From the NCBI GenBank assembly GCA_964423885.1, contig CAYRGD010000001.1, positions 89,653 through 153,652 of the forward strand: a DNA stretch of 64,000 bases. The letters are read 5' to 3'. The stretch is from an uncultured Candidatus Saccharibacteria bacterium. GTDB taxonomy: Bacteria; Patescibacteriota; UBA1384; JACPKC01. Below, one piece after another: positions 1 through 64,000 of the stretch. Within the stretch, counting starts at the first letter, position 1, and every line of letters begins with the position of its first letter. The notes beneath the pieces were generated by a model that was not told the DNA's origin, did not search any database, and saw only the letters and a program-made list of their open reading frames with translations. A program made the translations under genes and the position numbers.

Positions 1-8533: not shown

Positions 8534-9451
8534 CTATGCCGTTGCCTTCCGGCTGCGCCGTTCGGACCACCCTTGCCAAACAATCAGCAGTTGCGAGGCT
8601 AAGAAGACCGAGCTGTATGCCCCCACCACGACGCCGACCAGCAATGCCACGATAAACGGCCGGATCGATGCCCCGCCGAGCGTCACGAGCGACGTGAGCA
8701 CTAGCGCGAGCGTCACCGACGTATTGAGCGACCGCACGAGCGTCTGATTGATCGAGCTCACCACGACGTCCTCGAAGCTCATGCCGGCCGCGTGATGCAG
8801 GAGGTTCTCGCGGATCCGGTCGTAGGTCACGATCGTGTCGTGGACCGAGAAGCCCATCACAGTGAGGAGCGCAGTGATAAAGAGCGAGTCGACTTCGAAG
8901 CCGTACAGATGGCCGAAGAGCGAAAAGGCGCCGATGGTAAGCAGCAGGTCGTGGAGCAGGGCGACCGCAGCCGTGATGCCGAACTGCCAGGAATTAGCCG
9001 GTTTGGGTACCTGTCGGAACGCCCACGCGATGTAGAGAATGATCGCGAGCGAGGCCAGCGCGACGGCGAGCACGGCTTTGTTGGTCAGGTCTTTGCCCAC
9101 GGTAGGCCCGACGCTCTCGAAGCGGACCTGCTCCCACTCCCCTACCTGGTCAAGCTGCGTTCTCAATGCGGTCAGCTGGTCGGTGCTGGCGGTCGTGCGG
9201 ATAAGGACCGCGTTGTCCCCGCTTTCAGCGACCGAGCTCGGCGGTAGCGTGTCGTCGCCGGCGAGGCCCTCGCGGACCTGCTCGACCGTGACCGGCTCCT
9301 TGAACCGTGCCTCAATGAGCTGGCCGCCCTTGAAGTCGATTCCGACGCGCAGGCCCCAGGTCGCGATCGCGATGACGCTTAGGATGCTTAAAACCGACGA
9401 CAGGCCGAACCAGACGCTGCGGCGGTGGATGAACGGACGGCGCGTGGTCAT
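8534..9451 (-). CDS. secF: protein translocase subunit SecF
   Basis: MTTRRPFIHRRSVWFGLSSVLSILSVIAIATWGLRVGIDFKGGQLIEARF... with a multi-TM C-terminal half. Overlaps secD by 4 nt. Confidence 0.85.
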   Translation of the reverse strand: MTTRRPFIHRRSVWFGLSSVLSILSVIAIATWGLRVGIDFKGGQLIEARFKEPVTVEQVREGLAGDDTLPPSSVAESGDNAVLIRTTASTDQLTALRTQLDQVGEWEQVRFESVGPTVGKDLTNKAVLAVALASLAIILYIAWAFRQVPKPANSWQFGITAAVALLHDLLLTIGAFSLFGHLYGFEVDSLFITALLTVMGFSVHDTIVTYDRIRENLLHHAAGMSFEDVVVSSINQTLVRSLNTSVTLALVLTSLVTLGGASIRPFIVALLVGVVVGAYSSVFLASQLLIVWQGWSERRSRKATA

Positions 9452-10731
9452 GCATGCTCCTTGGCTGCGGCCGGACGGAGGACGAGCCGCAGGAACGTCC
9501 GGGTTACGGTAATGGCAGTGAACATCGATACCGCGATACCGATCGCGAGCGTGACCGCGAAGCCGCGGACCAGTCCGGTGGCGGTGTAGTATAAGATGCC
9601 TGCGGTCAGGAGCGACGACATGTTCGAGTCGAAGATACTCGACCAGGCGCGCTTGAACCCTTGGTCAATCGCGAGATTGAGCGGTTTGCCTGCCGCCAGC
9701 TCCTCTTTCATGCGCTCGAAGATAAGGATATTGGCGTCGACCGCCATCCCGATCGACAGGATAAACCCGGCCAGGCCAGCCAGCGTGAGCGTCACCGGAA
9801 CGAGCTCGAATACGGCCAGGCTCAAGAGCGAATAGATCGCAAGCGCCACGGTGGCCAGAAATCCGGGTAGCCGGTAGTACGCCACCATAAAGAGCCCGAC
9901 CAGCACAAGACCGACCATCCCGGCGAACAGGCTCGCCTCGACCGACGCAGTGCCGAGCGTGGCTCCGATCGTCCGTTCCTCTTCGAGGTGGATCGGTACC
10001 GGCAACGCACCGGCATTGAGTTCGATCGCCAGCTGTTTGGCCTCGGCAAGCGCGAACTGCCCGGTGATCACGGCCGAGCCGTCGGTAATGGGTGACTGGA
10101 CGGTCGGTGCCGAGATCGGCTGGTCGTCGAGGACGATCGCGATCTGCCGCCCCAAGTACTGTTCGGTGAGCGCCTTGAACTTCTCGCGGCCGGCGTCGTT
10201 GAAGGTCAGGTCGACCTGCGGTGCGGCGGTGATAGCGGCTTGCTGCGAGCCGGCATTCTGGAAGCTGACGCTCGCCCGCTTGAGGTCGGCGCCGGTGAGG
10301 TCGCTCGGTACGAAGCCGGGCAGGAGCGGGTTCGGCGCTGACTCCCCTTCCCCGGCCGGCCGCCAGAACTCCAGGCGCGCGGTTTCGCCGATCAACGACT
10401 TGGCTTGGTCGACGTCTTTGACGCCCGGCAGCTCGACAATCACGGATTCGGTGTCACCGACGCGGCTTGCTTGGATGACCGGCTCGGAGACGCCGAGGCC
10501 GTTGATCCGCTGTTCGAGCACACGCCGGACGCCTTCGACCGAGTCTCCCCTATCCTTGGCGTCGATACCCGTGAGGTCGAGCGAGTAGACAAGCTGCGTC
10601 CCGCCCTGCAGGTCGAGGCCGGGGTGGACGCGGACGTTCTTGAAGAACCAGACGTCGTGCGGCCAGACGGCCATGCCTGCCAGTACGGTCAGGAGTACGA
10701 TACCACCGAACATCAGCCAGGGTCGTTTCAT
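9448..10731 (-). CDS. secD: protein translocase subunit SecD
   Basis: MKRPWLMFGGIVLLTVLAGMAVW...GLDLQGGTQLVYSLD... with a periplasmic domain and a C-terminal 6-TM bundle. Directly upstream of secF. Confidence 0.85.
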   Translation of the reverse strand: MKRPWLMFGGIVLLTVLAGMAVWPHDVWFFKNVRVHPGLDLQGGTQLVYSLDLTGIDAKDRGDSVEGVRRVLEQRINGLGVSEPVIQASRVGDTESVIVELPGVKDVDQAKSLIGETARLEFWRPAGEGESAPNPLLPGFVPSDLTGADLKRASVSFQNAGSQQAAITAAPQVDLTFNDAGREKFKALTEQYLGRQIAIVLDDQPISAPTVQSPITDGSAVITGQFALAEAKQLAIELNAGALPVPIHLEEERTIGATLGTASVEASLFAGMVGLVLVGLFMVAYYRLPGFLATVALAIYSLLSLAVFELVPVTLTLAGLAGFILSIGMAVDANILIFERMKEELAAGKPLNLAIDQGFKRAWSSIFDSNMSSLLTAGILYYTATGLVRGFAVTLAIGIAVSMFTAITVTRTFLRLVLRPAAAKEHA

Positions 10732-10744
10732 GCGGTCTCCAGCT

Positions 10745-11827
10745 CTACAGATGCCGATGTAGATCGTGTTGTTTCAATAGGTCGACGATACGCTTCACGT
10801 CCTGGGCGCGATCCATCGTGGTCACAAGGAGCGCGTCCGGTGTATCCACTACTACCATATCCGTAAGGCCGATGGTAGCCACCAGTTTGCCCTCGGGCGC
10901 GTAAATGAGGCTGCGGGCGGTATCGACGCCGTGCCAGTCGGCTTTCACCAGGTTGCCGTGCTCGTCCGCCTTGTCGCCGAGCTCGTCGTGCAGGGCGCTC
11001 CAGCTGCCCAGGTCGGCCCAGCCGAAGTCGCCACGGATCGTCCGGACGTCGGCCGGATCGAGTTTTTCGATAAGCGCATAGTCGATCGAGGTCGCTTCCA
11101 TCTTGCCGTACGCGGCGGCCAGCGCCTCGCGGCCGTTCGTGCGGACCGCCTCAGTCAGTTCGTCGAGATGGTCGCCGATCCCAGGGGCGTACCGTCTGTA
11201 CGCGGCCGTGAGCTTAGCCGGCGTCCAGGCGAAGTAGCCGGCGTTCCAGAGGTAGCCGCCGTCGTCCAGGAACTGCTGCGCGGTTTCCTTGTCCGGTTTT
11301 TCCTTCTGGCCGCCGAACGCGTAGACCGCAATGCCGTCCCGTTCCTCGAGCCGCTCCCCGATCTTCAGGTACCCCAGGCTCGTGTTGGCGACGTTCGGCG
11401 TGATGCCGATGTTGACCAGCGTCCCCTGTTCGGCCACCACGGCCTCGGCCGTAGTCAGTACTTGGCGGAACAGCGCGGCGTCGCGGATGTGATGGTCGCT
11501 GGCCATGAGCACCATCGGTTCGTCCGGAGCCACGAGCGACAACCAGGCGGCGGCCAGCGCCATCGCCGGGCCGTTGTCGCGCTTCGCGGGTTCGACGATG
11601 TAGTGGTCATCGGGCAATGCGGGCAGTAGCTCGCGGATAAGCGGCGCGAACGCCTCGTTGGTTGAGACGTAGATGTTCCCCCACCCCGCGATCCCTTCGA
11701 GCCGTTTGACCGTATCCTCGATCATCGTGACCTCGGTCACGAGCCTGGCAAGCTGTTTGGGTTGGGCCGTGCGACTCATCGGCCAGAGCCGCGTCCCCGA
11801 CCCGCCGGCGAGAATGACGTAGTTCAT
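10745..11827 (-). CDS. manC: mannose-1-phosphate guanylyltransferase (GDP-mannose pyrophosphorylase)
   Basis: MNYVILAGGSGTRLWPMSRTAQPKQL is an N-terminal nucleotidyltransferase motif. Length ~360 aa. Start re-derived (ATG at 11827). Confidence 0.8.
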   Translation of the reverse strand: MNYVILAGGSGTRLWPMSRTAQPKQLARLVTEVTMIEDTVKRLEGIAGWGNIYVSTNEAFAPLIRELLPALPDDHYIVEPAKRDNGPAMALAAAWLSLVAPDEPMVLMASDHHIRDAALFRQVLTTAEAVVAEQGTLVNIGITPNVANTSLGYLKIGERLEERDGIAVYAFGGQKEKPDKETAQQFLDDGGYLWNAGYFAWTPAKLTAAYRRYAPGIGDHLDELTEAVRTNGREALAAAYGKMEATSIDYALIEKLDPADVRTIRGDFGWADLGSWSALHDELGDKADEHGNLVKADWHGVDTARSLIYAPEGKLVATIGLTDMVVVDTPDALLVTTMDRAQDVKRIVDLLKQHDLHRHL

Positions 11828-11909
11828 ACGGCTACCGTACCAAAACCCCCTACCCATGTGCTACGGTCGGAGAAGAGATCGATTCTTTTCCAAGGAGGAA
11901 CGAGTACCT

Positions 11910-12470
11910 GTGCCGATGTATTTCCAGATTTATGCCTGTGGCACCATGATCGGGTGGACGCCCGAGGAATACACGTCGTGGCGCGAACAGGCCTACCGCC
12001 TGTTCAAGGCCTATTCGACCGACGACTACGTTTTTCATCTACTCATGCCGGCCCGCGGCGAGAAACACCTCAAGGGGAAAAAGCTCGCCGCCCATATCGA
12101 ACCCCACGAGATCGGCCTGACGCCGCTCAACAACGACCATGCGGTCTTCTTCCGCGACCAGTGGGACGTGCGGCGGGCCGATTTGGTGATCTGCAACCTG
12201 TCGGGCGCGACGCTCAACGAGCCCTCGACCGGTTCCAAAATGGAGATGGCGTGGGCGTTCCAGCTGCAGAAACCGGTGATCCTGGTGATCGAGGCGGACC
12301 GGAGCAATCCGCACGAGCACTTATTTGTGAGCAACGCGTCGATCGCCCGGGTTCCGAGTGTCGAAGAAGCGGTCAGGCTGGCGGTCGAGCTGCTGGTACC
12401 CAGCGAGTGGGAGCTCGACGGCGTCGTTGCGGCGTTCGAGCGCCGGAGAGAAGTCCTTGCACTGAAATAA
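11910..12470 (+). CDS. nucleoside 2-deoxyribosyltransferase-like family protein (hypothetical)
   Basis: 186 aa. SD AGGAGG upstream. Weak resemblance to nucleoside deoxyribosyltransferase/YtoQ-type Rossmann proteins (ADLVICNLSG...EPSTGSKMEMAWAF). Assignment tentative. Confidence 0.45.
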   Translation: MPMYFQIYACGTMIGWTPEEYTSWREQAYRLFKAYSTDDYVFHLLMPARGEKHLKGKKLAAHIEPHEIGLTPLNNDHAVFFRDQWDVRRADLVICNLSGATLNEPSTGSKMEMAWAFQLQKPVILVIEADRSNPHEHLFVSNASIARVPSVEEAVRLAVELLVPSEWELDGVVAAFERRREVLALK

Positions 12471-12477
12471 AAAATGG

Positions 12478-12506
12478 CGGACCGGATGGTCCGCCTTTTT
12501 CTTGTC
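12478..12506. terminator. bidirectional rho-independent terminator (GGCGGACCGG-atg-GTCCGCC flanked by A-run and T-run)
   Basis: Hairpin with a T-tract on the plus strand and an A-tract upstream. Sits between convergent genes. Confidence 0.6.
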
Positions 12507-12519
12507 CGTTTCTTTTTGG

Positions 12520-13101
12520 TCACAACCCGGTCGAGCCGAGGCCGCCGGCGCCGCGTACGGTGCGGCTCAAGAGCGCGTAGTGCGGCACGTCGGTAAGTTC
12601 GGGGATCTCGGCCCGTAGGAATACGAGCTGCGCGATCCGCATGTCTTTCTCGATATAGAACACCTCGTGGCCCAGATTATGGATCACGGCGGCCGCCTCG
12701 CCCCGGTAATCGGGATCCAAGGTGCCGGGCGCGTTCGTGACGGTGATGTGGCATTTGGACGCCAGGCCGCTGCGTGGACGGAGGTCGGCGAAGAACGGGA
12801 ACGGCAGCTCAAGGACGCAGCCGATACCGATCACGACCTTCTCGCCGGCGAACAGCATGTACCGGGGTACGCTGTCCATCCGGACGTTGCGGCGGAGCCT
12901 GACGTCGTCCGGCCAATGGGAAAAATCGAAGATCGTTTTCCGCAGGTGCGGCTGATCCTCATTCATCGAGTGGGGGCAGACGACGGCCCTTGCGTAGGCG
13001 TCGAAGCCCACGGCGCCGTCGGTTTGGCGCGCTGGTTTCTTGCCTCCCGGCAACGTGAATATCCGAACGGCATCGAGCCGGACTGCGTGCGCAGTGTCCA
13101 T
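12520..13101 (-). CDS. dcd: dCTP deaminase (dUTPase superfamily)
   Basis: 193 aa, the same length as E. coli Dcd. dUTPase-fold motifs (RSGLAS, GTLDPDYRGE). Confidence 0.65.
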   Translation of the reverse strand: MDTAHAVRLDAVRIFTLPGGKKPARQTDGAVGFDAYARAVVCPHSMNEDQPHLRKTIFDFSHWPDDVRLRRNVRMDSVPRYMLFAGEKVVIGIGCVLELPFPFFADLRPRSGLASKCHITVTNAPGTLDPDYRGEAAAVIHNLGHEVFYIEKDMRIAQLVFLRAEIPELTDVPHYALLSRTVRGAGGLGSTGL

Positions 13102-13136
13102 GTGAACGGTTCCTCCTTATTAACGTGGAGGGATTG

Positions 13137-13712
13137 TTACACGAACAACGCGGATCGCTCAATGATCCGGGCCACCTCGTCCACGGCCTGGTCGAGCTTA
13201 CCCTCGTGGTTGTGCACCACGTGGCGGTAGTGCCCCATCTCGGCCATTTCTTCGTTCGCGGTCGCGAGCCGCCGGGCGATCTCGTCTTCGCTCGCCTCGG
13301 GGCGGGTGCGGCGGATGCGGGCGGGCAGTTCGGCCAACGAGTCGTAGGCGATGAAAATCGCCAGCACGCCGGGGAATTCCCGTTCGTACGCCCGGACGCC
13401 CTTCACGTCGATGGCGTTGCTCGGGAACGGGTACTTGCCTCGTTCAAGGATCGCCTCGATCCGGCTGCGTTCGGTGCCGTAGAGGTTCCCGTGGACCGCA
13501 GTCCATTCCAGGAATGCGCCGTCGGCGATCATCCGCTCGAACTCGTCGCGCGAGACGAAGTGGTACCGCGTGTCGTGCGCGTCGCGCGGCGGCCGCGTGG
13601 TCGTGGTTTGGAACCGTTCGAGCTGCGGGTAGCGCTTGGCGATCTCGCCGATAATCGTGCTCTTGCCGACGCCGCTCGGGCCGACGATAAGGATGGGAAC
13701 CGGTGCCGTCAT
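13137..13712 (-). CDS. gmk: guanylate kinase
   Basis: MTAPVPILIVGPSGVGKSTIIGEIAKRYP...TTTRPPR...HYHFVSRDEF. Start re-derived; the ORF track extends it spuriously upstream. Confidence 0.85.
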   Translation of the reverse strand: MTAPVPILIVGPSGVGKSTIIGEIAKRYPQLERFQTTTTRPPRDAHDTRYHFVSRDEFERMIADGAFLEWTAVHGNLYGTERSRIEAILERGKYPFPSNAIDVKGVRAYEREFPGVLAIFIAYDSLAELPARIRRTRPEASEDEIARRLATANEEMAEMGHYRHVVHNHEGKLDQAVDEVARIIERSALFV

Positions 13713-14956
13713 GATTGCGCGTACTGTACCAGATAGACGAGCCCGGCCTTGTCGTCGGCGACAAACATGGTGCCATTGGGGCGTAGCAGGATCCCGGCCG
13801 GGCGGCCGTAGGCCTGGGTGCCGTTGCCGAGCCAGCCGCTGATGAACGGATGTTCGGCTACCAGGCGGTTGTCGGCGTCGAGCTCGAGCCGCACCAGTTT
13901 GTACCCGGTCGGTTCCGAGCGGTTCCACGAGCCGTGGTAGGCCACAATGAGGTCGTGCGCCCAGCCGTCGGGCCAGCCGGCAGCGGGCACGAAGCCGATC
14001 CCGAGCGGTGCCGAGTGGGCTTGCAGCTCGATGAGCGGCGGCTGTCTGGTTGCGCACGACTCGCTGCCGCTCACCTTGGTGTCCCGGATACTCTGTCCGT
14101 AGCAGAACGGCCAGCCGTAGTTCCGGCCGTCTTCGAGGATATTGATCTCGTCGGGCGGCAGGTTGTCGCCCAAGTTGTCGCGTCCCATGTCAGCGCCCCA
14201 GATGCTGCCCGTGAGCGGGTCGGCGGTCATGAAGACCGTGTTGCGCAGGCCCGAGGCAAAGAGCCGGGCGTTGCTGCCGTCGAGGTCGGCGATCGTGATG
14301 GCGGCCCGGCGGTCGTCGGATTCGCGGCAGGCGTTGCAGGTGGATCCCGTAGCGATGAGTATCTTGGTGCCGCCGGGCGTGCCGATGAGCTGCAGGCTAC
14401 GGGTGGTGTGTTCCCCGCCTGCGGGCAAGGCCATAAGCGTCGTCTTGTCCGACACGGTCCGCGCCGCGGGATCGTAGGCGTAGCGCAAGAGCGCGTTCGT
14501 TTCGGCCACGTAGAGCGTGCAGCTGTCGGTACAGCGGAGCGCCAGGCCGTGCGGCGCGTTCAGGCGGCTCGCGAGCGTTCTAGGGGCGTCGGCGGTGCCG
14601 TCGTGGTCGTCGTCGGGCAACGCGAGCACCGTGCCGGCTTTGGGATCGCTCACGATGAGCGTACCGGTCGGATCCTCGACCAGGACGCGCGGCGCAGTCA
14701 GGCCGCGGGCGAAGACCGAGATCGAAAAGCCGTCCGGCAGTGTCAATGGGATGCCGGTGGTATTGACGGCCGGTGCGGGCGTCGGCGTCTCATCGGTTTC
14801 TTCTACAGGAAGGGATGCGGCCGGCTCGGCCGTATCCGCGGGCGGTAAGATCGCCGGGGCGGCGCCGCGGAACCGGTAGAGCAGCATGGCCGACAACCCG
14901 ACGACAGCCAGGGCGGCAAGGACGATGCTTCGGCGGATAAACCAGCGGCGGGCCAT
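13709..14956 (-). CDS. PQQ-dependent soluble sugar (sorbosone/glucose) dehydrogenase family beta-propeller protein, secreted
   Basis: Signal peptide MARRWFIRRSIVLAALAVVGL. GLRNTVFMTADPLTGSIWGADMGRDNLGDNLPPDEINILEDGRNYGWPFCYG matches the SGDH/YliI family. Stop overlaps the gmk start. Confidence 0.75.
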   Translation of the reverse strand: MARRWFIRRSIVLAALAVVGLSAMLLYRFRGAAPAILPPADTAEPAASLPVEETDETPTPAPAVNTTGIPLTLPDGFSISVFARGLTAPRVLVEDPTGTLIVSDPKAGTVLALPDDDHDGTADAPRTLASRLNAPHGLALRCTDSCTLYVAETNALLRYAYDPAARTVSDKTTLMALPAGGEHTTRSLQLIGTPGGTKILIATGSTCNACRESDDRRAAITIADLDGSNARLFASGLRNTVFMTADPLTGSIWGADMGRDNLGDNLPPDEINILEDGRNYGWPFCYGQSIRDTKVSGSESCATRQPPLIELQAHSAPLGIGFVPAAGWPDGWAHDLIVAYHGSWNRSEPTGYKLVRLELDADNRLVAEHPFISGWLGNGTQAYGRPAGILLRPNGTMFVADDKAGLVYLVQYAQS

Positions 14957-14960
14957 ACGC

Positions 14961-15707
14961 CTATTGTCCCAGCTTGCCGAGCACCGCGGCAAGGTCGGGA
15001 GCGATCGGGCTCGACAGCCGGATCCGTTCGCCGGAATCCGGATCGTCGAACGCAAGTGCCACCGCATGCAGGAACTGCCGGTGCAGCCCGAGCGCATCGG
15101 ACGCGGCCCGGCTCGCCTTGGTGGCGTACGTTTGGTCGCCCACGATCGGCCAGCCGGCGTCGAGCAGCTGGACGCGGAGCTGGTGCGTGCGCCCGGTTTT
15201 GGGTTCGAGCTCCACCAGCGTGTATTGGGTACCGTCCGCGTCGTGCAGCTGCGAAACCGGCCGGTAGCCGGTTTCGGCCGGTTTCGCCGGGTGTTTGTCC
15301 CACGACAGCTGCAGCCGCTTCACGCGGTGTTCGGTATCCGTTCCTGACCGGCCGATGTTCCCAATGAACTGTCCTGGCTCACGGACCGTTCCCAGTACCA
15401 GCGCCTGGTAGGTTTTCTGTGTCGTCCGCGCCCGGAACTGGTCTTGTAACGCCTGGAGTGCCGCGGGCGTTTTCGCAACCAGCATCACGCCCGATGTATC
15501 AGCGTCGAGCCGGTGGACGATGCCGGGCCGCGGGTCGTCGGGCGGAAAGTTGCTCACGACCGCGGGCACGTACCCGCGCAGCCAGTCCGCGAGCGTCGTG
15601 CCGGCGTGCTTCTCGCCCGGCACGTCGTGCACCACCAAGCCGGGCGGCTTGTCGAGCGCCACCCAGCCACTGGCTTCTTGGAGTACTGTCGGCTCGCCTG
15701 CCACTAC
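14961..15707 (-). CDS. RluA-family pseudouridine synthase
   Basis: GWVALDKPPGLVVH and HRLDADTSGVMLVAKT catalytic motifs. The start is uncertain (GTG near 15707), because the longer ORF would overlap the VOC gene. Confidence 0.65.
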   Translation of the reverse strand, partial: VVAGEPTVLQEASGWVALDKPPGLVVHDVPGEKHAGTTLADWLRGYVPAVVSNFPPDDPRPGIVHRLDADTSGVMLVAKTPAALQALQDQFRARTTQKTYQALVLGTVREPGQFIGNIGRSGTDTEHRVKRLQLSWDKHPAKPAETGYRPVSQLHDADGTQYTLVELEPKTGRTHQLRVQLLDAGWPIVGDQTYATKASRAASDALGLHRQFLHAVALAFDDPDSGERIRLSSPIAPDLAAVLGKLGQ

Positions 15708-16084
15708 TTGGTCTGCCAGAGCCCCATCACGTTGCCCTGGTTGTCTTCGAAGTACCCCGTCCAGCCCATGTCGCCGATCGGCTCCTTGCCTTTGATCGTC
15801 TTGCCGCCCGCCGCCTCGATCTTTTGGAGTGCCGCGTCGATATCGTCGACCGAGATCGTCAGGATCGGATGCTGCAGCTGCGGGTTCCGCGGCATGATCC
15901 CGCCGTTGATCCCGCCGCCAGGGTTTTTGAGCCGCTGCGTTTCCTTGTCCATCTCCGCCGTTTCGGCCATCCAGTACTGCTGGTCTTCCCACTGGCTGAT
16001 ATTCCAGCCGAACACGTCACCGTAGAACGTTTTCGCCGTCGCGGCGTCATTCACCGGGAGCTCGAAGTGGACTATGCTGTTCAT
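15704..16084 (-). CDS. VOC/glyoxalase-family protein
   Basis: 126 aa: MNSIVHFELPVNDAATAKTFYGDVFGW...GGIMP...GDMGWTGYFEDNQGNVMGLWQ, a typical glyoxalase/bleomycin-resistance fold. Confidence 0.75.
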   Translation of the reverse strand: MNSIVHFELPVNDAATAKTFYGDVFGWNISQWEDQQYWMAETAEMDKETQRLKNPGGGINGGIMPRNPQLQHPILTISVDDIDAALQKIEAAGGKTIKGKEPIGDMGWTGYFEDNQGNVMGLWQTK

Positions 16085-16149
16085 GCGGATCCTTTCCGCT
16101 ACGTTGTTTCCCCTATCATTCCAGGTTCGGGGTGCGGACTCAAGCGGCG

Positions 16150-19035
16150 TTACTCGTATTCCTTGAACGGGTTGTCGGGGTTAGCGGCGAACGCGCCGGC
16201 GCGGATGCCCTCGGCGACCTCGGCGACCGTGCTCTTGATCGACTCGATCAGTACGTCGTCAGGCGTCACTGTGCCGCGCAGGTCCTTGTCGACGAAGTCG
16301 AGCATCAGCGTGCCGGGCAGCCGGCCGAACCGTGTTTGGTACGCCAGCGCGTAGATCCGGATCGGGAGGTTGGCACGGGCACGGGCGTCGGCGTCTTTTT
16401 GGTCTTTGGCCTGGCTCGTCTTGAAGTCGCGGATCTCGTTCGTGCCCGTGAACACCGCATCCATCCGGCCGCGCAGGCGCACGCCCGGCAGCGGGATCGA
16501 GAACGTCTCCTCCACGAAGTCAGGCAGCGGCTCGGTAGCGGCGCGGGCGATGAACCGTTCCACGGTGCGCTCCCCTGTCCGGTAGCGGCGGTTGGCTTCG
16601 TCGAGGCTCGCGAACCCCTCGTTGCTCCAGGACTCGCTGAACCGTTGCAGCACCTCGGCCGTGTCGGGAATCCGGCCTTCGAGCCGCCAGCGGTAGTAGG
16701 CCTCGATGGCGGCATGGACCGCGTTGCCGTAGCTCAAATGGCCTGATGCTTTGGATGGCGCTTTGAGCACGTAGCGCCAGTAAAACTCGTACGGGTCCTT
16801 GTGGTAGCTTTCGACCATCGCGGGCGTCAGGAGTAGTTCGCCGTTCACGGTCGGGTAGCGGAGCGGCGTCACGGCACGCGGCGGTGCCGGGGCGAACCGG
16901 TTGTGCCGCGTTTCCGGCGCGACGCGCTCGACCGGATCCGGCGGGCCGGCAAGCACGAGCGCTTCCAAGACGAACGGGCTCGGTTTCTTGGCGCGCTTCG
17001 CACTCGTTGACAGCTGGGCGCCCGACAGGAGCAAGCGGCGCTTGGCCCGGGTCATGGCGACGTAGGCCAGACGTCGCTCTTCTTCGACATGCTCGTCGCC
17101 CTCGGACAGGGTTTCGGCGATGAGCGCCGGCGGCAGCGACAGCGGCTCGTGCTTGCGCCTCGCGGGAAAGCGGTCGGCGGTCAGGAATGGCAGGAACACC
17201 GTGTCGAACTCCAAACCCTTCGAGGCATGGACCGTCATGATCTGGACGGCATCGGCGTCGGGGCCCAGGTTGACGCGCGGCGGGACGACGGCCCCGAGCA
17301 GGCCTTCGAGCTCGTCCACGAACGCCAGGCTGAAGCGGTCGCGGCCAGCGTCGACGTAGCGCTGGATCGCGTCGTAGATCGGGCCGAAGTTGCTGTTGTA
17401 CTCGAACCGGAGCCGTTCCGGCAGGTGCCGGAGCAACGCGTCGTCGCGGTCTTTCAGGAACTGGTACAGGATCTGGCCGGGGTTGCTGTCGCCGAGCATG
17501 CGGCGGTACCGTGCCAATCCGTCGCGCAGTTCGGCGACGCGCGCGGCGCCTTCCTTGGGCAGCTGCTCCCACGCAGGGTCCGACTCGTCAGCCAGCACGT
17601 CGAACAGCGGCCGGTGCCCGGTTTTGGCGCGGTCGTTCAAGGGCAGGATCCAGTGCGGGTCAAGGTCGTAGAACGGCGATAGCGCCAGTTTGAGGTACGC
17701 GAGCGAGTCGGTCGGGTGCGCGAGCGCCTCGAAGAACGCCACGATCCCCTTTACTTCGGGCAGGTTGACGAACGAACGGTCGGCGCTCGTGGTGTACGCG
17801 ATCGAGGCGCCGGTGAACGCGGTCGCCAACGCCGAGACGAGCGTGTTCGTCCGTACGAGCACGGCGATGTCGTTCAGCGGCACGGTTTTGGCGATCTCAC
17901 CGACCGCCGCCACGATCCCGTCCAATTCGTCGGCATCGTGCTTGTACCACACGAACCGGGGCGGGGTACCGGCGAACTGACCACGGAGTCGCTTGCTGAT
18001 CGACAGTTGCTGTTCGAGCCGGTTCGGGTCGTTGTGGCGCACCAGCGCGTAGGCGGCGTCGAGGATCCCCTGCGCCGAGCGGTAGTTGTCGGTGAGCACC
18101 ACGGTGGTGGCGCCCGGGAAGTCTTTGGTGAATCCCAGGATATTGCTGGTGGCCGCGCCGCGGAACTTGTAGATCGCCTGGTCGTCGTCGCCCACGACGC
18201 ACAGGTTGCCGTGGACGGCGGCCAGCCGTTTGGTCAGTTCGTACTGGGCGACGTTCGTGTCCTGGAACTCATCGACCAGAATGAAGCGGAACTGCTCCTG
18301 CAGCTTCGCAAGGGCCGACGGCCGCCTGCCGAACAGCTCGATGAGTTTCAGGATCTGGTCGCCGAAGTCGATCACGCCCGTTTCGGCCTTGAACCGTTCG
18401 TAGGCGGCGTAGACGGCCGCGATCTCACGTTGGCGGGCCGCTTCGCGCCGTTCGTCGTCGGTGGTTGCGGTGGCGGCAAGGTCGGCCGCGGCAGCAGCGT
18501 AGCGGTCGGCGGTCACGAGCTCGTCCTTCGCCCGGCTGATCACGCCAAGGATCGCCGCGATGTGCTTGCGGCTGTCGACGATCGGCCGCAGTTCCTCGAT
18601 CCCCTCGACCGCGTCGATCCGCGAGGCCAGGAAGAGGCGTTGCTCGTCGCTGCCCAGGACGCGGAACTCGGGCGGCAGGCCCAGGTCGAGCGCGTACTCG
18701 CGTAGTAACTGGTCGCCGAACGAATGGAATGTGGCCACGACCGTGCCGAGTGCGCCGTACGGCACCAGTTCGTCGACCCGCGTTTCCATCTCGCCGGCCG
18801 CCTTGTCGGTGAACGTGAGCGCCAGGATCTGCTCCGGCTTGGCGTGCCCCTGTTCGATGAGCCAGGCGATCCGTTTCGTGAGTACGCTCGTTTTGCCGGT
18901 ACCGGCACCCGCGACTACCAGGAGCGGCCCGGTCGTATGGGTCACCGCCTGGCGTTGCGCGTCGTTGAGGCCTGCGAGCAACACCGACTCCGGCGCGGCG
19001 GCCGGTTTCTGGCGGGTGCGGGTCTTGGTAGGCAT
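16150..19035 (-). CDS. UvrD/PcrA-type SF1 DNA helicase fused to C-terminal PD-(D/E)xK nuclease domain
   Basis: N-terminal LNDAQRQAVTHTTGPLLVVAGAGTGKTSVLTKRIAWL plus UvrD motifs through ~700 aa. The C-terminus has RGRMDAV...IRDFKTS (D...D/ExK) nuclease motifs. Confidence 0.85.
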   Translation of the reverse strand: MPTKTRTRQKPAAAPESVLLAGLNDAQRQAVTHTTGPLLVVAGAGTGKTSVLTKRIAWLIEQGHAKPEQILALTFTDKAAGEMETRVDELVPYGALGTVVATFHSFGDQLLREYALDLGLPPEFRVLGSDEQRLFLASRIDAVEGIEELRPIVDSRKHIAAILGVISRAKDELVTADRYAAAAADLAATATTDDERREAARQREIAAVYAAYERFKAETGVIDFGDQILKLIELFGRRPSALAKLQEQFRFILVDEFQDTNVAQYELTKRLAAVHGNLCVVGDDDQAIYKFRGAATSNILGFTKDFPGATTVVLTDNYRSAQGILDAAYALVRHNDPNRLEQQLSISKRLRGQFAGTPPRFVWYKHDADELDGIVAAVGEIAKTVPLNDIAVLVRTNTLVSALATAFTGASIAYTTSADRSFVNLPEVKGIVAFFEALAHPTDSLAYLKLALSPFYDLDPHWILPLNDRAKTGHRPLFDVLADESDPAWEQLPKEGAARVAELRDGLARYRRMLGDSNPGQILYQFLKDRDDALLRHLPERLRFEYNSNFGPIYDAIQRYVDAGRDRFSLAFVDELEGLLGAVVPPRVNLGPDADAVQIMTVHASKGLEFDTVFLPFLTADRFPARRKHEPLSLPPALIAETLSEGDEHVEEERRLAYVAMTRAKRRLLLSGAQLSTSAKRAKKPSPFVLEALVLAGPPDPVERVAPETRHNRFAPAPPRAVTPLRYPTVNGELLLTPAMVESYHKDPYEFYWRYVLKAPSKASGHLSYGNAVHAAIEAYYRWRLEGRIPDTAEVLQRFSESWSNEGFASLDEANRRYRTGERTVERFIARAATEPLPDFVEETFSIPLPGVRLRGRMDAVFTGTNEIRDFKTSQAKDQKDADARARANLPIRIYALAYQTRFGRLPGTLMLDFVDKDLRGTVTPDDVLIESIKSTVAEVAEGIRAGAFAANPDNPFKEYE

Positions 19036-19049
19036 GAAGCGAGTCTACC

Positions 19050-20213
19050 ATGTGGTACAGTCCGGTCATGCACCGGCTTCTGGCAGCGATCTTCGTAGTC
19101 CTCGCGCTCTTGGCTCCGGCCGCGCATGCCGACGAGCCCATCTTCGAGACGCAGGCAGATGATGCTGCAGCGTACGACGAGACGGCGCTCCCTACCCTGC
19201 CGCCCGACGAGTACGCCCGCGCCCGCGTGCTTGAGGTGCTCGACCAGGGCGTACGCGACGGCGGCAGTACCGAACTCCCCTATCAGACGCTCAAGGCCCG
19301 GGTGTTGTCCGGCCCGGCCCGCGGCCAGGAGCTGACCGTGGACAACGGCACGCTTTTTTCGGTGTCCGACGGCCAGCTGCTCCGGCCGGGAGAAACCTTC
19401 GTGCTGGTTACGACGTACGCTGGCGACGGCACACCGCTCTACGCCGCGGGCGACCGGTACCGCCTGCCGCTCCTTGGCTGGTTCGTGGCCGGATTCCTGG
19501 TGCTGGTCGGCGCCGTGGCCCGACGCCGCGGCCTCCTATCGTTCCTGGGGCTCGCCGTGAGTGTCGGGATGCTCGCGCTCTACACCGTGCCGCAGCTGGC
19601 CGCGGGCGCTCCCCCGCTGCCAGTCACTTTGCTGACCGCAGCGGTGATCGTATTGGCTACGCTCTACCTTGCGCACGGGTTTACGCGTGACACGACGCTC
19701 GCGGTGGTAAGCACTGCCGGCACGCTGGTATTGGCAGGAACCATGGCCGCGGGTGCCGTGGCGCTCGCCCACCTGACCGGCGGCGGCACCGAGGATGCCC
19801 TTAGCCTGCAGTTCGGCCAGGCGGGCGTCGACCTCAAGGGCCTGTTCCTGGCCGGCATATTGGTAAGTGTGATCGGCGTGCTCGACGATATCACTACCGG
19901 GCAGACGGCCGTGGTGCGCGAGTTGCGTGCGGCCAATCCCACCCTGGGCCCGGCCGAGCTGTTCCGCCGTGCCTCGCTCGTGGGCCGTGAACATATCGCC
20001 TCGCTCGTGAATACGCTCGCGCTCGCCTACGCCGGCGTCTCGCTGCCGTTGTTCCTGGTGCTCGCGTCGAACCCGCAGCCGCTTTGGCTGGCAATGAATA
20101 GCGAATTCTTTGCCGAAGAGCTTGTCCGGACGCTGGTCGGCAGTGCCGCGTTGGTACTGGCGGTGCCGCTGTCGACCGCGCTCGCCGCCTGGTACGGCCG
20201 CACCGATCAGTAG
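19050..20213 (+). CDS. YibE/F-family integral membrane protein
   Basis: Signal peptide, ~110-aa extracytoplasmic domain, then multi-TM region with a GVLDDITTGQTAVV motif typical of YibE/F. The 3' end overlaps the first SBBP gene by 7 nt (convergent). Confidence 0.7.
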   Translation: MWYSPVMHRLLAAIFVVLALLAPAAHADEPIFETQADDAAAYDETALPTLPPDEYARARVLEVLDQGVRDGGSTELPYQTLKARVLSGPARGQELTVDNGTLFSVSDGQLLRPGETFVLVTTYAGDGTPLYAAGDRYRLPLLGWFVAGFLVLVGAVARRRGLLSFLGLAVSVGMLALYTVPQLAAGAPPLPVTLLTAAVIVLATLYLAHGFTRDTTLAVVSTAGTLVLAGTMAAGAVALAHLTGGGTEDALSLQFGQAGVDLKGLFLAGILVSVIGVLDDITTGQTAVVRELRAANPTLGPAELFRRASLVGREHIASLVNTLALAYAGVSLPLFLVLASNPQPLWLAMNSEFFAEELVRTLVGSAALVLAVPLSTALAAWYGRTDQ

Positions 20214-22816
20214 TGGGCGGTCACGTTGTAGGTGATCGTCGTGGCGTAGGCGCCGGCTGTGGTGTCCGGGCTCATGTTGGCGATGTAGCTCACAGTGTAC
20301 GTGGTCAGGCTGCTCACGCCCGGCGCTTGGGCGATGCTGTCGCCACCGACCGCGAACTTGAACTGGTTGGCAGTCTGGTACCCGCTCATCGCGGCGCCCG
20401 TTCCCCCGCTCGGGGCCGCACCGAAGTCGGCGGCGGTGTGCGACCCGGCCGCTGTGTTGGCCACAAGGTTGAAGCCGAACTGCTTGCTGCCGAGCATACT
20501 CGTTGCTTGGCTGGCCATCGCCGTAATCGTGTTGCCGCCATTCGTGAGCGTGGTCGTGGGCAGGTAACTTATCACGTAGCCGCCTGCGCCGTTGGTGCCG
20601 GCCGTTATCGTGTGGGTGCAGGCTTTGGTCTCGCTCGCCGACAGCACGCCCAGGCCGCAGCTCGCGGCGTCCACGGTAAAGTCGAAGCTGACGTTGATGA
20701 TCGTCTCGACCTCACCGGTGACGGTCACGGAATCTTCGGTGAGTTGCGCGACGAACGCGTCGGTGCTGGCAGCCTTGGTTCCTTGGAGCGGTACGGCGGT
20801 CGGCAGGTCGACCGACCCGGTTCCGCCGGTGACATACGCGTTGCCGGCAAGGCTGACTGCAAGCCCGAACCCTTGGTCGGTCCCGCCTCCTCCGAGGTAT
20901 GTCGAGTACTCGAACGCCGAACCGGCTGCGCTCACCTTCGTGACAAAGACATCCTGCGCGCCGCCGTTACTTGCCTGAAACGGCAAGACCGTTGGGAAGT
21001 TGGTAGAAAACGTTTCGCCCGCCACGTAGGCGTTCTCGTCCGCATCGAGCGCGATTGCGTACGCCGTCTCGCCGGCACTTCCTCCCAGATAGGTCGAATA
21101 CGTCAATGCGGATCCTGCAGCGTTGAACTTGGCGACGAACGCGTCGGAGCCACCCCCGTTGCCTGCCTGGATCGGCGCCGCGGTCGGGAAATCAGTGGAA
21201 GACGTATACCCGGTGACGTATATGTTCTTGTCGGTGTCCAACGTAATGGCCGTGGCATGGTCGGCCGCGCTGCCACCCAGATATGTGGCGTACGTGAGCG
21301 CCGTTCCGGTACTGTTGATCTTTGCCATGACCGCGTCGGTACCGCCTGCGTTCGCCGCCTGGTACGGCGTTGCCGTGGGAAAATCCGTCGACAGCGTGTC
21401 GCCCACGATGTAGGCGTTACCGATGTCGTCGACAGTGATGCCGTTGATCGTACTGCCGTCCGACGAGCTGCCGCCAAGGTATGTGCCATAGTCGAGCGAT
21501 GCTGCCCAGGGCGATAGCTTCGCGATGAACATGTCACTCGGGCCGGATAATGCCGCTTGGATTGGCGACGCGGTGGGGAGATCCGTCGACGTTGTCTGGC
21601 CTACGATATAGATACTCCCCTGCGGGTTGAGCGCCATCCCTTGGTAGCTCACGTTATCCGACCCGTTCCCGCCGAAATAACTGGAAAATTGCAGGCCCGA
21701 GCCGTCGTAATTGAGCTGGGTGACGAACACGTCGCCTCCGCCCCCGCCAAAGCTGCTCTGGTACGGTGACTGGACCGGAAAATCGGTCGAGGTGGTAAAG
21801 CCGGCCAGATAGATGCCGCCGTACAGATCGAGCCGGATCGCCCTTCCGTAGTCATTGTTGCTGCCGCCAAGATATGTCGCGTAGACCAACGCGGATCCCT
21901 CCCGATTGAGCTTGACGACGAACGCGTCGGTGTTCCCGGCATTGGAGCCTTGGGCCGGTGCGACGGTCGCGAAGTCCGTCGACTGGGTCTGGCCCACGAT
22001 GTAGGCGTTGCCGTTGACATCGAGCGTAATCGCATTGCCCTGGTCGATCCCGTTCCCGCCCAGATACGTGGCATATACCAGCGCCGGGTCGATAACCAGC
22101 GGTTTCGCCGGGTCGTACGTATCAGCCACGGCGACCGTGACAGTGCCGTCGTTCAGTTCGAAGCTGCTCGGGATGGTGTGTTTCTCGTGCTCGCCGGTTT
22201 GGTACGTGACCGGGGCATTCAGGGTCAGGGTATCGTCGCCGGCCTTGAGGATGAGGTTCCCGTTGCCATCAAGTGACAGATCGTCTTGCCCGGTGAAGCC
22301 GAAGGCGATTTGTTTGTAATTCGCACCGGGACTGACGATGAAGTCGTGTTCCAGCTGTGAGTTCGTGCCGTAGTAGGCGAGATCGATACCAGGATAGACA
22401 TCCTTGGCCAGCAGCTTGCCGTAGTTCGGGACATCCGACTGCCATTTCGACTGGTCGTTCCCGAGAAAGTAGTTCGTCTTCGATTGGAGTTCGTCGGTAC
22501 CGGCGAATTGCTGTTCCGCAGCGCCGGTGAGTGACATCGTCACCTGCTTCCCGCCCACACTGGTCGTGGTGCCCGTACTGGAAAACGCCGTCACGGCCTG
22601 GCCGTGGTGGACAAGGAAGTCTACCGATTCGTCCGCCTGACCTACGTTCGGTTCGAAGGCGAGCGGCAGTGTCGCGTAGGCGGCGTGCAGCGCGTCGGCG
22701 TCAGGTGTCGTGGATTGCGTCGCCGTACCGGGAACGAGCTGTAGTCGCAGCAGTACCAGCATCACGACAAGCGTGGCTGTGAGCATGCCGGTGCGACGGT
22801 GATCGTAGCGGGCCAT
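20207..22816 (-). CDS. secreted SBBP (beta-propeller) repeat protein, paralog 1
   Basis: SD AAGGAGGGGA. Signal peptide MARYDHRRTGMLTATLVVMLVLL. Conserved N-domain LAFEPNVGQADESVDFLVHHGQAVTAF...GIDLAYYGTNSQLEHDF. ~10 repeats of Y(S/A)TYLGG...G(I/L)A(V/L)D..GN.Y..G.T.S.DFPT. Conserved C-domain ending ...TTITYNVTAHY. Confidence 0.8.
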   Translation of the reverse strand: MARYDHRRTGMLTATLVVMLVLLRLQLVPGTATQSTTPDADALHAAYATLPLAFEPNVGQADESVDFLVHHGQAVTAFSSTGTTTSVGGKQVTMSLTGAAEQQFAGTDELQSKTNYFLGNDQSKWQSDVPNYGKLLAKDVYPGIDLAYYGTNSQLEHDFIVSPGANYKQIAFGFTGQDDLSLDGNGNLILKAGDDTLTLNAPVTYQTGEHEKHTIPSSFELNDGTVTVAVADTYDPAKPLVIDPALVYATYLGGNGIDQGNAITLDVNGNAYIVGQTQSTDFATVAPAQGSNAGNTDAFVVKLNREGSALVYATYLGGSNNDYGRAIRLDLYGGIYLAGFTTSTDFPVQSPYQSSFGGGGGDVFVTQLNYDGSGLQFSSYFGGNGSDNVSYQGMALNPQGSIYIVGQTTSTDLPTASPIQAALSGPSDMFIAKLSPWAASLDYGTYLGGSSSDGSTINGITVDDIGNAYIVGDTLSTDFPTATPYQAANAGGTDAVMAKINSTGTALTYATYLGGSAADHATAITLDTDKNIYVTGYTSSTDFPTAAPIQAGNGGGSDAFVAKFNAAGSALTYSTYLGGSAGETAYAIALDADENAYVAGETFSTNFPTVLPFQASNGGAQDVFVTKVSAAGSAFEYSTYLGGGGTDQGFGLAVSLAGNAYVTGGTGSVDLPTAVPLQGTKAASTDAFVAQLTEDSVTVTGEVETIINVSFDFTVDAASCGLGVLSASETKACTHTITAGTNGAGGYVISYLPTTTLTNGGNTITAMASQATSMLGSKQFGFNLVANTAAGSHTAADFGAAPSGGTGAAMSGYQTANQFKFAVGGDSIAQAPGVSSLTTYTVSYIANMSPDTTAGAYATTITYNVTAHY

Positions 22817-22892
22817 TCCCCTCCTTGCTTGCAACCACTATGCGGGAGCTTCCGCGCCCTGTCCAGGCCGTTTGCAGCGTTCCTGGTGCGCG

Positions 22893-25514
22893 TTAATAGC
22901 TGGCTGTGATCACGTACGTGACCGGCGTGCTGTAGGTGCCCGCCTCGGTCGAGACGCCGATATTGCCGATGAAGCTCGCGGTAAAGGTTGTGGTGTCGCT
23001 CGGGCCGGTTGCCTCGGCAACCGTGTCGCCCCCGACCAGGAACTTGAACTGGTCCGCGGTGCCGTAGTCGGCGGCAGCCGTGCCGCTCCCGCCGCTTGGG
23101 TCGGCGCCGAAGTCGGTAGCCGTGTTCGATCCGGCAGCGGTGTTCGCTACCAGGTTCATGCCGAACTGCTCGGTGCCTGGCGTGCTGTCTGACTGGCTCG
23201 CCATCGCGTCGATCGTGTTGCCGCCGCTCGTCAAGGTCGCGGTCGGTACGTAACTCACCGCATAGCCGCTGACCGAGTTGCTGCCTGCCTCCATGGTGTG
23301 CGTGCAGGAATTGGTTTGGCTGATCGAAAAGGTACCTAGGTCGCAGGTGAGCGGGCTGACGTCGAACGACAGGAGCGGCTGCATCATGCCGTGGACGACC
23401 GTGTCGTGTTCGGTATAGCCCAAGAGGATCGCATCGGTGCCGCCATGGGAGGCGCTATCCCAGCCACCGTAACCATAAAAGGGATCCGATGTCGTGTAGC
23501 CCGTAACGTACGCGTTGCCGTCGAGGCTTACCGCTACGGCCGACCCGCTATCGTCCCCGGCGTTGTAGGAAAAGGCGGCCGTGAGCAGCTGCGAGTACGC
23601 GTCGGTCGCAAACCAGGTACCGTAGGGCGTCAGTTTCGTGAGGAAGAGATCCGTGCCACCGGAATTGACGCTGTACGACGTCCAGTTTGTCGAATCGGTG
23701 CTGCCGGTGACGTAGGCGCAGCTGCCGGGATAGCCGCTATCCCATGCGCACCCGTCGGGGGCGACCGCAATGCCGTTCGGTAGGTCTCTGCCGTTTCCGC
23801 CCAGGTACGTCGAGTACGCCAAGTAGGATCCGCTGGCGTCCAGCTTGACGACGACCGCATCGCTCGTGCCACCGCCGTAGTCGGGCTGTTCGGCCGAAGC
23901 CATCGGGAAGTCGGTCGAGTCGGTGCCTGCGGTGATATACGCGTTGCCGTCGGTGTCGATTGCCAAGTCGCCGCCATTGACCCCGTCGTCCCCGCTCCCG
24001 CCCAGGTAGGTGGAATAGGCCAATGACTGGCCGTCGGCCGCGAGCTTCGAGATGAACAGGTCGCCCGTGCCGCCGGCGGAGCTGCCCTGGTACGGTGACT
24101 CGGTCGGGTAATCGGCCGATGTCGTCGTGCCGCCCAAGTAGACGTTGCCGTCGGCGTCGAGGCCCATGCTCGGGGCGAACGTCTTGTCATCGCCTGATCC
24201 GCCCAGGTACGTGGAATACGTGAGCGACTGGCCGTCGGGCTCGAACCGGGTAATGAAGATGTCGGCACCGCCCGCGTTGTCCGGCTGGTAGGGCGATTCG
24301 ACCGGGAAGTCGGTCGAGCCCGCAATGCCGGCAACTACGAACGACCCGTCGGCGGCAGCGGCGATGTTCCGGCCTTGGTCGACGAGGCTGCCACCGAGAT
24401 AGGTCGCGTACAGGATCGTCGACAGGTCGGTGTCGAGCTTCATAGCGAACGCATTGGTGATACCGGCCAGGCTTCCCTGGTAGGCGTCTTGGACGGGAAA
24501 GTCAGTCGAGTCGGTCTGCCCCGTGATATAGACGTTGCCGTCGGGGTCGAGCGCGAGCGAGTTGATCCCGTCGTCGTCACCGTCGCCGCCGATGTACGTG
24601 GCTGCGATAAGGTCGCTGGTCGGAAAGTCGATGCCGATCGGATCGAACTTGACGATAAACCCGTCGGCGTCTCCTGCCAGACTGCCGCTCGGCCAGCCAT
24701 AGGCCAGGTCGCTCGACGCCGTGTTGCCGGCCATATAGATGTTACCGTGCTTGTCGACGGCGATCGCGTTCCCGATATCGTCCCCGCTCCCGCCCAGCGT
24801 ACTTGCGAAGATGAATGCCGGATCGATGACAAGCGGTTTCGTGGGATCGTAGGCATCGCCCACGGTGACCGTCACGGTATCGCCGTCGAGTTCGAAGCGG
24901 CTCGGCACCGTGTGGTTCGTGTGGCCGCTGCCTTGGTACGACACCGGTGCCTTGAGCGTCAGCGTCTGGCCGCTGGCGGTCATGACAAGGTTGCCGCTGT
25001 CATCCAGGGCCAGGCCGTCGTGTCCGCTGACCGAGAGCGCGATCTGCCGGTAGTCGGCACCGGGTGCCACGACAAAGTCGTGTTCGAGCGACGAACCCGT
25101 GCCGTAGTAGGTCAGGTCGATGCCGGGATAGACGCTGGCGGCGGTGATCCGGCCGAAGTTCGGGATACCCGTCCGCCACTTAGCCCGGTCGTTACCCACC
25201 AGGTAGTTGGTGACACTCCGGCGCTGTTCGGTGCCCGAAAACGCTGCCGGCTCGGCACCGATGAGCGACACGGTCACGCCCTGGTTGCCAAGGGCCGTCG
25301 TGGTGCCGCTGGCTGTGACGTACGTGACCGTGCTGCCGTGGTGGGTTACGAACTGGACGCCATCGGGTGCCTGGCCTTGGTTCGGCTCGAAGGCGACCGG
25401 ACTTTGGGTACGTACCGCAGCCGGCGTGCCACCGCCTACGTCGAACGTCGGCCGTGCCGATGCGGCAAGCAGGCCGAGGCTAAGGACGAGCAGGAGGGCG
25501 AGTCGTCGGTTCAT
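22893..25514 (-). CDS. secreted SBBP repeat protein, paralog 2 (most divergent)
   Basis: SD AAGGAG. Signal peptide MNRRLALLLVLSLGLLAASA. Same N- and C-domains (...GTYSTPVTYVITASY). The central repeats are more irregular. Confidence 0.8.
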   Translation of the reverse strand: MNRRLALLLVLSLGLLAASARPTFDVGGGTPAAVRTQSPVAFEPNQGQAPDGVQFVTHHGSTVTYVTASGTTTALGNQGVTVSLIGAEPAAFSGTEQRRSVTNYLVGNDRAKWRTGIPNFGRITAASVYPGIDLTYYGTGSSLEHDFVVAPGADYRQIALSVSGHDGLALDDSGNLVMTASGQTLTLKAPVSYQGSGHTNHTVPSRFELDGDTVTVTVGDAYDPTKPLVIDPAFIFASTLGGSGDDIGNAIAVDKHGNIYMAGNTASSDLAYGWPSGSLAGDADGFIVKFDPIGIDFPTSDLIAATYIGGDGDDDGINSLALDPDGNVYITGQTDSTDFPVQDAYQGSLAGITNAFAMKLDTDLSTILYATYLGGSLVDQGRNIAAAADGSFVVAGIAGSTDFPVESPYQPDNAGGADIFITRFEPDGQSLTYSTYLGGSGDDKTFAPSMGLDADGNVYLGGTTTSADYPTESPYQGSSAGGTGDLFISKLAADGQSLAYSTYLGGSGDDGVNGGDLAIDTDGNAYITAGTDSTDFPMASAEQPDYGGGTSDAVVVKLDASGSYLAYSTYLGGNGRDLPNGIAVAPDGCAWDSGYPGSCAYVTGSTDSTNWTSYSVNSGGTDLFLTKLTPYGTWFATDAYSQLLTAAFSYNAGDDSGSAVAVSLDGNAYVTGYTTSDPFYGYGGWDSASHGGTDAILLGYTEHDTVVHGMMQPLLSFDVSPLTCDLGTFSISQTNSCTHTMEAGSNSVSGYAVSYVPTATLTSGGNTIDAMASQSDSTPGTEQFGMNLVANTAAGSNTATDFGADPSGGSGTAAADYGTADQFKFLVGGDTVAEATGPSDTTTFTASFIGNIGVSTEAGTYSTPVTYVITASY

Positions 25515-25523
25515 GGTGCTCCT

Positions 25524-28157
25524 TCAGAAATTGGGCGTGATGATGTAGCGCATCCCGACCGCGTAGTAGCCGGCGGGGGTATTCGGCTGCACGTTGGCGA
25601 TATAGCTGGCCGTATAGGTGGTTTCCATGCTCGCCGTTGCCGACTCGGCTACTACGTCGCCGTTCGGATCGAACTTGAAGATGTCGCCGGTGTCGTAGTC
25701 GCTCGCGACCGTACCCGATCCCCCGCTTACGCCTGCGCCGAAGTCGGTGAGCGTCGACGCACCGGCGGCAGTATTCGTTGCCAGGTTCATGCCGAACTGC
25801 TCGGTGCCCGGTGTACTGCTGTCGGGCGTGGTCATGGGCGGCAAGTCTATGATCGGCCCTATCGGCCCCGACCCCGTGTACATATAGCTGATCGTGTAGC
25901 CGCCCGGCGCATTGGTGGCTGCTCTCATAGTGTGGTTGCAGAACACCGCATAGGCCGGTGAGAACGTGCCCAGGTCACAGTCGTAGCTACTTAAGGCAAA
26001 TGACAGGGTCGGATCGATGACGCCCGACGGTGCCACACCGGTCACGCCGACTGTGTACGCGGACAGTTGGGCCACGAACGCATCGGTGCCGCCGCCGCTC
26101 GTGCCTTGGAACGGCGCGACGGCCGGAAAATTGGCCGAGTTGGTCGACCCGGTAACAAACACATTGCCGTTCAAGCCGAGCGCGATCCGTGCTCCCGAGT
26201 CCGTGCTGCTCCCGCCAAAGTACGTTGAGTAGACAAGTGCCGTGCCGGCAGTATCGATTGCCGTAATGAATACGTCGATGCCGCCGCTATTGCCGCCTTG
26301 GTACGCTAATTCAACCGGAAAGTCGGTGGAAGTGGTTTGTCCGATGACGTACGCGTTCCCGCTCGCATCGACCACCAGGTTCGCGCCGACGTCGGTCCCA
26401 TTGCCGCCCAGGTAGGTGGAATAGGGTAGGGTCGAGCCCGCCGAATCGAGTTTCGTGACGAAGGCGTCGATGCCGCCGCCCCCAAGGCTGCCTTGGAACG
26501 GCGAGGACATCGGGAAGTTCGACGATCCGGTAAAGCCGGTGACGTACGCACTGCCTGTGCCGTCGACGGCGATGGACTGGCCGTTCTCGCTGCCGCTCCC
26601 GCCCAGGTAGGTCGAGTAGACCAGCGCCGAACCGGCAGCGTTCAGCTTGGTGACGAAGGCGTCTTGCCCGCCGCCGCTGCTTCCCTGGTACGGCGATGAG
26701 GTCGGGAAATCGGTCGAGGTCGTGGTGCCGGACAGGTAGGCATTTCCGCCCGCATCGACCGCGATGCCGTACGCACTGTCGCTACTGCCTCCGCCTAAAT
26801 AGGTAGCATAGGTGAGCGCCGAGCCGGCGGCGTTGAACTTGACCGCGAAGGCGTCGATCCCGCCCGCGTAGCTCCCCTGGATGGGCGAGACGGTCGGAAA
26901 GTTCGACGACAGCGTGTCACCAGCCACGTACGCGCTGCCTGCGGCGTCGACCGCGATACCCCGGGCCAGGTCGCTACTGCTCCCGCCCAGGTAGGTCGAG
27001 TAGACCAGCGCCGAACCGGCAGCGTTCAGCTTGGTGACGAAGGCGTCTTGCGATCCGTTCCGGCTTGCTTGGTAGGGAGACGAAGTCGGGAAATCGGTCG
27101 AGCTGGTCAAGCCGGCGAGGTACGCGTTGCCGTCGCCGTCGACCGCGATCCCGCCCGTATTCGACGGCGAGTCGTCGGCGCTGCCGCCCAGGTACGTGGC
27201 GTAGACCAGCGCCGAGCCGGCAGCGTTCAGCTTCGCCACGAAGACGTCGCGCGTGCCACCCGCGTTGCTGCCCTGGTACGGCGAGGCGGTGGGAAAGTCG
27301 CTCGAATCGGTAGAACCTACCACGTAGGCGTTCCCGTTCGCGTCGACCGCGATCCCGTAGCCGGTATCGCTCCCGCTCCCACCCAGATAGGTGGAATAGA
27401 CGAGCGCCGGGTCGATAATGAGCGGCTTCGCCGGGTCGTACGTGTCAGCCACGGCGACCGTGACTGTCCCATCGTTCAGTTCGAAGCGTGACGGAATCGT
27501 GTGCTTCTCGTGCTCCCCTGCCTGGTACGTGACCGGGGCGTTGAGCGTCAATGTCTCATCGCCGGCGTGCAAGACAAGGTTTCCCTGATCATTGAGCGAC
27601 AGGTCGTCTTGCCCGGTGAAACCGAACGCGATCTGCTTGTAATCCGCACCGGGACTGACGATGAAATCATGTTCCAGTTGCGAGTTCGTGCCGTAGTAGG
27701 CCAGGTCGATGCCGGGATACACGTCCTTGGCCAGCAGCTTGCCGTAGTTCGGGATATCCGACTGCCATTTCGACTGGTCGCTCCCTAGAAAGTAATTCGT
27801 CTTGCTTGGCAACTCGTCGGTACCGGAAAAATCCTGTTCCGCCGCGCCGGTGAGCGCCATCGTTACTTGTTTGCCTCCCATGCTTGTGGTCGTGCCACCA
27901 GATGAAAACGCCGTCACCGCGCGGCCGTGGTGCACCAGGTAACTCACTCCTCCGCCTGCCTGCCCCAGGTTCGGTTCGAACGCGAGTGGCAGGTCGGCAA
28001 AGGCGGCAGCCATTCCGGCACGGGCCGCATCGTCGGTGTGTGCGCCTTTAAGCTGCGGCGCGGCCAGGTCGGCTCCGAGCGCGAGCATAGCCAGCACCAG
28101 TGCGGCCGAGAGTCCGCGCCGCTGTACCATCTGCCTACGTGCCGGTGTGTTGCCCAT
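25524..28157 (-). CDS. secreted SBBP repeat protein, paralog 3
   Basis: SD GGAGGGGGAGGG. Start re-derived at MGNTPARRQMVQRRGLSAALVLAMLALG. ~10 very regular SBBP repeats. C-terminus ...YYAVGMRYIITPNF. Confidence 0.8.
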   Translation of the reverse strand: MGNTPARRQMVQRRGLSAALVLAMLALGADLAAPQLKGAHTDDAARAGMAAAFADLPLAFEPNLGQAGGGVSYLVHHGRAVTAFSSGGTTTSMGGKQVTMALTGAAEQDFSGTDELPSKTNYFLGSDQSKWQSDIPNYGKLLAKDVYPGIDLAYYGTNSQLEHDFIVSPGADYKQIAFGFTGQDDLSLNDQGNLVLHAGDETLTLNAPVTYQAGEHEKHTIPSRFELNDGTVTVAVADTYDPAKPLIIDPALVYSTYLGGSGSDTGYGIAVDANGNAYVVGSTDSSDFPTASPYQGSNAGGTRDVFVAKLNAAGSALVYATYLGGSADDSPSNTGGIAVDGDGNAYLAGLTSSTDFPTSSPYQASRNGSQDAFVTKLNAAGSALVYSTYLGGSSSDLARGIAVDAAGSAYVAGDTLSSNFPTVSPIQGSYAGGIDAFAVKFNAAGSALTYATYLGGGSSDSAYGIAVDAGGNAYLSGTTTSTDFPTSSPYQGSSGGGQDAFVTKLNAAGSALVYSTYLGGSGSENGQSIAVDGTGSAYVTGFTGSSNFPMSSPFQGSLGGGGIDAFVTKLDSAGSTLPYSTYLGGNGTDVGANLVVDASGNAYVIGQTTSTDFPVELAYQGGNSGGIDVFITAIDTAGTALVYSTYFGGSSTDSGARIALGLNGNVFVTGSTNSANFPAVAPFQGTSGGGTDAFVAQLSAYTVGVTGVAPSGVIDPTLSFALSSYDCDLGTFSPAYAVFCNHTMRAATNAPGGYTISYMYTGSGPIGPIIDLPPMTTPDSSTPGTEQFGMNLATNTAAGASTLTDFGAGVSGGSGTVASDYDTGDIFKFDPNGDVVAESATASMETTYTASYIANVQPNTPAGYYAVGMRYIITPNF

Positions 28158-28170
28158 CCCTCCCCCTCCG

Positions 28171-30750
28171 TCAGTAGTTCGCCACAATAGTATACGTTAC
28201 GAGGGTGGCATATGTCCCGGCCTCGCTCACCGACGTGATGTTGGCGATGAACGACGCATTGTAGAACGTGGTCAGGCTGGGGCCTGCGGTGTAGGCGACC
28301 GGATCCCCGCCGACCGCAAAGGTGAACTCGTCGGGCGTATCGTATCCGGCGAGCGCGACGCCCGTGCCAAGATACGGGTCGAAGCCGAAGCCGCTGTTGG
28401 CCACCAGGTTCATGCCGAACTGCTCGGTGCCCGGGTTGCTCACGTCCTGGACAGCCATGGCGTCGATCGTATTCGGCCCGCTCGTGAGCGTGGTGGTCGG
28501 CACGTAGCTCACTACGTAGCCGCCCGGGGCGTTCGAGCCCGCGTGCAGGCCGTGCGTGCAGTGCGAGACGTAGCTGTCGTTGAACGTACCCATGTTGCAG
28601 GTGGTGTCGTCGAGCGCGAATTCAAGCGTGGGGTCGATCGTGCCGGTGACCGTTATCGTCTCGCCGACCAGAAACTCCGCTATGAACGCGTCAGTGCCGC
28701 CGGCAATGCTCGCCTGGAACGGCGTTGCGGTCGGGAAGTTCGCCGAGTCGGTCCAGCCTGACGCGTACAGGCGGTGGTTGCGCAGGTATAGGCCGGCGAT
28801 CTGGTCAAAACCGCTCCCGCCCACATACGACGAGAACGTGATGCTGCTGCCGTCCGGTGCGAATTTTGTCAGGAAACCGTCGGCGCTGCCGCCGTTGCTT
28901 GCCTGGAATGCGCCTAGGATTGGGAAGTTCGTCGAGTCGGTGCGCCCTGACAGGTAGACGCTGTCGGCATCGTCGACCAGGAGGCGGTAAGCGGCATCCA
29001 AGCCCGATCCACCCAGATACGTCGAAAAGACAGGTGCCGCACCGGTCGGATCCAGCTTGATCAGGAACGCGTCGTACGCACCGCCGCCGTAGGTCGGCTG
29101 GAGCGCTGCCACGGTCGGGAAGCCGCCCTGGGTGATGCCTGTGACGTAGATATCGCCGCCGGTACCAAGGACGATGCCGTCGCCTTCGTCGTCGCCCGCG
29201 CCGCCAAAGTAGGTCGAGTACAGGAGCGACGAGCCTGTGGGGTTGAACTTGGCTACGAAGCCGTCTACGCCGCCGTTGTGGCTGCCGTCGTACGCGCTTG
29301 CCATCGGGAAGTTCGACGAGCTGGTCCGACCGGTGGCATACACGTTCTGGTCGTCATCCACCGCTATGCCGATCACCCACTCGCTCCCGTTGCCGCCAAG
29401 GTAGGTTGCGAAGACGAGTGCCGAGCCGCTGGGGTTCAGCTTGCCCAGCCAGGCGTCATTCGTAATGCCGCCGTCAGAGAGGGTCGTCTGGAATGCGCCG
29501 GGCGTGGCGAGCGCGTTGTTGTTGCCGGTGGCGCCGCCCATGTAAACGTTGCCGTCGTCGTCGATATTGATCACTTGTATGTCGGTCGCCGGTGACTCGC
29601 CGACGTACGTGGAATACACGAGCGATCCACCAGTCGGGTCGAGTTTCGTCACGAAGCCGCCGTTGGTGCCGGCCTTCACCGTTTGGAACGCCCCGGCGGT
29701 GGTTGGATAGTCGGTCGAGCCTGTCGTGCCGCCGACGTAGGCGTTGCCACCGGTATCCACGCGCAGGCCGCGCAGCTGTTCGAAGCCGGCGCCACCTAAG
29801 TAGGTGCTGTAGAGAAGTGTCGCGCCGTCGCTGCTGAATTTCGAGACGAATCCGTCGTTTCCGGCACTATAGGAACCGTCATAGGCTCCCATGATGGGCA
29901 GGTCGGACGACGCGGTCTCGCCGGCGATGTACATGTTGCCTGCTCCGTCGACCTCCATGCCGAAGCTCTGTTCGTTCCCGGTTCCGCCAAAATAGGTGCC
30001 GTAGTGCAAGACGAGTACCGGGTCGATGATGAGCGGCTTCGCCGGATCGTACGTATCAGCCACGGCGACCGTGACGGTGCCGTCGTTCAGTTCGAAGCTG
30101 CTCGGGATCGTGTGCTTCGAATTGGTGTCGGTCTGGTACGTGACCGGGGCGTTGAGGGTCAGGGTGTCGTCGCCGGCCTTGAGGATGAGGTTCCCGTCGC
30201 CATCAAGCGACAGATCGTCTTGCCCGGTGAAACCGAACGCGATCTGCCGGTAATCCACGCCGGGGGCCACAATGAAGTCGTGTTCCAGTTGGGAATTGGT
30301 GCCGTAGTAGGCCAGGTCGATACCGGGATAGACGTTGTTCGCCACCAGCTTGCCGTAGTTCGGGATATCCGATTGCCATTTCGACTGGTCGTTGCCAAGG
30401 AAGTAGTTCGTCTTACTCGGAAGCTCGTCGGTACCGGCAAAGTCCTGTACCGCCGCACCGGTGAGCGACATCGTCACCTGCTTTCCGCCGACGCTGGTCG
30501 TGGTACCGGTCGAAGAAAACGCCGTCACGGCCTGGCCGTGATGGACAAGGAAGTCTACTGATTCGTCCGCCTGACCTACGTTCGGTTCGAAGGCGAGCGG
30601 TGCCCGTGCGTAGGCGGCTTCGGCCGCGTTCGTCGCCGCTTGGTCCGTATCGGCAGTATCGGGTGCCTGCTGCGGCGCGGCGATACGGAGCCCGAGCAGT
30701 TGCACCAGTACCACCAGGGTGACAGCCGTTATCCGTTGTCTGGCGATCAT
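28171..30750 (-). CDS. secreted SBBP repeat protein, paralog 4
   Basis: Signal peptide MIARQRITAVTLVVLVQLLGL. N-domain is nearly identical to paralogs 1, 3 and 6. C-terminus ...YATLVTYTIVANY. Confidence 0.8.
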   Translation of the reverse strand: MIARQRITAVTLVVLVQLLGLRIAAPQQAPDTADTDQAATNAAEAAYARAPLAFEPNVGQADESVDFLVHHGQAVTAFSSTGTTTSVGGKQVTMSLTGAAVQDFAGTDELPSKTNYFLGNDQSKWQSDIPNYGKLVANNVYPGIDLAYYGTNSQLEHDFIVAPGVDYRQIAFGFTGQDDLSLDGDGNLILKAGDDTLTLNAPVTYQTDTNSKHTIPSSFELNDGTVTVAVADTYDPAKPLIIDPVLVLHYGTYFGGTGNEQSFGMEVDGAGNMYIAGETASSDLPIMGAYDGSYSAGNDGFVSKFSSDGATLLYSTYLGGAGFEQLRGLRVDTGGNAYVGGTTGSTDYPTTAGAFQTVKAGTNGGFVTKLDPTGGSLVYSTYVGESPATDIQVINIDDDGNVYMGGATGNNNALATPGAFQTTLSDGGITNDAWLGKLNPSGSALVFATYLGGNGSEWVIGIAVDDDQNVYATGRTSSSNFPMASAYDGSHNGGVDGFVAKFNPTGSSLLYSTYFGGAGDDEGDGIVLGTGGDIYVTGITQGGFPTVAALQPTYGGGAYDAFLIKLDPTGAAPVFSTYLGGSGLDAAYRLLVDDADSVYLSGRTDSTNFPILGAFQASNGGSADGFLTKFAPDGSSITFSSYVGGSGFDQIAGLYLRNHRLYASGWTDSANFPTATPFQASIAGGTDAFIAEFLVGETITVTGTIDPTLEFALDDTTCNMGTFNDSYVSHCTHGLHAGSNAPGGYVVSYVPTTTLTSGPNTIDAMAVQDVSNPGTEQFGMNLVANSGFGFDPYLGTGVALAGYDTPDEFTFAVGGDPVAYTAGPSLTTFYNASFIANITSVSEAGTYATLVTYTIVANY

Positions 30751-30766
30751 ATGTCGTCTCCCCTGC

Positions 30767-33352
30767 TTAGTAGTTGGCCACGATCGTGTACGTGACCGGC
30801 GTGCTGTACGCCCCGGCCTCGCTCGCGATCGTGATGTTGGCGATGAAGCTCACGGTGAAACTGGTGGTCAGGCTCGGGCCGGCTGATTGGGCGATGCTGC
30901 CTCCGGCCGTCGCGAACTTGAACAGGTTGGCCGTTTGATACCCGCTCAAGGCTGCGCCGCTCCCGCCGCTGGGCGCGGCGCCGAAGTTGCCCGCGGTGTG
31001 CGACCCGGCAGCAGTGTTGGCCGCCAAGTTGAAGCCGAATTGCTCGGTGCCGGTGACGCTCGCCGCTTGGCTCGGCATCGCGTCGATGGTGAACGGGCTG
31101 CTCGTGAGCGTCGTACCGGGCACGTAGTTGACGGTGTAGCCGCTGGGCGCGTTGGTGGCGACGCTGAACGTATGCGTGCAGTACTTGGTTTCGGTTGCCG
31201 AAAAGTGCCCCAGGTCACATAGGTTCGATCCGAGCGTAAAGGTGACCAGCGGATCGGCGATCCCGGTAACCATGAACGGCGTGTCGGCTATCTGGGCCAC
31301 GAAGGCGTCGTTCCCGCCCGCGTTCGTTGCCTGGAGTGCCGACTGGACAGGAAAGTCGGTCGAGCTTGCCATTCCGGTCAGGTATACATTCCCGTTGCTG
31401 CCGACCGCGGCCCGGAGCGAGTAGTCGACGTTGCTGCCGCCCAGGTAGGTCGAATACAGCACCGTGCTCGTGTCGGCACTCAATTTCATAGCAAAGGCAT
31501 CCGTGCTGCCGCCGTAGGTCGCTTGGTATGGCAAAACCGTCGGGAAGTTGTCCGACGAGGTCCCGCCCGAGATGTGCGCCTGGTTCGCGGCGTCGAACGC
31601 GATCCCAAGGCCTTCGTCCCAGCCATTGCCGCCCCAGTAGGTGGAAAACAGGACCGTCTGGCCGTCGGGGCTGAATTCGGTAATGAACATGTCGTGCTCG
31701 CCCGCGAAGCTCGCCTGCAGCGGATTCACCAGCGGGAAGTTAGGTGCCGGCGTACCGCCCACCACCCACCCGTTGCCATCGTTGTCGATCGCGATGCCTG
31801 CGCCGTACTCGTTAATGCCGGTGCCGCCCAGGTAGGTAATAAACTCGGGCGTACCGTCGGTATCGAACTTGGCCACGAACGCGTCCCCGTCTCCGCCACC
31901 GAACGCTGGCTGGTAGGGATTCAACAGAGGGAAGCCGTTGTCGACAGCGCCGGTAATCCAGGTGTCCCCGCTCTCGCTCACCTCCATGCCGAACGAGGCG
32001 AATTCAGGGCCTGGGCCGCCCAAGTAGGTGGCGTAGCTTAACGCCGATCCGGCGGGATTCAGTTTCGCCAGATAGAAGTCGGCACCGCCTCCGTTGGCGG
32101 CTTGGTACGGCGATTCGAGCGGCATATCAGTGGAATTCGTGTCACCGAAGATGTAGGCGTTGCCGCTCGCGTCGGTATCGATGACACGGACTCCGTCATC
32201 GCCCGAGCCGCCCAGGTAGGTGGAGTAGACCAGGGCCGATCCGGCGGGATTCAGTTTGGTCACGAAGATATCCCCGTCGCCGGCATTGCTCGCCTGCAGG
32301 GCCGAGGCGGTCGGGAAATCGGTCGACTTCGTGTTGCCGGTCACATAGGCATTGCCGCTGGTATCGACGTGCAGGCTCCAACCCTCGTCATTGCCGGTGC
32401 CGCCCAGGTAGGTGGAGTACAGAATGGCTGTTCCTGCCGCATTGAGCTTCGTAACGAAGGCGTCCGTGTCGCCGTTATAGCTGCCGTCGTACGGCGACCC
32501 TGTGGGAAAGTCGGTCGAGTCGGTTTTGCCGGTGACGTAGACGTTCCCGCTACTGTCGACCTTGATGTCGGTGGCGCGTTCGTCGCCCGTGCCGCCGAGG
32601 TAGGTCGAGTAGACGAGCGACGGGTCGATCACGAGCGGCTGGTTCCGATCATAGGTGTCGGCGACAGCGATCGTGACCGTGCTGCCGTCGAGTTCAAAAC
32701 GGCTGGGCACCGTGTGTTTGGCCGCGTCGGTTCCCTGGTAGCTCACCGGGGCATTGAGCGTGAGTTCGCGATCGCCCACCGCAAGTACCAGGTTGCCGTC
32801 GGCATCGAGCCGTAGGCTGTCGGCCCCCGAGAACGATACCGCGATCTGCCGGTAGTCGGCGCCAGGCTGCACGATAAAGTCGTGTTCGAGCGCGTTTCCT
32901 GTGCCGTAGTAGCGTACGTCGATGCCCGGATAGACGCCGGTGGCAACGAGCGCGCCGAAGTTCGGCACGTCGGTATGCCACGCGGCCGGGTCGTTGCCGC
33001 GGAAGTAGTTGGTTGTCGATGCGAGCTCGTCCTCGCCGTGCAAGGCCTGCGGCGCGGCACCGTCGAGCGTCATCGCTACCTTCGCGCCGCCGATACGCGT
33101 GACCGTACCGCCATCGTGGAACGCGGTAACCGCCTGCCCGTGGTGCACCACATAGCTGGTGCTATCGCCCGCTTGGCCGACGTTTGGCTCGAATACGAGC
33201 GGCAGATTGCCGAACCGTGTCGTAGCCGCAGCCCCTGGTGCGCTACTGTTGGGTAGCGGGAGAGCAGCCAGGTCTTGGGCAACCAGGCCGCAGATGAGCA
33301 CGAAGGCCGAAGCAACGGCGGCGCGGGGCAACGGGGTGTGGCGGTTGGTCAT
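30767..33352 (-). CDS. secreted SBBP repeat protein, paralog 5
   Basis: The track ORF runs to 33778, but the real start is MTNRHTPLPRAAVASAFVLICGLVA (SD GAGGA). The upstream in-frame extension overlaps the 3' end of paralog 6 and is Arg/His-rich junk. Confidence 0.75.
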   Translation of the reverse strand: MTNRHTPLPRAAVASAFVLICGLVAQDLAALPLPNSSAPGAAATTRFGNLPLVFEPNVGQAGDSTSYVVHHGQAVTAFHDGGTVTRIGGAKVAMTLDGAAPQALHGEDELASTTNYFRGNDPAAWHTDVPNFGALVATGVYPGIDVRYYGTGNALEHDFIVQPGADYRQIAVSFSGADSLRLDADGNLVLAVGDRELTLNAPVSYQGTDAAKHTVPSRFELDGSTVTIAVADTYDRNQPLVIDPSLVYSTYLGGTGDERATDIKVDSSGNVYVTGKTDSTDFPTGSPYDGSYNGDTDAFVTKLNAAGTAILYSTYLGGTGNDEGWSLHVDTSGNAYVTGNTKSTDFPTASALQASNAGDGDIFVTKLNPAGSALVYSTYLGGSGDDGVRVIDTDASGNAYIFGDTNSTDMPLESPYQAANGGGADFYLAKLNPAGSALSYATYLGGPGPEFASFGMEVSESGDTWITGAVDNGFPLLNPYQPAFGGGDGDAFVAKFDTDGTPEFITYLGGTGINEYGAGIAIDNDGNGWVVGGTPAPNFPLVNPLQASFAGEHDMFITEFSPDGQTVLFSTYWGGNGWDEGLGIAFDAANQAHISGGTSSDNFPTVLPYQATYGGSTDAFAMKLSADTSTVLYSTYLGGSNVDYSLRAAVGSNGNVYLTGMASSTDFPVQSALQATNAGGNDAFVAQIADTPFMVTGIADPLVTFTLGSNLCDLGHFSATETKYCTHTFSVATNAPSGYTVNYVPGTTLTSSPFTIDAMPSQAASVTGTEQFGFNLAANTAAGSHTAGNFGAAPSGGSGAALSGYQTANLFKFATAGGSIAQSAGPSLTTSFTVSFIANITIASEAGAYSTPVTYTIVANY

Positions 33353-33363
33353 GGGATCCTCGC

Positions 33364-35991
33364 TTAGTAGTTCACGACGATGGTGTACGTGATCGGCGTG
33401 CTGTACGCGCCCGCCTCGGTGACCGCCGTGATGTTGGCGATGTACGACACGGTGTACGTGGTGGGCTCGGACGCCCCGGTGGTGTGGGCGAGATCCGCCC
33501 CAGCTACGGTGAACTTGAACTGGTTGGCGGTCTGGTACCCGCTCAAGACCGCGCCCGATCCCCCGCTTGGGCCCGCCCCGAAGTTGCTCGTGGTATGCGA
33601 CCCGGCGGCAGTGTTGGCCACCAGGTTCATGCCGAACTGCTCGCTGCCGACTGTGCTGCCGGTTTGGCTCGCCATCGCGTCGATCGTACTGCCACCGTTC
33701 GTGAGCGTGCCAGTGGCTGTGTGGCTCACGACGTAGCCGCCCCCAGCGTTGCTCGCCGCGCTCATGGTGTGGGTGCACGCTACGGTGCCGTTCGGCGAAA
33801 AGTGCCCTAGGTCGCAGAGCGTCGAGCCCAAGGCGAACGCCAGGATCGGGTCGGCAACGCCGTCGACCGTCAGCGATTGCTGGTCGGGATCGTAGGGCAG
33901 CTCGGACAACTTGACCAAGAAGCTGTCGGTACTGCCGCCGTACGTTCCCTGGAACGGCAGCAGGGTCGGGAAGTTCGACGACGCGGTGTGGCCAACGATG
34001 TGCGCGTTTCCGCTACCGTCGAGCGACACGTCGGTTGCGAGATCGTTTCCACTGCCTCCCAAGAAGGTAGAGTAGATCAGCGCCGAGCCGGCCGGATCAA
34101 GTTCGGTAATGAACGCGTCCCCGCCCCCGGCATTGCTTGCTTGGTAGGGTGATCCTGCGGTCGGAAAGTCGGATGATTCCGTAAAGCCGACAACGTATGC
34201 GTTCCCCGAGGCACCGATGGCGACGTCGACGCCCGAGTCGAGCGCGCTCCCGCCCAGGTACGTCGAGTAGACGAGCGCGGTACCGGACGCATTCACTTTG
34301 GCGACGAACGCGTCCCTGGTGCCGCCGCCATAGGTGTCCTGGAATGCCGCTTCGGTCGGGAAATCGGCGGAGGCTGTCCAGCCGGAGACATAGGCCTCGC
34401 CGGTGTTCGCGACCTTGATGCGGATGCCGTCGTCGTTTCCGCTTCCGCCGAGGTATGTCGAGTAGACGAGCGCCGTGCCCGACGGGTTCAACTTCGCAAT
34501 GACGACATCAGCGTCGCCAGCGCTACTTCCCTGGATCGGCGAGGCAGTCGGAAAATCGGTCGACTGGGTGTAACCGGTGATGTACGCACTGCCCGACGCG
34601 TCGACGTCGATGTCGTATCCATGCTCATACACGCTCCCGCCGAGGTACGTCGAGTAGACGAGCGCCGTGCCGGACGGGTTGAGTTTCGTGACAAACATAT
34701 CGCCGAAGCTATTCAAACTTCCCTGGATCGGTGACGCGGTCGGAAAGTCCGTCGACTGGCTGTCGCCGGTCACGTAGGCATTGCCAGCGCCGTCGACCGC
34801 GATGCCGTCGGGCAGGTCGTAGTTGCTCCCACCCAAATACGTGGAATATACGAGCGACGAGCCGGACGGGTCGAGCTTGGTCACGAAGCCGGTGCCAATG
34901 CTGCCTGGGTTCGGCTTGGCGCCTTGGAATGCGGATTCAGTCGGAAAGTCGCTCGAGTTGGTCGCGCCGGTGATATATACGTTACCGGACGCATCCACCG
35001 CGAACTTCCGGGATTCCTCGTTCTCGCTCCCGCCGAGGTACGTCGCGTAGATGAGTGCGGTACCGGCGGCGTTCAACTTGGCCACGAACGCATCCTGGCC
35101 GCCGCTCTTGCTTCCCTGGTACGGCGACCCTGCGGTCGGGAAATCGGTCGAGGTAGTATTCCCGTGGATATACAGGTTGCCGGACGAATCGACCACGACG
35201 CCATGCGAACGGTCTTCGCCGCTCCCACCCAGGTAGGTCGAGTAGACCAAGGTTGGGTCGATAACCAGTGGTTTCGCCGGGTCGTACGTATCCGCCACGG
35301 CGACCGTAACGACGCCGTCGTGCAGTTCAAAGTTACTCGGGATCGTGTGCTTCGAATTGGTGTCGATCTGGTACGTGACCGGGGCATTGAGCGTCAGGGT
35401 ATCGCCGCCCGCTTTCAAAACGAGGTTGCCGTCATCGTCCAAGGCCAGGTCGTCCTGCCCGGTAAAGCCGAAGGCGATCTGCCGGTAATCCACGCCGGGG
35501 GCCACAATGAAGTCGTGTTCCAACTGGGAATTCGTGCCGTAGTAGGCCAGGTCGATGCCGGGATAGACGTTGTTCGCCACCAGCTTGCCGTAGTTGGGAA
35601 TATTGCGTTGCCATTGGGATTGGTCGTTGCCGATAAAGTAATTGGTGTTCGATGCGAGTTCGTCGGTACCGGCAAAGTCCTGTGCCGAGGCGCCGGTCAA
35701 CGTCATCGCGATCTGTTTCCCGCCCACGCTCGTCGTGGTGCCAGTGCTGGAAAACGCCGTGACCGCTTGGCCGTGGTGTACCAGGAAGTCCACGGAGTCG
35801 TCCATCTGGCCGAGGTTCGGTTCGAACGCGAGCGGGAGATCGGCCAGTCCGGCGCGGCTCGTTGCTGCCTGCTCCGTGGGCACTGTCTGTCGCTCGGCGG
35901 CGATACGCAGGCCCAGGCAGGGCAGCGCGATAAGAAGCGCGAGCGCGGCGCGGCGGGTAGCGGTGTGGGTGCGGAACGTGCGTGCGGCCAT
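33364..35991 (-). CDS. secreted SBBP repeat protein, paralog 6
   Basis: SD GGAGGGA. Signal peptide MAARTFRTHTATRRAALALLIALPCLGL. Same architecture. C-terminus ...YSTPITYTIVVNY. Confidence 0.8.
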   Translation of the reverse strand: MAARTFRTHTATRRAALALLIALPCLGLRIAAERQTVPTEQAATSRAGLADLPLAFEPNLGQMDDSVDFLVHHGQAVTAFSSTGTTTSVGGKQIAMTLTGASAQDFAGTDELASNTNYFIGNDQSQWQRNIPNYGKLVANNVYPGIDLAYYGTNSQLEHDFIVAPGVDYRQIAFGFTGQDDLALDDDGNLVLKAGGDTLTLNAPVTYQIDTNSKHTIPSNFELHDGVVTVAVADTYDPAKPLVIDPTLVYSTYLGGSGEDRSHGVVVDSSGNLYIHGNTTSTDFPTAGSPYQGSKSGGQDAFVAKLNAAGTALIYATYLGGSENEESRKFAVDASGNVYITGATNSSDFPTESAFQGAKPNPGSIGTGFVTKLDPSGSSLVYSTYLGGSNYDLPDGIAVDGAGNAYVTGDSQSTDFPTASPIQGSLNSFGDMFVTKLNPSGTALVYSTYLGGSVYEHGYDIDVDASGSAYITGYTQSTDFPTASPIQGSSAGDADVVIAKLNPSGTALVYSTYLGGSGNDDGIRIKVANTGEAYVSGWTASADFPTEAAFQDTYGGGTRDAFVAKVNASGTALVYSTYLGGSALDSGVDVAIGASGNAYVVGFTESSDFPTAGSPYQASNAGGGDAFITELDPAGSALIYSTFLGGSGNDLATDVSLDGSGNAHIVGHTASSNFPTLLPFQGTYGGSTDSFLVKLSELPYDPDQQSLTVDGVADPILAFALGSTLCDLGHFSPNGTVACTHTMSAASNAGGGYVVSHTATGTLTNGGSTIDAMASQTGSTVGSEQFGMNLVANTAAGSHTTSNFGAGPSGGSGAVLSGYQTANQFKFTVAGADLAHTTGASEPTTYTVSYIANITAVTEAGAYSTPITYTIVVNY

Positions 35992-36001
35992 ATCCCTCCG
36001 G

Positions 36002-38614
36002 TTAATAGCTGGCGACGATCGCGTACGTGACCGGCGTACTGTAGGCGCCGGCTTCGGTCGTGTAGCCGATATTCGCGATGAACGACACGGTGTAGACCGT
36101 TGGGTTCGACGGTGCGGTCGTTGCTGCGATATCGGCCCCGCTCACGTCGAACTTGAACTGGTCGGTAGTCTGGTACCCGCTCAAGACCGTGCCCGATCCC
36201 CCGCTTGGGCCCGCGCCGAAGTCGCTGGCCGTATGCGACCCGGCGGTGGTGTTCGCGACCAGGTTCATGCCGAACTGCTCGCTGCCCACGGTGCTGCCGG
36301 CTTGGCTGGCCATCGCGTCGATGGTGTACGGGCTGCTCGTGAGCGTGGTTGTCGGGATATAACTCACCACGTAGCCGTCGTCGGCATTGCTGGCTGCGCT
36401 CATGGTGTGGGTGCACGCCATGGTTTGCGTGGGCGAGAAGTGACCCAAGCTGCAGGTGGCCGAACCGAGCGAGAAGCTCAGGGTTGGTTGCGTGCTGCCG
36501 GTGACGACGAACGACAGGTCGGACAGCTGGGCGACGAACGCGTCACCCCCGCCCCCGCCGAACGTCTGGTACAGGCTCGAGGTGGGTAGGTCGGTCGAGG
36601 TGGTGAGGCCGGTGAAGTACGGCTGGCTGTTCGGCCCGATGTCCACGCCGAGCGCGTAGTCGGTGCCGGTGCCGCCGAAGTAGGTGCTGTAGAGCACGGT
36701 GCCAGTGTCGTTCACCTTGGCGACCAACACATCCGACGATCCCGACAACGCGTTCTGGTACGGCAGAATGGTCGGCAGATCGACGGAATCGGTATAGCCG
36801 ACCACATACGCATCGCCAGATGCCGTGACACCGATGCCGGTGCCTTCGTCCTCGCCGCCTCCGCCCAGGTACGTGGAATAGAATAGGCCGGTGCCGTCGG
36901 TGTCCATTGCCGTAACGAAGACGTCGTGCGTGCCGGCGAAGAACGGTTGAAAGGCGCTTTCCAGCGGGAAATCGGTCGAGCTCGTAAAGCCGGTCAGGTA
37001 GATGCTGCCGCCGCTGTCGATCGCGATGCCGCGGCCGACATCCTCGCCGTCCCCACCCAGGTAGGTGAGAAAGTTCGATGACCCGCCGGGATTGAACTTG
37101 GCCACGAACGCGTCACTGGTGCCGCCGCCGTACGCACCCTGGTAGGCGTTGTTAAGCGGCAGGTCGTTCGAGCTGGTGTAGCCGATCACGTAGGCGCTGC
37201 CAGCCGGACTGACCGCCAGATCGTACACGGAATCGCCGAGGCCGCCTTGGTTGTCGCTCCCGCCCATGTAGGTGGAATAGACCAAGGCGGTACCGGCAGC
37301 GTTCAACTCATAGAGATAGGCGTCGTACGTCCCGTTATTCGTGGACTGCCAGGCGTTCACCGTCGGGAAATCGGTCGAGCTCGTATAGCCCGCGACGTAC
37401 ATATTGTTGCTGCCGTCGATCGCGATCATGCGCACCTTGTTGTCTTCGCTTCCGCCCATGTAGGTGGCGTAGAGCAGGTTTTCGCCATCGGCGTCGAGCT
37501 TAGCGACGAAGTTATCGTTTATCGTGCCGGCTTTGGTGCCTTGGTACGGCGATACGGTCGGGAAGTCGGTCGACTGGGTGTCGCCCGCCACGTAGGCGTT
37601 CCCGCTGCTGTCGACCGCGATGCCGAGCGCGTAGTCTTCGTCGGATCCGCCCAGATAGGTTGAGTAGACGGCGAAGGTGCCCGAAGGGTCGATCTTGGTG
37701 ACGAACGCGTCCTTGCTTCCTCCGGCGAACGCGTCTTGGTAAGGCGACGAGGGGAAGTAGATCATCGGGAAATCAGCCGACGACGTTTCCCCAGTCACGT
37801 AGGCGTTGCCGCTGCTGTCGACTACGACTTTGCGGCCGAAGTCGGTGCCGGATCCCCCAAGGTAGGTCGAGTAGACCAAGGTCGGGTCGATCACCACCGC
37901 TTGGGTCGGATCGTACTCGCCGAGGCTCACGGTAACCGTGTTGTCCGTAACCTCGAACCGGCTGGCGACGGTGTGCTTGGCGGTATCGTCGCCCTGGTAC
38001 GCGACCGGTGCGTTCAGGCGGAGCTCGCTGCCCCCTGTGTGCAGGATAAGGCCGCCGCGGTCGTCGGGCGTGAGCGTATCCTGGCCTTCGAGTGAAAACG
38101 CGATCCGCGTATAGTCGGCGCCGGGTGCCACGATAAAGTCGTGCTCGAGCGTATCGCCTGCACCGTAGAAGGCCAGGTCGATACCGGGGTAGACGTTCCG
38201 CGACACGATGCGCCCGAACGTTTCGATGCCGGTCTGCCATGCGGCCGGGTCGTTGCCCTTGAAATAGTTGGCGACGCCCGGCAGCGTGCCGGCACCTTCG
38301 AACGCGGCCGCATCCGCACCGTCGAGCCGCATCGAAACCGCGCCGTCGGGCGTCACCGTCGTTGCGCCCGTGGCGTCGAAGTACGTGGTCGCCTGGCCGT
38401 GCCGCACCAGGTATTGGACGCTGTCAGGCGCTTGGCCCCGGTTCGGTTCGAAGGCGAGCCGCAGGTGATCGAGGCTTGGGGTGGCCGTGGCGTGTGCCGG
38501 TGCGACCGCCGTCGGCTGTAGCGCAGGGGCAAGGTCGTGCGCGATGAGCGCGACAAGCACGAGCAAGGCCGGCAACGTTGCGGCTCTGGGCAGTGGGGCG
38601 TGTCGTGTGTGCAT
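36002..38614 (-). CDS. secreted SBBP repeat protein, paralog 7
   Basis: Signal peptide MHTRHAPLPRAATLPALLVLVALIA. Divergent N-domain (LAFEPNRGQAPDSVQYLVRHG). C-terminus ...YSTPVTYAIVASY. Confidence 0.78.
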   Translation of the reverse strand: MHTRHAPLPRAATLPALLVLVALIAHDLAPALQPTAVAPAHATATPSLDHLRLAFEPNRGQAPDSVQYLVRHGQATTYFDATGATTVTPDGAVSMRLDGADAAAFEGAGTLPGVANYFKGNDPAAWQTGIETFGRIVSRNVYPGIDLAFYGAGDTLEHDFIVAPGADYTRIAFSLEGQDTLTPDDRGGLILHTGGSELRLNAPVAYQGDDTAKHTVASRFEVTDNTVTVSLGEYDPTQAVVIDPTLVYSTYLGGSGTDFGRKVVVDSSGNAYVTGETSSADFPMIYFPSSPYQDAFAGGSKDAFVTKIDPSGTFAVYSTYLGGSDEDYALGIAVDSSGNAYVAGDTQSTDFPTVSPYQGTKAGTINDNFVAKLDADGENLLYATYMGGSEDNKVRMIAIDGSNNMYVAGYTSSTDFPTVNAWQSTNNGTYDAYLYELNAAGTALVYSTYMGGSDNQGGLGDSVYDLAVSPAGSAYVIGYTSSNDLPLNNAYQGAYGGGTSDAFVAKFNPGGSSNFLTYLGGDGEDVGRGIAIDSGGSIYLTGFTSSTDFPLESAFQPFFAGTHDVFVTAMDTDGTGLFYSTYLGGGGEDEGTGIGVTASGDAYVVGYTDSVDLPTILPYQNALSGSSDVLVAKVNDTGTVLYSTYFGGTGTDYALGVDIGPNSQPYFTGLTTSTDLPTSSLYQTFGGGGGDAFVAQLSDLSFVVTGSTQPTLSFSLGSATCSLGHFSPTQTMACTHTMSAASNADDGYVVSYIPTTTLTSSPYTIDAMASQAGSTVGSEQFGMNLVANTTAGSHTASDFGAGPSGGSGTVLSGYQTTDQFKFDVSGADIAATTAPSNPTVYTVSFIANIGYTTEAGAYSTPVTYAIVASY

Positions 38615-38623
38615 GCAATCCGC

Positions 38624-41278
38624 CTAGTAGTTGACGCTGATCGTGTACGTGACCGGGGTGCTGTAGGTGCCGGCCTCGGTCAGGTAGTCGACGTTGGCGA
38701 TGTAGCTCACGGTATACACGGTGGTGTCGCTGGCGCTTCCTGCGCTCGCGATATCCCCGCCGCCGACGGCGAACTTGAACTCATTGGCCGTATCGTATCC
38801 CGACAGCGCCGCGCCGAACCCGCCGCTCGGATTGGCGCCGAAGTTGCTGGCGGTATGGGCGGCCGTAGTGTTGGCTACCAGGTTGAAGCCGAACTGTTCG
38901 GTGGTCGGTGTGCTGGTATCCTGGCTGGCCATGGCCGTGATCGTGTTGCCGCCGCTCGTGAGCGTCGTGGTGGGAGTGTAGGCAATGGTGTAGCCGCCGC
39001 TGGTGTTTACTGCTGCGGTCATGGTGTGGGTGCAGAACTTGGTCTGGGTCGGCGAGAAGGAGCCGATATTGCACACGGTGGAACCGACCGAGAACGAGAA
39101 GTTGAGCACGGGAGTAACATTCACGAGCAGGTTGTGGTCGGCCTGGCTGGTTGCATCCGTCGGCCCGTCGCCAAGGCGGAACGCGAACACGTCGTAGCCG
39201 CCATTCAGTGACGATTGGTAGGGCGGTGTGCCGGCAATCGGGAAGTCGTTGGAATCGGTGCCGCCGACCACGTAGGGATTCGCGTTGCCGTCGAGCGCGA
39301 CGCCGCCGGCTCCGTCATCGCCACCTCCGCCTACATACGTCGAGTATGCAAGGCCGCTCCCGCCGCCCGTGAACTTGGTAATGAACGCGTCCTGGCCGCC
39401 GCCGTAGCCCTGCAGCGCATCTGCGACCGGGAAGTCGCTTGATGTGGTATAGCCCGTGACGAAGACGTTGTCGGTATTCGCCGGGTCGACCGCGACGCCG
39501 AGCGCGACATCGTCGCCATTGCCACCCAGGTAGGTCGAGGTGACGATGTAGCCGTCCCAATCGAACCGTGTCAGGAACGCGTCCCAGCCGTCGTCGCTGT
39601 ATTGGGGTTGGTATGCGTTTTGGGTCGGAAAGTCGTACCACTCGGTTTGGCCGGTGACGTAAAAGTCGCCGGTATTCCCGTCCATAATGTCTTTGCTCAA
39701 GGCGATGCTTCGGGGGATGTCGTCTCCGTCGGCACCCAGATAGGTCGAGAAGTCGATCCCCTGGAGCTCGTCGTAGAGGCGTGCTACGAACGCGTCATGC
39801 GTCCAGCCGCCATAGCTGGGCTGGGACGCGTTGACGATCGGGAAGTCGGTTTGCGTGTCCGTGAACCCGGTAATGAATACGTGGCCGCCCCAATCAGCGA
39901 CTGCGACTGCCGTGATCCGGTCGTCGCCACTGCCGCCGAAGTAGGTCGATTGGTACAGCGTACCGTCACCGCCGAACTTGGCCACGAACCCGTCGTTATT
40001 GTCGACCCGAGCATCTTGTATAACGCCCACGGTCACGGGGAAGTCGTCGGAGTTGGTGTAGCCGGCAATGACGATGTCTCCGGTACTCGATCGGACTGAT
40101 ATCCCCTCGCCGTGGTCGTCGCCACTGCCGCCGAAGTAGGTCGAGATATCGTGCCAGCCGCCGTCGGGCGTCAGTTTCATGAAGAACGCGTCGGTGCCGC
40201 CGCTAGGGGTGGATTGGTACTCGTTCGAGAGCGGGAGGTCGTCGGAATCGGTGGTACCGACCACGTACGCGTAGCCGTCGTTATCGATCGCCAGGCCTTC
40301 GTTCCCGGCGATGTCCTCACCGTTCCCGCCGACGTAGGTCGAGTAGATGAGGCTGCTGCCTTCGGTGTCGAACTTGCTCACGAAGACGTCGGTGTTGCCG
40401 TGGTAGTTGGGGTCGAACCCGTTGGGCTGCCAGGGAAAGTCGCCGTCCGTCGTGCCGCTCACGTACGCGTAGCCGGCGCTGTCGACGGCGATGTTGTAGC
40501 CGTGGTCGTCGGTCCAGTCGCCCAGGTAGGTCGAATAGTAGAACGACGGGTCGATGACAAGGGGCTGGCTCCGATCGTAGTCGCCGACCGCGACCGTGAC
40601 GGTATTATTGTTGAGTTCGAACCGCGACGGTACGGTGTGCGTTGCCGCGCCGTTGGTTTGGTACGTGACCGGCGCGTTGACGCGGAACGTATCGCTACCA
40701 GTCGTCAGTACCAGGTTCCCGTCGTTGTCGATCGCCAGCGCGTCCTGTCCGGAGAACGAGAACGCGATCTGCCGGTAGTCGACGCCTGGCGCGACGATAA
40801 AGTCGTGTTCCAGTTGGGAATTCGTGCCGTAGTAGCGTAGGTCGATGCCAGGATAGACGTTGCTGGCGTTTACGCCCGCAAAGTTGGCGACGCCGTGCCG
40901 CCAGGTATCCGGGTCGTTGCCCCGGAGGTAGTTGGTGACCGAGGCGAGTTGGTCGGTGCCCGTGAACGTGGCCGGGGTTGCGCCCAGCAGCCGCATGGCG
41001 ATCTCGCTGCCGCCGAACCGGGTTATGGTGCCGTTGGCATCCACCGCCGTGGCTGCCCGGCCATGGTGCACGATAAACTGGACGTCATCAGGTGCCTGAC
41101 CGACATTCGGTTCGAACGCGAGCGGGAGTGAACCGAACGCCGCTCTGGCCGCTGCTACGTCGCTGCTGCGTGGCGTGGCGTGGTCGGCAGGCCGTGCAGA
41201 CAACGCAAGCGCAGCAACGAGCATGAGCCCGATGCCGGCGAGTACCCGCATCCGTTGCCTGTTGCCACTGCGATCCAC
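38624..41278 (-). CDS. secreted SBBP repeat protein, paralog 8 (first gene of block)
   Basis: Probable GTG start after SD AGGAAGG, giving VDRSGNRQRMRVLAGIGLMLVAALALSA. Divergent repeats rich in Asp/Trp. C-terminus ...YSTPVTYTISVNY. Confidence 0.75.
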   Translation of the reverse strand: MDRSGNRQRMRVLAGIGLMLVAALALSARPADHATPRSSDVAAARAAFGSLPLAFEPNVGQAPDDVQFIVHHGRAATAVDANGTITRFGGSEIAMRLLGATPATFTGTDQLASVTNYLRGNDPDTWRHGVANFAGVNASNVYPGIDLRYYGTNSQLEHDFIVAPGVDYRQIAFSFSGQDALAIDNDGNLVLTTGSDTFRVNAPVTYQTNGAATHTVPSRFELNNNTVTVAVGDYDRSQPLVIDPSFYYSTYLGDWTDDHGYNIAVDSAGYAYVSGTTDGDFPWQPNGFDPNYHGNTDVFVSKFDTEGSSLIYSTYVGGNGEDIAGNEGLAIDNDGYAYVVGTTDSDDLPLSNEYQSTPSGGTDAFFMKLTPDGGWHDISTYFGGSGDDHGEGISVRSSTGDIVIAGYTNSDDFPVTVGVIQDARVDNNDGFVAKFGGDGTLYQSTYFGGSGDDRITAVAVADWGGHVFITGFTDTQTDFPIVNASQPSYGGWTHDAFVARLYDELQGIDFSTYLGADGDDIPRSIALSKDIMDGNTGDFYVTGQTEWYDFPTQNAYQPQYSDDGWDAFLTRFDWDGYIVTSTYLGGNGDDVALGVAVDPANTDNVFVTGYTTSSDFPVADALQGYGGGQDAFITKFTGGGSGLAYSTYVGGGGDDGAGGVALDGNANPYVVGGTDSNDFPIAGTPPYQSSLNGGYDVFAFRLGDGPTDATSQADHNLLVNVTPVLNFSFSVGSTVCNIGSFSPTQTKFCTHTMTAAVNTSGGYTIAYTPTTTLTSGGNTITAMASQDTSTPTTEQFGFNLVANTTAAHTASNFGANPSGGFGAALSGYDTANEFKFAVGGGDIASAGSASDTTVYTVSYIANVDYLTEAGTYSTPVTYTISVNY

Positions 41279-41330
41279 GACCCTCCTTCCTGCGTTACGC
41301 TTCACTCTACCGGAACGTACCCGCCTGCCG

Positions 41331-41669
41331 CTACCGGTTATCCCCACTCCCGCCGATCACCTGCCGCTGCTTGCGGTCGCGCAGCTTGGCGATGTTACGG
41401 CCGCCCACGTCCGACAAGGTGTAGCCGAGTTCGTCGGCCACACGGGCTAGGTACCAGAAGCAATCACCCAGCTCGTCGGCCAGCTCGGCCCGTTTGTCGT
41501 CGGTAAGGACGCCGCCCTCATCGCGGAACACCTTTTTGACCTTGTTCACCAACTCGCCCACCTCGCCGGCCAGGCCGAGCACGGGATACAAGTAGCGGCT
41601 ACCCTCGATCGCCGGGTACGCGGCCGTTTCGCGGGTGGTTACCTGGTAGTCGTCGAGCGCTGTTGCCAT
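41331..41669 (-). CDS. mazG: MazG-like nucleoside triphosphate pyrophosphohydrolase
   Basis: 112 aa: LYPVLGLAGEVGELVNKVKK...LADELGDCFWYLARVADELG is a classic MazG EExxE/D motif. SD AGGAGG. Co-oriented with the SBBP block and immediately upstream of it. Confidence 0.8.
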   Translation of the reverse strand: MATALDDYQVTTRETAAYPAIEGSRYLYPVLGLAGEVGELVNKVKKVFRDEGGVLTDDKRAELADELGDCFWYLARVADELGYTLSDVGGRNIAKLRDRKQRQVIGGSGDNR

Positions 41670-41691
41670 GGCTGCCTCCTTGCTTGACTTT

Positions 41692-41720
41692 GCACCTACC
41701 GTACCATACCATTCCTCAGT
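41692..41720 (+). promoter_or_regulatory. candidate sigma70 promoter TTGACT-17nt-TACCAT
   Basis: Lies in the 96-bp divergent intergenic region upstream of the 41766 gene. Sequence-only prediction. Confidence 0.3.
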
Positions 41721-41765
41721 TCGGCGTATGCCGGGCAAAAATATGGAAGGGAACATTAAAAAGAG

Positions 41766-42335
41766 GTGAAAGATTCTTGTTCTGCGGAGATCAAGGTCCG
41801 GTTACATCGGACACGCACTGGCGTGTACCGCGGCAGCATTTCAGTCGCGATCGGTCGGCAGCGTCCGACCCGGTTCCTGGTCCACTACAATCCCGCCCGG
41901 GCGTCGTTTTCGGCGCGTTGGGTCCGGGGCACCCGGGTGTTAGGGCGGCTGCTCCATATCGACGACCCGCTCTACTGCCGGCTCGGTACCAGGGACGTGA
42001 GCCATCCTGCTTACAGCGGGTATCTCTATCAAATGAGTTATCTGGTACGGGCGGCGTTCTGCGCCCACGTCGAGGTAGAATACCCGTTCACCAAGCTCGG
42101 GAAAGTAGCGCCGACCGTGCGGCAATACTGGATCCGCGCGAAAGAGCAACATCGGCCGAGCCGCGTTCCTGGCAAGCGGCCGGGCGTACCGACGACGGTC
42201 TGGCACTTGGAGCTCGACCGGATCCTGGTCGAGAATCTGGCAACACCGCCTACCCCCCCCTGCCGCGACATCGACAAGATCGCCATCCTGTTGGATGTCC
42301 AACTGCGCCAGGGCAAGAAAGAGCGCGTCCAGTGA
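41766..42335 (+). CDS. hypothetical protein (189 aa)
   Basis: GTG start. No recognisable motifs. Its stop overlaps the next ORF's start (GTGA). Confidence 0.35.
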   Translation: MKDSCSAEIKVRLHRTRTGVYRGSISVAIGRQRPTRFLVHYNPARASFSARWVRGTRVLGRLLHIDDPLYCRLGTRDVSHPAYSGYLYQMSYLVRAAFCAHVEVEYPFTKLGKVAPTVRQYWIRAKEQHRPSRVPGKRPGVPTTVWHLELDRILVENLATPPTPPCRDIDKIAILLDVQLRQGKKERVQ

Positions 42336-42751
42336 CGCCCCCGCTCTGGCTCGACGAGTGCATCTGCGTCCGCGCCTCGGTGCGGGTTGACTACGCGATT
42401 ACCTGTTTCCTGTACGGGCAGGTTACGTTCGGGAAGTACGCCTGGCGGTTCACGGCGACGGATCTCTTCGATCCGGCCCGTGAGTTCCACATCAAATTCA
42501 AATTGATGGGCCAGCCGAAGTGGGAGGATTCCATTTCGCTACCCCGCAATACCCACAAACATCCGTTGATCGAGCGTCGCCCGATCACTCGGATCTTAGC
42601 CGAGTTGGTCTCGATCGCCTTCGGGCGGAGCGAGACGGCTCTTACCGACCAAGAGGTGCACGTGCTGTACCTCGAGTCCGACATCCTGGATGCATGCAAC
42701 ACGACTGCCGAGGCGGACGTGTGGGTGCATGCCAAACACATCGCACACTAA
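42332..42751 (+). CDS. hypothetical protein (139 aa)
   Basis: Coupled to the upstream ORF and followed directly by a strong terminator. The longer 362-aa track ORF in the same frame has a junk-like R/P-rich N-terminus. Confidence 0.35.
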   Translation: MTPPLWLDECICVRASVRVDYAITCFLYGQVTFGKYAWRFTATDLFDPAREFHIKFKLMGQPKWEDSISLPRNTHKHPLIERRPITRILAELVSIAFGRSETALTDQEVHVLYLESDILDACNTTAEADVWVHAKHIAH

Positions 42752-42752
42752 C

Positions 42753-42786
42753 GGGTGCGGCAGATGCCGCACCCGTTTTTTCTTTT
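42753..42786. terminator. rho-independent terminator GGGTGCGGCAtctGCCGCACCC + TTTTTTCTTTT
   Basis: Perfect 10-bp stem followed by a T-run. Sits between convergent genes. Confidence 0.65.
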
Positions 42787-42799
42787 GCCCAAAGGCCGG

Positions 42800-43774
42800 T
42801 TACTCGTGGAAGATGCGGCGGCGCAGCCAGGTGACAAGGCGCCAGCCGAGCCGGATCGCCAGCCAGAACAGGCCGAGCCAGACAAGTGCGAGCGGCAGCG
42901 TGATCAGGCCGACGATCAGCACCGTACCGGTACCGGCCAGGCCGGCGAGTAATCCCTGCCAGGCAAGCTTGGCCTGCTGGAGCGGCCGCCAGGCCGGTTG
43001 GCTGGGCAGGCCGGTTTCGGTGTTCATGGTGAGGTACGCGGTCGAAAACGCGACTTGGTTCTTGAGGTTTTCCTGCTGCGCGGACAGCTGTTCGATCTGC
43101 AGGCGCAGGTCGTTCCGTGCCTGGGTGATTTTCAGGATCTCGTCGGCGCCGGACGCTTGTTTCAGGATATCGGCGTAGCGGTCGTCGGATTCGCGCAGGG
43201 CCTTGAGCCGGGCGTCGAGGTCGACGAGCTGGTCCGTCGTGTCGTCGTTGTTGGTCTGTTCGCCGGTGATGCGCAGCGCCTGGGCGCGGACCGCGCTGAG
43301 CAGCGCGTCGAGCTTGTCGGCCGGGACGCGGAGCGCGAGGGTGGCCTGTTCGGTGCCGTCGGACAGCGTCGTCAGGGCCGACGACGAGGCGAAGCCGCCC
43401 AAATTCTTGGCCTCATCGGTGAACGCGCCGGTGCGCGTACGCAGGTTGTCGACGACGAGCGATACGTAGGACGTGCGGATGAGCTGTCTGTCGGGGCTCA
43501 CCGACGAGCTGCCGGGAGTTGGGATCGGGTACGGCATCGTGGTATAGCTGTCGTACGCCATGCTGCCGCGGTCGGGGCTCGACATCGGTGCTGCGCTGCC
43601 GGTCTCGCTCTGCGTCGACGCGACGTTCCCGCTCCCCGTCTGCCCGATGCCGTTCATAGTCCACGTCGCGACGGTGCCGATCACGAACAGGCCGACGAGC
43701 CCTAGGCCAAGACCGACGAGTACTTTGGTGGGAATGGTGGATGTATGCATAATCACAGCATACACCATTCCCAC
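42800..43774 (-). CDS. DUF4349-like membrane-anchored coiled-coil protein
   Basis: N-terminal TM (VLVGLGLGLVGLFVIGTV), a central region with coiled-coil character (DALLSAVRAQALRITGE...LDARLKALRES...LRLQIEQLSAQQENLKNQ), and a C-terminal TM pair. Architecture matches DUF4349. Confidence 0.6.
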   Translation of the reverse strand: MGMVYAVIMHTSTIPTKVLVGLGLGLVGLFVIGTVATWTMNGIGQTGSGNVASTQSETGSAAPMSSPDRGSMAYDSYTTMPYPIPTPGSSSVSPDRQLIRTSYVSLVVDNLRTRTGAFTDEAKNLGGFASSSALTTLSDGTEQATLALRVPADKLDALLSAVRAQALRITGEQTNNDDTTDQLVDLDARLKALRESDDRYADILKQASGADEILKITQARNDLRLQIEQLSAQQENLKNQVAFSTAYLTMNTETGLPSQPAWRPLQQAKLAWQGLLAGLAGTGTVLIVGLITLPLALVWLGLFWLAIRLGWRLVTWLRRRIFHE

Positions 43775-43785
43775 CAGCCGGCTTC

Positions 43786-43815
43786 AAAAAAGAAGACACT
43801 CCGTCGGAGTGTCTT
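43786..43815 (-). terminator. rho-independent terminator on minus strand (GAAGACACTCC-gacg-GAGTGTCTTC + UUUUUU)
   Basis: Perfect 11-bp stem followed by T6 when read on the minus strand. Lies downstream of the small acidic protein gene. Confidence 0.55.
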
Positions 43816-43846
43816 CTTCGAAGCGTACGGTATCGTACGCCAGCGA

Positions 43847-44035
43847 TTACATCGCGTCGTCGTGCTTCTCTTCGCCGTCAGCCGGCATCTCGGTACCGTG
43901 GTCGGCTGCTTCGCCGCCCTCGCCCATGCCGTCGCCTGCCGGAGCCGCTTCTTCCATGCCGCCGTTGTTCTCGTCAGACGCGTTCGCCTGATCGTCGGCC
44001 ATCGGCATGCCGTTGTTCATGTTCTGGTCGTCCAT
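43847..44035 (-). CDS. small highly acidic protein (62 aa, D/E/G/M-rich)
   Basis: Strong SD GGGAGG 5 nt before the ATG, and its own terminator. Sequence MDDQNMNNGMPMADDQANASDENNGGMEEAAPAGDGMGEGGEAADHGTEMPADGEEKHDDAM. Confidence 0.5.
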   Translation of the reverse strand: MDDQNMNNGMPMADDQANASDENNGGMEEAAPAGDGMGEGGEAADHGTEMPADGEEKHDDAM

Positions 44036-44103
44036 GGGGACCTCCCGTACATGTCTATCATTACGAATACTATGATAAGCCTAGTCGCCGGTACAACGGC
44101 TTG

Positions 44104-44553
44104 TCAAGCGAACCAGTGTTTTTGGTAGCGCCCCATGAGCTCGGCCCGCTCCAGAATGTGGCCGGATGCCGCGATTTGCAGCTGGTCGTCCGTGGCAGTT
44201 GGCGGCTGGTCGAGTATGGTGTCGAGCGCTACTACTAGGAAGAAATACCGATGCTCGCCTTTGGGCGGACAGGGGCCGACGTAGCCCGGCTTGCCGCTGC
44301 CCGTAGCACCCTCGACCGCACCTACTGGGACACTGTCCTCGACAATCTCGGTCACGGCCGGATCGATGTTCCAGACCGTCCAGTGGACGAACGTCTCGCG
44401 CGGCGCGTCGGGGTCGGTCATGACGAGCACTAAACTCTTGGCCTCGGCCGGCACGTCCGCGATCACGAGCGGCGGGTTCACGTTCTTGCCCTGGCAGGTG
44501 TACTGCTTGGGAATCGTGCCGCCGGGCTCGAAGGCCGGACTCGTGAGCCGCAT
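44104..44553 (-). CDS. YbhB/YbcL-family (PEBP/Raf-kinase-inhibitor-like) protein
   Basis: LTSPAFEPGGTIPKQYTCQGKNVNPPLVIADVP...VMTDPDAPRETFVHWTVWNI...GYVGPCPPKGEHRYFF are PEBP-family signature motifs. Confidence 0.8.
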   Translation of the reverse strand: MRLTSPAFEPGGTIPKQYTCQGKNVNPPLVIADVPAEAKSLVLVMTDPDAPRETFVHWTVWNIDPAVTEIVEDSVPVGAVEGATGSGKPGYVGPCPPKGEHRYFFLVVALDTILDQPPTATDDQLQIAASGHILERAELMGRYQKHWFA

Positions 44554-44578
44554 AGCCGTATCCGGTACCTCTACTCCC

Positions 44579-45142
44579 CTATTTCATCGAGTCGATGATA
44601 TCCTTGGCGCCCTCGACGGTGGCCGACAGGATGTCCGCGACCTCGTGGACGGCTTCCTCGCCGATCTCGCCTGCGCCGTGCATGGCGCCCAAGACCGCTG
44701 CCTTGGTGACACCGGCCACGTCGCCGCCGGCATCAGCCGCTGCGTCGACGGCACCCTTGACCGCAGCCGAGGCCGACTTGGCTACGTCGACACCTGCGCC
44801 CGACGCCGACTTGACGGCGGTCGAGACCACTTCGGTGGTAGCGCCGATCACGTCGCCGCCGACACCGCTTGCGCCCTTCAAGACGCCATGGACCACACCG
44901 TGGATCCCTTCGGCCACGTCGGCCGTGGTTTCGGACAGGCCCTTGACCGCGCCCTTCGTGACGTCGGTGGCGACGCTCACGACCTTGCCGGCCACGTCTT
45001 CGCCGCCCTGGAGCGCGTCGGTCACGGCCTTGGACGCCGCGCCAGCCGTGGCGCCAATGATGTCGCCTGCGCCTTCGACTACCGATTTGACCGCGTCACG
45101 GGCCGAGCCCGCCAAGCTGCTCAACATGCCATCGTCTGCCAT
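44579..45142 (-). CDS. Ala/Gly/Val-rich protein built of ~11/22-residue amphipathic repeats (LEA/apolipoprotein-like), hypothetical
   Basis: 187 aa with ~14 tandem 11-mers, e.g. EDVAGKVVSVA / TDVTKGAVKGL / SGVGGDVIGAT / TEVVSTAVKSA. No TM or signal peptide. Confidence 0.6.
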   Translation of the reverse strand: MADDGMLSSLAGSARDAVKSVVEGAGDIIGATAGAASKAVTDALQGGEDVAGKVVSVATDVTKGAVKGLSETTADVAEGIHGVVHGVLKGASGVGGDVIGATTEVVSTAVKSASGAGVDVAKSASAAVKGAVDAAADAGGDVAGVTKAAVLGAMHGAGEIGEEAVHEVADILSATVEGAKDIIDSMK

Positions 45143-45220
45143 ACGACCTCCTGGTTACTGGTACGTTGCCTGTATCCTACCTGGTTTCAAGCGTGATCAG
45201 GTGTGGATATCTTGCGGCGG

Positions 45221-45553
45221 TTATGCCAGGAGCTTGTCGATGTGGCTCAAGAGTTCGGTTTTGTCAGTGAGGCCTACCGACATGCCGGCCGGCTTGCCGT
45301 CCTTGAAGTAGATCGTGGTCGGGATGCTCTGGACGCCGTATTGCTGCGATACGCTCGGGTGCGCGTCGACGTCGAGTTTTACCAGGTCGACTTTGTCGCC
45401 GTAGTGCTCGGCGACTTCGTCGAGGATCGGGGCCATGGCCTTGCACGGGCCGCACCATTCGGCCCAGAAGTCGACGACCACGGGTTTGGTCTTGGACTGC
45501 TCAAGGACGGCGGCGTGGAAGTCTTGGGCGGTGACGTCGGCGAGGTTGGACAT
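45221..45553 (-). CDS. trxA: thioredoxin
   Basis: WCGPCK active site (VVVDFWAEWCGPCKAMAPIL). ~110 aa. SD GGAG. Confidence 0.9.
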   Translation of the reverse strand: MSNLADVTAQDFHAAVLEQSKTKPVVVDFWAEWCGPCKAMAPILDEVAEHYGDKVDLVKLDVDAHPSVSQQYGVQSIPTTIYFKDGKPAGMSVGLTDKTELLSHIDKLLA

Positions 45554-45695
45554 GGATACTCCTTGGTTCGTTCGTGAATGGACACTATAAAGCAATTCAT
45601 TTTCTAGGGGTAGGAGGGGCTCATTGCGATGTCGCCCCCCTTACTCCTGCAACCCCATCCCCCTGCGGGGTTTACCTATTGTATTGCAGACCCAG

Positions 45696-48347
45696 TCAAG
45701 AACATTTCGAGTAGCCGCAGCTGGAGCAGAGCATGCAGCCCTCGGCCATTTGGAGCATCGCGCCGCAGTCGGGGCAGGCCGGGGCCAGGCCGAAGTTGGC
45801 GATGCTCGGCGCCGTCGCCGTAGCGGTTACCGCGGGTGCGGTGGCGACGGCCGCTACTGCTTGGCTATGCTGCAGTTCGCTCGTGACGGCATTCAGCTGC
45901 GCCTCGGGCGCAGGCGTGAGCGGCACGGCGTCGCTTGCTGCCTGCTCGGCCGTTACCGCCGCCTCGCCGAAGTCGAGCGCCAAGGCCGGTTGTTCGCGGG
46001 CAATATGCTTCTGCAGTACGCGGGCGAGCGCATCGGGAATCGACAGGATCATCACGCCTTCGCTCCAGATCGGGCTCGGGCCGCGGATACCTTTCAGTTG
46101 GTCGATCACCTCGGTCACCTCGATGCCGGAACGGAGCGCCAATGACGCCAGGCGGGAGATCGCCTCGGTCTTGGCCGCGAAGAAGCCGCCGTTCTTGCCG
46201 ATGGCCGTAAAGATCTCGTACGGCTTGCCGCGTTCGTCGTCGTTGATCGTGACGAACATCGTGCCGTAGGCGGTGGTCATCTTGTAGGTGGTGCCGCGCA
46301 TGACGTCCGGCCGTTTGCGCGGGACGATCCCGAGCGCCGGTACTGCCGCCGGTGCCGTGCCTTGCTTCGCAAGCGCTGCCGCGTCGTTGGCCTGTTCTTC
46401 GGACTTGAGGTTCAATACTTGCACGTCGCGCGAGCCGTCCCGGTACACGGTGCCGCCCTTGCAGCCCAGGTCGTACATGAGTTGGTAGAGTTCGCCGACC
46501 TGCTCACGGGTGTACTCGTTCGGCACGTTGCAGGTCTTGGAAATCGACGAGTCGATCCAACGCTGGATCGTTGCCTGGACGCTGATATGCTCCTGCGGCT
46601 TCAAATCCATGGCGGTCACGAAGTAGGCTGGCACCTGCTGGCCCGGGTGCGCGGTCTGCCACTGTTCGTACACCGCGACCCGTTCTTCGTGGACGCCCAG
46701 CCGCGATTTACGTTGGTAGGTCCAATGGTAGAACGGCTCGATGCCGGTCGACGTGCCGACCATCGTGCCGATCGTGCCGGTGGGCGCCTGGGTGTTCAGC
46801 GTGACGTTGCGCAGGCCGTGTTTCTTGATCGCCTCGCGGACCGGTTCGGGCAGCATGGCGACGAACCCGGTCTTGAGGTGCTTCCGGGCGTTGAACTTGG
46901 GGAACGAGCCCTTTTCCTTGGCCAGTTCGACGCTTTCCAGGTAGCACTCGGTGCTGAAGAATTCGTAGAGCCGGTCGATGAAGGCGTTGCCTTCTTCACT
47001 GCCGTAGCGGATCCCGAGCTTGATCATCATTTCGGCCAGGCCGATGCTGTTCAAACCGACCCGCCGTTCCGATTTTTGCTGCGCCTCGTTCTCGTCGAAG
47101 AAGTACGGCGTGGCGTCGATGACGTTGTCCAGGAACCGGGTGGCGATCCGGACAGTCTCGCCCAGCTCGGCCCATTTCACGTCCTTCTTTTCTTCATCGA
47201 CGAACGCCGCGAAGTTGACCGACCCCAGGTTGCACACGCCCCAGGCCGGCAGGCCCTGTTCGCCGCACGGGTTGGTGCACTGGATCGGGGCGAAGTAGCT
47301 CGACGGGCTCATCTTGTTGTACCGGTCGAGGAAGAACAGGCCCGGTTCGGCCGACGACCAGGCCGAGTCGATCACCTTATCCCAGACGTCCTTGGCGCGG
47401 ACCGACTTGTAGGCCACCACTTTCTTGCCCAAGCTTTTCCATGTGTCCAGGTTGCCGTCCCACATCGTGTCGTAGTCGGGGTCGGTGCGATCCGGAAACA
47501 CCAGCGTCCATTCCTTATCGGCCTTGACCGCGGCCATGAAGTCGTCGGTCAGGCCGACCGAGATGTTGGCGTTGGTGATCTTGCCCATGTCGGTCTTGGA
47601 GCTGATGAACTCGAGCACGTCGGGATGCCAGACGTTCAAAATGAGCATGAGCGCGCCGCGCCGCGAGCCGCCTTGCTCGATGAGGCCGGTCACAAAGCTG
47701 TAGAGCGAACCCCAGCTCACCGAACCCGAGCTACGGCCGTTCACGCCTTTGACGTAGTCGTACTTGGGCCGCAGGCTCGACAGGTTGATACCCACGCCAC
47801 CGCCGCGCGACATGATCTCGGCCATGCGGCTTAGGGTGTCCATGATCCCCTCGCGCGAGTCCTGCGGGCTCGGGACGACGTAGCAGTTGTAGTACGTGAG
47901 CGCCTGGCTCGTGCCCGCGCCGGTAAGGATCCGGCCGGCCGGGACGAACTTCCAGTCGTTGAGGATCGAGGCGAACGCGCCTTCCCACTTCTGGCGGAGC
48001 TTGGGCGTTTTCTCGACCGAGGCGATGCCCCGGGCGATCCGGGCGTGCATCTGGGCCGGGTCGGTTTCGAGCGGCTTGTCGATGTGTTCGACCGCGCGGG
48101 TCACCTCGCCGCCGTCGCCGCGCAAGCGCACGGTCACCTCGCCGTTCATCAATTGCGTCACCGTGCCGATCTCGCGCTGGCTCGTCTCGACGTCCGTGCA
48201 GACGATAACCGTGTCACCGATTTTCAAGCTGTCTTTCTTGCCGTCTTTCAGTGCGTAGCGGTCGAGAAAAATCTTGTAGCCGATCTCGTTCAGCTTGTTG
48301 ACGGTCGCGGTCGCGGGATCGTACGCGGACTGTGTGCCTCGGGCCAT
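45696..48347 (-). CDS. nrdJ: class II (adenosylcobalamin-dependent) ribonucleoside-diphosphate/triphosphate reductase
   Basis: 883 aa with NrdJ hallmarks (...ALTYYNCYVVPSPQDSREGI..., GGGVGINLSSLRP, C-terminal CPDCG...CSSCG zinc ribbon). Directly downstream of nrdR. Confidence 0.9.
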   Translation of the reverse strand: MARGTQSAYDPATATVNKLNEIGYKIFLDRYALKDGKKDSLKIGDTVIVCTDVETSQREIGTVTQLMNGEVTVRLRGDGGEVTRAVEHIDKPLETDPAQMHARIARGIASVEKTPKLRQKWEGAFASILNDWKFVPAGRILTGAGTSQALTYYNCYVVPSPQDSREGIMDTLSRMAEIMSRGGGVGINLSSLRPKYDYVKGVNGRSSGSVSWGSLYSFVTGLIEQGGSRRGALMLILNVWHPDVLEFISSKTDMGKITNANISVGLTDDFMAAVKADKEWTLVFPDRTDPDYDTMWDGNLDTWKSLGKKVVAYKSVRAKDVWDKVIDSAWSSAEPGLFFLDRYNKMSPSSYFAPIQCTNPCGEQGLPAWGVCNLGSVNFAAFVDEEKKDVKWAELGETVRIATRFLDNVIDATPYFFDENEAQQKSERRVGLNSIGLAEMMIKLGIRYGSEEGNAFIDRLYEFFSTECYLESVELAKEKGSFPKFNARKHLKTGFVAMLPEPVREAIKKHGLRNVTLNTQAPTGTIGTMVGTSTGIEPFYHWTYQRKSRLGVHEERVAVYEQWQTAHPGQQVPAYFVTAMDLKPQEHISVQATIQRWIDSSISKTCNVPNEYTREQVGELYQLMYDLGCKGGTVYRDGSRDVQVLNLKSEEQANDAAALAKQGTAPAAVPALGIVPRKRPDVMRGTTYKMTTAYGTMFVTINDDERGKPYEIFTAIGKNGGFFAAKTEAISRLASLALRSGIEVTEVIDQLKGIRGPSPIWSEGVMILSIPDALARVLQKHIAREQPALALDFGEAAVTAEQAASDAVPLTPAPEAQLNAVTSELQHSQAVAAVATAPAVTATATAPSIANFGLAPACPDCGAMLQMAEGCMLCSSCGYSKCS

Positions 48348-48400
48348 ATCCTCTCCTTTTTGGTGCGGTGTGTGGATGTACTGGGCGGCGGCCTGTCAGG

Positions 48401-48856
48401 TCATGTGGTGTCCTGGGCCAGGATCGTCTGCAGCTCGTGCTCGAACGCTTCGAGGTCGGCGAACGATCGGTGGACGCTCGCGAACCGCAGGTAGGCCACG
48501 GGATCGAGGCTGCGCAGGTGTTCGAGCACCATACCCCCGATCCGCTGCGAGCTCACTTCGGGCTTGCAGGCGGCGTACAGGTCGCGTTCGATCGCGTCCG
48601 CGATCGCCTCGGCCCGTTCCAGCACCTGCGCCCGCTTTTCGGCCGCCAGCCGGATGCCGGCCAGCAGCTTCTCTTTCGAGAACGGCTGCTTGGTGCCGTC
48701 GCGTTTGAGCACCAGTAGGTTGAGTACCTCGATCCGTTCGAAGGTGGTGAACCGGAACTGGCAGCCCAGGCACTCGCGCCGACGGCGGATCGCCGCCTCG
48801 TCTTCGCGCGAATCGATCACCCGCGTCTCCCCGTTGTGGCAGTCGGGACAGGTCAT
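48401..48856 (-). CDS. nrdR: transcriptional repressor NrdR
   Basis: MTCPDCHNGETRVIDSRED...RRRECLGCQFRFTTFERIE is the NrdR zinc ribbon plus ATP-cone. Confidence 0.9.
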   Translation of the reverse strand: MTCPDCHNGETRVIDSREDEAAIRRRRECLGCQFRFTTFERIEVLNLLVLKRDGTKQPFSKEKLLAGIRLAAEKRAQVLERAEAIADAIERDLYAACKPEVSSQRIGGMVLEHLRSLDPVAYLRFASVHRSFADLEAFEHELQTILAQDTT

Positions 48857-48892
48857 AAAACCCAAGATCTTGTGATACTTGAGCCAGTCTAG

Positions 48893-48910
48893 CCGCTACA
48901 TATTGTGGCG
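48893..48910. promoter_or_regulatory. candidate NrdR box (gcTACATATTGTGgc) upstream of nrdR-nrdJ
   Basis: Partial match to the palindromic NrdR-box consensus acaCwAtATaTwGtgt, ~40 nt upstream of the nrdR start. Only one box is recognisable. Confidence 0.3.
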
Positions 48911-48968
48911 TCTTGTGGACAAGCGGACTCAAACCGAGGCAAGAAAAAACGGGACCTTTCGGTCCCGT

Positions 48969-49286
48969 TTAACGGAGCACCCCGTTCGTCTGGGTGCGTT
49001 GGTAGGCGTACCGGCACCGTTTGCAGGTTACCAGTGCCGGGTCGAAGGTGCAGTCCTGATTGGCCACGATCTGGCCGCAAAATCCCTCGCTCCGGTCGCG
49101 TTCGCGCCAGTACGCGCGATGATGCAGGACCGCAACCTGTTGCTTGGCTTCGGCCTCTTTTTTGATGGCAGCGATCGCCGATTCCTTGCGGGCCAGGCGG
49201 CAGGACGGACAGAGGCCGTTGCGGAGCCATTTGGGCGTCCAGGAAATCCGGCAGCCTTCGCATGGGAGCTTAGGAACGTTGTCCAT
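48969..49286 (-). CDS. hypothetical zinc-ribbon protein (105 aa)
   Basis: MDNVPKLPCEGCRISWTPKWLRNGLCPSCR... with a C-terminal ...CTFDPALVTCKRCRY: two CxxC pairs near each end. Confidence 0.5.
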   Translation of the reverse strand: MDNVPKLPCEGCRISWTPKWLRNGLCPSCRLARKESAIAAIKKEAEAKQQVAVLHHRAYWRERDRSEGFCGQIVANQDCTFDPALVTCKRCRYAYQRTQTNGVLR

Positions 49287-49617
49287 GGCTCTGCTCCTCT
49301 TCTTCCCGTGTGCGGTCGTAGATGTCCTGGACGGCGTCGCCGAACGCGCGGTCGAACAGCGTGGCGGCGATTCGGGCAGCATTGAGCCGCATCGCCCAGA
49401 CGAACACGCTGGCGTTCCCGAACCGGTGCGGCTGCGCCGCGACGTCATCGAGCGATTCCTCGAACCGCATCAGGAAGTCGATCGGTGTGGTTTGGTCGGG
49501 CATCCGGTCGAGCAGGATTTGGAAGAGGTCGAAGGTGAGCTTGGGATACCCGTCGAAGCGTTGCCGGTCGACGAGCCGTAGTTTGGCGTCGGCCGTGGAC
49601 ACCGGATCGTTGTTCAT
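49270..49617 (-). CDS. hypothetical protein, short paralog of the 49750-50601 gene N-terminus
   Basis: SD GGAGG 9 nt before MNNDPV. The segment LTFDLFQILLDRMPDQTTPIDFLMRFEE aligns with KTFFSRLWERIPEAASADDLMRLFEQ of the neighbouring gene. Confidence 0.5.
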   Translation of the reverse strand: MNNDPVSTADAKLRLVDRQRFDGYPKLTFDLFQILLDRMPDQTTPIDFLMRFEESLDDVAAQPHRFGNASVFVWAMRLNAARIAATLFDRAFGDAVQDIYDRTREEEEQSHGQRS

Positions 49618-49644
49618 TGCCATATTCCTCCAGTTCCGAATTTG

Positions 49645-49670
49645 AAAAGAACTGCCGATGGTAGCAGTCC
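49645..49670 (-). terminator. 26-nt repeated hairpin element, copy A (GGACTGC-uaccaucg-GCAGUUC + UUUU on minus strand)
   Basis: Exact copy of 50626-50651. It is a 7-bp stem with one G·U plus a U-tract when read on the transcribed strand. Lies between two paralogous genes. Confidence 0.5.
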
Positions 49671-49749
49671 GAGCTTCGTTTTTCAAGGTTCAGACACAGA
49701 AAACAGGCGCCGGAGCGCCTGTGGATGGTAGTAAGAAGTCGAAGCAAGG

Positions 49750-50601
49750 TCACGGTTCTTCGGCACGGAACGCGAGTCCGAACTCGGCAAGAAAGTTCCG
49801 TACGGCAAGCAGTGCCCGTTTATCACCTACCCGCTCCAAGAATTCGGTCTCGGAGCACTGGGCGATGTCCCGGAGTGTTATCTGCTCCATTTCATCCCAG
49901 ACGGATTGCGTCCGCAACGCAAGTCTGATCGGTCGGAGAAAGCGTTGAAACCCCACGAAAAGGAAGTGACGGATCTCAAGCTTGGTGCAGATCTCGGACA
50001 GGTTTTCCCGTACCAAATCATGGGGATCGAACTTAGTTTGCCAGTTGGCGAGACGCATCGTATCGAGCGTTTTCGGATCGACGTAACCGCTCTCGTGTGG
50101 CGCCTTCTCTGTTTTCGGCTTCGGCAATGCTAATGCCGTGCCGATCAGGCTTCGAAGGCCGGTAAGTTCGGCCATGGCGGTCTCCCCGAAACCGTGGAGT
50201 TCCAGGAAGTACGCCTCACCCTTCGCATCGTATAGCGCGAAGACTTGCCCGAGTGTAAGAAGGCATGGGATTTTTTTCAGTGCGTAGTGGTAGCGACGGG
50301 GGTTCAGTATGCCTCTGAAGAGAAGGTTGCGTGTGCGCAACGTAAGGCGTCCTGCGCGCACCAGGTCATCCAACAGCGTTTCGTCATTGATGTGCGTCGT
50401 CGATAGGACGCTCTCAAGGATTCGTTGTACTGCCGATGTGCCGTTGTCCGGCTGCCGTTGGGTTCCGTCGTCGGCAGGCGTGCTATGGCACATAGATGCA
50501 AGTGTCTGTTCGAACAGTCGCATCAAGTCGTCGGCGGATGCTGCTTCGGGAATCCGTTCCCAAAGCCGGGAGAAGAACGTTTTCGTTCGTGAGTGTTCCA
50601 C
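49750..50601 (-). CDS. hypothetical protein with two predicted helix-hairpin-helix (RNAP alpha-CTD-like) motifs
   Basis: Probable GTG start after SD GGAGG. Motifs LTLRTRNLLFRGI and ITLRDIAQCSETEFLERVGDKRALLAVRNFLAEFGL resemble HhH DNA-binding elements. Assignment tentative. Confidence 0.45.
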   Translation of the reverse strand: MEHSRTKTFFSRLWERIPEAASADDLMRLFEQTLASMCHSTPADDGTQRQPDNGTSAVQRILESVLSTTHINDETLLDDLVRAGRLTLRTRNLLFRGILNPRRYHYALKKIPCLLTLGQVFALYDAKGEAYFLELHGFGETAMAELTGLRSLIGTALALPKPKTEKAPHESGYVDPKTLDTMRLANWQTKFDPHDLVRENLSEICTKLEIRHFLFVGFQRFLRPIRLALRTQSVWDEMEQITLRDIAQCSETEFLERVGDKRALLAVRNFLAEFGLAFRAEEP

Positions 50602-50625
50602 TTGGTTCAGCCTCCTCTGTTTTTT

Positions 50626-50651
50626 AAAAGAACTGCCGATGGTAGCAGTCC
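50626..50651 (-). terminator. 26-nt repeated hairpin element, copy B
   Basis: Identical to copy A. Lies 29 nt downstream of the stop of the coiled-coil gene. Confidence 0.5.
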
Positions 50652-50679
50652 TTTCGGACAAATTCAACCGGTTGGATGA

Positions 50680-51006
50680 TTACCGGGCCGGTGCCGCCGC
50701 TGTTTCTAGGCGTTTGATGCGTTCCAGGAGTAGATCGTCGTCCTCGCGGCGCTGATGATTGGCGTCGCGGATTTCCGCACGTAACTCGTTTTTCACAGCA
50801 TGGAGCTCGCTACGCACCTCGTCTTTCGCCGCATGAATCTCGCTGCGGAGCTCCGCTTTCGCAGCATGGACTTCAGTACGGATCTCGCTACGCAGCCGCT
50901 CCTCGCTTGCGTTCACGGCTGCGCTGATCAGCGAGGCCGTATGGGCACGCTCCTCGGCAAAGAGCGCGCGGAGCTGTTCGAGTTGCGTGTCGGTGAATCC
51001 GTCCAT
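50680..51006 (-). CDS. small coiled-coil protein with 11-residue tandem repeats, encoded immediately downstream of ftsZ
   Basis: 108 aa. SD AAGGAGG. Repeats RSEIRTEVHAAKA / ELRSEIHAAKD / EVRSELHAVKN / ELRAEIRDANH, encoded by 33-bp tandem DNA repeats. Confidence 0.6.
   Translation of the reverse strand: MDGFTDTQLEQLRALFAEERAHTASLISAAVNASEERLRSEIRTEVHAAKAELRSEIHAAKDEVRSELHAVKNELRAEIRDANHQRREDDDLLLERIKRLETAAAPAR
50790..50900. repeat. about 3.5 tandem 33-bp repeats inside the coiled-coil gene
   Basis: The periodicity CGC(A/C)GCATG(G/A)A..TC.CT.CG.A.CTC is visible directly in the sequence. Confidence 0.55.
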
Positions 51007-51035
51007 GCCGCCTCCTTCGTGCTGTCCAGTATACG

Positions 51036-52244
51036 CTACTTCAGCTTCCGGCGGATGAACGCTGGGACCTCGAGCTCGTCGTCTTCGAGTTGCGGCGCGG
51101 CATCGTGCTGCGGCAGGGGCTGTTGGATCGGCTGGTACTGCGGGTAGCCCATGGGCATCGATTGCGGCTGGGGTTCGGGCTGGGGTTGCGGGTAGCCGAA
51201 GCCGCGGGTGAGCGCGCCCAGCCGGGGCGTGGCTGCCGGGATCGGCTGTTCGGCACGGGCCGCTGCGGCCTGCTTCTGTCGCCGCTCGGCGCCAGTCTCG
51301 TCGAAGCCGGTCGCGATCACGGTCACCTTCACCTCGCCGGCCATGGCGTCGTCGATGATCGCGCCGAAGATGATGTTGGCGTCAGGGTCGGCCGATTCGG
51401 TGATCGTTTTGGCTGCCTCGTCGATCTCGTACATGCCAAGGTCAGGGCCGCCGGTGATGTTGAACAGGATGCCGCGCGCGCCTTCGATCGACAGCTCAAG
51501 GAGCGGCGAGTCGATCGCGGTCTTGGCCGCTTCGACCGCGCGGTTGTCGCCGGTGCCGAACCCGATCCCCATGAGCGCCGAGCCGGCGTCCTGCATGATC
51601 GTCCGGACGTCGGCGAAGTCCACGTTGATGATGCCGTGGAGCGTGATAAGGTCGGAAATGCCTTGGACGCCCTGGCGGAGCACGTCGTCGACGACGCCGA
51701 ACGCGTCCATAAGCGGCATCTTCTTGTCGATCACCTGGAGCAGGCGGTCGTTCGGGATCACGATCAGGGTGTCGACTTTATCTTTGAGTTCCTGGATCGC
51801 GAGCTCGGCCACCTTGCGCCGCCGTGCGCCTTCGAACGCGAACGGCTTGGTCACGACGCCGACGGTCAGCGCGCCGAGTTCCTTGGCGATCTGCGCGACC
51901 AGCGGGCCCGAGCCCGAACCGGTGCCGCCGCCCATGCCGCAGGTCACGAAGACCATGTCGGCACCTTTCAGTACCTCGTAGATCTCGTCTTTGTTCTCTT
52001 CGGCCGATTTGCGGCCGACCTCGACGTCGCCGCCGGCACCCAGGCCGCCGCTCGTTTCCTTGCCGATCTGCACCTTGACGGCTGCCTGGTTGTTGAGCAG
52101 TGCCTGCGAATCGGTGTTCACAGCGATAAACTCAATGCCTTTTACTTTGGCATTGATCATGCGATTCACGGCGTTACAGCCTGACCCTCCGCAGCCGACT
52201 ACCTTGATAATCGCGAATGACTCGATGTCACCCGATCGATCCAT
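51036..52244 (-). CDS. ftsZ: cell division protein FtsZ
   Basis: GGGTGSG tubulin signature ([20 protein letters not shown]) and an NVDFADV T7 loop. Start re-derived (SD GAGGAG). The C-terminus is a PQ-rich linker ending ...[15 protein letters not shown], a conserved C-terminal peptide. Confidence 0.92.
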
Positions 52245-52264
52245 CGCCGGAACTCCTCGTTGCT

Positions 52265-53506
52265 TCATGGAAGTAGTTGTTTGAAGAAGTCTTTCGCGCG
52301 GCCGACAACTCCCTCCATGCTGTCGAGTCCCATTCCTGTCCGTGCGGCCGGTGCGGCCGCCGCTTGCCTGGACATACCCCATAGCACCAGGCCAACGCTG
52401 GTAGCATAGGTAGGGTCATCCAGCTTGTCAACGTTGCCCGGAAATTCGGTGATCGGGCTGCCTAGCCGGGCTGGCAGGTGCAAGGTCCGTTTGGCGAACT
52501 CGACCAGCTTGTCGAGCCGGGCGCCGCCGCCGGTAAAGACGACGCCGGCCGGCAAGGTGCCGTCGCGGCCGATGCGGTTCAGTTCCTCTTTGAGCATCAG
52601 GAACAGTTCTGACAGCCGTGCCTCGATGATTTCGGCGACGTACCGCTGCTTGGGCCGCTCAAGCTCGTTCGGGTCGATGACAGTTAGGTCGATCGTGTCG
52701 TCGCGGACGCTGTCCTTGACCGCCGTGCCGTACTTCAGCTTGACCGCCTCGGCCAGGTCGATCGAGGTTTTGAGGCCGATGGCGATATCGTGGGTGATGT
52801 GCATCGAACCGACCGGCAGGATCGTGGCGTGAGCCAGATCGCCGTCTTCGTACACCGCGAGGCCGGTCGTGCCTGCGCCGATGTCGACCAGGGCGACGCC
52901 GCTTTCGCGTTCGCGCCGCGACAGCATGATTTCGGCGGTGGCGAGCGGCGTGAACACCAGTTCGGTCGGCGTGATGCCGGCTTGGTTCACTGCCCGCACC
53001 AGGTTCTTGACGGCCGGCGAGGCGCAGCTCACCACGTGTGCGTCGACTTCCAACCGGATACCGGTCATACCGACCGGATCGACGATGCCGCCTTCGGCGT
53101 CCACGGTGAAGGCTTTGGGCAGCACGTGGATGATTTCACGGTTGGCTGGCATGGCCACGGCGCGCGCCGCTTCAAGGACGCGGTCGACGTCCTGCTGCGT
53201 GATCTCGCCGTCGGGGCGCGACACGGCGATCACGCCTTTCGAGCTCGTGGTTTCGACGTGGGCGCCGCCTAGGCCGATGACCGCGGTTTTCAACGGTTGC
53301 TGGGCCAGGCGCTCGGCGTCTTCGAGCACGGCCGATATCGCCGACACCGTTTCGCCGATATCCACGACCTGCCCGCGTCGGATCCCGCCGTTGGCAGCCT
53401 TGCACATGCCGACGATTTCAAGGCCAGTATCCCCTGCCCGTCCGACTGTGGCTGCGACCTTGGTTGTCCCGACATCCAGACCGAGGATCACCTCGTGGTG
53501 GGCCAT
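52265..53506 (-). CDS. ftsA: cell division protein FtsA
   Basis: Actin-fold motifs: [44 protein letters not shown]. Start re-derived. Directly upstream of ftsZ. Confidence 0.85.
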
Positions 53507-53605
53507 TCGCTCCCCTCGCGTTACGCGATCGACTTTCGCCAGTATAGCGCCTGTTTGTTTCGAGTGGCAAGGATGGTAGGATCGGTGCAGGACACGGAGG
53601 GAACC

Positions 53606-54217
53606 ATGGCAAAACGGCATGCCGGTATGGTCGAGGAACTGTGGCGGTCGCTCTACGACACGGTCACGGCCGGCCGGAGCGAACGGACGGAACGGGCGCA
53701 TGAGCTCTACCATAGCTTCAAGGCGAAAATGTTGTCGCAACGGTCGCCGTTCGAGCGGTTGGCAGACACGATCAATGAGTCCGCCGGGTCGGTCGATTTC
53801 TTAGCGCTCCATGCCGTGTGGTTCGCGGTCTGGATCCTTATCAATACGGGCGTCGTGCCGATCGTCCCGCCGTTCGACCCGTTCCCGTTTGGGCTGCTCA
53901 CGATGGTGGTGTCGCTCGAGGCGATCTTCCTGTCGATCTTCGTGCTCATCAGCCAAGGCCGTGCCGGCGGGATCGCCGATATCCGCGACGAGGTGAACTT
54001 CCAGATCAACCTGCAGGCGGAACAAGAAGTCACCAAACTGCTGCGCCTCGTGAAAGAGATCCACGAAAACCAAGGATTGGCGCTGCGGAAGGACGCCGAG
54101 CTCGAGCGGATGGTCCAGCGGCTGAATCCCGACGACCTGACCCATGAGATCGAAGCCGAGCTGGGTATGCCGGAAACCGAGCCGAAGAAACCTGCGAAAC
54201 GGCGGCTGCGCCGCTAA
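53606..54217 (+). CDS. DUF1003-family membrane protein
   Basis: GSVDFLALHAVWFAVWILINT...FDPFPFGLLTMVVSLEAIFLSIFVLISQGRAG...INLQAEQEV matches the DUF1003 pattern. SD GGAGGGA. Confidence 0.65.
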   Translation: MAKRHAGMVEELWRSLYDTVTAGRSERTERAHELYHSFKAKMLSQRSPFERLADTINESAGSVDFLALHAVWFAVWILINTGVVPIVPPFDPFPFGLLTMVVSLEAIFLSIFVLISQGRAGGIADIRDEVNFQINLQAEQEVTKLLRLVKEIHENQGLALRKDAELERMVQRLNPDDLTHEIEAELGMPETEPKKPAKRRLRR

Positions 54218-54645
54218 GGCAGCCAGGCGCCTTGGTCGTCGTGGTCATGGCCGAGCAGGTGGCGCAGGCCGTGGCCAGCGAGACCGGTGAGTTCCGCCTC
54301 GAGCGTGTCGCCGAACCGGCCTACCTGCCGCTCGGCTTGCGGGAGCGAGATGACGATCGTGCCGAGCAGGACCGGCGCGCCGGACTGCGGGACCACGGAG
54401 CCGACGGCGGTGTCGATCGCGGTCGGCAGCGACAGGACATCGGTCGTGGCGTCGACGCCACGGTGTGTGCGGTTGAGTGCGCGCATCCGGTCGTCGCCGG
54501 TTATTAGTACTTCGACGCCCGCCGTCGTGATCGTAGGCGGGCGGAAGGTGGCGAACGCGGATTCCAGCGCGTCGTGCACCAAAACAGCCGCTATCGGGAG
54601 CGGCTGTTCTTCGATGATGTCGACGGTCAGTGACGGATCAGGCAC
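54214..54645 (-). CDS. ybeY: rRNA maturation endoribonuclease YbeY
   Basis: H..H....H motif GHGLRHLLGHDHDD. ~143 aa. Overlaps yqeY. Confidence 0.8.
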   Translation of the reverse strand: MPDPSLTVDIIEEQPLPIAAVLVHDALESAFATFRPPTITTAGVEVLITGDDRMRALNRTHRGVDATTDVLSLPTAIDTAVGSVVPQSGAPVLLGTIVISLPQAERQVGRFGDTLEAELTGLAGHGLRHLLGHDHDDQGAWLP

Positions 54646-55084
54646 CGAGCCGTTCCTTGACGAGCCGCGAGACTAATGCCCCGTCGGCCTTGCCTCGGGT
54701 CTTGGGCATCAATGCGCCCATGACCTTGCCCATGTCGGCGGCAGTGCTGGCGCCGGTTTCGGCAATTGCCGCGCCAACCAGCGCTGCGACCTCTTCCTCG
54801 CCCATCTGTTCGGGCAGGTAGGTTTGCAGGATCGCGGCTTCGGCCGCTTCCTTGTCGGCCAGTTCGGGCCGGTTGCCGGCGCGGAACTCGGTTTCGGCAT
54901 CCTGCCGCTGCTTCCGTTCCTTGGCGAGCACGGCCAGCGCTTCGTCGTCGGACAGCTCGTGGCCGAGCTCGATCTGCTTGTTTTTGAGCGCCGTCTTGGC
55001 CATGCGGAGCACCGACAGTTTGTCGGCCTCGCCTGCTTTCATTGCGGCCAGGACGTCACCTTCGATCGTGGAAACCACTGACAC
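54638..55084 (-). CDS. yqeY: GatB/YqeY domain protein
   Basis: MSVVSTIEGDVLAAMKAGEADKLSVLRMAKTALKNKQIE... is a typical YqeY sequence. Commonly linked to rpsU. Confidence 0.8.
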   Translation of the reverse strand: MSVVSTIEGDVLAAMKAGEADKLSVLRMAKTALKNKQIELGHELSDDEALAVLAKERKQRQDAETEFRAGNRPELADKEAAEAAILQTYLPEQMGEEEVAALVGAAIAETGASTAADMGKVMGALMPKTRGKADGALVSRLVKERLGA

Positions 55085-55099
55085 GGTACACCTCGATGG

Positions 55100-55327
55100 T
55101 TAGTACCCGCGGCGGGTGCGCTTCTGCGCAGCCTTGCGGCGGGCGGATTGGCGGATGATCGTGCGCGACAGGCGCTTGGTGCGGTAGCGGCGGCGTTTGA
55201 CTTCGGACAGGATCCGGCTCTGCTGCACTTCGCGGAAGAATCGACGGAGCACCACATCGAACGATGCGGCCCTTGGCTTCGCGTCCCGGTTGTCGCGGAC
55301 ATCTTGGAATTCTGGGTTCAACTTCAC
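55100..55327 (-). CDS. rpsU: 30S ribosomal protein S21
   Basis: FDVVLRRFFREVQQSRILSEVKRRRYRTKRLSRTIIRQSARRKAAQKRTRRGY is a highly basic S21 fold. Confidence 0.85.
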   Translation of the reverse strand: MKLNPEFQDVRDNRDAKPRAASFDVVLRRFFREVQQSRILSEVKRRRYRTKRLSRTIIRQSARRKAAQKRTRRGY

Positions 55328-55377
55328 TCACCTCGCCCTCTGGCGGCATACCGCAAGCGGCTGCCGTAGTGGCGGGA

Positions 55378-55716
55378 TCATACCATGCGGCCCAGGGGCT
55401 GTCCACCCAAGAGATGCAAGTGGATGTGGTCCACGATCTGGCCGCCGTGGTTGCGGGTATTGAAGACCAGGCGGTAGCCGTCGTCGGCGATACCAAGGTC
55501 TTCGGCCAGCCGCTGGGCAGTGCGGACCATGCGGCCCACGAGCGGTTCGTCGCCGTCGGTAAGCGCCGCGACCGATTCGATGTGCCGCTTGGGCACGATC
55601 AGGATATGTACCGGCGCCTTGGGCGCGATGTCGTCGAACGCCGCCACGGCGTCGTCCTCGAACCGGAGCGGCCCTTTCTCGCCGGCCGCGATCGAACAGA
55701 ACAGGCAATCATGCAT
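55378..55716 (-). CDS. HIT-family (histidine triad) nucleotide hydrolase
   Basis: HIHLHLLGG histidine triad. 112 aa. Confidence 0.85.
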   Translation of the reverse strand: MHDCLFCSIAAGEKGPLRFEDDAVAAFDDIAPKAPVHILIVPKRHIESVAALTDGDEPLVGRMVRTAQRLAEDLGIADDGYRLVFNTRNHGGQIVDHIHLHLLGGQPLGRMV

Positions 55717-55770
55717 GGCAAAACTGTAGCACCTGGCAGGAAGAAGGCAAGAAAAAAAAGCCAGTCCGGG

Positions 55771-55790
55771 TGGACTGGCTTGCGGGTCAG
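55771..55790 (-). terminator. rho-independent terminator on minus strand (GCCAGTCCAcccGGACTGGC + U8)
   Basis: Hairpin followed by T8 when read on the minus strand. Lies downstream of the 55807-56529 gene. Confidence 0.55.
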
Positions 55791-55806
55791 GTTTGTTGTT
55801 TCTTTC

Positions 55807-56529
55807 TTAGTCGTGAGCCGTGCATAGGCACAGCCCGAGAAAATCCTCGCACCACACCCGCTGTTGGGCGCGGTTCGCGAAGGGGTGGAGTGTTGGTGAC
55901 TCCTTGGGGCTGCGGAATGCGATCCCGGTCACGTAGACCGCGATTGCTTCGGCTGCCTCCTTGATGACGGCTTGGCCGTCCTCATCCCCATATTTCCGTC
56001 GATGCAGCTCTGCCGGCTTCGAGATCGGCGGACTGTTCTGGACGATATCCGCGAACTGCCCGAGCAGTTGTTGCCCGGTAACCGGTTCTCGTTTAGCATC
56101 CAACGACCAGCCTCCGTGGAGTAACTCCACGTTCTCACGCCATGCCTGCAATAGCATGGTTTCGGCTACTGCGCGTATGAACCGCAGTCCAAAGGCAAGC
56201 TTGCGGGCCTTGTCGCTGATCAAGGGCTCTGCCCGGATTGCCGCCGATAACTCGACGACGTAGGGCTGGGCCTGGGTTTTCAGCAGTACGGGCTCGGCGG
56301 TGTAGCCGATCATCACCGACGTCTGCGGGATCCGGTATCCCGGGAACAGACTGTAAAGGGAGCATAGGTCCTCATTTTTGAGGATCGGATGCTCCGGCTG
56401 CGGCAGGTGTACCTGCCGCAGCGGCTCGGCGGGCTGGCCGAACGGCAGTTTCGCCGTCAGCGTATCTTTGTACGTTTCGAGCCACGTCTCCACGCTGCTC
56501 GTTTTTTTCAAGGGCAGGATATTGGACAA
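55807..56529 (-). CDS. hypothetical protein (240 aa)
   Basis: Long ORF with ordinary composition. No motifs recognised. Confidence 0.5.
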   Translation of the reverse strand: MSNILPLKKTSSVETWLETYKDTLTAKLPFGQPAEPLRQVHLPQPEHPILKNEDLCSLYSLFPGYRIPQTSVMIGYTAEPVLLKTQAQPYVVELSAAIRAEPLISDKARKLAFGLRFIRAVAETMLLQAWRENVELLHGGWSLDAKREPVTGQQLLGQFADIVQNSPPISKPAELHRRKYGDEDGQAVIKEAAEAIAVYVTGIAFRSPKESPTLHPFANRAQQRVWCEDFLGLCLCTAHD

Positions 56530-56611
56530 GTTGTAAAGGTCCTTTCAACGCAATTTCCATCCGTCGCCGGATGGACCTGGGAGTATATCCCGCAGCGGAC
56601 CGGGCGTCAAG

Positions 56612-57058
56612 TTACCCGTGCTTGCGGAGGTACGCCTCCCAGTGCTCGCGCATCCAGCGTTTGTGCAGCGTAAGCGCCTCGCCCAGGCCGCGGGCGCGGA
56701 TTTCCTTGTCGACGACCCCGCCTTTGTGCGGGTGGTTGTACTTTTGGTAGAGCGGGCTCGAAAAACCGTGCGCGTAGTGCGACAGCTCGTGCGCGACCAC
56801 GGCCCGAACCACGTCGTCGGGAATCGCCGGATCCTTGAAGTAGCCCGTGATCGTGATGATGCTACGGCGTTGCACTGTGCCGTCGGGGTGCTTGACCGGC
56901 TTGCGGCCCCACTTGATCGACCCCAGGCGCGTGGCCGCCGGCCGCCCGAACTTGATCACCACGTCGTTCGGCTGGTCGATATCGCTAAAGTGCCGGTACC
57001 ACATCCCGGCCAACAGCTCGCGCAGCCACTCGTTGTCCCGCTCCACGACCGTATCCAT
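56612..57058 (-). CDS. SprT-like/HExxH zinc metallopeptidase family protein
   Basis: VVAHELSHYAHGF is an HExxH motif. ~148 aa. Resembles SprT/YgjP (DUF45)-type proteins. Confidence 0.55.
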   Translation of the reverse strand: MDTVVERDNEWLRELLAGMWYRHFSDIDQPNDVVIKFGRPAATRLGSIKWGRKPVKHPDGTVQRRSIITITGYFKDPAIPDDVVRAVVAHELSHYAHGFSSPLYQKYNHPHKGGVVDKEIRARGLGEALTLHKRWMREHWEAYLRKHG

Positions 57059-57134
57059 AGCCCCACTCTACCAAAGCGCCGGTTGCCGATTACGCCTCGG
57101 CGTGGGATGCTCGATACCATACAGAGGAGGGAGT

Positions 57135-57848
57135 ATGCCGGAATTGCTGACGCCGCCAGGAGTGAACGGAGAAGGCGAGGACGAAGCAAAGGTATCGGAG
57201 ACCGAACGCCCTGCTTCTCCCGTAACCACGTTCGAGCAGCAGATCGCTGAAAAAGAGGCGGAGTTCGCGCAGCTATCCAATGCTGAAGTCGATGCTAAGC
57301 TCCTCGAAATCCTTGGCGAGCACAGTCTGATACGCGAGGAGATCCAGGCTCTAACTGGACAGCTCGACGGCGTATCGATGAAGGCCTACACGTTCGCGGT
57401 TACGAATTTACGTGGCGAAGGGAGTGTCACGCTCTCTACCAGAGAAACGGCGAGGCGCTACTTGTCGCAACTCAATGAGCTTGGACAGAAGATGGCCTAC
57501 TTGAACCAACGGAGCCAGCGCGTACACGAGGACGGTGCAGCCAGCAAGATCGCTGCGGGCGAGGCGCCAAGAGTCGACACGATTACATTTGCCGACATTC
57601 TGGATAGCGGGCTCTTTACGAGTAGTAGTATGCGGGATGTGCGGCAACAGCTTGCGGAACGCGGATTGGAAGAATCCGCGCTTGCTGGCGACCATGCCGA
57701 TATCCTTAGCGAACGAGGCATAGGACTTGTTATGGCGGTGAAAGCGGTAGCGAAGCAAAAGGTGCATCCAGAAAGCCATACCTCGCAATCGATGGCGGGT
57801 TTTGTCGGGGGCGCTAAGCGTAAACTCGAAGAACTGCTGGGTAAATAA
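57135..57848 (+). CDS. hypothetical protein (237 aa)
   Basis: SD GAGGAGGGAG precedes the ATG. Acidic N-terminus with a predicted coiled coil. No recognised domain. Confidence 0.5.
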   Translation: MPELLTPPGVNGEGEDEAKVSETERPASPVTTFEQQIAEKEAEFAQLSNAEVDAKLLEILGEHSLIREEIQALTGQLDGVSMKAYTFAVTNLRGEGSVTLSTRETARRYLSQLNELGQKMAYLNQRSQRVHEDGAASKIAAGEAPRVDTITFADILDSGLFTSSSMRDVRQQLAERGLEESALAGDHADILSERGIGLVMAVKAVAKQKVHPESHTSQSMAGFVGGAKRKLEELLGK

Positions 57849-57859
57849 AAACCTCGCTG

Positions 57860-58219
57860 TTACACGAGGTCGAGTAGGCCGCTTTGCAGAAAAATGCCCG
57901 CAAGCTCCCGGATAGTCTGTTTCGGGGTATCGGTGAAGAACCGGTTGAGTACCTGTGCTCCGAGCGTGCGCAGGATGGGTTCAATGAGTTCCTGGCGTTC
58001 TGTATCGGACAAGAGAAGTAGGGGTTGCTGCTTGCGCTTTAGCAGCGCAAGCAAAGAGATAGACTGTTCGATCGCCACCTGTTTTGCTGGAAGATACAGC
58101 AATACCGTGTCGGTGGGTTCGATCGAGTGAATGTTCCTGCTGAGAACGGTGCGGCCGTTGCATGCCTGTGAATCCCAAGGCCACGGCGAGACGATAATAA
58201 GTCGACTCGTATCGGTCAC
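57860..58219 (-). CDS. hypothetical protein (119 aa), lower-GC region
   Basis: GTG start after GGAAGGAGG. Overlaps the upstream small ORF. No recognised motifs. Confidence 0.4.
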   Translation of the reverse strand: MTDTSRLIIVSPWPWDSQACNGRTVLSRNIHSIEPTDTVLLYLPAKQVAIEQSISLLALLKRKQQPLLLLSDTERQELIEPILRTLGAQVLNRFFTDTPKQTIRELAGIFLQSGLLDLV

Positions 58220-58229
58220 CTCCTTCCAC

Positions 58230-58556
58230 TTATGTTTTCAATGCCAGTACCAGTCGGACATTCGGCAGATACTGGTTGCAGTAGCAACGCAGGGTGCCGA
58301 AGTCGGTTTCCGATGCCGCGATCGTTGCCGTTGCGCGACATTGTTGGATAAGTGCAATAGTGTCGGCGACTTGCTCGCCGAACTGGACAAGACGTTCGGC
58401 GCTGATACGAATGTGTACATCATCGCCGGGCTGCAGGTTCCACAACGGTGGCAGTGATACGTAGGGCAACGTTAAGTCCCAGTGGAACGTCACGTCCGTG
58501 TACCTCCCCTTCTTGTAAAGACTCCGTTGTGTACCAGAAGCCGGACTATCCGTCAA
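58230..58556 (-). CDS. hypothetical protein (108 aa), TTG start overlapping rarA stop
   Basis: Translationally coupled to rarA (TTGA overlap). No recognised motifs. Confidence 0.35.
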   Translation of the reverse strand: MTDSPASGTQRSLYKKGRYTDVTFHWDLTLPYVSLPPLWNLQPGDDVHIRISAERLVQFGEQVADTIALIQQCRATATIAASETDFGTLRCYCNQYLPNVRLVLALKT

Positions 58557-59761
58557 CGCTCCGGCGGGTCGTAGTAGTGCGCGTCCCTTAGGTTGTCGGG
58601 CAGAAAACCTAGGTCGGTGGTCTTGTCGCCGTCGTGCTTCGGCCAGTGGTAGTCCTTGCCGTAGCCTTGCTCTTTCATGAACGCGGTCGGGGCGTTGCGC
58701 AGGTGCATCGGGATGGGGTCAAGCGGCTTGCCGCGCACGTCGGTGAGCGCATCGCCGATCGCCCGCGTCGACGACCGGCTTTTCGGTGCGGTCGCCAGGT
58801 AGGTCGCGGCCTGGGCCAGGATAAGCTGTGCCTCGGGCAGGCCGATCATATGGATCGCCTGCATCGCCGAGGTAGCCACCACGAGCGCGGTCGGCAGTGC
58901 GTTACCGATATCCTCGGACGCGAAAATCACCATTCGCCGGGCGATGAACATCGGATCCTCGCCGCCTTCGAGCATCCGGGCCAGGTAGTGCAGTGCGGCA
59001 TCGGGATCCGAGCCGCGCATCGACTTGATGAACGCCGACACGGTGTCGTAGTGGTTCTCGCCCGCCTGGTCGTACCGCGCCACCTTGCGCTGTACCGCCT
59101 GTTCGGCCACGTCGACGGTGATATGGCTGGCGAGCGTACGTGCTACCTCGAAACTGCCCAGGAGCGACCGGGCGTCGCCGTCGGCCGCGGCAATCAGGTA
59201 GTCGACGGCTTGCTGGTCGATGTTGGTCTGCTTGTCCAGCTTAAGCGCCCGCTCGACGAGCTCGTGCATGTCTTTGTGCCCGAGCGGTTCGAGTTTTAAT
59301 ACCCGCATCCGCGACAGCAATGCCGCGTTCACCTTGAACGACGGGTTTTCCGTGGTGGCGCCCACGAGCGTGATGACGCCCGATTCCACGGCGTGTAACA
59401 GGGCATCCTGCTGGGCGCTGTTGAACCGGTGGATTTCGTCGATAAACAGGATCGGCAGCGGTTCGCCCAGCCGACGCCGGCTTTCGGCCACGGCGATCAC
59501 CTCGCGTACCTGCTTGACCGTGGCGTCCACGGCCGACAGTTGCTCGAACGGGCGGTCGAGCTCATTCGCCATGATCCTTGCCAGGGTCGTTTTGCCCGTG
59601 CCCGGCGGCCCCCAGAACAAGATGCTTGGTAGTTTGGTGCCCACGAGCAACTTGGTAAGCGGCCTGTCTGCGCCAATGAGATGCCGCTGTCCCACGACAT
59701 TGCCCAGCGCCTGCGGGCGAAGCTGCTCGGCAAGGGGCATGCGGTCCGGGAGATTCGTCAT
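58553..59761 (-). CDS. rarA: replication-associated recombination protein A (AAA+ ATPase)
   Basis: LRPQALGNVVGQRHL...SILFWGPPGTGKTTLARIMA...ILFIDEIHRFNSAQQDALL is the full RarA/MgsA architecture. Confidence 0.88.
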   Translation of the reverse strand: MTNLPDRMPLAEQLRPQALGNVVGQRHLIGADRPLTKLLVGTKLPSILFWGPPGTGKTTLARIMANELDRPFEQLSAVDATVKQVREVIAVAESRRRLGEPLPILFIDEIHRFNSAQQDALLHAVESGVITLVGATTENPSFKVNAALLSRMRVLKLEPLGHKDMHELVERALKLDKQTNIDQQAVDYLIAAADGDARSLLGSFEVARTLASHITVDVAEQAVQRKVARYDQAGENHYDTVSAFIKSMRGSDPDAALHYLARMLEGGEDPMFIARRMVIFASEDIGNALPTALVVATSAMQAIHMIGLPEAQLILAQAATYLATAPKSRSSTRAIGDALTDVRGKPLDPIPMHLRNAPTAFMKEQGYGKDYHWPKHDGDKTTDLGFLPDNLRDAHYYDPPER

Positions 59762-59841
59762 ACCCGTATCCTACCATGACCGAACAAAAACCGAAAATAG
59801 CGAAGATCTGACCATGCGATCCGATCACACCCTTGCATTGC

Positions 59842-59871
59842 GGGTCAACTATACGGTACACTCCTCGGTTC
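59842..59871 (+). promoter_or_regulatory. candidate sigma70 promoter TTGCAT-18nt-TACACT
   Basis: Lies in the 167-bp divergent region between rarA and the 59929 gene. Confidence 0.3.
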
Positions 59872-59928
59872 GTTGGGTTTGTGCTACCCACCTCTGTACC
59901 ATTACAATTTGAAAAAGATCGGAGGGAT

Positions 59929-60957
59929 ATGTCTGGTGAGCGCGAGCAATTCTACCCGGAAGAACATAACTTCGTAGAAGCGAGCGAGGTGGGAGTCGAA
60001 CTTCATCAAGATGTGCAACTAAGGGTGCAGCAGGTTGAGCAACTCGTCGGTATTGTGAGTCCGCGGTTGCGACGACGGTCCGATATTGGCGCGTTCGTAT
60101 CAGATTTGTATCAACGGTCAGCCTTCGATTTCGGCGGTGCCGACGAGGCATCATTGCGGGCGCGCCGGTTGCTGCTCGGAGATTCGCTCGATGCATCACT
60201 CCGCGCAACGTCATTCGGTTCCGCGAATGAAATCCGTGCCGACATGGCGATCCGTCGCGCTGGGATTATTGGTGAGTTAGGCGTGCGTTATGCGGCGCAC
60301 GAGGCTGGGTTGCAAACGTATTTCTCTCGAGCAACGGCGACCGAATTGTTGGCTACGCAGCCAGAAGACATGTTCGGCGATACCCGCGATAAGAATGACA
60401 TGTGGTTAAGCGCCGCGGGACTATTCGACCTCGACAGCCGCTTCAAGGTCCAGCTGCCTCCAGGACAATGGGCCGACGAAGATACGTTCCTAACGCAGAT
60501 CAAGGCGCTGCCGATCGATGTCCGAAGCCAGCCGTGGGTGGCGAAGGTGCTGCGCACGGAAGCCGACGTCCGTCAGGCGGCGCAACAGATCTTCAATCCA
60601 GATATTTGGGTTGGCGATACGGATGATGCAGCGATCGCGCTGCGGAAAGAAAAGTTTCTTGAGCAGATGCTCGGCGACGGGCGTCCGAACGGCCGCCATG
60701 GCTTTGTAGATGCCGTAGCCCGGTACCAACAGGAATACTCGAACGTTGGCGGATTGCTGATCGTCCTCGCCTCGCCAACCGAAGGAGAGCGTCGGCAATC
60801 ACTGATTAATCCGCAGAACGGCACGCTTACCCGTCCGTTCGCTACGACCGCCGCCAACCAACCGTCGTCGATTGGGCAGCTGCCACTCTTGTCGCAGCGC
60901 CTGGTAAGTGACCTGACAAACGAACTGTACCTGCAAAATGAGTCGCAGGTAGTCTAG
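59929..60957 (+). CDS. hypothetical protein (342 aa)
   Basis: SD GGAGGGA. No recognised domain. Lower GC than its surroundings. Confidence 0.5.
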   Translation: MSGEREQFYPEEHNFVEASEVGVELHQDVQLRVQQVEQLVGIVSPRLRRRSDIGAFVSDLYQRSAFDFGGADEASLRARRLLLGDSLDASLRATSFGSANEIRADMAIRRAGIIGELGVRYAAHEAGLQTYFSRATATELLATQPEDMFGDTRDKNDMWLSAAGLFDLDSRFKVQLPPGQWADEDTFLTQIKALPIDVRSQPWVAKVLRTEADVRQAAQQIFNPDIWVGDTDDAAIALRKEKFLEQMLGDGRPNGRHGFVDAVARYQQEYSNVGGLLIVLASPTEGERRQSLINPQNGTLTRPFATTAANQPSSIGQLPLLSQRLVSDLTNELYLQNESQVV

Positions 60958-60965
60958 GAGGGACC

Positions 60966-61220
60966 ATGAAAAAACGACTCGATCTCTCTGCGGTGCCTGG
61001 CGTTGTACCTGCCACCGCAGGTGCTAAGCGGTCGGAGCTGCAACTGACATGCGAGCAGTTCCAAACATTATTGCAGCGTGTTGAAACCGCCCCCGATGTA
61101 TACCCCGAACAGCTGTTCGCACTGGTTGAGCACATCAACGAGTGTCCCAACAAAGAGGCGGACAAGCGCCTCTACGACGAAGCGCTGGAGCGGATGCGTC
61201 AGGCGAACCAGAACGGTTAA
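60966..61220 (+). CDS. hypothetical small protein (84 aa)
   Basis: SD GGAGGGA with 9-bp spacing. Followed by a strong terminator. Confidence 0.45.
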   Translation: MKKRLDLSAVPGVVPATAGAKRSELQLTCEQFQTLLQRVETAPDVYPEQLFALVEHINECPNKEADKRLYDEALERMRQANQNG

Positions 61221-61231
61221 AAGGCAAATAA

Positions 61232-61262
61232 AAGCCCCGGTGCAAGCCGGGGCTTCTTTTTT
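61232..61262. terminator. bidirectional rho-independent terminator (AAAAGCCCCGGtgcaaGCCGGGGCTTCTTTTTT)
   Basis: Stem with poly-A and poly-T flanks. It would terminate both the + gene and the XRE gene. Confidence 0.65.
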
Positions 61263-61603
61263 ATGGATTCTGTTGCGCGCCTGCGAGTCCTTCGACGAGT
61301 TCGGTCAGCGCAGCCATGTCTTTCATAAGCCGGCGCTGCATCCGCAGAATCTCGAACATCAGCTCGTATTCCGTCGACGCCTCGCCTCCGGCGTGGAAGA
61401 ATTCGGTCAGCGCGATCCCCAGGATCGCTCCGAGCCGCTTTGGGCCGGGGCATCTGCGTGCCCTCTTCATACCGTTGGATCGACTTCGTTGACACGTCGG
61501 TCTGTTCGGCCAATGCCTCGCGGGTGAGCTTTAGCTTGTTCCGCGCCGCCCGGATTTTCCGGCCGATCCGTTCCTGGACCTGTCGCCCGTTGGCGTCTTC
61601 CAT
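61261..61603 (-). CDS. XRE-family helix-turn-helix transcriptional regulator, reading frame disrupted by 1-nt insertion in a C4/G4 homopolymer (possible pseudogene or sequencing error)
   Basis: N-terminus (61603 frame) QVQERIGRKIRAARNKLKLTREALAEQTDVSTKSIQRYEEGTQMP continues in the +1 frame as (G)PKRLGAILGIALTEFF...ending MKDMAALTELVEGLAGAQQNP just before the terminator. Deleting one C around 61447-61450 restores an ~112-aa protein. Confidence 0.55.
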
Positions 61604-61702
61604 GAATATCCCTCCTTGTTGTTCTGGTGCCTGACCCGGGCTGTATACCGGATACTTCGCCGTCCGTCAACCTGTTATCTGGGTAATTTGCATATTTATC
61701 AC

Positions 61703-61730
61703 TTGACAAAATGCGTATTTTTGGTACACT
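61703..61730 (+). promoter_or_regulatory. candidate sigma70 promoter TTGACA-16nt-TACACT followed by ~115-nt GC-rich structured leader
   Basis: Near-consensus hexamers sit in an AT-rich island. The downstream leader (61737-61850) contains hairpins GAACCCtggtaaCGGGTTC and GGGGCGACCCCC before the SLT-domain gene. Confidence 0.4.
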
Positions 61731-61850
61731 GTCCCCGTTCTCCAAGAATGCAATCGAACCCTGGTAACGGGTTCGTTTTCGTTCTACGGGGCGACCCCCG
61801 GTTAATACCCGGCGCAGTAGCTCCCCGGCGGACAGGCAGGTAGTACCTAT

Positions 61851-62507
61851 ATGAACCGGATCCTAGGGAGGATTCGGGAGGGACTTTCCAACCTGGCACA
61901 GTACCTGGAACCCCGCAGGCTCGCCGCGCTGCCCCTGTTCACCCAGAAGGCTGCGATGGTGCTGTCGCTGTCGATGATGCCCCTGCAGGGCACGGCAGCG
62001 GCTGCTGACACCCCCGTGACGGGTTCGACCCCGCTCGTCTTGGATACCGCGTCCGTCGACCGGATGATCCGGCTCCCGGCAACCCTCGTTTTAGCCACCA
62101 CCGTGGTCGAGTCGAAGGCCCAGGAGCAAGAGCGGCTCGAGGCCCTTGAGCGGGCTAAAAAGGCCACGGCGACCGCTTCGTTTGCCAAGGCAGTTGTCCT
62201 TGACGAACAGCGCGAGCAGAACCGTCAGCTGGTGATGCGCCTCGGCGAAGAAGCCTTCGGTGCGGCGCAAGTACCGTACCTCCTGCAGATCGTGCAGCGG
62301 GAGTCGGGTTTCAACCACCTTGCGCAGAACTCGCGTTCGACCGCTTTCGGCTTGGCGCAGTTTCTTGATAAGACGTGGAAGAGTTACGGCTTTGAGAAAA
62401 CCTCCGACCCTGAAACCCAGGTTCGGGCGCTCATCGCCTACGTCGCGAAACGCTACGGCACGCCGCAGCAGGCGATGAACCACCACCACCAGTACGGTTG
62501 GTACTAA
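61851..62507 (+). CDS. secreted transglycosylase SLT-domain protein (lytic transglycosylase-like)
   Basis: C-terminal LQIVQRESGFNHLAQNSRSTAFGLAQFLDKTW matches the SLT/GEWL catalytic region (ES...AxGLxQ). The N-terminus has RR followed by a hydrophobic region and AAAA. An alternative start lies at 61956. Confidence 0.7.
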   Translation: MNRILGRIREGLSNLAQYLEPRRLAALPLFTQKAAMVLSLSMMPLQGTAAAADTPVTGSTPLVLDTASVDRMIRLPATLVLATTVVESKAQEQERLEALERAKKATATASFAKAVVLDEQREQNRQLVMRLGEEAFGAAQVPYLLQIVQRESGFNHLAQNSRSTAFGLAQFLDKTWKSYGFEKTSDPETQVRALIAYVAKRYGTPQQAMNHHHQYGWY

Positions 62508-62523
62508 AGCCGCGTACTGCACA

Positions 62524-62556
62524 ACACCCCGCACCTTGCGGGGTGTTGTCGTGTTT
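62524..62556 (+). terminator. rho-independent terminator (ACAACACCCCGCaccttGCGGGGTGTTGT + CGTGTTT)
   Basis: 13-bp stem after the SLT gene stop. Confidence 0.55.
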
Positions 62557-62620
62557 GGGTAGCTTAGTGCGGACTCATTCCTACGAAAGGAAGGCGTTGC
62601 CGCCTTAACAGGTAGTTTCC

Positions 62621-63751
62621 ATGAAGATCGTCTTGGTGACCGAGGCGTACCATCCCATTGCGAACGGGGTGGTGCATACGGTCGAACTGCAGGCGCACGA
62701 GCTGGTCCGCCAAGGCCATACCGTGCATATCATCTCCCCTACCAGTACCACGCCGGCGCCGCCCTACGTGCATCGGGTTCCCTCGATCGCGTTGCCGGGC
62801 GGGATCGGCTACACCGTGGCGTTCCCGTTTCTGGGCGCGGCCGCGTTGATCCAAGCTGCGGATATCGTGCACACGCACCATCCGTTCCTGCTCGGGTATT
62901 GGGCGCGGCTGGTGGCTCGGCGGCATAACAAGCCGTTCGTGTTTACGAACCACACGCAATACCTGAAGTACCTCCACTATGTCCCGACGGTCGGCCGACT
63001 GTTACAGACGCCCTTGCGTTCGTACGTCGCGTCGTTCGCCAACGGCTGCACGCTGGTGCTCGCACCAGCCCGCGGCATGGCGCGGTCGCTCGAGGCGCTC
63101 GGCGTGTCGCGCCCGATCGTCATCGTGCCAAACGGTATCGACCCACGGCGGTATACGGGGCGCGACAAGCGGGCGGCACGCACAAGGTTGGGTATCGCGC
63201 CGAACCAGTGCGTGATCCTCTTCGTCGGCAGGCTCGGGAAAGAAAAGCGCGTCCACGACTTGCTTGAGGCATTCGCCGCGCTGCCTGTTTCCTGCGGGCT
63301 TGTCTTGGCGGGCGATGGGCCGTTGCGGCACGAGCTGGAATCCCTGGCGGCGGCGCTCGGCGTCGGTAATAGGGTCCGGTTCCTTGGCGCGGTGCCCTAC
63401 GACCTCATGCCCGATGTCTACGCATGCGCCGATATGTTCGGGATCGCATCGGACAGCGAAGTCCATCCGCTCGTCGTCCTCGAAGCCCAGGCTTCGGGGT
63501 TGCCTGTGGTAGCGGTTCCCGGGCCTGGGGCCGCGGAACTTGTCGACCACGACGGCACCGGCCTTATCGCCGGTCCGGATACCGAATCGTTCGCGGGTGC
63601 GCTTCGTCGGCTGGCGTCGTCGCCTGAGTTGCGGCGCTACCTTGGCACCGCGGGTGCGAGGCAGGCCTCACGGTTCGGCATTGAACGCTCAACGACGCAA
63701 CTGCTCGACGCATACCGGACTGCTGCCGGCAGGATCGGATATCCTCTCTGA
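62621..63751 (+). CDS. GT4-family (GT-B fold) glycosyltransferase
   Basis: N-terminus MKIVLVTEAYHPIANGVVHTV. C-terminal EX7E-like region FGIASDSEVHPLVVLEAQASGLPVVA. 376 aa. Confidence 0.8.
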   Translation: MKIVLVTEAYHPIANGVVHTVELQAHELVRQGHTVHIISPTSTTPAPPYVHRVPSIALPGGIGYTVAFPFLGAAALIQAADIVHTHHPFLLGYWARLVARRHNKPFVFTNHTQYLKYLHYVPTVGRLLQTPLRSYVASFANGCTLVLAPARGMARSLEALGVSRPIVIVPNGIDPRRYTGRDKRAARTRLGIAPNQCVILFVGRLGKEKRVHDLLEAFAALPVSCGLVLAGDGPLRHELESLAAALGVGNRVRFLGAVPYDLMPDVYACADMFGIASDSEVHPLVVLEAQASGLPVVAVPGPGAAELVDHDGTGLIAGPDTESFAGALRRLASSPELRRYLGTAGARQASRFGIERSTTQLLDAYRTAAGRIGYPL

Positions 63752-63754
63752 CAG

Positions 63755-63785
63755 ACTGCCAGTTTCCTGGCAGTCTTTTTTCTTT
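63755..63785. terminator. bidirectional rho-independent terminator (AGACTGCCAGtttccTGGCAGTCT + TTTTTTC)
   Basis: Perfect 10-bp stem with a T-run. Sits between convergent genes. Confidence 0.6.
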
Positions 63786-63793
63786 CGTCCGGC

Positions 63794-64000
63794 TTACTGG
63801 CTGACGACCGATACCTCGGGCGGAGCGACCTCGAACCAGATCTGGCCGCGGTCGAACGCGAGTTCTGCGCCGTCGGCTCCGTAGAGCTTGAGCATCTCGC
63901 CCTGCGACGGTTTTTTCCACGTGGCTTCGATCGTTTGGCCGTCGCGGAAGAGGGTCGCCTTGCCCGAGCCTTCGGTGGTCATGAACCACTCCCCTTTCCC
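63794..64000 (-). CDS. 3' end of a gene running off the window (hypothetical; C-terminal ...TLFRDGQTIEATWKKPSQGEMLKLYGADGAELAFDRGQIWFEVAPPEVSVVSQ)
   Basis: An ORF is open to the window edge. Only the C-terminus is visible. Confidence 0.4.
   Translation of the reverse strand, partial: GKGEWFMTTEGSGKATLFRDGQTIEATWKKPSQGEMLKLYGADGAELAFDRGQIWFEVAPPEVSVVSQ

Follow-up and report, generated by a model that had tools for sequence, protein, structure and literature searches.

Pam pilins are built from a signal peptide, an N-terminal domain, a single linker beta-strand and a truncated Ig-like C-terminal domain (bioRxiv 10.64898/2026.03.03.709456). They polymerize by donor-strand exchange, as seen by cryo-EM, and assembly involves membrane-anchored PapD-like chaperones; the N-terminal domain of PamA/B supplies much of the inter-subunit interface, and the tip subunit is modelled as an acceptor domain only, without a linker strand. 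Host recognition by these pili is described as unknown by the authors (bioRxiv 10.64898/2026.03.03.709456). The hallmarks of the chaperone-usher pili are an incomplete Ig fold with a donor strand, a periplasmic PapD-like chaperone and an outer-membrane usher. Firmicutes WxL clusters encode small WxL, large WxL and WxLIP (DUF916-DUF3324-TM) proteins, and WxL proteins are described as peptidoglycan-bound monomers, not filaments (PMC10599100). DUF7948-SBBP proteins occur in Acidobacteriota, Nitrospirota, Planctomycetota and other groups, and further SBBP comparators are the LipL53-type lipoproteins and the propeller of CylK (PDB 7FH6, 7RON), an intracellular biosynthetic enzyme.

In the window, the 64-kb stretch of DNA analysed here, eight co-oriented ORFs on the minus strand at 20207–41278 encode paralogues of 859–884 aa. 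As the initial annotation had described, they are closely spaced, with intergenic gaps, in transcription order, of 9, 10, 11, 16, 13, 9 and 76 bp. The genes are as follows.

38624..41278, minus strand: G8, transcribed first; 884 aa with GTG 41278 as start (ORF and Shine-Dalgarno sequence); Pfam DUF7948 2.5e-51 and SBBP 3.3e-22; NF058581 109.9 bits
36002..38614, minus strand: G7, 870 aa; Pfam; NF058581 114.7 bits; full AlphaFold model
33364..35991, minus strand: G6, 875 aa; architecture as G8 (Pfam, Shine-Dalgarno); NF058581 111.6 bits
30767..33352, minus strand: G5, 861 aa from ATG 33352 with a Shine-Dalgarno sequence; Pfam; NF058581 120.0 bits
28171..30750, minus strand: G4, 859 aa; architecture as G8 (Pfam, Shine-Dalgarno); NF058581 106.5 bits
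25524..28157, minus strand: G3, 877 aa; architecture as G8 (Pfam, Shine-Dalgarno); NF058581 105.7 bits
22893..25514, minus strand: G2, 873 aa; architecture as G8 (Pfam, Shine-Dalgarno); NF058581 127.4 bits
20207..22816, minus strand: G1, 869 aa, final gene of the array; Pfam, Shine-Dalgarno; NF058581 119.3 bits

Start codons were picked by Shine-Dalgarno context. An AGGA/GGAG-type sequence lies upstream of seven of the genes and none was detected before G7; the initial annotation had assigned a strong one to every copy. The start of G8 is ambiguous: GTG 41278 has a Shine-Dalgarno sequence, whereas the database protein P0244 begins at ATG 41251 (875 aa). The 1003-aa ORF with a listed start at 33778 extends G5 upstream by read-through and overlaps G6.

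Co-transcription of the array is plausible from its sequence, because the coding strand contains no terminator-like sites. The only longer gap (76 bp) precedes G1, and a promoter-like match there (22865–22837) is no better than expected by chance. The array sits between mazG and yibE/F, and its GC content (63.4%) matches that of the flanks (62.9%). The reported position downstream of mazG is correct here (41331–41668, co-oriented, 52 bp upstream), but this adjacency is not kept in relatives. The initial annotation had also found no secretion genes. The window does encode the general Sec accessory genes secD/secF (8534–10773) and two VirD4-like ATPases; Pam assembly genes, however, are absent from it (NCBIfam on 40 flanking ORFs; tblastn with the chaperone).

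All eight proteins share one order of parts: signal peptide, DUF7948, SBBP propeller, linker and Pam pilin C-terminal domain. In G7, for which the whole AlphaFold model has a pLDDT of 82, these map as follows.

38525..38614, minus strand: residues 1–30, Sec-type signal-peptide-like; basic n-region, then hydrophobic helix
37880..38452, minus strand: residues 55–245, DUF7948 (PF25778), all-beta; 3.8e-50, profile 1–214 of 214
36521..37879, minus strand: residues 246–698, seven-bladed SBBP beta-propeller, putative binding head; PF06739 in six stretches
36482..36520, minus strand: residues 699–711 (DLSFVVTGSTQPT), linker and putative donor strand; aligns with canonical Pam pilin linkers
36005..36481, minus strand: segment following the linker

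The N-termini, previously read as signal peptides, are signal-peptide-like in all eight copies by a simple hydrophobicity heuristic (Kyte-Doolittle): 2–4 K/R precede a 14-residue h-region of mean hydropathy 2.35–2.77. In G7 there are 2 K/R ahead of an h-region of mean 2.63, and residues 13–28 are modelled as a helix. The conserved N-terminal domain noted earlier corresponds to DUF7948, which is matched in every copy at E about 1e-50 (168–176 bits; Pfam cut-off 27) and is modelled in G7 entirely as strands (pLDDT ~80). Likewise, the predicted SBBP repeats (PF06739) score above the gathering threshold throughout (E 1e-22 to 1e-58; 78.6–194.6 bits; cut-off 20.5). Their number had been put at 8–10, whereas the G7 model contains 28 strands forming seven four-stranded blades of ~64 aa each (pLDDT >90), and the array DNA has a 192-nt period. 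The propeller is the least conserved folded part across the paralogues (37–56% identity, against 46–81% for the N-terminal and 41–72% for the C-terminal part). It is most divergent in G2, which also carries an additional Cys pair at 589/599.

The conserved C-terminal domain, originally estimated at ~165 aa, comprises ~160 aa in all eight proteins and is, by its sequence, a member of the Pam pilin family. The model NF058581 (CPR_Pam_pilin_C; cut-off 55 bits) matches the extreme C-terminus of each copy at 105.7–127.4 bits, over about positions 2–148 of 148, with a short deletion within the domain of G4. A ninth paralogue outside the window, P0041, also passes. Canonical pam operons at about 65 Saccharibacteria loci encode the same domain alongside PamT and PamR, and across 1152 representative clusters it is always C-terminal, mostly in pilin-sized proteins. 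Its 265 genomic relatives are nearly all Saccharibacteria or Patescibacteria MAGs; the few short contigs labelled as other taxa are probably mis-binned. Other CPR proteins join other passengers to the same domain (a YVTN/lactonase propeller plus Ig, TIG).

The region ahead of this domain is also pilin-like. Both the linker and the strand that opens the C-terminal domain can be aligned with canonical Pam pilins of 340–420 aa (for example 'GVVVSATVNPTLTF' at locus L017), and the linker pattern h-x-V-T/S-G is kept in 39 homologues (all paralogues and 31 others). PamT has a Pro-rich stretch where the pilins have the linker. In G7 the linker has a pLDDT <50 and is disordered, and therefore is not folded back onto its own domain in the monomer model.

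The proteins thus resemble PamA, PamB and PamE of Candidatus Mycosynbacter amalyticus in having a signal peptide, a C-terminal domain of truncated Ig-like type in which a Cys pair is conserved, and a single putative linker strand directly ahead of it, as well as in their restriction to CPR/Saccharibacteria, the tandem arrangement of paralogous genes and the presence in the organism of a TM-anchored PapD-like chaperone. They differ in that the nine-strand N-terminal domain (~200–350 aa) is replaced by DUF7948 and an SBBP propeller (~650 aa), and are therefore classed as a variant rather than as PamA/B/E orthologues. In addition, they occupy their own eight-gene array outside a pam operon, with PamT and PamR not seen nearby.

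As no assembly gene lies in the window, the functional link to Pam pili rests on domain homology and genome co-occurrence. P0129, a PamC/D-like chaperone of 334 aa, combines a signal peptide with a TM helix at the C-terminus; it shares 72% identity with the chaperone adjoining the canonical pilin in a syntenic relative. P0278 is a 340-aa canonical pilin (97 bits on NF058581). The two are adjacent on an 8-kb Logan contig, and the same sequencing run contains a 100% match to G7. A 292,834-bp contig is recorded for both proteins, and likewise for the ninth paralogue and the database proteins identical to G7 (P0001), G6 (P0021) and G3 (P0060). The identical contig size and the shared sequencing run would put P0129 and P0278 on the same contig as the window. 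Neither PamT nor PamR turned up in the data reachable for the source organism.

CPR cells of this ultrasmall kind live on a host bacterium. We consider it rather probable that the products of the eight genes are 'adhesin-pilins' belonging to the CPR-specific Pam pilus, exported by Sec, joined by donor-strand exchange and bearing varied host-binding propellers; from the sequences we infer their export, chaperoning, polymerization, filament position, adhesion and ligand. Each protein would be exported by Sec via its N-terminal signal peptide, and its C-terminal ~160 residues would form the truncated Ig-like pilin domain, preceded by a short beta-strand linker that appears homologous to the strand which canonical Pam pilins donate to a neighbour. 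The ~650-residue DUF7948 and seven-bladed SBBP module stands where a nine-strand beta-sandwich is usual. After export, the open pilin domain would be held by a membrane-anchored chaperone of the PamC/D type whose gene lies elsewhere in the organism, and donor-strand exchange would then link the subunit to the 340-aa canonical pilin, to other paralogues or to both. The propeller heads would be displayed along a surface filament or at its end. Eight diverged propellers, together with the ninth paralogue elsewhere, could offer a range of binding specificities towards the host bacterium's surface. The 70-kDa module standing in place of the PamA/B N-terminal domain may prevent the formation of homopolymers.

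Such a bulky head might impede polymerization altogether, and the proteins could instead be displayed as monomers, as has been suggested for the large WxL proteins of Firmicutes, the C-terminal domain docking non-covalently on a TM-anchored chaperone-like counterpart of WxLIP and/or the cell wall. The published WxL cluster has an equal parts list: a domain-only protein, large proteins with binding domains, and a protein made up of two Ig domains and a C-terminal TM helix, of which a beta-hairpin is predicted to enter the WxL domain (PMC10599100). P0129 has a weak, sub-threshold match to PF06030 (WxLIP_PGBD; 17.9 bits, cut-off 27.3, E 0.0033), and PF06030 or PF06280 is precomputed for several of its homologues. 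The C-terminal domain itself, however, has no Pfam match at E <= 10, WxL included, and ten other large proteins that bear it have no WxL match at E <= 0.001. Trp-x-Leu motifs are lacking, with no Trp at the equivalent positions; in our reading of the alignment, Phe/Tyr-x-Leu/Ile appear to take comparable end positions. Moreover, the family that is matched polymerizes by donor-strand exchange, and conservation of the donor-strand-equivalent linker across all paralogues and the 31 homologues would be needless for a mere tether. Monomeric display is thus considered unlikely.

A second alternative retains the Pam pilus but confines the propellers to its tip, each paralogue entering a filament once, at the distal end of a shaft of the canonical 340-aa pilin, and the eight genes serving as alternative tips. 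This would parallel PapG and FimH, in which an N-terminal binding module (putative in the present proteins) is followed by an incomplete-Ig pilin domain completed by the strand of the next subunit. Structurally, PapGII and FimH provide, with their pilin domains, some of the best matches, but sequence similarity is undetectable and there is no outer membrane or usher. In contrast to chaperone-usher pili, the chaperone here is anchored in the membrane, a propeller replaces the lectin jelly-roll as head, and the putative donor strand is interposed between two domains instead of forming the N-terminus of the subunit that follows. The organism has the canonical pilin for such a shaft. There is also no match to PamT in the scanned loci of the closest relatives (L017, L032, L080), and another protein might therefore cap the filament. 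The published tip subunit, however, has no linker strand, whereas these proteins, unlike PamT, keep the pilin-like linker; nine fusion genes to one canonical pilin so far would also be an odd ratio. An exclusively terminal location therefore appears improbable.

It is more doubtful still that the proteins have no connection with a pilus and act, in secreted or cell-associated form, as binding propellers in the generic sense of the initial annotation or as propeller enzymes like CylK; the C-terminal domain would then be merely a stabilizing Ig-like module. The nearest solved propeller is that of CylK, a Friedel-Crafts alkylating enzyme (phmmer E 8e-11; best Foldseek match of the G7 propeller, E 2.5e-23), but the likeness is confined to the propeller scaffold, at 22–24% identity, and the different N-terminal domain of CylK is absent. 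DUF7948-SBBP modules are widespread outside the CPR with other C-termini, and the N-terminal three quarters of the present proteins are 38–46% identical to them. The C-terminal domains of the proteins compared are of Ig-like, FG-GAP, TIG or other kinds, never the Pam pilin domain; all copies here pass the curated Pam pilin model at about twice its cut-off, and the consistent C-terminal position of the domain in mostly pilin-sized proteins likewise argues against a stabilizing module.

A MAG assembly artefact, with the repeat collapsed or over-expanded, is scarcely credible for all that the source is a MAG and the locus repetitive, since the protein sequences of the copies differ by 19–63% in every domain (whole proteins 40–81% identical) and their DNA (60–93% identical) has no long identical tracts, which excludes collapse or duplication, and since an independent Logan assembly recovers G7 with both its neighbours and identical database proteins exist for G2, G3, G6, G7 and G8. 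The array, for which the initial annotation had named this as a possible refutation, is thus genuine.

The history of the paralogues is mixed. G8 clusters in the tree with P0082 (CAYZPG) and P0115 (JAYRIO), and G2 with P0066 of the CAYZPG MAG; G7 is closer to P0003, P0005 and P0006 (58–63% identical) than to its own paralogues. G8, G7, G5 and G2 appear to be old lineages, three of them grouping with proteins of other MAGs, and a lineage-specific burst accounts for G1, G3, G4 and G6. The fusion is limited to a small Saccharibacteria-related clade. Tandem organization had been thought unusual, but it is the norm in this CPR subfamily, with typically three to five genes per short contig in related MAGs. 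The real peculiarity is the expansion from two to eight copies at the syntenic site: the locus is syntenic with that of an 'uncultured Candidatus Saccharibacteria' MAG (GCA_964480605.1), and two syntenic relatives have two copies each.

The Pam system itself is known, and the propeller–pilin fusion is a variant of it that is counted as new, since neither such fusions nor any propeller or adhesin subunits are mentioned in the Pam paper (bioRxiv 10.64898/2026.03.03.709456). The Pam pilin domain would provide the display and assembly route that had seemed to be missing from the locus. The role first proposed, that of a surface or adhesin repertoire by which the cell attaches to a partner, is retained as the most plausible one; to judge from their sequences, the genes probably encode varied adhesive pilus subunits for gripping the host cell.

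Eight long ORFs lie on the minus strand of the window in region 20207-41347. Start codons, picked from the Shine-Dalgarno (SD) context, define the following genes, of which G8 is the first in transcription order.

20207-22816, minus strand: G1, ORF with SD-based start
22893-25514, minus strand: G2, ORF with SD-based start
25524-28157, minus strand: G3, ORF with SD-based start
28171-30750, minus strand: G4, ORF with SD-based start
30767-33352, minus strand: G5, ORF with SD-based start; the listed 1003-aa ORF is an upstream read-through
33364-35991, minus strand: G6, ORF with SD-based start
36002-38614, minus strand: G7, ORF with SD-based start
38624-41278, minus strand: G8; an alternative start, ATG 41251, is possible and is used in the database gene call P0244

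The products are 859-884 aa long; the intergenic gap before G1 measures 76 bp and the others 9-16 bp. By Pfam, each of the eight has both DUF7948 (PF25778, E about 1e-50) and SBBP repeats (PF06739); together with the ORFs, this bears out the co-oriented SBBP array described in the initial annotation. Between paralogues, amino acid identity spans 46-81% for the N-terminal part, 37-56% for the propeller and 41-72% for the C-terminal part; DNA identity is 60-93%, long identical tracts are absent, and G7 was recovered with both its neighbours in an independent Logan assembly. The divergence of the paralogues, the DNA comparison and the Logan copy exclude a collapsed or duplicated repeat, and the array is therefore real. 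A horizontal-transfer island is ruled out by GC content (array 63.4% versus flanks 62.9%). The window as a whole, at 63% GC, is high relative to the Saccharibacteria-related loci retrieved; values for relatives sharing the fusion genes lie between 52 and 64%, and those for three canonical pam loci of Saccharibacteria (L015, L016 and L046) between 44 and 46%.

Promoter-like matches within the array were no better than chance, and no terminator-like sites were found on its coding strand. Given the latter and the short gaps, co-transcription from mazG or from 41278 is plausible. Recent gene conversion was rejected as the origin of the paralogue similarity, since long identical tracts are absent and identity is raised only locally, in the DUF7948-coding stretches of four genes.

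22049-22669, minus strand: DUF7948-coding stretch of G1, raised DNA identity
27372-27992, minus strand: DUF7948-coding stretch of G3, raised DNA identity
29984-30603, minus strand: DUF7948-coding stretch of G4, raised DNA identity
35218-35838, minus strand: DUF7948-coding stretch of G6, raised DNA identity

Here identity reaches 78-86% over 300 nt and up to 93% over 74 nt; the propeller parts of the same genes are less alike (~60-70% DNA identity). This pattern suggests stronger constraint on, or partial homogenization of, the 5' ends.

An AlphaFold model of G7 (pLDDT 82 overall, >90 in the propeller) contains 28 strands, arranged as seven blades of four strands and ~64 aa each, in agreement with a 192-nt period in the DNA; the ~8-10 repeats counted initially should be amended accordingly. 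The propeller is the least conserved folded part: its majority fraction is 0.60, that of the C-terminal domain 0.71 and that of DUF7948 0.76. The last ~160 residues match no Pfam family, even at E <= 10. Of Pfam and NCBIfam, only the latter recognized this domain, through NF058581 (CPR_Pam_pilin_C, 'Pam pilus system pilin subunit'), which scores 105.7-127.4 bits in all eight proteins against a cut-off of 55 bits. This family stems from a 2026 preprint (bioRxiv 10.64898/2026.03.03.709456) in which PamA and PamB were identified by cryo-EM as two pilins in filaments of the CPR bacterium Ca. Mycosynbacter amalyticus. In both, a signal peptide is followed by a beta-sandwich N-terminal domain of nine strands, one linker beta-strand and a C-terminal domain with a truncated Ig-like fold; this last domain takes up the linker of the adjacent subunit by donor-strand exchange. 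From structure predictions, the authors inferred that PamC and PamD are membrane-anchored, PapD/FimC-like chaperones, that PamT is a tip protein consisting of the C-terminal domain only, and that PamR is a membrane-anchored terminator.

Judged by this family match, the C-terminal domain of G1-G8 belongs to the Pam pilus system, and the proteins are thereby linked to a pilus already described in CPR. The general idea first proposed for the array, a set of secreted adhesins used in attachment, is a reasonable reading; what had been missed is that the C-terminal domain is that of a Pam pilin. The Pam system itself is already known, and the novelty lies in propeller-headed subunits in an expanded array. 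The Pam paper makes no mention of propellers, SBBP, DUF domains or adhesins, and its authors describe how the pili contact the host as unresolved (bioRxiv 10.64898/2026.03.03.709456). Our literature search for SBBP or DUF7948 in CPR found nothing relevant.

When the linker and C-terminal domain of G7 were modelled separately (pLDDT 75), the best PDB match in Foldseek was the PapD-bound pilin domain of the PapGII adhesin (probability 0.99, E 9e-3), followed by CS20, FimF/G/A and TasA fibres. The scores are moderate, and the matches are overwhelmingly donor-strand-completed fibre subunits; for this predicted structure, the list agrees with the published description of Pam pilins. The domain also holds an invariant Cys pair, reminiscent of the cysteine pairs that PamA and PamB are reported to have. 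Between the final propeller strand and this domain lies the linker, DLSFVVTGSTQPT in G7, whose pattern h-x-V-T/S-G-x-x-x-P is kept across 39 homologues and which aligns with that of canonical 340-420-aa Pam pilins, e.g. 'GVVVSATVNPTLTFTV' in locus L017 of a relative. In the full-length monomer model of G7 it is the sole internal region with pLDDT <50, indicating that it does not fold back onto the C-terminal domain of the same chain. G1-G8 have neither the defining N-terminal domain nor the operon context of PamA, PamB and PamE, and are therefore not filed as their orthologues.

The linker also bears on the structurally attractive alternative that G1-G8, like PapG or FimH, act as adhesins at the tip only. 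However, the published tip subunit lacks a linker, PamT having a Pro-rich stretch at that position, and G1-G8 keep theirs. A second alternative would place the C-terminal domain among Firmicute WxL surface proteins. In its favour, the Pam chaperone found in this organism (P0129) has a sub-threshold match to PF06030 (WxLIP_PGBD/DUF916), and some of its homologues have precomputed PF06030 or PF06280 annotations. Against it, the C-terminal domain has no Pfam WxL match, its own family has been seen to polymerize, and the donor-like linker is conserved; WxL membership of this domain is rejected at sequence level. The chaperone matches and a matching cluster architecture suggest a possible relationship between Pam pili and the WxL clusters of Firmicutes, one that the Pam paper does not mention (bioRxiv 10.64898/2026.03.03.709456). 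Enzymatic or soluble propellers like CylK are an unlikely third alternative: a search of solved structures by G7 sequence, in a set apparently without PamA and PamB (PDB 25PZ and 25QA), returned the CylK propeller only, and the likeness is limited to the propeller scaffold.

The window consists of CPR housekeeping DNA and encodes, among others, L10, Tgt, two VirD4-like ATPases, SecDF, dUTPase, Gmk, a UvrD-like helicase, YibE/F, MazG, DUF4349, PEBP, thioredoxin, class II RNR, NrdR, FtsZ/FtsA and YbeY. It is syntenic with the 'uncultured Candidatus Saccharibacteria' MAG GCA_964480605.1 and with one Logan contig. Several other features were recorded.

2905-5355, plus strand: 816-aa protein, weak match to VirD4/TraD-type coupling-protein ATPases
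5352-8237, plus strand: adjacent 961-aa protein, weak match of the same type
41760-42335, plus strand: ~190-aa ORF beside the array, no Pfam or NCBIfam match
42800-43783, minus strand: DUF4349 protein, kept in the syntenic loci of relatives
44579-45154, minus strand: second ~190-aa ORF beside the array, no Pfam or NCBIfam match
61821-62507, plus strand: 228-aa protein, C-terminus matching NF052397 (aggregation-promoting factor C-terminal-like domain; 75 bits, cut-off 40)

The VirD4/TraD-like pair may be part of the type IV secretion or competence apparatus of Patescibacteria, and the 228-aa protein is another candidate surface or cell-wall protein.

No Pam assembly genes were detected in the window by NCBIfam on 40 flanking ORFs or by tblastn with the chaperone; the silence of NCBIfam on chaperones is uninformative, as it extends to all PamC/D-like chaperones scanned, even one in a canonical pam operon (L040). 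Protein database searches with the chaperone and the pilin of locus L032, from a relative, returned P0129 (334 aa, with signal peptide and TM helix; 72% identity to the query chaperone) and P0278 (340 aa; 55% identity to the query pilin and 97 bits on NF058581). For both, the recorded NCBI contig is 292,834 bp long, and G3, G6 and G7 are recorded on a contig of the same size; the genes of P0129 and P0278 also adjoin on a Logan contig of run SRR12712864, and that run yields G7 at 100%. Their link to the array is drawn from this shared recorded length and the SRR12712864 contigs. The locus is as follows, in the retrieved stretch L080 and, for the second feature, also in L017.

L080 3-2513: compact pam locus of the organism, with chaperone (334 aa, P0129), canonical pilin (340 aa, P0278) and then a 208-aa protein with signal peptide and TM helix
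L080 4534-6984, minus strand, and L017 15333-17765, minus strand: ~810-aa Peptidase_S74 tail-fibre-like protein, with the compact pam locus a few genes away

The Peptidase_S74 protein echoes the 'tail fibre-like protein' central in pamA neighbourhoods (bioRxiv 10.64898/2026.03.03.709456). A ninth full-architecture paralogue, P0041 (865 aa, 48-59% identical to G1-G8), is absent from the window, is recorded on a contig of 292,834 bp and groups by sequence with P0013, P0033 and P0052 of other MAGs.

A genome scan with the C-terminal domain alignment, covering GTDB species representatives other than the source genome, found 265 relatives, almost all in Saccharibacteria/Patescibacteria MAGs. Short contigs with such genes labelled Bdellovibrionales, Gammaproteobacteria or Candidatus Acidoferrum (L020, L042, L073 and L076) are probably mis-binned CPR contigs and not true non-CPR occurrences. 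In about 65 loci the domain lies in canonical pam operons, with a ~250-aa PamT, two to four 350-420-aa pilins, PamR and a conserved ~330-aa protein (signal peptide and C-terminal TM helix), a putative PamC/D-type chaperone. Close relatives with propeller fusions also have a compact chaperone-pilin-chaperone locus, which shares a contig with a two-copy array in L032 and is found in L017 too.

The DUF7948-SBBP module is common outside CPR (Blastocatellia, Nitrospirota, Brocadia and others), in proteins 38-46% identical over ~75% of G7 with different C-termini. Its fusion to the Pam domain was found only in a small clade comprising this organism, the GTDB MAGs JAYRIO01, JBBUCD01 and CAYZPG01, and about 30 proteins of 850-890 aa from metagenomes. 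In these MAGs the fusion genes are tandem, with three to five on each contig of 6-12 kb and over ten in the JAYRIO01 genome, so that tandem organization, at first thought unusual, is the rule. The syntenic site between mazG/fur and yibE/F holds only two copies in two relatives. Neighbour-joining placed G8, G7 and G2 each beside proteins of other MAGs and G5 as sister to the group of G7; G1, G3, G4 and G6 form an organism-specific clade. Tree and copy numbers together indicate that some paralogues of the array are old and differentiated and that others arose by recent expansion at this site.

Searched by profile, 1.84 billion representatives yielded 1152 clusters with the domain, always C-terminal. 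Most are PamT- or pilin-sized; among the top 150, roughly one-sixth are large, at 444-2295 aa. The passengers of these large carriers are DUF7948-SBBP, YVTN/lactonase propeller plus Ig, TIG or none recognizable; examples with passengers other than DUF7948-SBBP include P0253, P0315, P0321, P0372 and the following.

L014 4709-10510: large Pam-domain protein in the MAG 'bacterium isolate ELA587'

Given these varied passengers, the Pam domain looks like a general attachment or display module in CPR.

Regarding mechanism, we propose that G1-G8 are probably adhesive subunits displayed through the Pam machinery. The N-termini are signal-peptide-like by a heuristic, and the proteins would be exported by Sec. 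On the published Pam model, the TM-anchored chaperone present in the organism would then hold the open C-terminal domain. By homology of both elements, the linker strand would enter the groove of the preceding subunit, its own groove taking the linker of the next. The DUF7948-propeller heads would stick out from the filament, or from its end, and may bind ligands of the host envelope, eight or nine diverged heads giving breadth or switching of specificity. A more far-reaching reading, possible though on balance rather unlikely, is that G1-G8 are true polymerizing subunits and build 'bottle-brush' Pam filaments. In that case, a 70-kDa head, drawn from nine or more interchangeable paralogues, would be displayed at every ~5-nm filament step of a polyvalent, combinatorially variable adhesive fibre without a described counterpart among donor-strand pili, and the propeller subunits would be the missing host-recognition component of the Pam system and a determinant of CPR host range. 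As a corollary, Pam and Firmicute WxL/WxLIP clusters would form one ancient monoderm donor-strand display superfamily.

CPR/Patescibacteria are a large, host-attached share of bacterial diversity. Diversified large heads fused to a Pam pilin domain are concrete candidates for the host-recognition step of the Pam system, and the propeller heads are candidate host-range determinants in one Saccharibacteria-related clade. More generally, the Pam C-terminal domain looks like a general module onto which CPR bacteria graft varied passengers.

Follow-up and report, generated by a model that had tools for sequence, protein, structure and literature searches.

Eight tandem genes and their products

The window, i.e., the whole 64-kb stretch of DNA that was analyzed, contains an array of eight tandem, co-directional genes on the minus strand (20207-41251), all eight of which encode the same C-terminal module (Table 1). 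The segment singled out by the initial annotation (20207-20705, minus strand) comprises, besides the stop codon, the 165 codons at the end of the gene at 20207-22816 (paralog 1) and one additional base. The paralog 1 protein is 100% identical to P0121, which is encoded on a 292,834-bp NCBI contig; at least 10 full-length copies are present on the same contig. Paralog 5 (861 aa) is identical to the database protein P0183; its start is the ATG at 33352 with GAGGA upstream, the ORF at 30767-33778 being too long. P0361 (875 aa) starts at the ATG of paralog 8 (MRVLAGIG...), and the C-termini of paralogs 2 and 3 exactly match those of P0214 and P0143, respectively. A promoter and terminator scan and an Rfam scan revealed nothing relevant.

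Table 1. Genes of the array, predicted domains of paralog 1, and NF058581 scores of the C-terminal domains
Feature	Coordinates	Strand	Protein length	Details
Paralog 1	20207..22816	-	869 aa	N- to C-terminus: signal-like helix, DUF7948, propeller, linker, Pam pilin domain
Paralog 1, C-terminal Pam pilin domain	20210..20671	-		NF058581 124 bits, profile positions 2-148 of 148
Paralog 1, linker 'SVTVTG', candidate donor strand	20714..20731	-		Between propeller and C-terminal domain
Paralog 1, predicted seven-bladed SBBP beta-propeller	20741..22081	-		Pfam PF06739 repeats and AF2/Foldseek
Paralog 1, DUF7948 domain	22085..22657	-		PF25778, 176 bits
Paralog 2	22893..25514	-	873 aa	C-terminal domain 22896-23348; NF058581 132.5 bits
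Paralog 3	25524..28157	-	877 aa	C-terminal domain 25527-25985; ends in F; NF058581 111 bits
Paralog 4	28171..30750	-	859 aa	C-terminal domain 28174-28608; NF058581 111.6 bits
Paralog 5	30767..33352	-	861 aa	C-terminal domain 30770-31228; NF058581 123 bits
Paralog 6	33364..35991	-	875 aa	C-terminal domain 33367-33822; NF058581 116.7 bits
Paralog 7	36002..38614	-	870 aa	C-terminal domain 36005-36463; NF058581 118 bits; Pfam DUF7948 and SBBP
Paralog 8	38624..41251	-	875 aa from ATG	C-terminal domain 38627-39082; NF058581 115 bits

All eight N-termini display a basic start followed by a hydrophobic stretch, which in the model of paralog 1 is predicted to form a helix at residues 7-27, and the eight proteins are predicted to be secreted by Sec. 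Pfam detected seven stretches matching PF06739 repeats in paralog 1 (six to seven across the three genes scanned), and the full-length AF2 model (pLDDT 87.8) matched the CylK propeller in Foldseek (E 1e-23). The propeller is the most variable part of the proteins (38-50% identity between paralogs), while DUF7948 displays 56-74% identity.

The last 190 aa of the eight proteins share 43-70% pairwise identity. A 170-aa alignment of this region in the eight paralogs has 35 invariant columns and a mean column identity of 66%; a loop of paralog 4 is shortened in it by an 8-residue deletion. Judging from the aligned sequences, the likeness among the eight modules is homology, chance being excluded. 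As the initial annotation had stated, the module is a distinct C-terminal domain common to all eight proteins, each of which contains two invariant cysteines (C21 and C34 of the alignment) and a terminal aromatic residue (Y in seven proteins, F in one). Paralog 1, for example, ends in ...TITYNVTAHY. Of the database relatives, the 54 unique ones recovered by a Cys-pair pattern keep both cysteines, as does one two-domain pilin of Berkelbacteria (L010); most of the wider module family lacks the pair.

Identity and fold of the module

All eight modules match NF058581 (CPR_Pam_pilin_C), the NCBIfam model for "Pam pilus system pilin subunit," with 111-132 bits against a curated cutoff of 55 bits (E 1e-32 to 1e-38) and with coverage from profile positions 2-5 to position 148 of 148. 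The curated domain corresponds to the last ~145-154 aa, while the preceding 15-20 residues comprise strand A and a linker. The identification of the module (~150-170 aa) as the C-terminal, incomplete Ig-like pilin domain of the Pam pilus is well supported by these profile matches. The initial annotation had proposed a new domain, provided that no confident match to a described one was found; the match to NF058581, at about twice the curated cutoff in eight of eight proteins, contradicts that proposal, and given the existing curated model, the discovery of the domain is superseded.

A Pfam scan of the module and 115 relatives matched no family, including WxL, Fimbrial, and T9SS. Consistent with the earlier view that the module is not LPXTG, T9SS-CTD, WxL, PEP-CTERM, or S-layer homology, it matches no Pfam or NCBIfam model of these, and a hydrophobic-plus-basic or transmembrane tail is absent from the C-termini (...TYTIVANY). 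The supposition of an assembly or attachment domain with an important terminal strand agrees with the most likely role of the module, while the noted resemblance to an outer-membrane beta-signal is superficial: by analogy to chaperone-usher pilins, the alternating-hydrophobic strand and its aromatic end would complete the strand order of an Ig-like pilin fold as the last strand.

AF2 modeled the module with a pLDDT of 92 and a pTM of 0.83. In the Foldseek comparison with the PDB that had been suggested as a check, chaperone-usher pilins were the best folds, albeit with weak matches (E>=1.2e-3). About two thirds of the top 50 matches were chaperone-usher pilus subunits (CS20, CfaB, PapGII pilin domain, FimF/G, Csu, and Caf1), in addition to TasA, and the PapGII pilin domain was among the best (prob 1.0, TMt 0.55-0.57). 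A profile search of PDB sequences retrieved only chance matches (e.g., RutA and GlmU, E>0.1). The modeled fold class is a truncated Ig-like, chaperone-usher-pilin-like one with a putative open groove.

The segment preceding the module follows the motif [ST]-hydrophobic-x-V-[ST]-G and then (D/N/Q)P.L.F.L, which the closest two-domain Pam pilins (L010, L042, and L013) also possess but PamT-like proteins lack, the latter having SxNY repeats at that place. In the full-length monomer model of paralog 1, the linker segment at residues 696-709 is the sole internal stretch with a pLDDT of <50, as expected if the strand folds only in trans. Judging from motif and model, the linker is a candidate donor strand, which would most likely be donated to the C-terminal domain of a neighboring subunit.

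Distribution of the module, host lineage, and Pam machinery genes

An exhaustive search recovered the module in about 1,000 clusters at 50% identity, with proteins of 235-2,295 aa, and in all of the ~1,000 cluster representatives it is placed at the extreme C-terminus. Besides ~240-aa and ~350-aa proteins, many more architectures carry it; among the cargoes are propellers of the lactonase type and unannotated stretches as long as ~2,100 aa. Thus, the search for other N-terminal cargoes proposed in the initial annotation was successful, and its claim that the module is specific to the propeller family is contradicted. In an initial search, most matches were ~240-aa proteins, which had led to a PamT-like reading of the module; the bias toward short proteins was gone in the exhaustive search, and the PamT-like reading was rejected, as two-domain pilins score alike and both linker and tree are of the shaft type. 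In a neighbor-joining tree, the C-terminal domains of the propeller proteins form one clade with L010 as the sole outsider.

The closest loci are found in Patescibacteria and Saccharibacteria MAGs, and the SecD encoded here is 64-68% identical to that of Candidatus Berkelbacteria. From these sequences, the host is a Patescibacterium (CPR) of a Berkelbacteria-related lineage, the GC content of which is 63%.

No genes for a PamC/D-like chaperone, a PamR-like anchor, a PamT-like tip, or a two-domain pilin were detected in the window, nor next to the arrays that four related contigs carry. HMMs of the chaperone-like, PamR-like, and beta-helix neighbor families, which were built from 40-49 canonical loci, matched nothing in the window at E<=1, while the chaperone HMM scored 282 bits on a Berkelbacteria chaperone; NCBIfam scans of ten flanking genes also detected no Pam machinery. 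Co-occurring envelope-assembly genes had been suggested as another check, and as regards Pam chaperone, anchor, and tip genes the 64-kb window does not provide them. By comparison, a chaperone-like gene adjoins the pilins at the Berkelbacteria locus L010, which speaks for a Pam pilus reading. We count the missing machinery beside the arrays against a Pam pilus reading.

Pam chaperone-like proteins are detectably homologous to DUF916/WxLIP proteins: a Clavibacter DUF916 protein reached 85 bits with the chaperone HMM (tblastn E 2e-7), and there were sub-threshold matches to PF06030. For a relationship of the Pam C-terminal domain to WxL, a small protein adjoining the Clavibacter DUF916 gene gave no significant match: the hhalign probability was 0.3%, and this small protein matches no Pfam family.

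Possible functions of the propeller proteins

The Pam pilus was described by cryo-EM in one CPR bacterium, in which the pilins PamA, PamB, and PamE of Candidatus Mycosynbacter amalyticus assemble by donor-strand exchange between subunits; propeller-bearing Pam subunits were not reported in that paper (bioRxiv 10.64898/2026.03.03.709456). Like these pilins, the eight proteins have a truncated Ig-like C-terminal domain (as compared through NF058581), the order N-terminal domain, linker strand, and C-terminal domain, a predicted Sec signal, paired cysteines, and a CPR host. In place of the nine-strand beta-sandwich that is the N-terminal domain of PamA and PamB, they possess DUF7948 and a predicted seven-bladed SBBP propeller, together ~700 aa. 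They are encoded in an array of eight, apart from chaperone, anchor, and tip genes, while the Pam operon includes PamC/D, PamR, and PamT; the Pam hosts belong to Saccharimonadia or Microgenomatia, in contrast to the Berkelbacteria-related, high-GC lineage here; and Pam filaments have been demonstrated, whereas filaments of the present proteins are putative. It is the architecture, a Pam pilin domain on eight large beta-propeller proteins, that is the unusual part of the finding.

We consider it reasonably probable that the eight proteins are cargo-bearing Pam pilins that show variable propellers on pili, polymerization being what we infer. The first strand (..P.L.F.L..) and the last strand (..TYTIVANY) of the module would flank the open groove of an incomplete Ig-like beta-sandwich, which would be filled in trans by a beta-strand of a neighboring subunit (donor-strand exchange). 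As each protein is laid out like a shaft pilin, the linker ('hydrophobic-x-V-T-G') of one subunit could plug into the C-terminal domain of the next, so that the paralogs would become part of Pam-type surface filaments, or be attached to them, and would display their divergent propellers there to bind the surfaces of host or prey; chaperone and anchor genes would be located elsewhere in the genome. The conservation of DUF7948 and of the C-terminal domain, together with the variability of the propeller, argues for this reading. The linker argues against it in one respect: its identity among the paralogs is low (~36%), with only the hydrophobic pattern kept, whereas the donated linker of the Pam pilus is described as highly conserved (bioRxiv 10.64898/2026.03.03.709456). 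N-terminal domains of ~700 aa may also be difficult to accommodate in a filament that rises by ~51 Å per subunit. More tentatively, the Pam linker and C-terminal domain might be a portable polymerization cassette with large, swappable cargo, and at least 10 full-length paralogs might co-polymerize into propeller-studded filaments, setting the host or prey range; soil bacteria, e.g., Acidobacteria, might be the source of their N-terminal domain.

The description of Pam pili dates only from 2026 and concerns a single cultivated species, whose pilins are small beta-sandwiches. If the propeller proteins are Pam subunits, the pilus would be a general scaffold that displays large, fast-diverging binding domains, the multi-gene arrays, which take up about 3% of a genome of ~1 Mb, would qualify as candidate determinants of host range in uncultivated lineages, and the Pam system would thereby reach a Berkelbacteria-related, high-GC clade.

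The same proteins could instead be tip adhesins only, each forming, like FimH or PapG, a single subunit at the tip or immediately below it, on a shaft of small Pam pilins encoded elsewhere, with the eight or more paralogs as alternative tips. FimH and PapG likewise fuse a large binding domain at the N-terminus to an incomplete Ig-like pilin domain at the C-terminus, and their C-terminal strand also has a Gly...Tyr alternating-hydrophobic motif; the PapGII fold match favors this reading. Stacking bulky propellers along a shaft may be hard, and many divergent paralogs would fit alternative specificities. Nevertheless, we regard a tip-only role as unlikely, because the proteins keep a shaft-type linker motif that a terminal subunit does not need and because their C-terminal domains cluster in the tree with two-domain pilins, apart from PamT-like tip proteins. 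The Ig-like domain does align with PamT (NF058579, predicted tip pilin) at profile positions ~70-241, and PamT-like proteins of ~240 aa account for most of the module's short database relatives, but the PamT equivalog model gives 92-119 bits against a 240-bit cutoff, the same as for ordinary two-domain pilins, and the proteins are 859-877 aa long, unlike the single-domain PamT. FimH and PapG themselves differ in that no sequence homology and, among 115 family members, no Pfam Fimbrial match was found; in that an outer membrane and an usher are lacking here, with no usher-like gene in the window; in that their donor strand is the N-terminal extension of the next subunit, while the candidate here is an internal linker; and in that Pam chaperones are membrane-anchored. 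The terminal alternating-hydrophobic strand with its aromatic end and the lack of LPXTG, T9SS, PEP-CTERM, SLH, and WxL matches would also agree with a novel signal for sorting or secretion, or a beta-signal of the outer-membrane type, restricted to the propeller family. Such a signal is, however, highly improbable given the confident match to a described pilin domain, the presence of the module on about a thousand unrelated architectures, and the AF2 model of a folded 150-aa Ig-like domain in place of a short signal; moreover, the host belongs to the Patescibacteria, which are not known to have a classical outer membrane.

Surface display that does not involve polymerization, in which the C-terminal domain docks on a single membrane-anchored partner (PamR-like or DUF916/WxLIP-like) and strand complementation tethers the propeller to the cell, as proposed for the "large WxL proteins" of Firmicutes, also seems improbable to us. 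It would account for arrays that are not adjoined by pilus machinery, and the homology of Pam chaperone-like proteins to DUF916/WxLIP proteins favors it. [quoted passage not shown] Against such tethering, the C-terminal domain is the curated Pam pilin domain of a system shown to form filaments, and the linker motif is conserved. The module also contains no Trp, so that Trp-x-Leu motifs are absent, PF13731 matches none of 115 family members at E<=10, and the one candidate partner compared by profile, the small Clavibacter protein described above, gave no significant match. As regards origin, the Pam system as a whole might represent, in the CPR, a branch of the surface systems that Gram-positive bacteria base on DUF916/WxLIP proteins.

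Identity of the C-terminal module

The eight paralogs lie in one orientation, with intergenic gaps of 9 to 76 nt, and encode proteins of 859 to 877 aa once their starts are corrected. Their last ~170 residues can be aligned with a single small indel, giving 35 invariant columns and 43 to 70% pairwise identity, which confirms the common C-terminal module proposed in the initial annotation. Both of the invariant Cys residues recorded there are among the 35 columns, and the terminal aromatic residue also holds (Tyr in seven proteins, Phe in one). By part, identity is 56 to 74% in DUF7948, 54 to 68% in the C-terminal domain and 38 to 50% in the propeller, which is the least conserved.

In the three paralogs scanned, Pfam placed six or seven SBBP beta-propeller repeats (PF06739) behind DUF7948 (PF25778) and had no match on the C-terminal module. 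The NCBIfam model NF058581, “CPR_Pam_pilin_C, Pam pilus system pilin subunit” (cutoff, 55 bits), matched all eight modules at 111 to 132 bits, and its 148 positions were covered whole. The module had been put forward as a novel domain; this is refuted because it belongs to a described, curated family. A new sorting signal or an outer-membrane-type signal, also suggested earlier, is effectively excluded. The domain identity, fold class, architecture, and distribution of the module are established here.

NF058581 derives from a 2026 preprint on filaments of the CPR bacterium “Ca. Mycosynbacter amalyticus,” in which cryo-EM revealed two pilins, PamA and PamB, with the linker of one subunit taken up by the pilin domain of its neighbor through donor-strand exchange; chaperones anchored in the membrane (PamC/D), the anchor PamR, and PamT, a tip protein consisting of one domain, are further products of the pam operon (10.64898/2026.03.03.709456). 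That preprint mentions neither propeller or SBBP proteins nor WxL clusters or a DUF916 link, and it does not emphasize the Berkelbacteria-related lineage of the array (10.64898/2026.03.03.709456). The SecD of the window is 64 to 68% identical to that of “Candidatus Berkelbacteria.”

Features of the array, its surroundings, the paralog 1 model and related loci
Feature	Position or identifier	Strand	Remark
Paralog array	20207-41251	-	Eight genes
C-terminal module, paralog 1	20207-20705	-	3' end of one gene
N-terminal domain, paralog 1	20741-22657	-	
Mechanical ORF call, over-extended	30767-33778	-	True start ATG 33352
YibE/F-family membrane-protein gene	19050-20213	+	Convergent with paralog 1
Large adjacent ORFs	2905-5355, 5352-8237	+	816 and 961 aa, both with a transmembrane helix at the N-terminus
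Region ~1 kb upstream of MazG gene and array	41757-42740		
Hairpin	42750-42777		12-bp stem and T-tract
Flanking genes			YibE/F membrane protein, MazG, DUF4349, thioredoxin, NrdJ/NrdR, UvrD-type helicase, SecDF, two VirD4-like coupling proteins
Paralogs outside the window, same contig	P0127, P0135, P0002, P0207		Full-length, 860 and 865 aa; fragments, 237 and 651 aa
Signal-like N-terminal helix	Residues 7-27		Full-length model
DUF7948 domain			Full-length model; beta-rich
Seven-bladed propeller			Full-length model; best PDB match CylK, E 1e-23
Low-confidence segment	Residues 696-709		Full-length model; pLDDT below 50
C-terminal domain	Last part, after 696-709		Full-length model
PamC/D-like chaperone genes, canonical pam loci	L013:10435-11418, L053:5634-6632, L010:10522-11466, L042:11249-12292		

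Shaft, tip or tether

The pattern [ST]-hydrophobic-x-V-[ST]-G-x-x-(D/N/Q)P-x-L-x-F-x-L precedes the domain in 54 unique family members and, identically, in the closest two-domain Pam pilins of ~350 aa, such as those of loci L042/L013 (“QVTVTASVDETLTFTL”). The pilin of the Berkelbacteria locus L010 (“GVVVSAQVNPTLTFTVDSTTCDLG..TCSHT”) combines this linker pattern with the Cys pair of the propeller proteins, while ~240-aa PamT-like proteins carry SxNY repeats at the linker position. In L047:9746-10483, L019, L025, and many others of the latter (P0010, P0040, etc.) there are three repeats at ~20-residue spacing, placed after the signal peptide and ahead of the Ig-like domain, which is the linker site of shaft pilins. 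In a neighbor-joining tree of 139 C-terminal domains, every propeller-protein domain falls into a single clade, whose sole outsider is the two-domain pilin of L010. In the full-length monomer model (pLDDT 87.8), the low-confidence segment is at the linker position. From the linker pattern, the tree, and the low-confidence linker, the paralogs are therefore read as shaft-type pilins in which the N-terminal domain has been replaced.

The PamT equivalog model gave a sub-threshold, partial match to the modules, but ordinary two-domain pilins score equally, so that the match is not diagnostic. A PamT-like tip reading was set aside, as the linker comparison and the tree favor shaft-type pilins, and it is unlikely that the paralogs are FimH- or PapG-like adhesins of the tip only. 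An equally doubtful alternative is a non-polymerizing tether to an anchored partner at the surface, as for WxL proteins. The four Pam chaperone-like proteins scanned all gave near-full-length, sub-threshold matches to PF06030 (18 to 24 bits). A tblastn search with a Pam chaperone-like query recovered a plasmid-borne Clavibacter “DUF916 domain-containing protein” (L068:6971-8026; E 2e-7, 97% of the query), and our chaperone HMM scored it at 85 bits. Judged by sequence similarity, the Pam chaperone-like proteins share ancestry with Gram-positive DUF916/WxLIP proteins. WxL clusters follow a logic common to Pam, in which a small and a large protein are accompanied by a partner with a transmembrane anchor, and the comparison points to a relationship between Pam pili and WxL/DUF916 surface clusters; similarity between the Pam C-terminal domain and WxL was not detectable.

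The paralogs are most likely subunits of Pam-type filaments that display propellers. They would be exported via Sec, and a strand donated to it, plausibly the next subunit's linker, would complete their truncated Ig-like C-terminal domain, aided by chaperones encoded elsewhere; divergent propellers would then be displayed on the filament. Groove geometry, donor-strand insertion, polymerization, and an adhesive role are what we infer. Canonical Pam pilins have a beta-sandwich N-terminal domain and an operon context with machinery, whereas the window paralogs lack both; the most fitting description of them is thus cargo-bearing Pam pilins in arrays, an architectural variant that is new. Such propeller-bearing pilins are helpful for CPR host-recognition biology and do not constitute a new kind of system.

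Distribution and origin

A scan of GTDB species genomes yielded 67 loci with the module, nearly all from Patescibacteria or Saccharibacteria MAGs, with carriers of three main architectures (~240 aa, ~350 aa, and ~865 to 885 aa with SBBP). When 1.84 billion cluster representatives were searched exhaustively with an HMM, 1,048 matches were obtained (542 at E≤1e-10); among the matches listed, the module is at the extreme C-terminus of proteins of 235 to 2,295 aa. So wide a spread of architectures contradicts the earlier proposal that the module is specific to the propeller family. One carrier of 1,927 aa has a lactonase-type propeller, and several large carriers are without any Pfam domain. P0370, P0419, P0421, P0428, P0371, and others are among the much larger database proteins, the longest of 2,295 aa, in which the Pam pilin domain follows a different N-terminal region; some of these differ in the pre-domain segment, e.g., “..TPAAAQSLTFSLG” in place of the V-T-G linker.

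Pam pilin genes were also found in MAGs labeled Gammaproteobacteria (L015), Bdellovibrionales (L011), and Dormiibacterota (L047). L015 has 35% GC and closely resembles the Uhrbacteria locus L016. These three are probably mislabeled or misbinned CPR contigs, not breaks in the CPR restriction.

Tandem arrays of SBBP fusions are present in at least three other MAGs (loci L001 to L004). The window belongs to a 292,834-bp NCBI contig, which holds, beyond the window, at least two more full-length paralogs and two fragments; with the eight in the window, this genome therefore has at least 10 full-length family genes. Acidobacteria and other phyla also have the DUF7948-plus-SBBP N-terminal domain, at 40 to 47% identity, but joined to C-termini of quite another kind, which points to domain shuffling. 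The sequence comparison thus suggests that this domain may have been acquired horizontally and shuffled into the CPR lineage. Acidobacteria homologs (Bryobacteraceae, Pyrinomonadaceae; P0122, P0130, P0136, P0202, and others) end in TIGR03437-type or other modules.

Genomic surroundings of the array

No PamT-like, two-domain pilin, chaperone-like, PamR-like, or beta-helix neighbor genes were found in the 64-kb window, and HMMs built from 40 to 49 canonical loci had no match at E≤1 in the window or in the flanks of related arrays; the chaperone HMM scored the chaperone-like gene of L010 at 282 bits. The two large adjacent ORFs weakly match T4SS-DNA_transf/TraG-D_C and TrwB_AAD_bind coupling-protein domains and may be part of a Patescibacterial T4SS.

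The YibE/F-family gene and the stop region of paralog 1 share 7 nt, leaving no space for an intervening terminator. In the ~1-kb region that lies upstream of MazG and the array, ORFs are of odd composition, without family matches, and none is convincing. This stretch, bordered by the strong hairpin, may serve the array as its promoter or regulatory region.

Follow-up and report, generated by a model that had tools for sequence, protein, structure and literature searches.

How did four of eight tandem paralogous genes come to share a closely similar segment near their 5' ends, when the remaining parts of the same genes have diverged? This question is raised by a 64-kb stretch of DNA (hereinafter, the window) from an uncultured, ultrasmall bacterium, a high-GC, Saccharibacteria-like member of the Patescibacteria. 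An earlier note on this DNA described the 5' regions of four of the paralogs (P1, P3, P4 and P6) as near-identical, at about 85-90%, and suggested gene conversion or very recent duplication as the cause. The analysis described here points to a different timing: the N-terminal domain encoded by the shared segment probably spread through old exchange between the paralogs, followed by short-tract shuffling and purifying selection, and not through recent events.

A tandem array of DUF7948-propeller-pilin fusions

The eight paralogs, P1 to P8, are all located on the minus strand and are tightly packed, with regular spacers of 9-76 nt separating intact, in-frame open reading frames, and each encodes a secreted protein of the same architecture, in which a signal peptide is followed by DUF7948, an SBBP beta-propeller and, at the C-terminus, a pilin domain of the Pam pilus. 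In particular, the P1 gene (20207..22816) encodes a protein of 869 aa, counted from the ATG, with a signal peptide, DUF7948, a 7-blade-type SBBP propeller and the Pam pilin C-domain. The other genes occupy positions 22893..25514 (P2), 25524..28157 (P3), 28171..30750 (P4), 30767..33352 (P5), 33364..35991 (P6), 36002..38614 (P7) and 38624..41251 (P8); the N-domains of P2, P5 and P8 are divergent, and the true start of P5 is the ATG at 33352 rather than the GTG at 33778. The eight genes are all of full length; each has an ATG start of its own and a hydrophobic, signal peptide-like N-terminus, and a GGAG-type Shine-Dalgarno sequence is present upstream of seven of them. The gap at 19036-20206 was considered as a possible pseudogene remnant and rejected as such: it holds a YibE/F-like gene on the plus strand, and tblastn detected no paralog fragments there. 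A promoter and terminator scan yielded 3 promoter-like sites versus 3.2 expected by chance; two of these are located just upstream of P1 and P3, and were not counted as evidence.

The N-terminal domain matches DUF7948 (Pfam PF25778, gathering threshold 27 bits) with scores of 168-176 bits and E-values of ~1e-50 in P1, P3, P4 and P8 (E=1.5e-51 for P1), and the propeller matches SBBP (Pfam PF06739) above the gathering threshold, with 79-195 bits, E-values between 1e-22 and 1e-58, and 3-7 repeats scored. The propeller blades recur with a period of 192 nt and, in the AF2 model (pLDDT 85), the best PDB match of the propeller is the CylK propeller (E=4e-22). A fold search with the confident model of the N-domain returned only weak matches (E of 4e-3 or greater, TM of 0.47 or less), to beta-supersandwich domains of polysaccharide lyases and glycosidases, from which we draw no functional conclusion.

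The C-terminal domain passes the NCBIfam model NF058581 (CPR_Pam_pilin_C, cutoff 55 bits) with 119.3 bits in P1 (residues 722-875 of 875) and 111.6 bits in P6 (residues 724-875 of 875), and a profile of the Pam pilin C-domain matches all eight paralogs. A search of 1.84 billion proteins with the C-domain profile matched 1029 cluster representatives; in all of the 150 matches listed, the matching region terminates a few residues from the protein C-terminus, and the proteins in these listed matches are mostly pilins of 230-375 aa. When the sequence of the C-domain was compared to the PDB, nothing but spurious matches to filamin (E of 0.013 or greater) emerged, and the strand that precedes this domain is modeled by AF2 with low confidence. 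By the respective equivalog models, the window proteins qualify neither as PamT (NF058579; 105 and 102 bits versus a cutoff of 240, with only model positions 72-241 covered, and a length of ~870 aa compared to ~240 aa in the single-domain PamT) nor as Leptospira LipL53 (NF047494; 84.6 and 100.5 bits versus a cutoff of 400). A literature search found no account of SBBP or DUF7948 in Saccharibacteria.

The similar block: extent, selection and age

A sliding identity scan delimits the segment shared by P1, P3, P4 and P6 as a 595-nt module that codes for DUF7948 and coincides with the PF25778 domain. On the minus strand, its copies occupy positions 22075..22669 in P1, 27398..27992 in P3, 30009..30603 in P4 and 35244..35838 in P6; the module begins ~5 codons ahead of the LPLAFEPN motif and finishes at the ...IDP motif, and identity falls sharply at both borders of the N-domain. 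DNA identity among the four copies is 75.0-85.7% (P1 is 82.5, 85.7 and 79.3% identical to P3, P4 and P6, respectively), with the highest value reached only by the P1-P4 pair, and is 73.8-84.2% over the intervals that the earlier note had delineated, rather than the 85-90% reported there. In the same N-domain columns, P2, P5, P7 and P8 stand clearly apart, with 58-68% DNA identity, as the note had correctly recognized, and outside the block, DNA identity among the four genes themselves drops to 54-64% in the propeller and to 52-70% in the C-domain; the block thus exceeds the family background of 50-64% by 10-25 points, which is more than chance. The start codon and signal-peptide or leader region of P1 (22670..22816, minus strand) had been assigned to the similar interval as well, but lie outside the block: this stretch is only 35-60% identical in sliding windows, almost unalignable between the copies, and the block, although real, is ~90 nt shorter at its 5' end than proposed.

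Self-BLAST, the equivalent of the self dot-plot that the note had suggested, reveals the similarity blocks between non-adjacent copies, including 21974-22684 versus 29902-30618 (81.9% over 720 nt) and 21776-22684 versus 27087-28007 (77.2%). The copies are, however, far from near-identical, the longest exact tracts common to two of them being 49 nt (P4-P6) and 41 nt (P1-P4), with another of 38 nt in the P4-P6 tract. The example of base-for-base alignment that was quoted previously is found at 22589-22666 in P1 and fits P1 and P4, with one mismatch in the two strings plus the position left open, but P6 differs from it at 13 positions, and neither of its parts finds a match in P3 when as many as 8 substitutions are allowed in each.

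Strong purifying selection on DUF7948 accounts for much of the identity of the block. For the four N-domains, the NG86 estimates are dN of 0.07-0.18, dS of 0.54-0.98 and omega of 0.12-0.18, compared to omega of 0.3-0.55 elsewhere in the proteins, that is, in the propeller and the pilin domain; the dN/dS analysis that had been recommended thus confirms strong constraint and, at the same time, yields dS values too large for recent copies. That selection alone can yield ~76% DNA identity is indicated by the second genome, the JAYRIO MAG, in which DNA identity between the N-domains is 76-77% and protein identity 81-84%, with four-fold sites saturated (0.42-0.43, at the cross-genome baseline of ~0.43). 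In the four window genes, the bodies are older than the N-domain. Four-fold sites in the block are 56-72% identical per pair versus ~43-50% at saturation and, for the same six pairs, four-fold identity amounts to 333/534 = 0.62 in the N-domain versus 366/770 = 0.48 in the propeller. In the case of P3-P6, the excess over the propeller is small (0.56 versus 0.49), and most of the identity of this pair could be due to selection alone.

Probable domain exchange among the paralogs

The comparison DNA came from one genome, the JAYRIO MAG, represented by three short contigs, and the bootstrapped NJ trees are based, for the gene bodies, on saturated distances. In the N-domain tree, P1, P3, P4 and P6 comprise a clade with 100% bootstrap support, and the JAYRIO paralogs P0031 and P0032 group together, also with 100% support. 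By contrast, in the propeller tree, this clade of four receives 0% support, and P3 joins P0031 and P7 joins L002a, with 100% support in each case; the C-domain tree again unites P3 with P0031 at 100%. Thus, the propeller and C-domain of P3 are orthologous to those of P0031, and the first gene of JAYRIO L002 is the ortholog of P7 as regards the body but not the N-domain: P7 and its JAYRIO ortholog are 68-69% identical in the propeller and C-domain and only 53% in the N-domain, a disparity that indicates an N-domain swap. This is the pattern of concerted evolution, with the N-domain closer within a genome than to its orthologs and the flanking segments following orthology, and the incongruence of the trees indicates that the N-domain spread once this lineage had separated from that of JAYRIO. 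The gene bodies of the group are themselves heterogeneous: P4 has its most divergent propeller, the C-domains of P3 and P4 fall into separate deep subtypes, and the C-domain of P6 is nearest to that of P7 (72% aa, 73.6% DNA).

A profile search of genome contigs with the N-domain detected 80 loci, mostly DUF7948 proteins of Acidobacteriota and Planctomycetota, with the closest matches in the JAYRIO MAG (73-76% aa), and a scan of metagenome contigs gave, among the matches listed, distant relatives only (63% identity or less). The N-subtype of the four window genes was identified in 13 proteins at 75-95% aa identity; their propellers are merely 40-63% identical, and they bear two classes of C-domain, one of which, 'type II', is nearly invariant. 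Beyond the eight window genes, the contig carries at least 3 more genes of the family (at least 11 in all), and six further proteins with the N-subtype are encoded on three other contigs, whether from the same genome or not.

Within the N-domain, the 52 informative sites fall in blocks of three mutually incompatible partitions, and this clustering is supported by a runs test (p=5e-5). The PHI test is significant with all sites (p=0.0015). Inflation of this signal by multi-nucleotide codon changes was considered and rejected, given that the signal persists when the data are restricted to a single site from each codon (p=0.0002-0.02) or to third positions (p=0.004-0.09). P4 is a mosaic of P1 and P6, in which P1-like segments alternate with P6-like ones. 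The youngest P1-P4 tract (22581..22666, minus strand) is 86 nt long, 97.7% identical to P4 30515-30600, and holds the 41-nt exact match along with the quoted example; the youngest P4-P6 tract (30239..30360, minus strand) spans 122 nt, is 96.7% identical to P6 35474-35595, and includes the 49-nt and 38-nt exact matches. A longer P1-P3 tract (22281..22480, minus strand; 200 nt, 90.5% identical to P3 27604-27803) coincides with a block of sites that support partition B (P1+P3 versus P4+P6). The best raw p-value in a GENECONV-type longest-run test, 0.008, is not significant after Bonferroni correction for 28 pairs, and no single conversion tract is individually proven. The gene conversion or concerted evolution that had been proposed finds support as an old, domain-level process, on the strength of the tree incongruence and the clustered incompatible sites, but not as an ongoing one: even the youngest tracts (86-122 nt, ~97%) carry 2-4 substitutions, no exact tract exceeds 49 nt, the GENECONV-type test is not significant, and dS is 0.54-0.98.

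These observations bear on several alternative explanations. A very recent tandem duplication, with P1, P3, P4 and P6 as young copies and the block as the part that has not yet diverged, would accommodate the fully supported N-domain clade and the location of the four copies in one array, but is refuted by the dS in the block and further contradicted by the divergence of the signal-peptide region, propeller and C-domain to the family background or saturation, the presence of an ortholog of the P3 body in another genome, the brevity of the exact tracts, and the arrangement of the copies, which are non-adjacent and interleaved with divergent paralogs. Very unlikely, too, is an assembly artefact, whereby the mosaic N-domains would be assembler chimeras of paralogs or strain variants. 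The source is a metagenome-assembled contig, its closest named relatives are MAGs, and assemblers are known to have difficulty with gene families of this repetitive kind; yet, the exact inter-paralog repeats, at 49 nt or less, are below typical final k-mers and reads, all eight reading frames are intact with regular spacers, the contig is long, and genomes from independent assemblies display the same modularity. For the same reason of repeat length, the locus is unlikely to be the hotspot of assembly collapse that it had been taken for.

Diversifying selection on variable binding heads is common in adhesin families, and this lends some appeal to the idea that, after the JAYRIO split, a P3-like gene was duplicated as a whole, with the propeller and pilin domains of P1, P4 and P6 diversifying fast while the N-domain remained constrained. 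Such a scenario gives the N-domain clade without domain transfer, the propellers of P1, P3 and P6 are slightly closest to each other (50-56% aa versus 37-50% for other pairs), and NJ trees built from saturated distances could put rapidly evolving bodies in the wrong place. We nevertheless consider it quite unlikely, because four-fold sites are saturated in the propeller and not in the N-domain, the P6 C-domain is closest to that of P7, a lineage with its own JAYRIO ortholog, the C-domains of P3 and P4 are of different deep subtypes, the N-subtype is also found on proteins with the quite different, nearly invariant 'type II' C-domain, and the N-domain mosaic would require recombination all the same. 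Equally unlikely, in our estimate, is the absence of recombination altogether, that is, an old N-domain subtype on which purifying selection has been far more stringent than on the other parts of the protein. The low omega in the N-domain, the comparable JAYRIO N-subfamily with fully saturated four-fold sites and the small synonymous excess in P3-P6 all fit this possibility; against it stand the four-fold identity of the N-domain compared to the propeller in the same pairs, the clustered incompatible partitions with the PHI and runs statistics given above, the clustering of N-domains by genome and of bodies by orthology with 100% support each way, and the P7 ortholog pair.

Under the preferred scenario of old exchange, one N-domain subtype spread among paralogs with propeller and pilin parts that are much older and unrelated in detail, via non-reciprocal recombination (gene conversion or domain replacement), after the separation from the JAYRIO lineage. 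Later exchanges of ~65-200 nt shuffled variants among the four copies, giving rise to the P4 mosaic, and purifying selection limited the change in DUF7948 to very little, in contrast to the divergence of the propeller and the pilin domain. With dS of 0.5-1.0 over the domain and of ~0.1 in the youngest tracts, none of these events is recent.

Concerted evolution by segmental gene conversion in surface-protein paralogs is known from babA/babB/babC of Helicobacter pylori and tprC/D/F/I of Treponema pallidum. The window genes resemble these families in that highly similar terminal segments are combined with a differing central, presumably ligand-binding part, paralogs within a genome are closer in the shared segment than orthologs between genomes, and the mosaic tracts measure tens to hundreds of bases. 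Unlike bab and tpr, the window copies share only the N-domain, and not the signal-peptide region or the 3' end, the exchange is old (dS 0.5-1.0, with no near-identical tracts longer than 49 nt), and the window shows no sign of expression switching or of a layout with silent donors and an expression site. The designation of the genes as a contingency-type family does not find support either. The repeats detected by TRF are limited to those of the propeller blades, with their 192-nt period, and to two trivial arrays of 12-18 nt within P7, and no simple-sequence repeats were seen in the 5' regions; tblastn found no fragments outside the eight full-length genes that could serve as silent or truncated cassettes of the pilE/pilS, vlsE or msp2 type; the search for invertible-promoter elements of the shufflon or fimS type yielded one weak inverted repeat in the array (33 nt, 79% complementary), within coding sequence; and no site-specific recombinase was found among the neighboring genes scanned.

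Candidate pilus-borne adhesins

The Pam pilus proteins of Candidatus Mycosynbacter amalyticus are PamA, PamB, PamE and PamT (bioRxiv 10.64898/2026.03.03.709456), and the Pam C-domain is described there as a truncated Ig-like fold that is assembled by donor-strand exchange; adhesins, propeller fusions and arrays of paralogs do not figure in that preprint (10.64898/2026.03.03.709456). The C-domain of the window proteins shares with the Pam pilins the match to the C-domain model (119 bits versus 55), a conserved cysteine pair and the setting in CPR/Patescibacteria and, as in PamT, may act as a donor-strand acceptor. The Pam pilins differ in being 230-500 aa long, with a nine-strand beta-sandwich N-domain or none, compared to ~870 aa with DUF7948 and a propeller in the window proteins, which, in addition, score below the PamT cutoff (105 versus 240 bits) and are not accompanied by pam operon genes in the window: neither a gene for a Pam chaperone, such as PamC or PamD, nor a shaft pilin gene is present in the 64 kb, and the C-domain profile detects no Pam-pilin genes there beyond the eight. 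The N-terminal DUF7948 and SBBP module is the same widespread one as in proteins of Acidobacteriota, Planctomycetota and others and in the Leptospira LipL53 family; unlike the window proteins, those of Acidobacteriota, Planctomycetota and others end in Ig-like, PKD or other modules rather than a Pam pilin domain, and the LipL53 equivalog cutoff is missed (85-100 versus 400 bits).

By analogy, these proteins may be regarded as candidate pilus-borne adhesins that are displayed on Pam pili by C-terminal donor-strand complementation, similarly to FimH and PapG on chaperone-usher pili. Like these two-domain tip adhesins, in which an N-terminal receptor-binding domain is followed by a donor-strand-completed C-terminal pilin domain, the window proteins combine a Sec signal peptide, a large N-terminal putative binding module and a C-terminal pilin-type domain, the match to which ends a few residues from the C-terminus in 150 of the 150 matches listed. 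The differences are substantial: there is no sequence relationship to Fim or Pap, the organism lacks an outer membrane and usher, the putative binding module consists of DUF7948 and a 7-blade-type beta-propeller, ~650 aa in all, rather than a lectin-type beta-barrel, eight tandem alternatives are encoded instead of one, and the tip location is presumptive. The variable propellers could be alternative binding heads, and DUF7948 could act as a structural adaptor for the propeller module, one that stays constant. Conceivably, though we regard this as rather doubtful, DUF7948 serves both as the adaptor and as a recombination 'handle', and the array is a modular host-recognition (host-range) locus of an epibiont that encodes the first FimH-like adhesin-carrying subunits for Pam pili; a host-dependent patescibacterial cell would then keep and reshuffle a large repertoire of beta-propeller heads (8 here, at least 11 on the contig).

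Similarity of tandem paralogs that is restricted to a domain is a textbook outcome of segmental gene conversion combined with purifying selection, and no concept is changed by the present case. The mechanism is ordinary; the gene family is newly described and of greater interest than the block itself, the practical value of which lies in a corrected annotation: 75-86% identity, confined to DUF7948, old, and unlikely to be a misassembly risk. In these genes, the DUF7948-propeller module, which is widespread, is fused to the Pam pilin domain, part of a CPR filament whose only description is a preprint from 2026. As the decoupled histories of N-domain, propeller and pilin domain show, such a repertoire is built by module exchange, which can be tested in the few cultured Saccharibacteria. 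If these proteins indeed ride on Pam pili, they would be candidates for the host-recognition step of epibiotic Patescibacteria.

Architecture of the paralog array

The eight paralogs (P1-P8) lie head to tail on the minus strand, at 20.2-41.3 kb of the window, as ORFs that encode 859-907 aa. All eight start with ATG, and in 7/8 a GGAG-type Shine-Dalgarno sequence stands ahead of the start codon, the exception being P7, which has none within 40 nt upstream; the spacer to the upstream stop codon is 9-20 nt across the array and 76 nt for P2/P1. The mechanical ORF of P5 (window 30767-33778) extends 426 nt 5' of the real ATG (33352), and the apparent overlap with P6, whose 3' end this extension enters in another frame, was rejected as an ORF-calling artefact of high-GC DNA.

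Each protein begins with a basic and then a hydrophobic stretch that resembles a signal peptide, followed by DUF7948 (Pfam PF25778, E about 1e-50), SBBP beta-propeller repeats (PF06739) and, at the extreme C-terminus, the C-domain of Pam pilus pilins (NCBIfam NF058581, 119 and 112 bits, with a cutoff of 55 bits); the cutoffs of the PamT and LipL53 equivalogs are not reached by the array proteins. The AF2 model of P1 (pLDDT 85) comprises a beta-rich N-domain (residues about 50-243), a propeller (248-692), a low-confidence linker (696-709) and the C-domain (711-869), and the top solved-structure match to the whole model is the CylK propeller (E=4e-22). Relatives of the paralogs that carry a name derive from MAGs of Patescibacteria and Saccharibacteria.

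The high-identity DUF7948 module

In a codon-aware alignment of all eight genes, with identities taken over the DUF7948 columns, P1, P3, P4 and P6 form a group well above background, with DNA identities of 85.7% (P1-P4), 81.8% (P4-P6), 81.1% (P1-P3), 80.1% (P3-P4), 79.3% (P1-P6) and 74.9% (P3-P6). All pairs that include P2, P5, P7 or P8 are 58-68% identical, in agreement with the earlier note, which had described these four as more divergent. Outside the block, the same four genes are 54-64% (propeller) and 52-70% (C-domain) identical, which is not above other pairs. In a sliding-window scan, the borders are sharp, with a rise about five codons before LPLAFEPN and a drop just past ...IDP, so the block, located on the minus strand at 22075-22669 (P1), 27398-27992 (P3), 30009-30603 (P4) and 35244-35838 (P6), is exactly the DUF7948 module. 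The high-identity group is real but weaker and shorter than originally described: the identity of 85-90% given in the earlier note was an overstatement because, over the intervals chosen there, the identity is 73.8-84.2%; the signal-peptide part included in those intervals is only 35-60% identical. The string quoted as an example is near-exact between P1 and P4 (one mismatch in two quoted strings) but has 13 mismatches in P6, and in P3 neither part matches, even when each may differ by 8 substitutions.

Within the block, the 52 parsimony-informative sites among the four copies support three mutually incompatible partitions (P1+P4 versus P3+P6, P1+P3 versus P4+P6 and P1+P6 versus P3+P4) and are arranged in runs along the sequence (runs test on partition labels, p=5e-5). 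The pairwise homoplasy index (PHI) is below that of permutations both for the four copies (p=0.0015) and for all eight (p=0.0005). Because multi-nucleotide codon changes could mimic the PHI signal, stricter site choices were used, with p=0.0002-0.02 for one site per codon and p=0.004-0.09 for third positions only. Judging by the maximal-scoring segments, P4 is a mosaic that shares with P1 tracts of 86 nt (97.7%; 30515-30600 and 22581-22666, respectively) and 194 nt (90.7%), and with P6 a tract of 122 nt (96.7%; 30239-30360 and 35474-35595) and an embedded one of 65 nt (95.4%); P1 and P3 have a common tract of 200 nt (90.5%). A GENECONV-like longest-run test gave no significance once corrected, and the case for recombination is carried by the clustered incompatible sites and by no single tract.

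The longest exact repeat of the array is a perfect direct repeat of 73 nt in two SBBP blades of P3 (window 26595-26667 and 26979-27051, 384 nt or two blades apart), covered by the TRF array 26587-27248, and points to blade-to-blade duplication or conversion in one gene, later than any N-domain exchange. In JAYRIO (Patescibacteria isolate SZ_szas25bin.55), the related high-GC MAG used for DNA-level comparison through its loci L001-L003 (GC 61-64%), the N-domain of protein P0034 (L003:6070-8656), inspected by eye, resembles that of its neighbour P0032 in the first half and is divergent past YGTNS.LEHDFIV; the P0032-P0034 identity at four-fold sites is 0.62. This suggests a recombination breakpoint within DUF7948 in a second genome.

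Separate histories of the module and the gene bodies

A protein search placed P4 itself on a 292,834-bp NCBI contig, together with P0007, P0010 and P0067, three paralogs that lie beyond the window, and close relatives on contigs of 156,802, 140,578 and 19,348 bp. The N-subtype of the four is common to thirteen proteins (75-95% aa identity), the propellers of which are only 40-63% identical. The four window copies have four divergent C-domains, whereas eight of the nine proteins outside the window possess another, quite distinct C-domain ('type II') that hardly varies among them (79-92% mutual identity); P0067, the ninth, is a truncated protein of 651 aa that lacks a C-domain and has a tail that looks out of frame. 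P1 and P0007 are 95% identical in the N-domain and yet P0007 carries the type II C-domain.

In the comparison with JAYRIO, P3 and P0031 are mutual best matches in the propeller (63-64% aa identity) and the C-domain (57%), but are only 71% identical in the N-domain. Similarly, P7 (36002-38614) and the first gene of L002 (L002:597-3209) are 68% identical in the propeller, 69% in the C-domain and only 53% in the N-domain, which indicates an independent N-domain replacement in the family. Neighbor-joining trees of the individual domains are in conflict: the N-domain tree unites P1, P3, P4 and P6, as well as P0031 and P0032, each with 100% bootstrap support, and gives 0% to P3 with P0031; the propeller tree gives 100% to P3 with P0031 and to P7 with its L002 counterpart, and 0% to the clade of four; the C-domain tree again joins P3 and P0031 at 100%. 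Hence the N-domains cluster by genome and the bodies (propeller and C-domain) by orthology, the pattern that concerted evolution, or the replacement of a single module, classically leaves behind.

For the block, comparisons among the four yield dN of 0.07-0.18, dS of 0.54-0.98 and omega of 0.12-0.18. In the propeller, these pairs have a saturated dS of 1.1-1.44 and an omega of 0.29-0.42. At four-fold sites, counted in codons with the first two bases identical, the six pairs agree at 333/534 (0.62) in the N-domain versus 366/770 (0.48) in the propeller; given the baselines of 0.38 for composition alone and about 0.43, on average, for the N-domain versus a different genome, the N-domains coalesce later than the remaining parts of the genes. 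The N-domains of the four are of younger ancestry than the bodies, yet far from recent copies. The N-subfamily of JAYRIO (P0031, P0032 and L001) maintains 81-84% protein and 76-77% DNA identity despite saturated four-fold sites (0.42-0.43), so purifying selection alone upholds about three quarters identity, and only the part of the window identity above this level reflects younger shared ancestry.

The very recent duplication proposed in the earlier note is contradicted by these dS values and by the longest exact inter-paralog tracts, which are 49 nt (P4-P6), 41 nt (P1-P4) and 38 nt; the same data, together with the non-significant GENECONV-like test, give no support to exchange that is ongoing. 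With exact tracts of at most 49 nt, assembly collapse at the array also appears implausible. The idea of gene conversion or concerted evolution survives in a modified form, on the evidence of the trees and the clustered sites: the similarity probably results from old domain-level and short-tract gene conversion combined with strong purifying selection, which is a mechanism of a known kind. The notion of a contingency-type family finds no support. Simple repeats are lacking, with TRF reporting only the 192-nt blade period; the sole inverted repeat is weak and lies within coding sequence; the window holds neither truncated nor fragmentary paralogs, and the neighbouring genes scanned include no recombinase; and promoter-like matches are at chance level.

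The flanks are chromosomal housekeeping genes (UvrD/PcrA-type helicase-nuclease, MazG, DUF4349, NrdJ, FtsA/FtsZ, SecD/F and TGT). The 1.2 kb that separate the array from the helicase gene, considered as a decayed paralog, are spanned by a gene for a YibE/F-like membrane protein (window 19050-20213 (+), PF07907, E=2.9e-63) convergent with P1, which rules that candidate out. A UvrD-like helicase ORF past the end of the array is common to the window and one JAYRIO array (L003), where it directly follows the array and is called only by an AQRQAI-type motif. Farther away, two adjoining large ATPase genes (window 2905-8237 (+)) show weak matches to T4SS coupling proteins of the VirD4/TraG/TrwB type, in line with reports of conjugation-like type IV secretion systems in Patescibacteria (PMC12102498). 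A tRNA gene at 1208-1286 (+) (Rfam, 47.4 bits), left unassigned by ARAGORN with a four-base anticodon 'cacc' and, by eye, a seemingly oversized anticodon loop, could be an unusual tRNA, a frameshift-suppressor-like tRNA or a mis-call.

Candidate pilus-borne adhesins

A profile search with the C-domain retrieved 1029 cluster representatives among 1.84 billion proteins; in the best 150 of these, the match ends at most a few residues from the protein C-terminus in 150/150, and most are pilin-sized (230-375 aa), with about 18 fusions of more than 600 aa. The Pam pilus preprint (10.64898/2026.03.03.709456) portrays the C-domain as a truncated Ig-like fold into which an adjacent subunit inserts its linker strand to complete it, and proposes PamT as a single-domain tip acceptor; it makes no mention of a propeller, an adhesin or a paralog array. 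The best reading of the eight proteins, drawn from the analogy with FimH and PapG, is that they are candidate adhesins carried on Pam pili, with alternative propeller heads. A 'VTVTG'-type strand is predicted at low confidence ahead of the C-domain, and these putative adhesins may reside at the pilus tip or within the shaft; the 64-kb window contains no gene for a Pam chaperone or shaft pilin. DUF7948 modeled alone (pLDDT 93.6) yields only weak beta-supersandwich matches in a fold search, and our guess is that it serves as a constant adaptor of the propeller module. Tandem arrays of DUF7948-propeller-Pam-pilin fusions were found neither in the Pam pilus preprint nor in a full-text literature search, and this gene family is a more interesting lead than the conversion mechanism.
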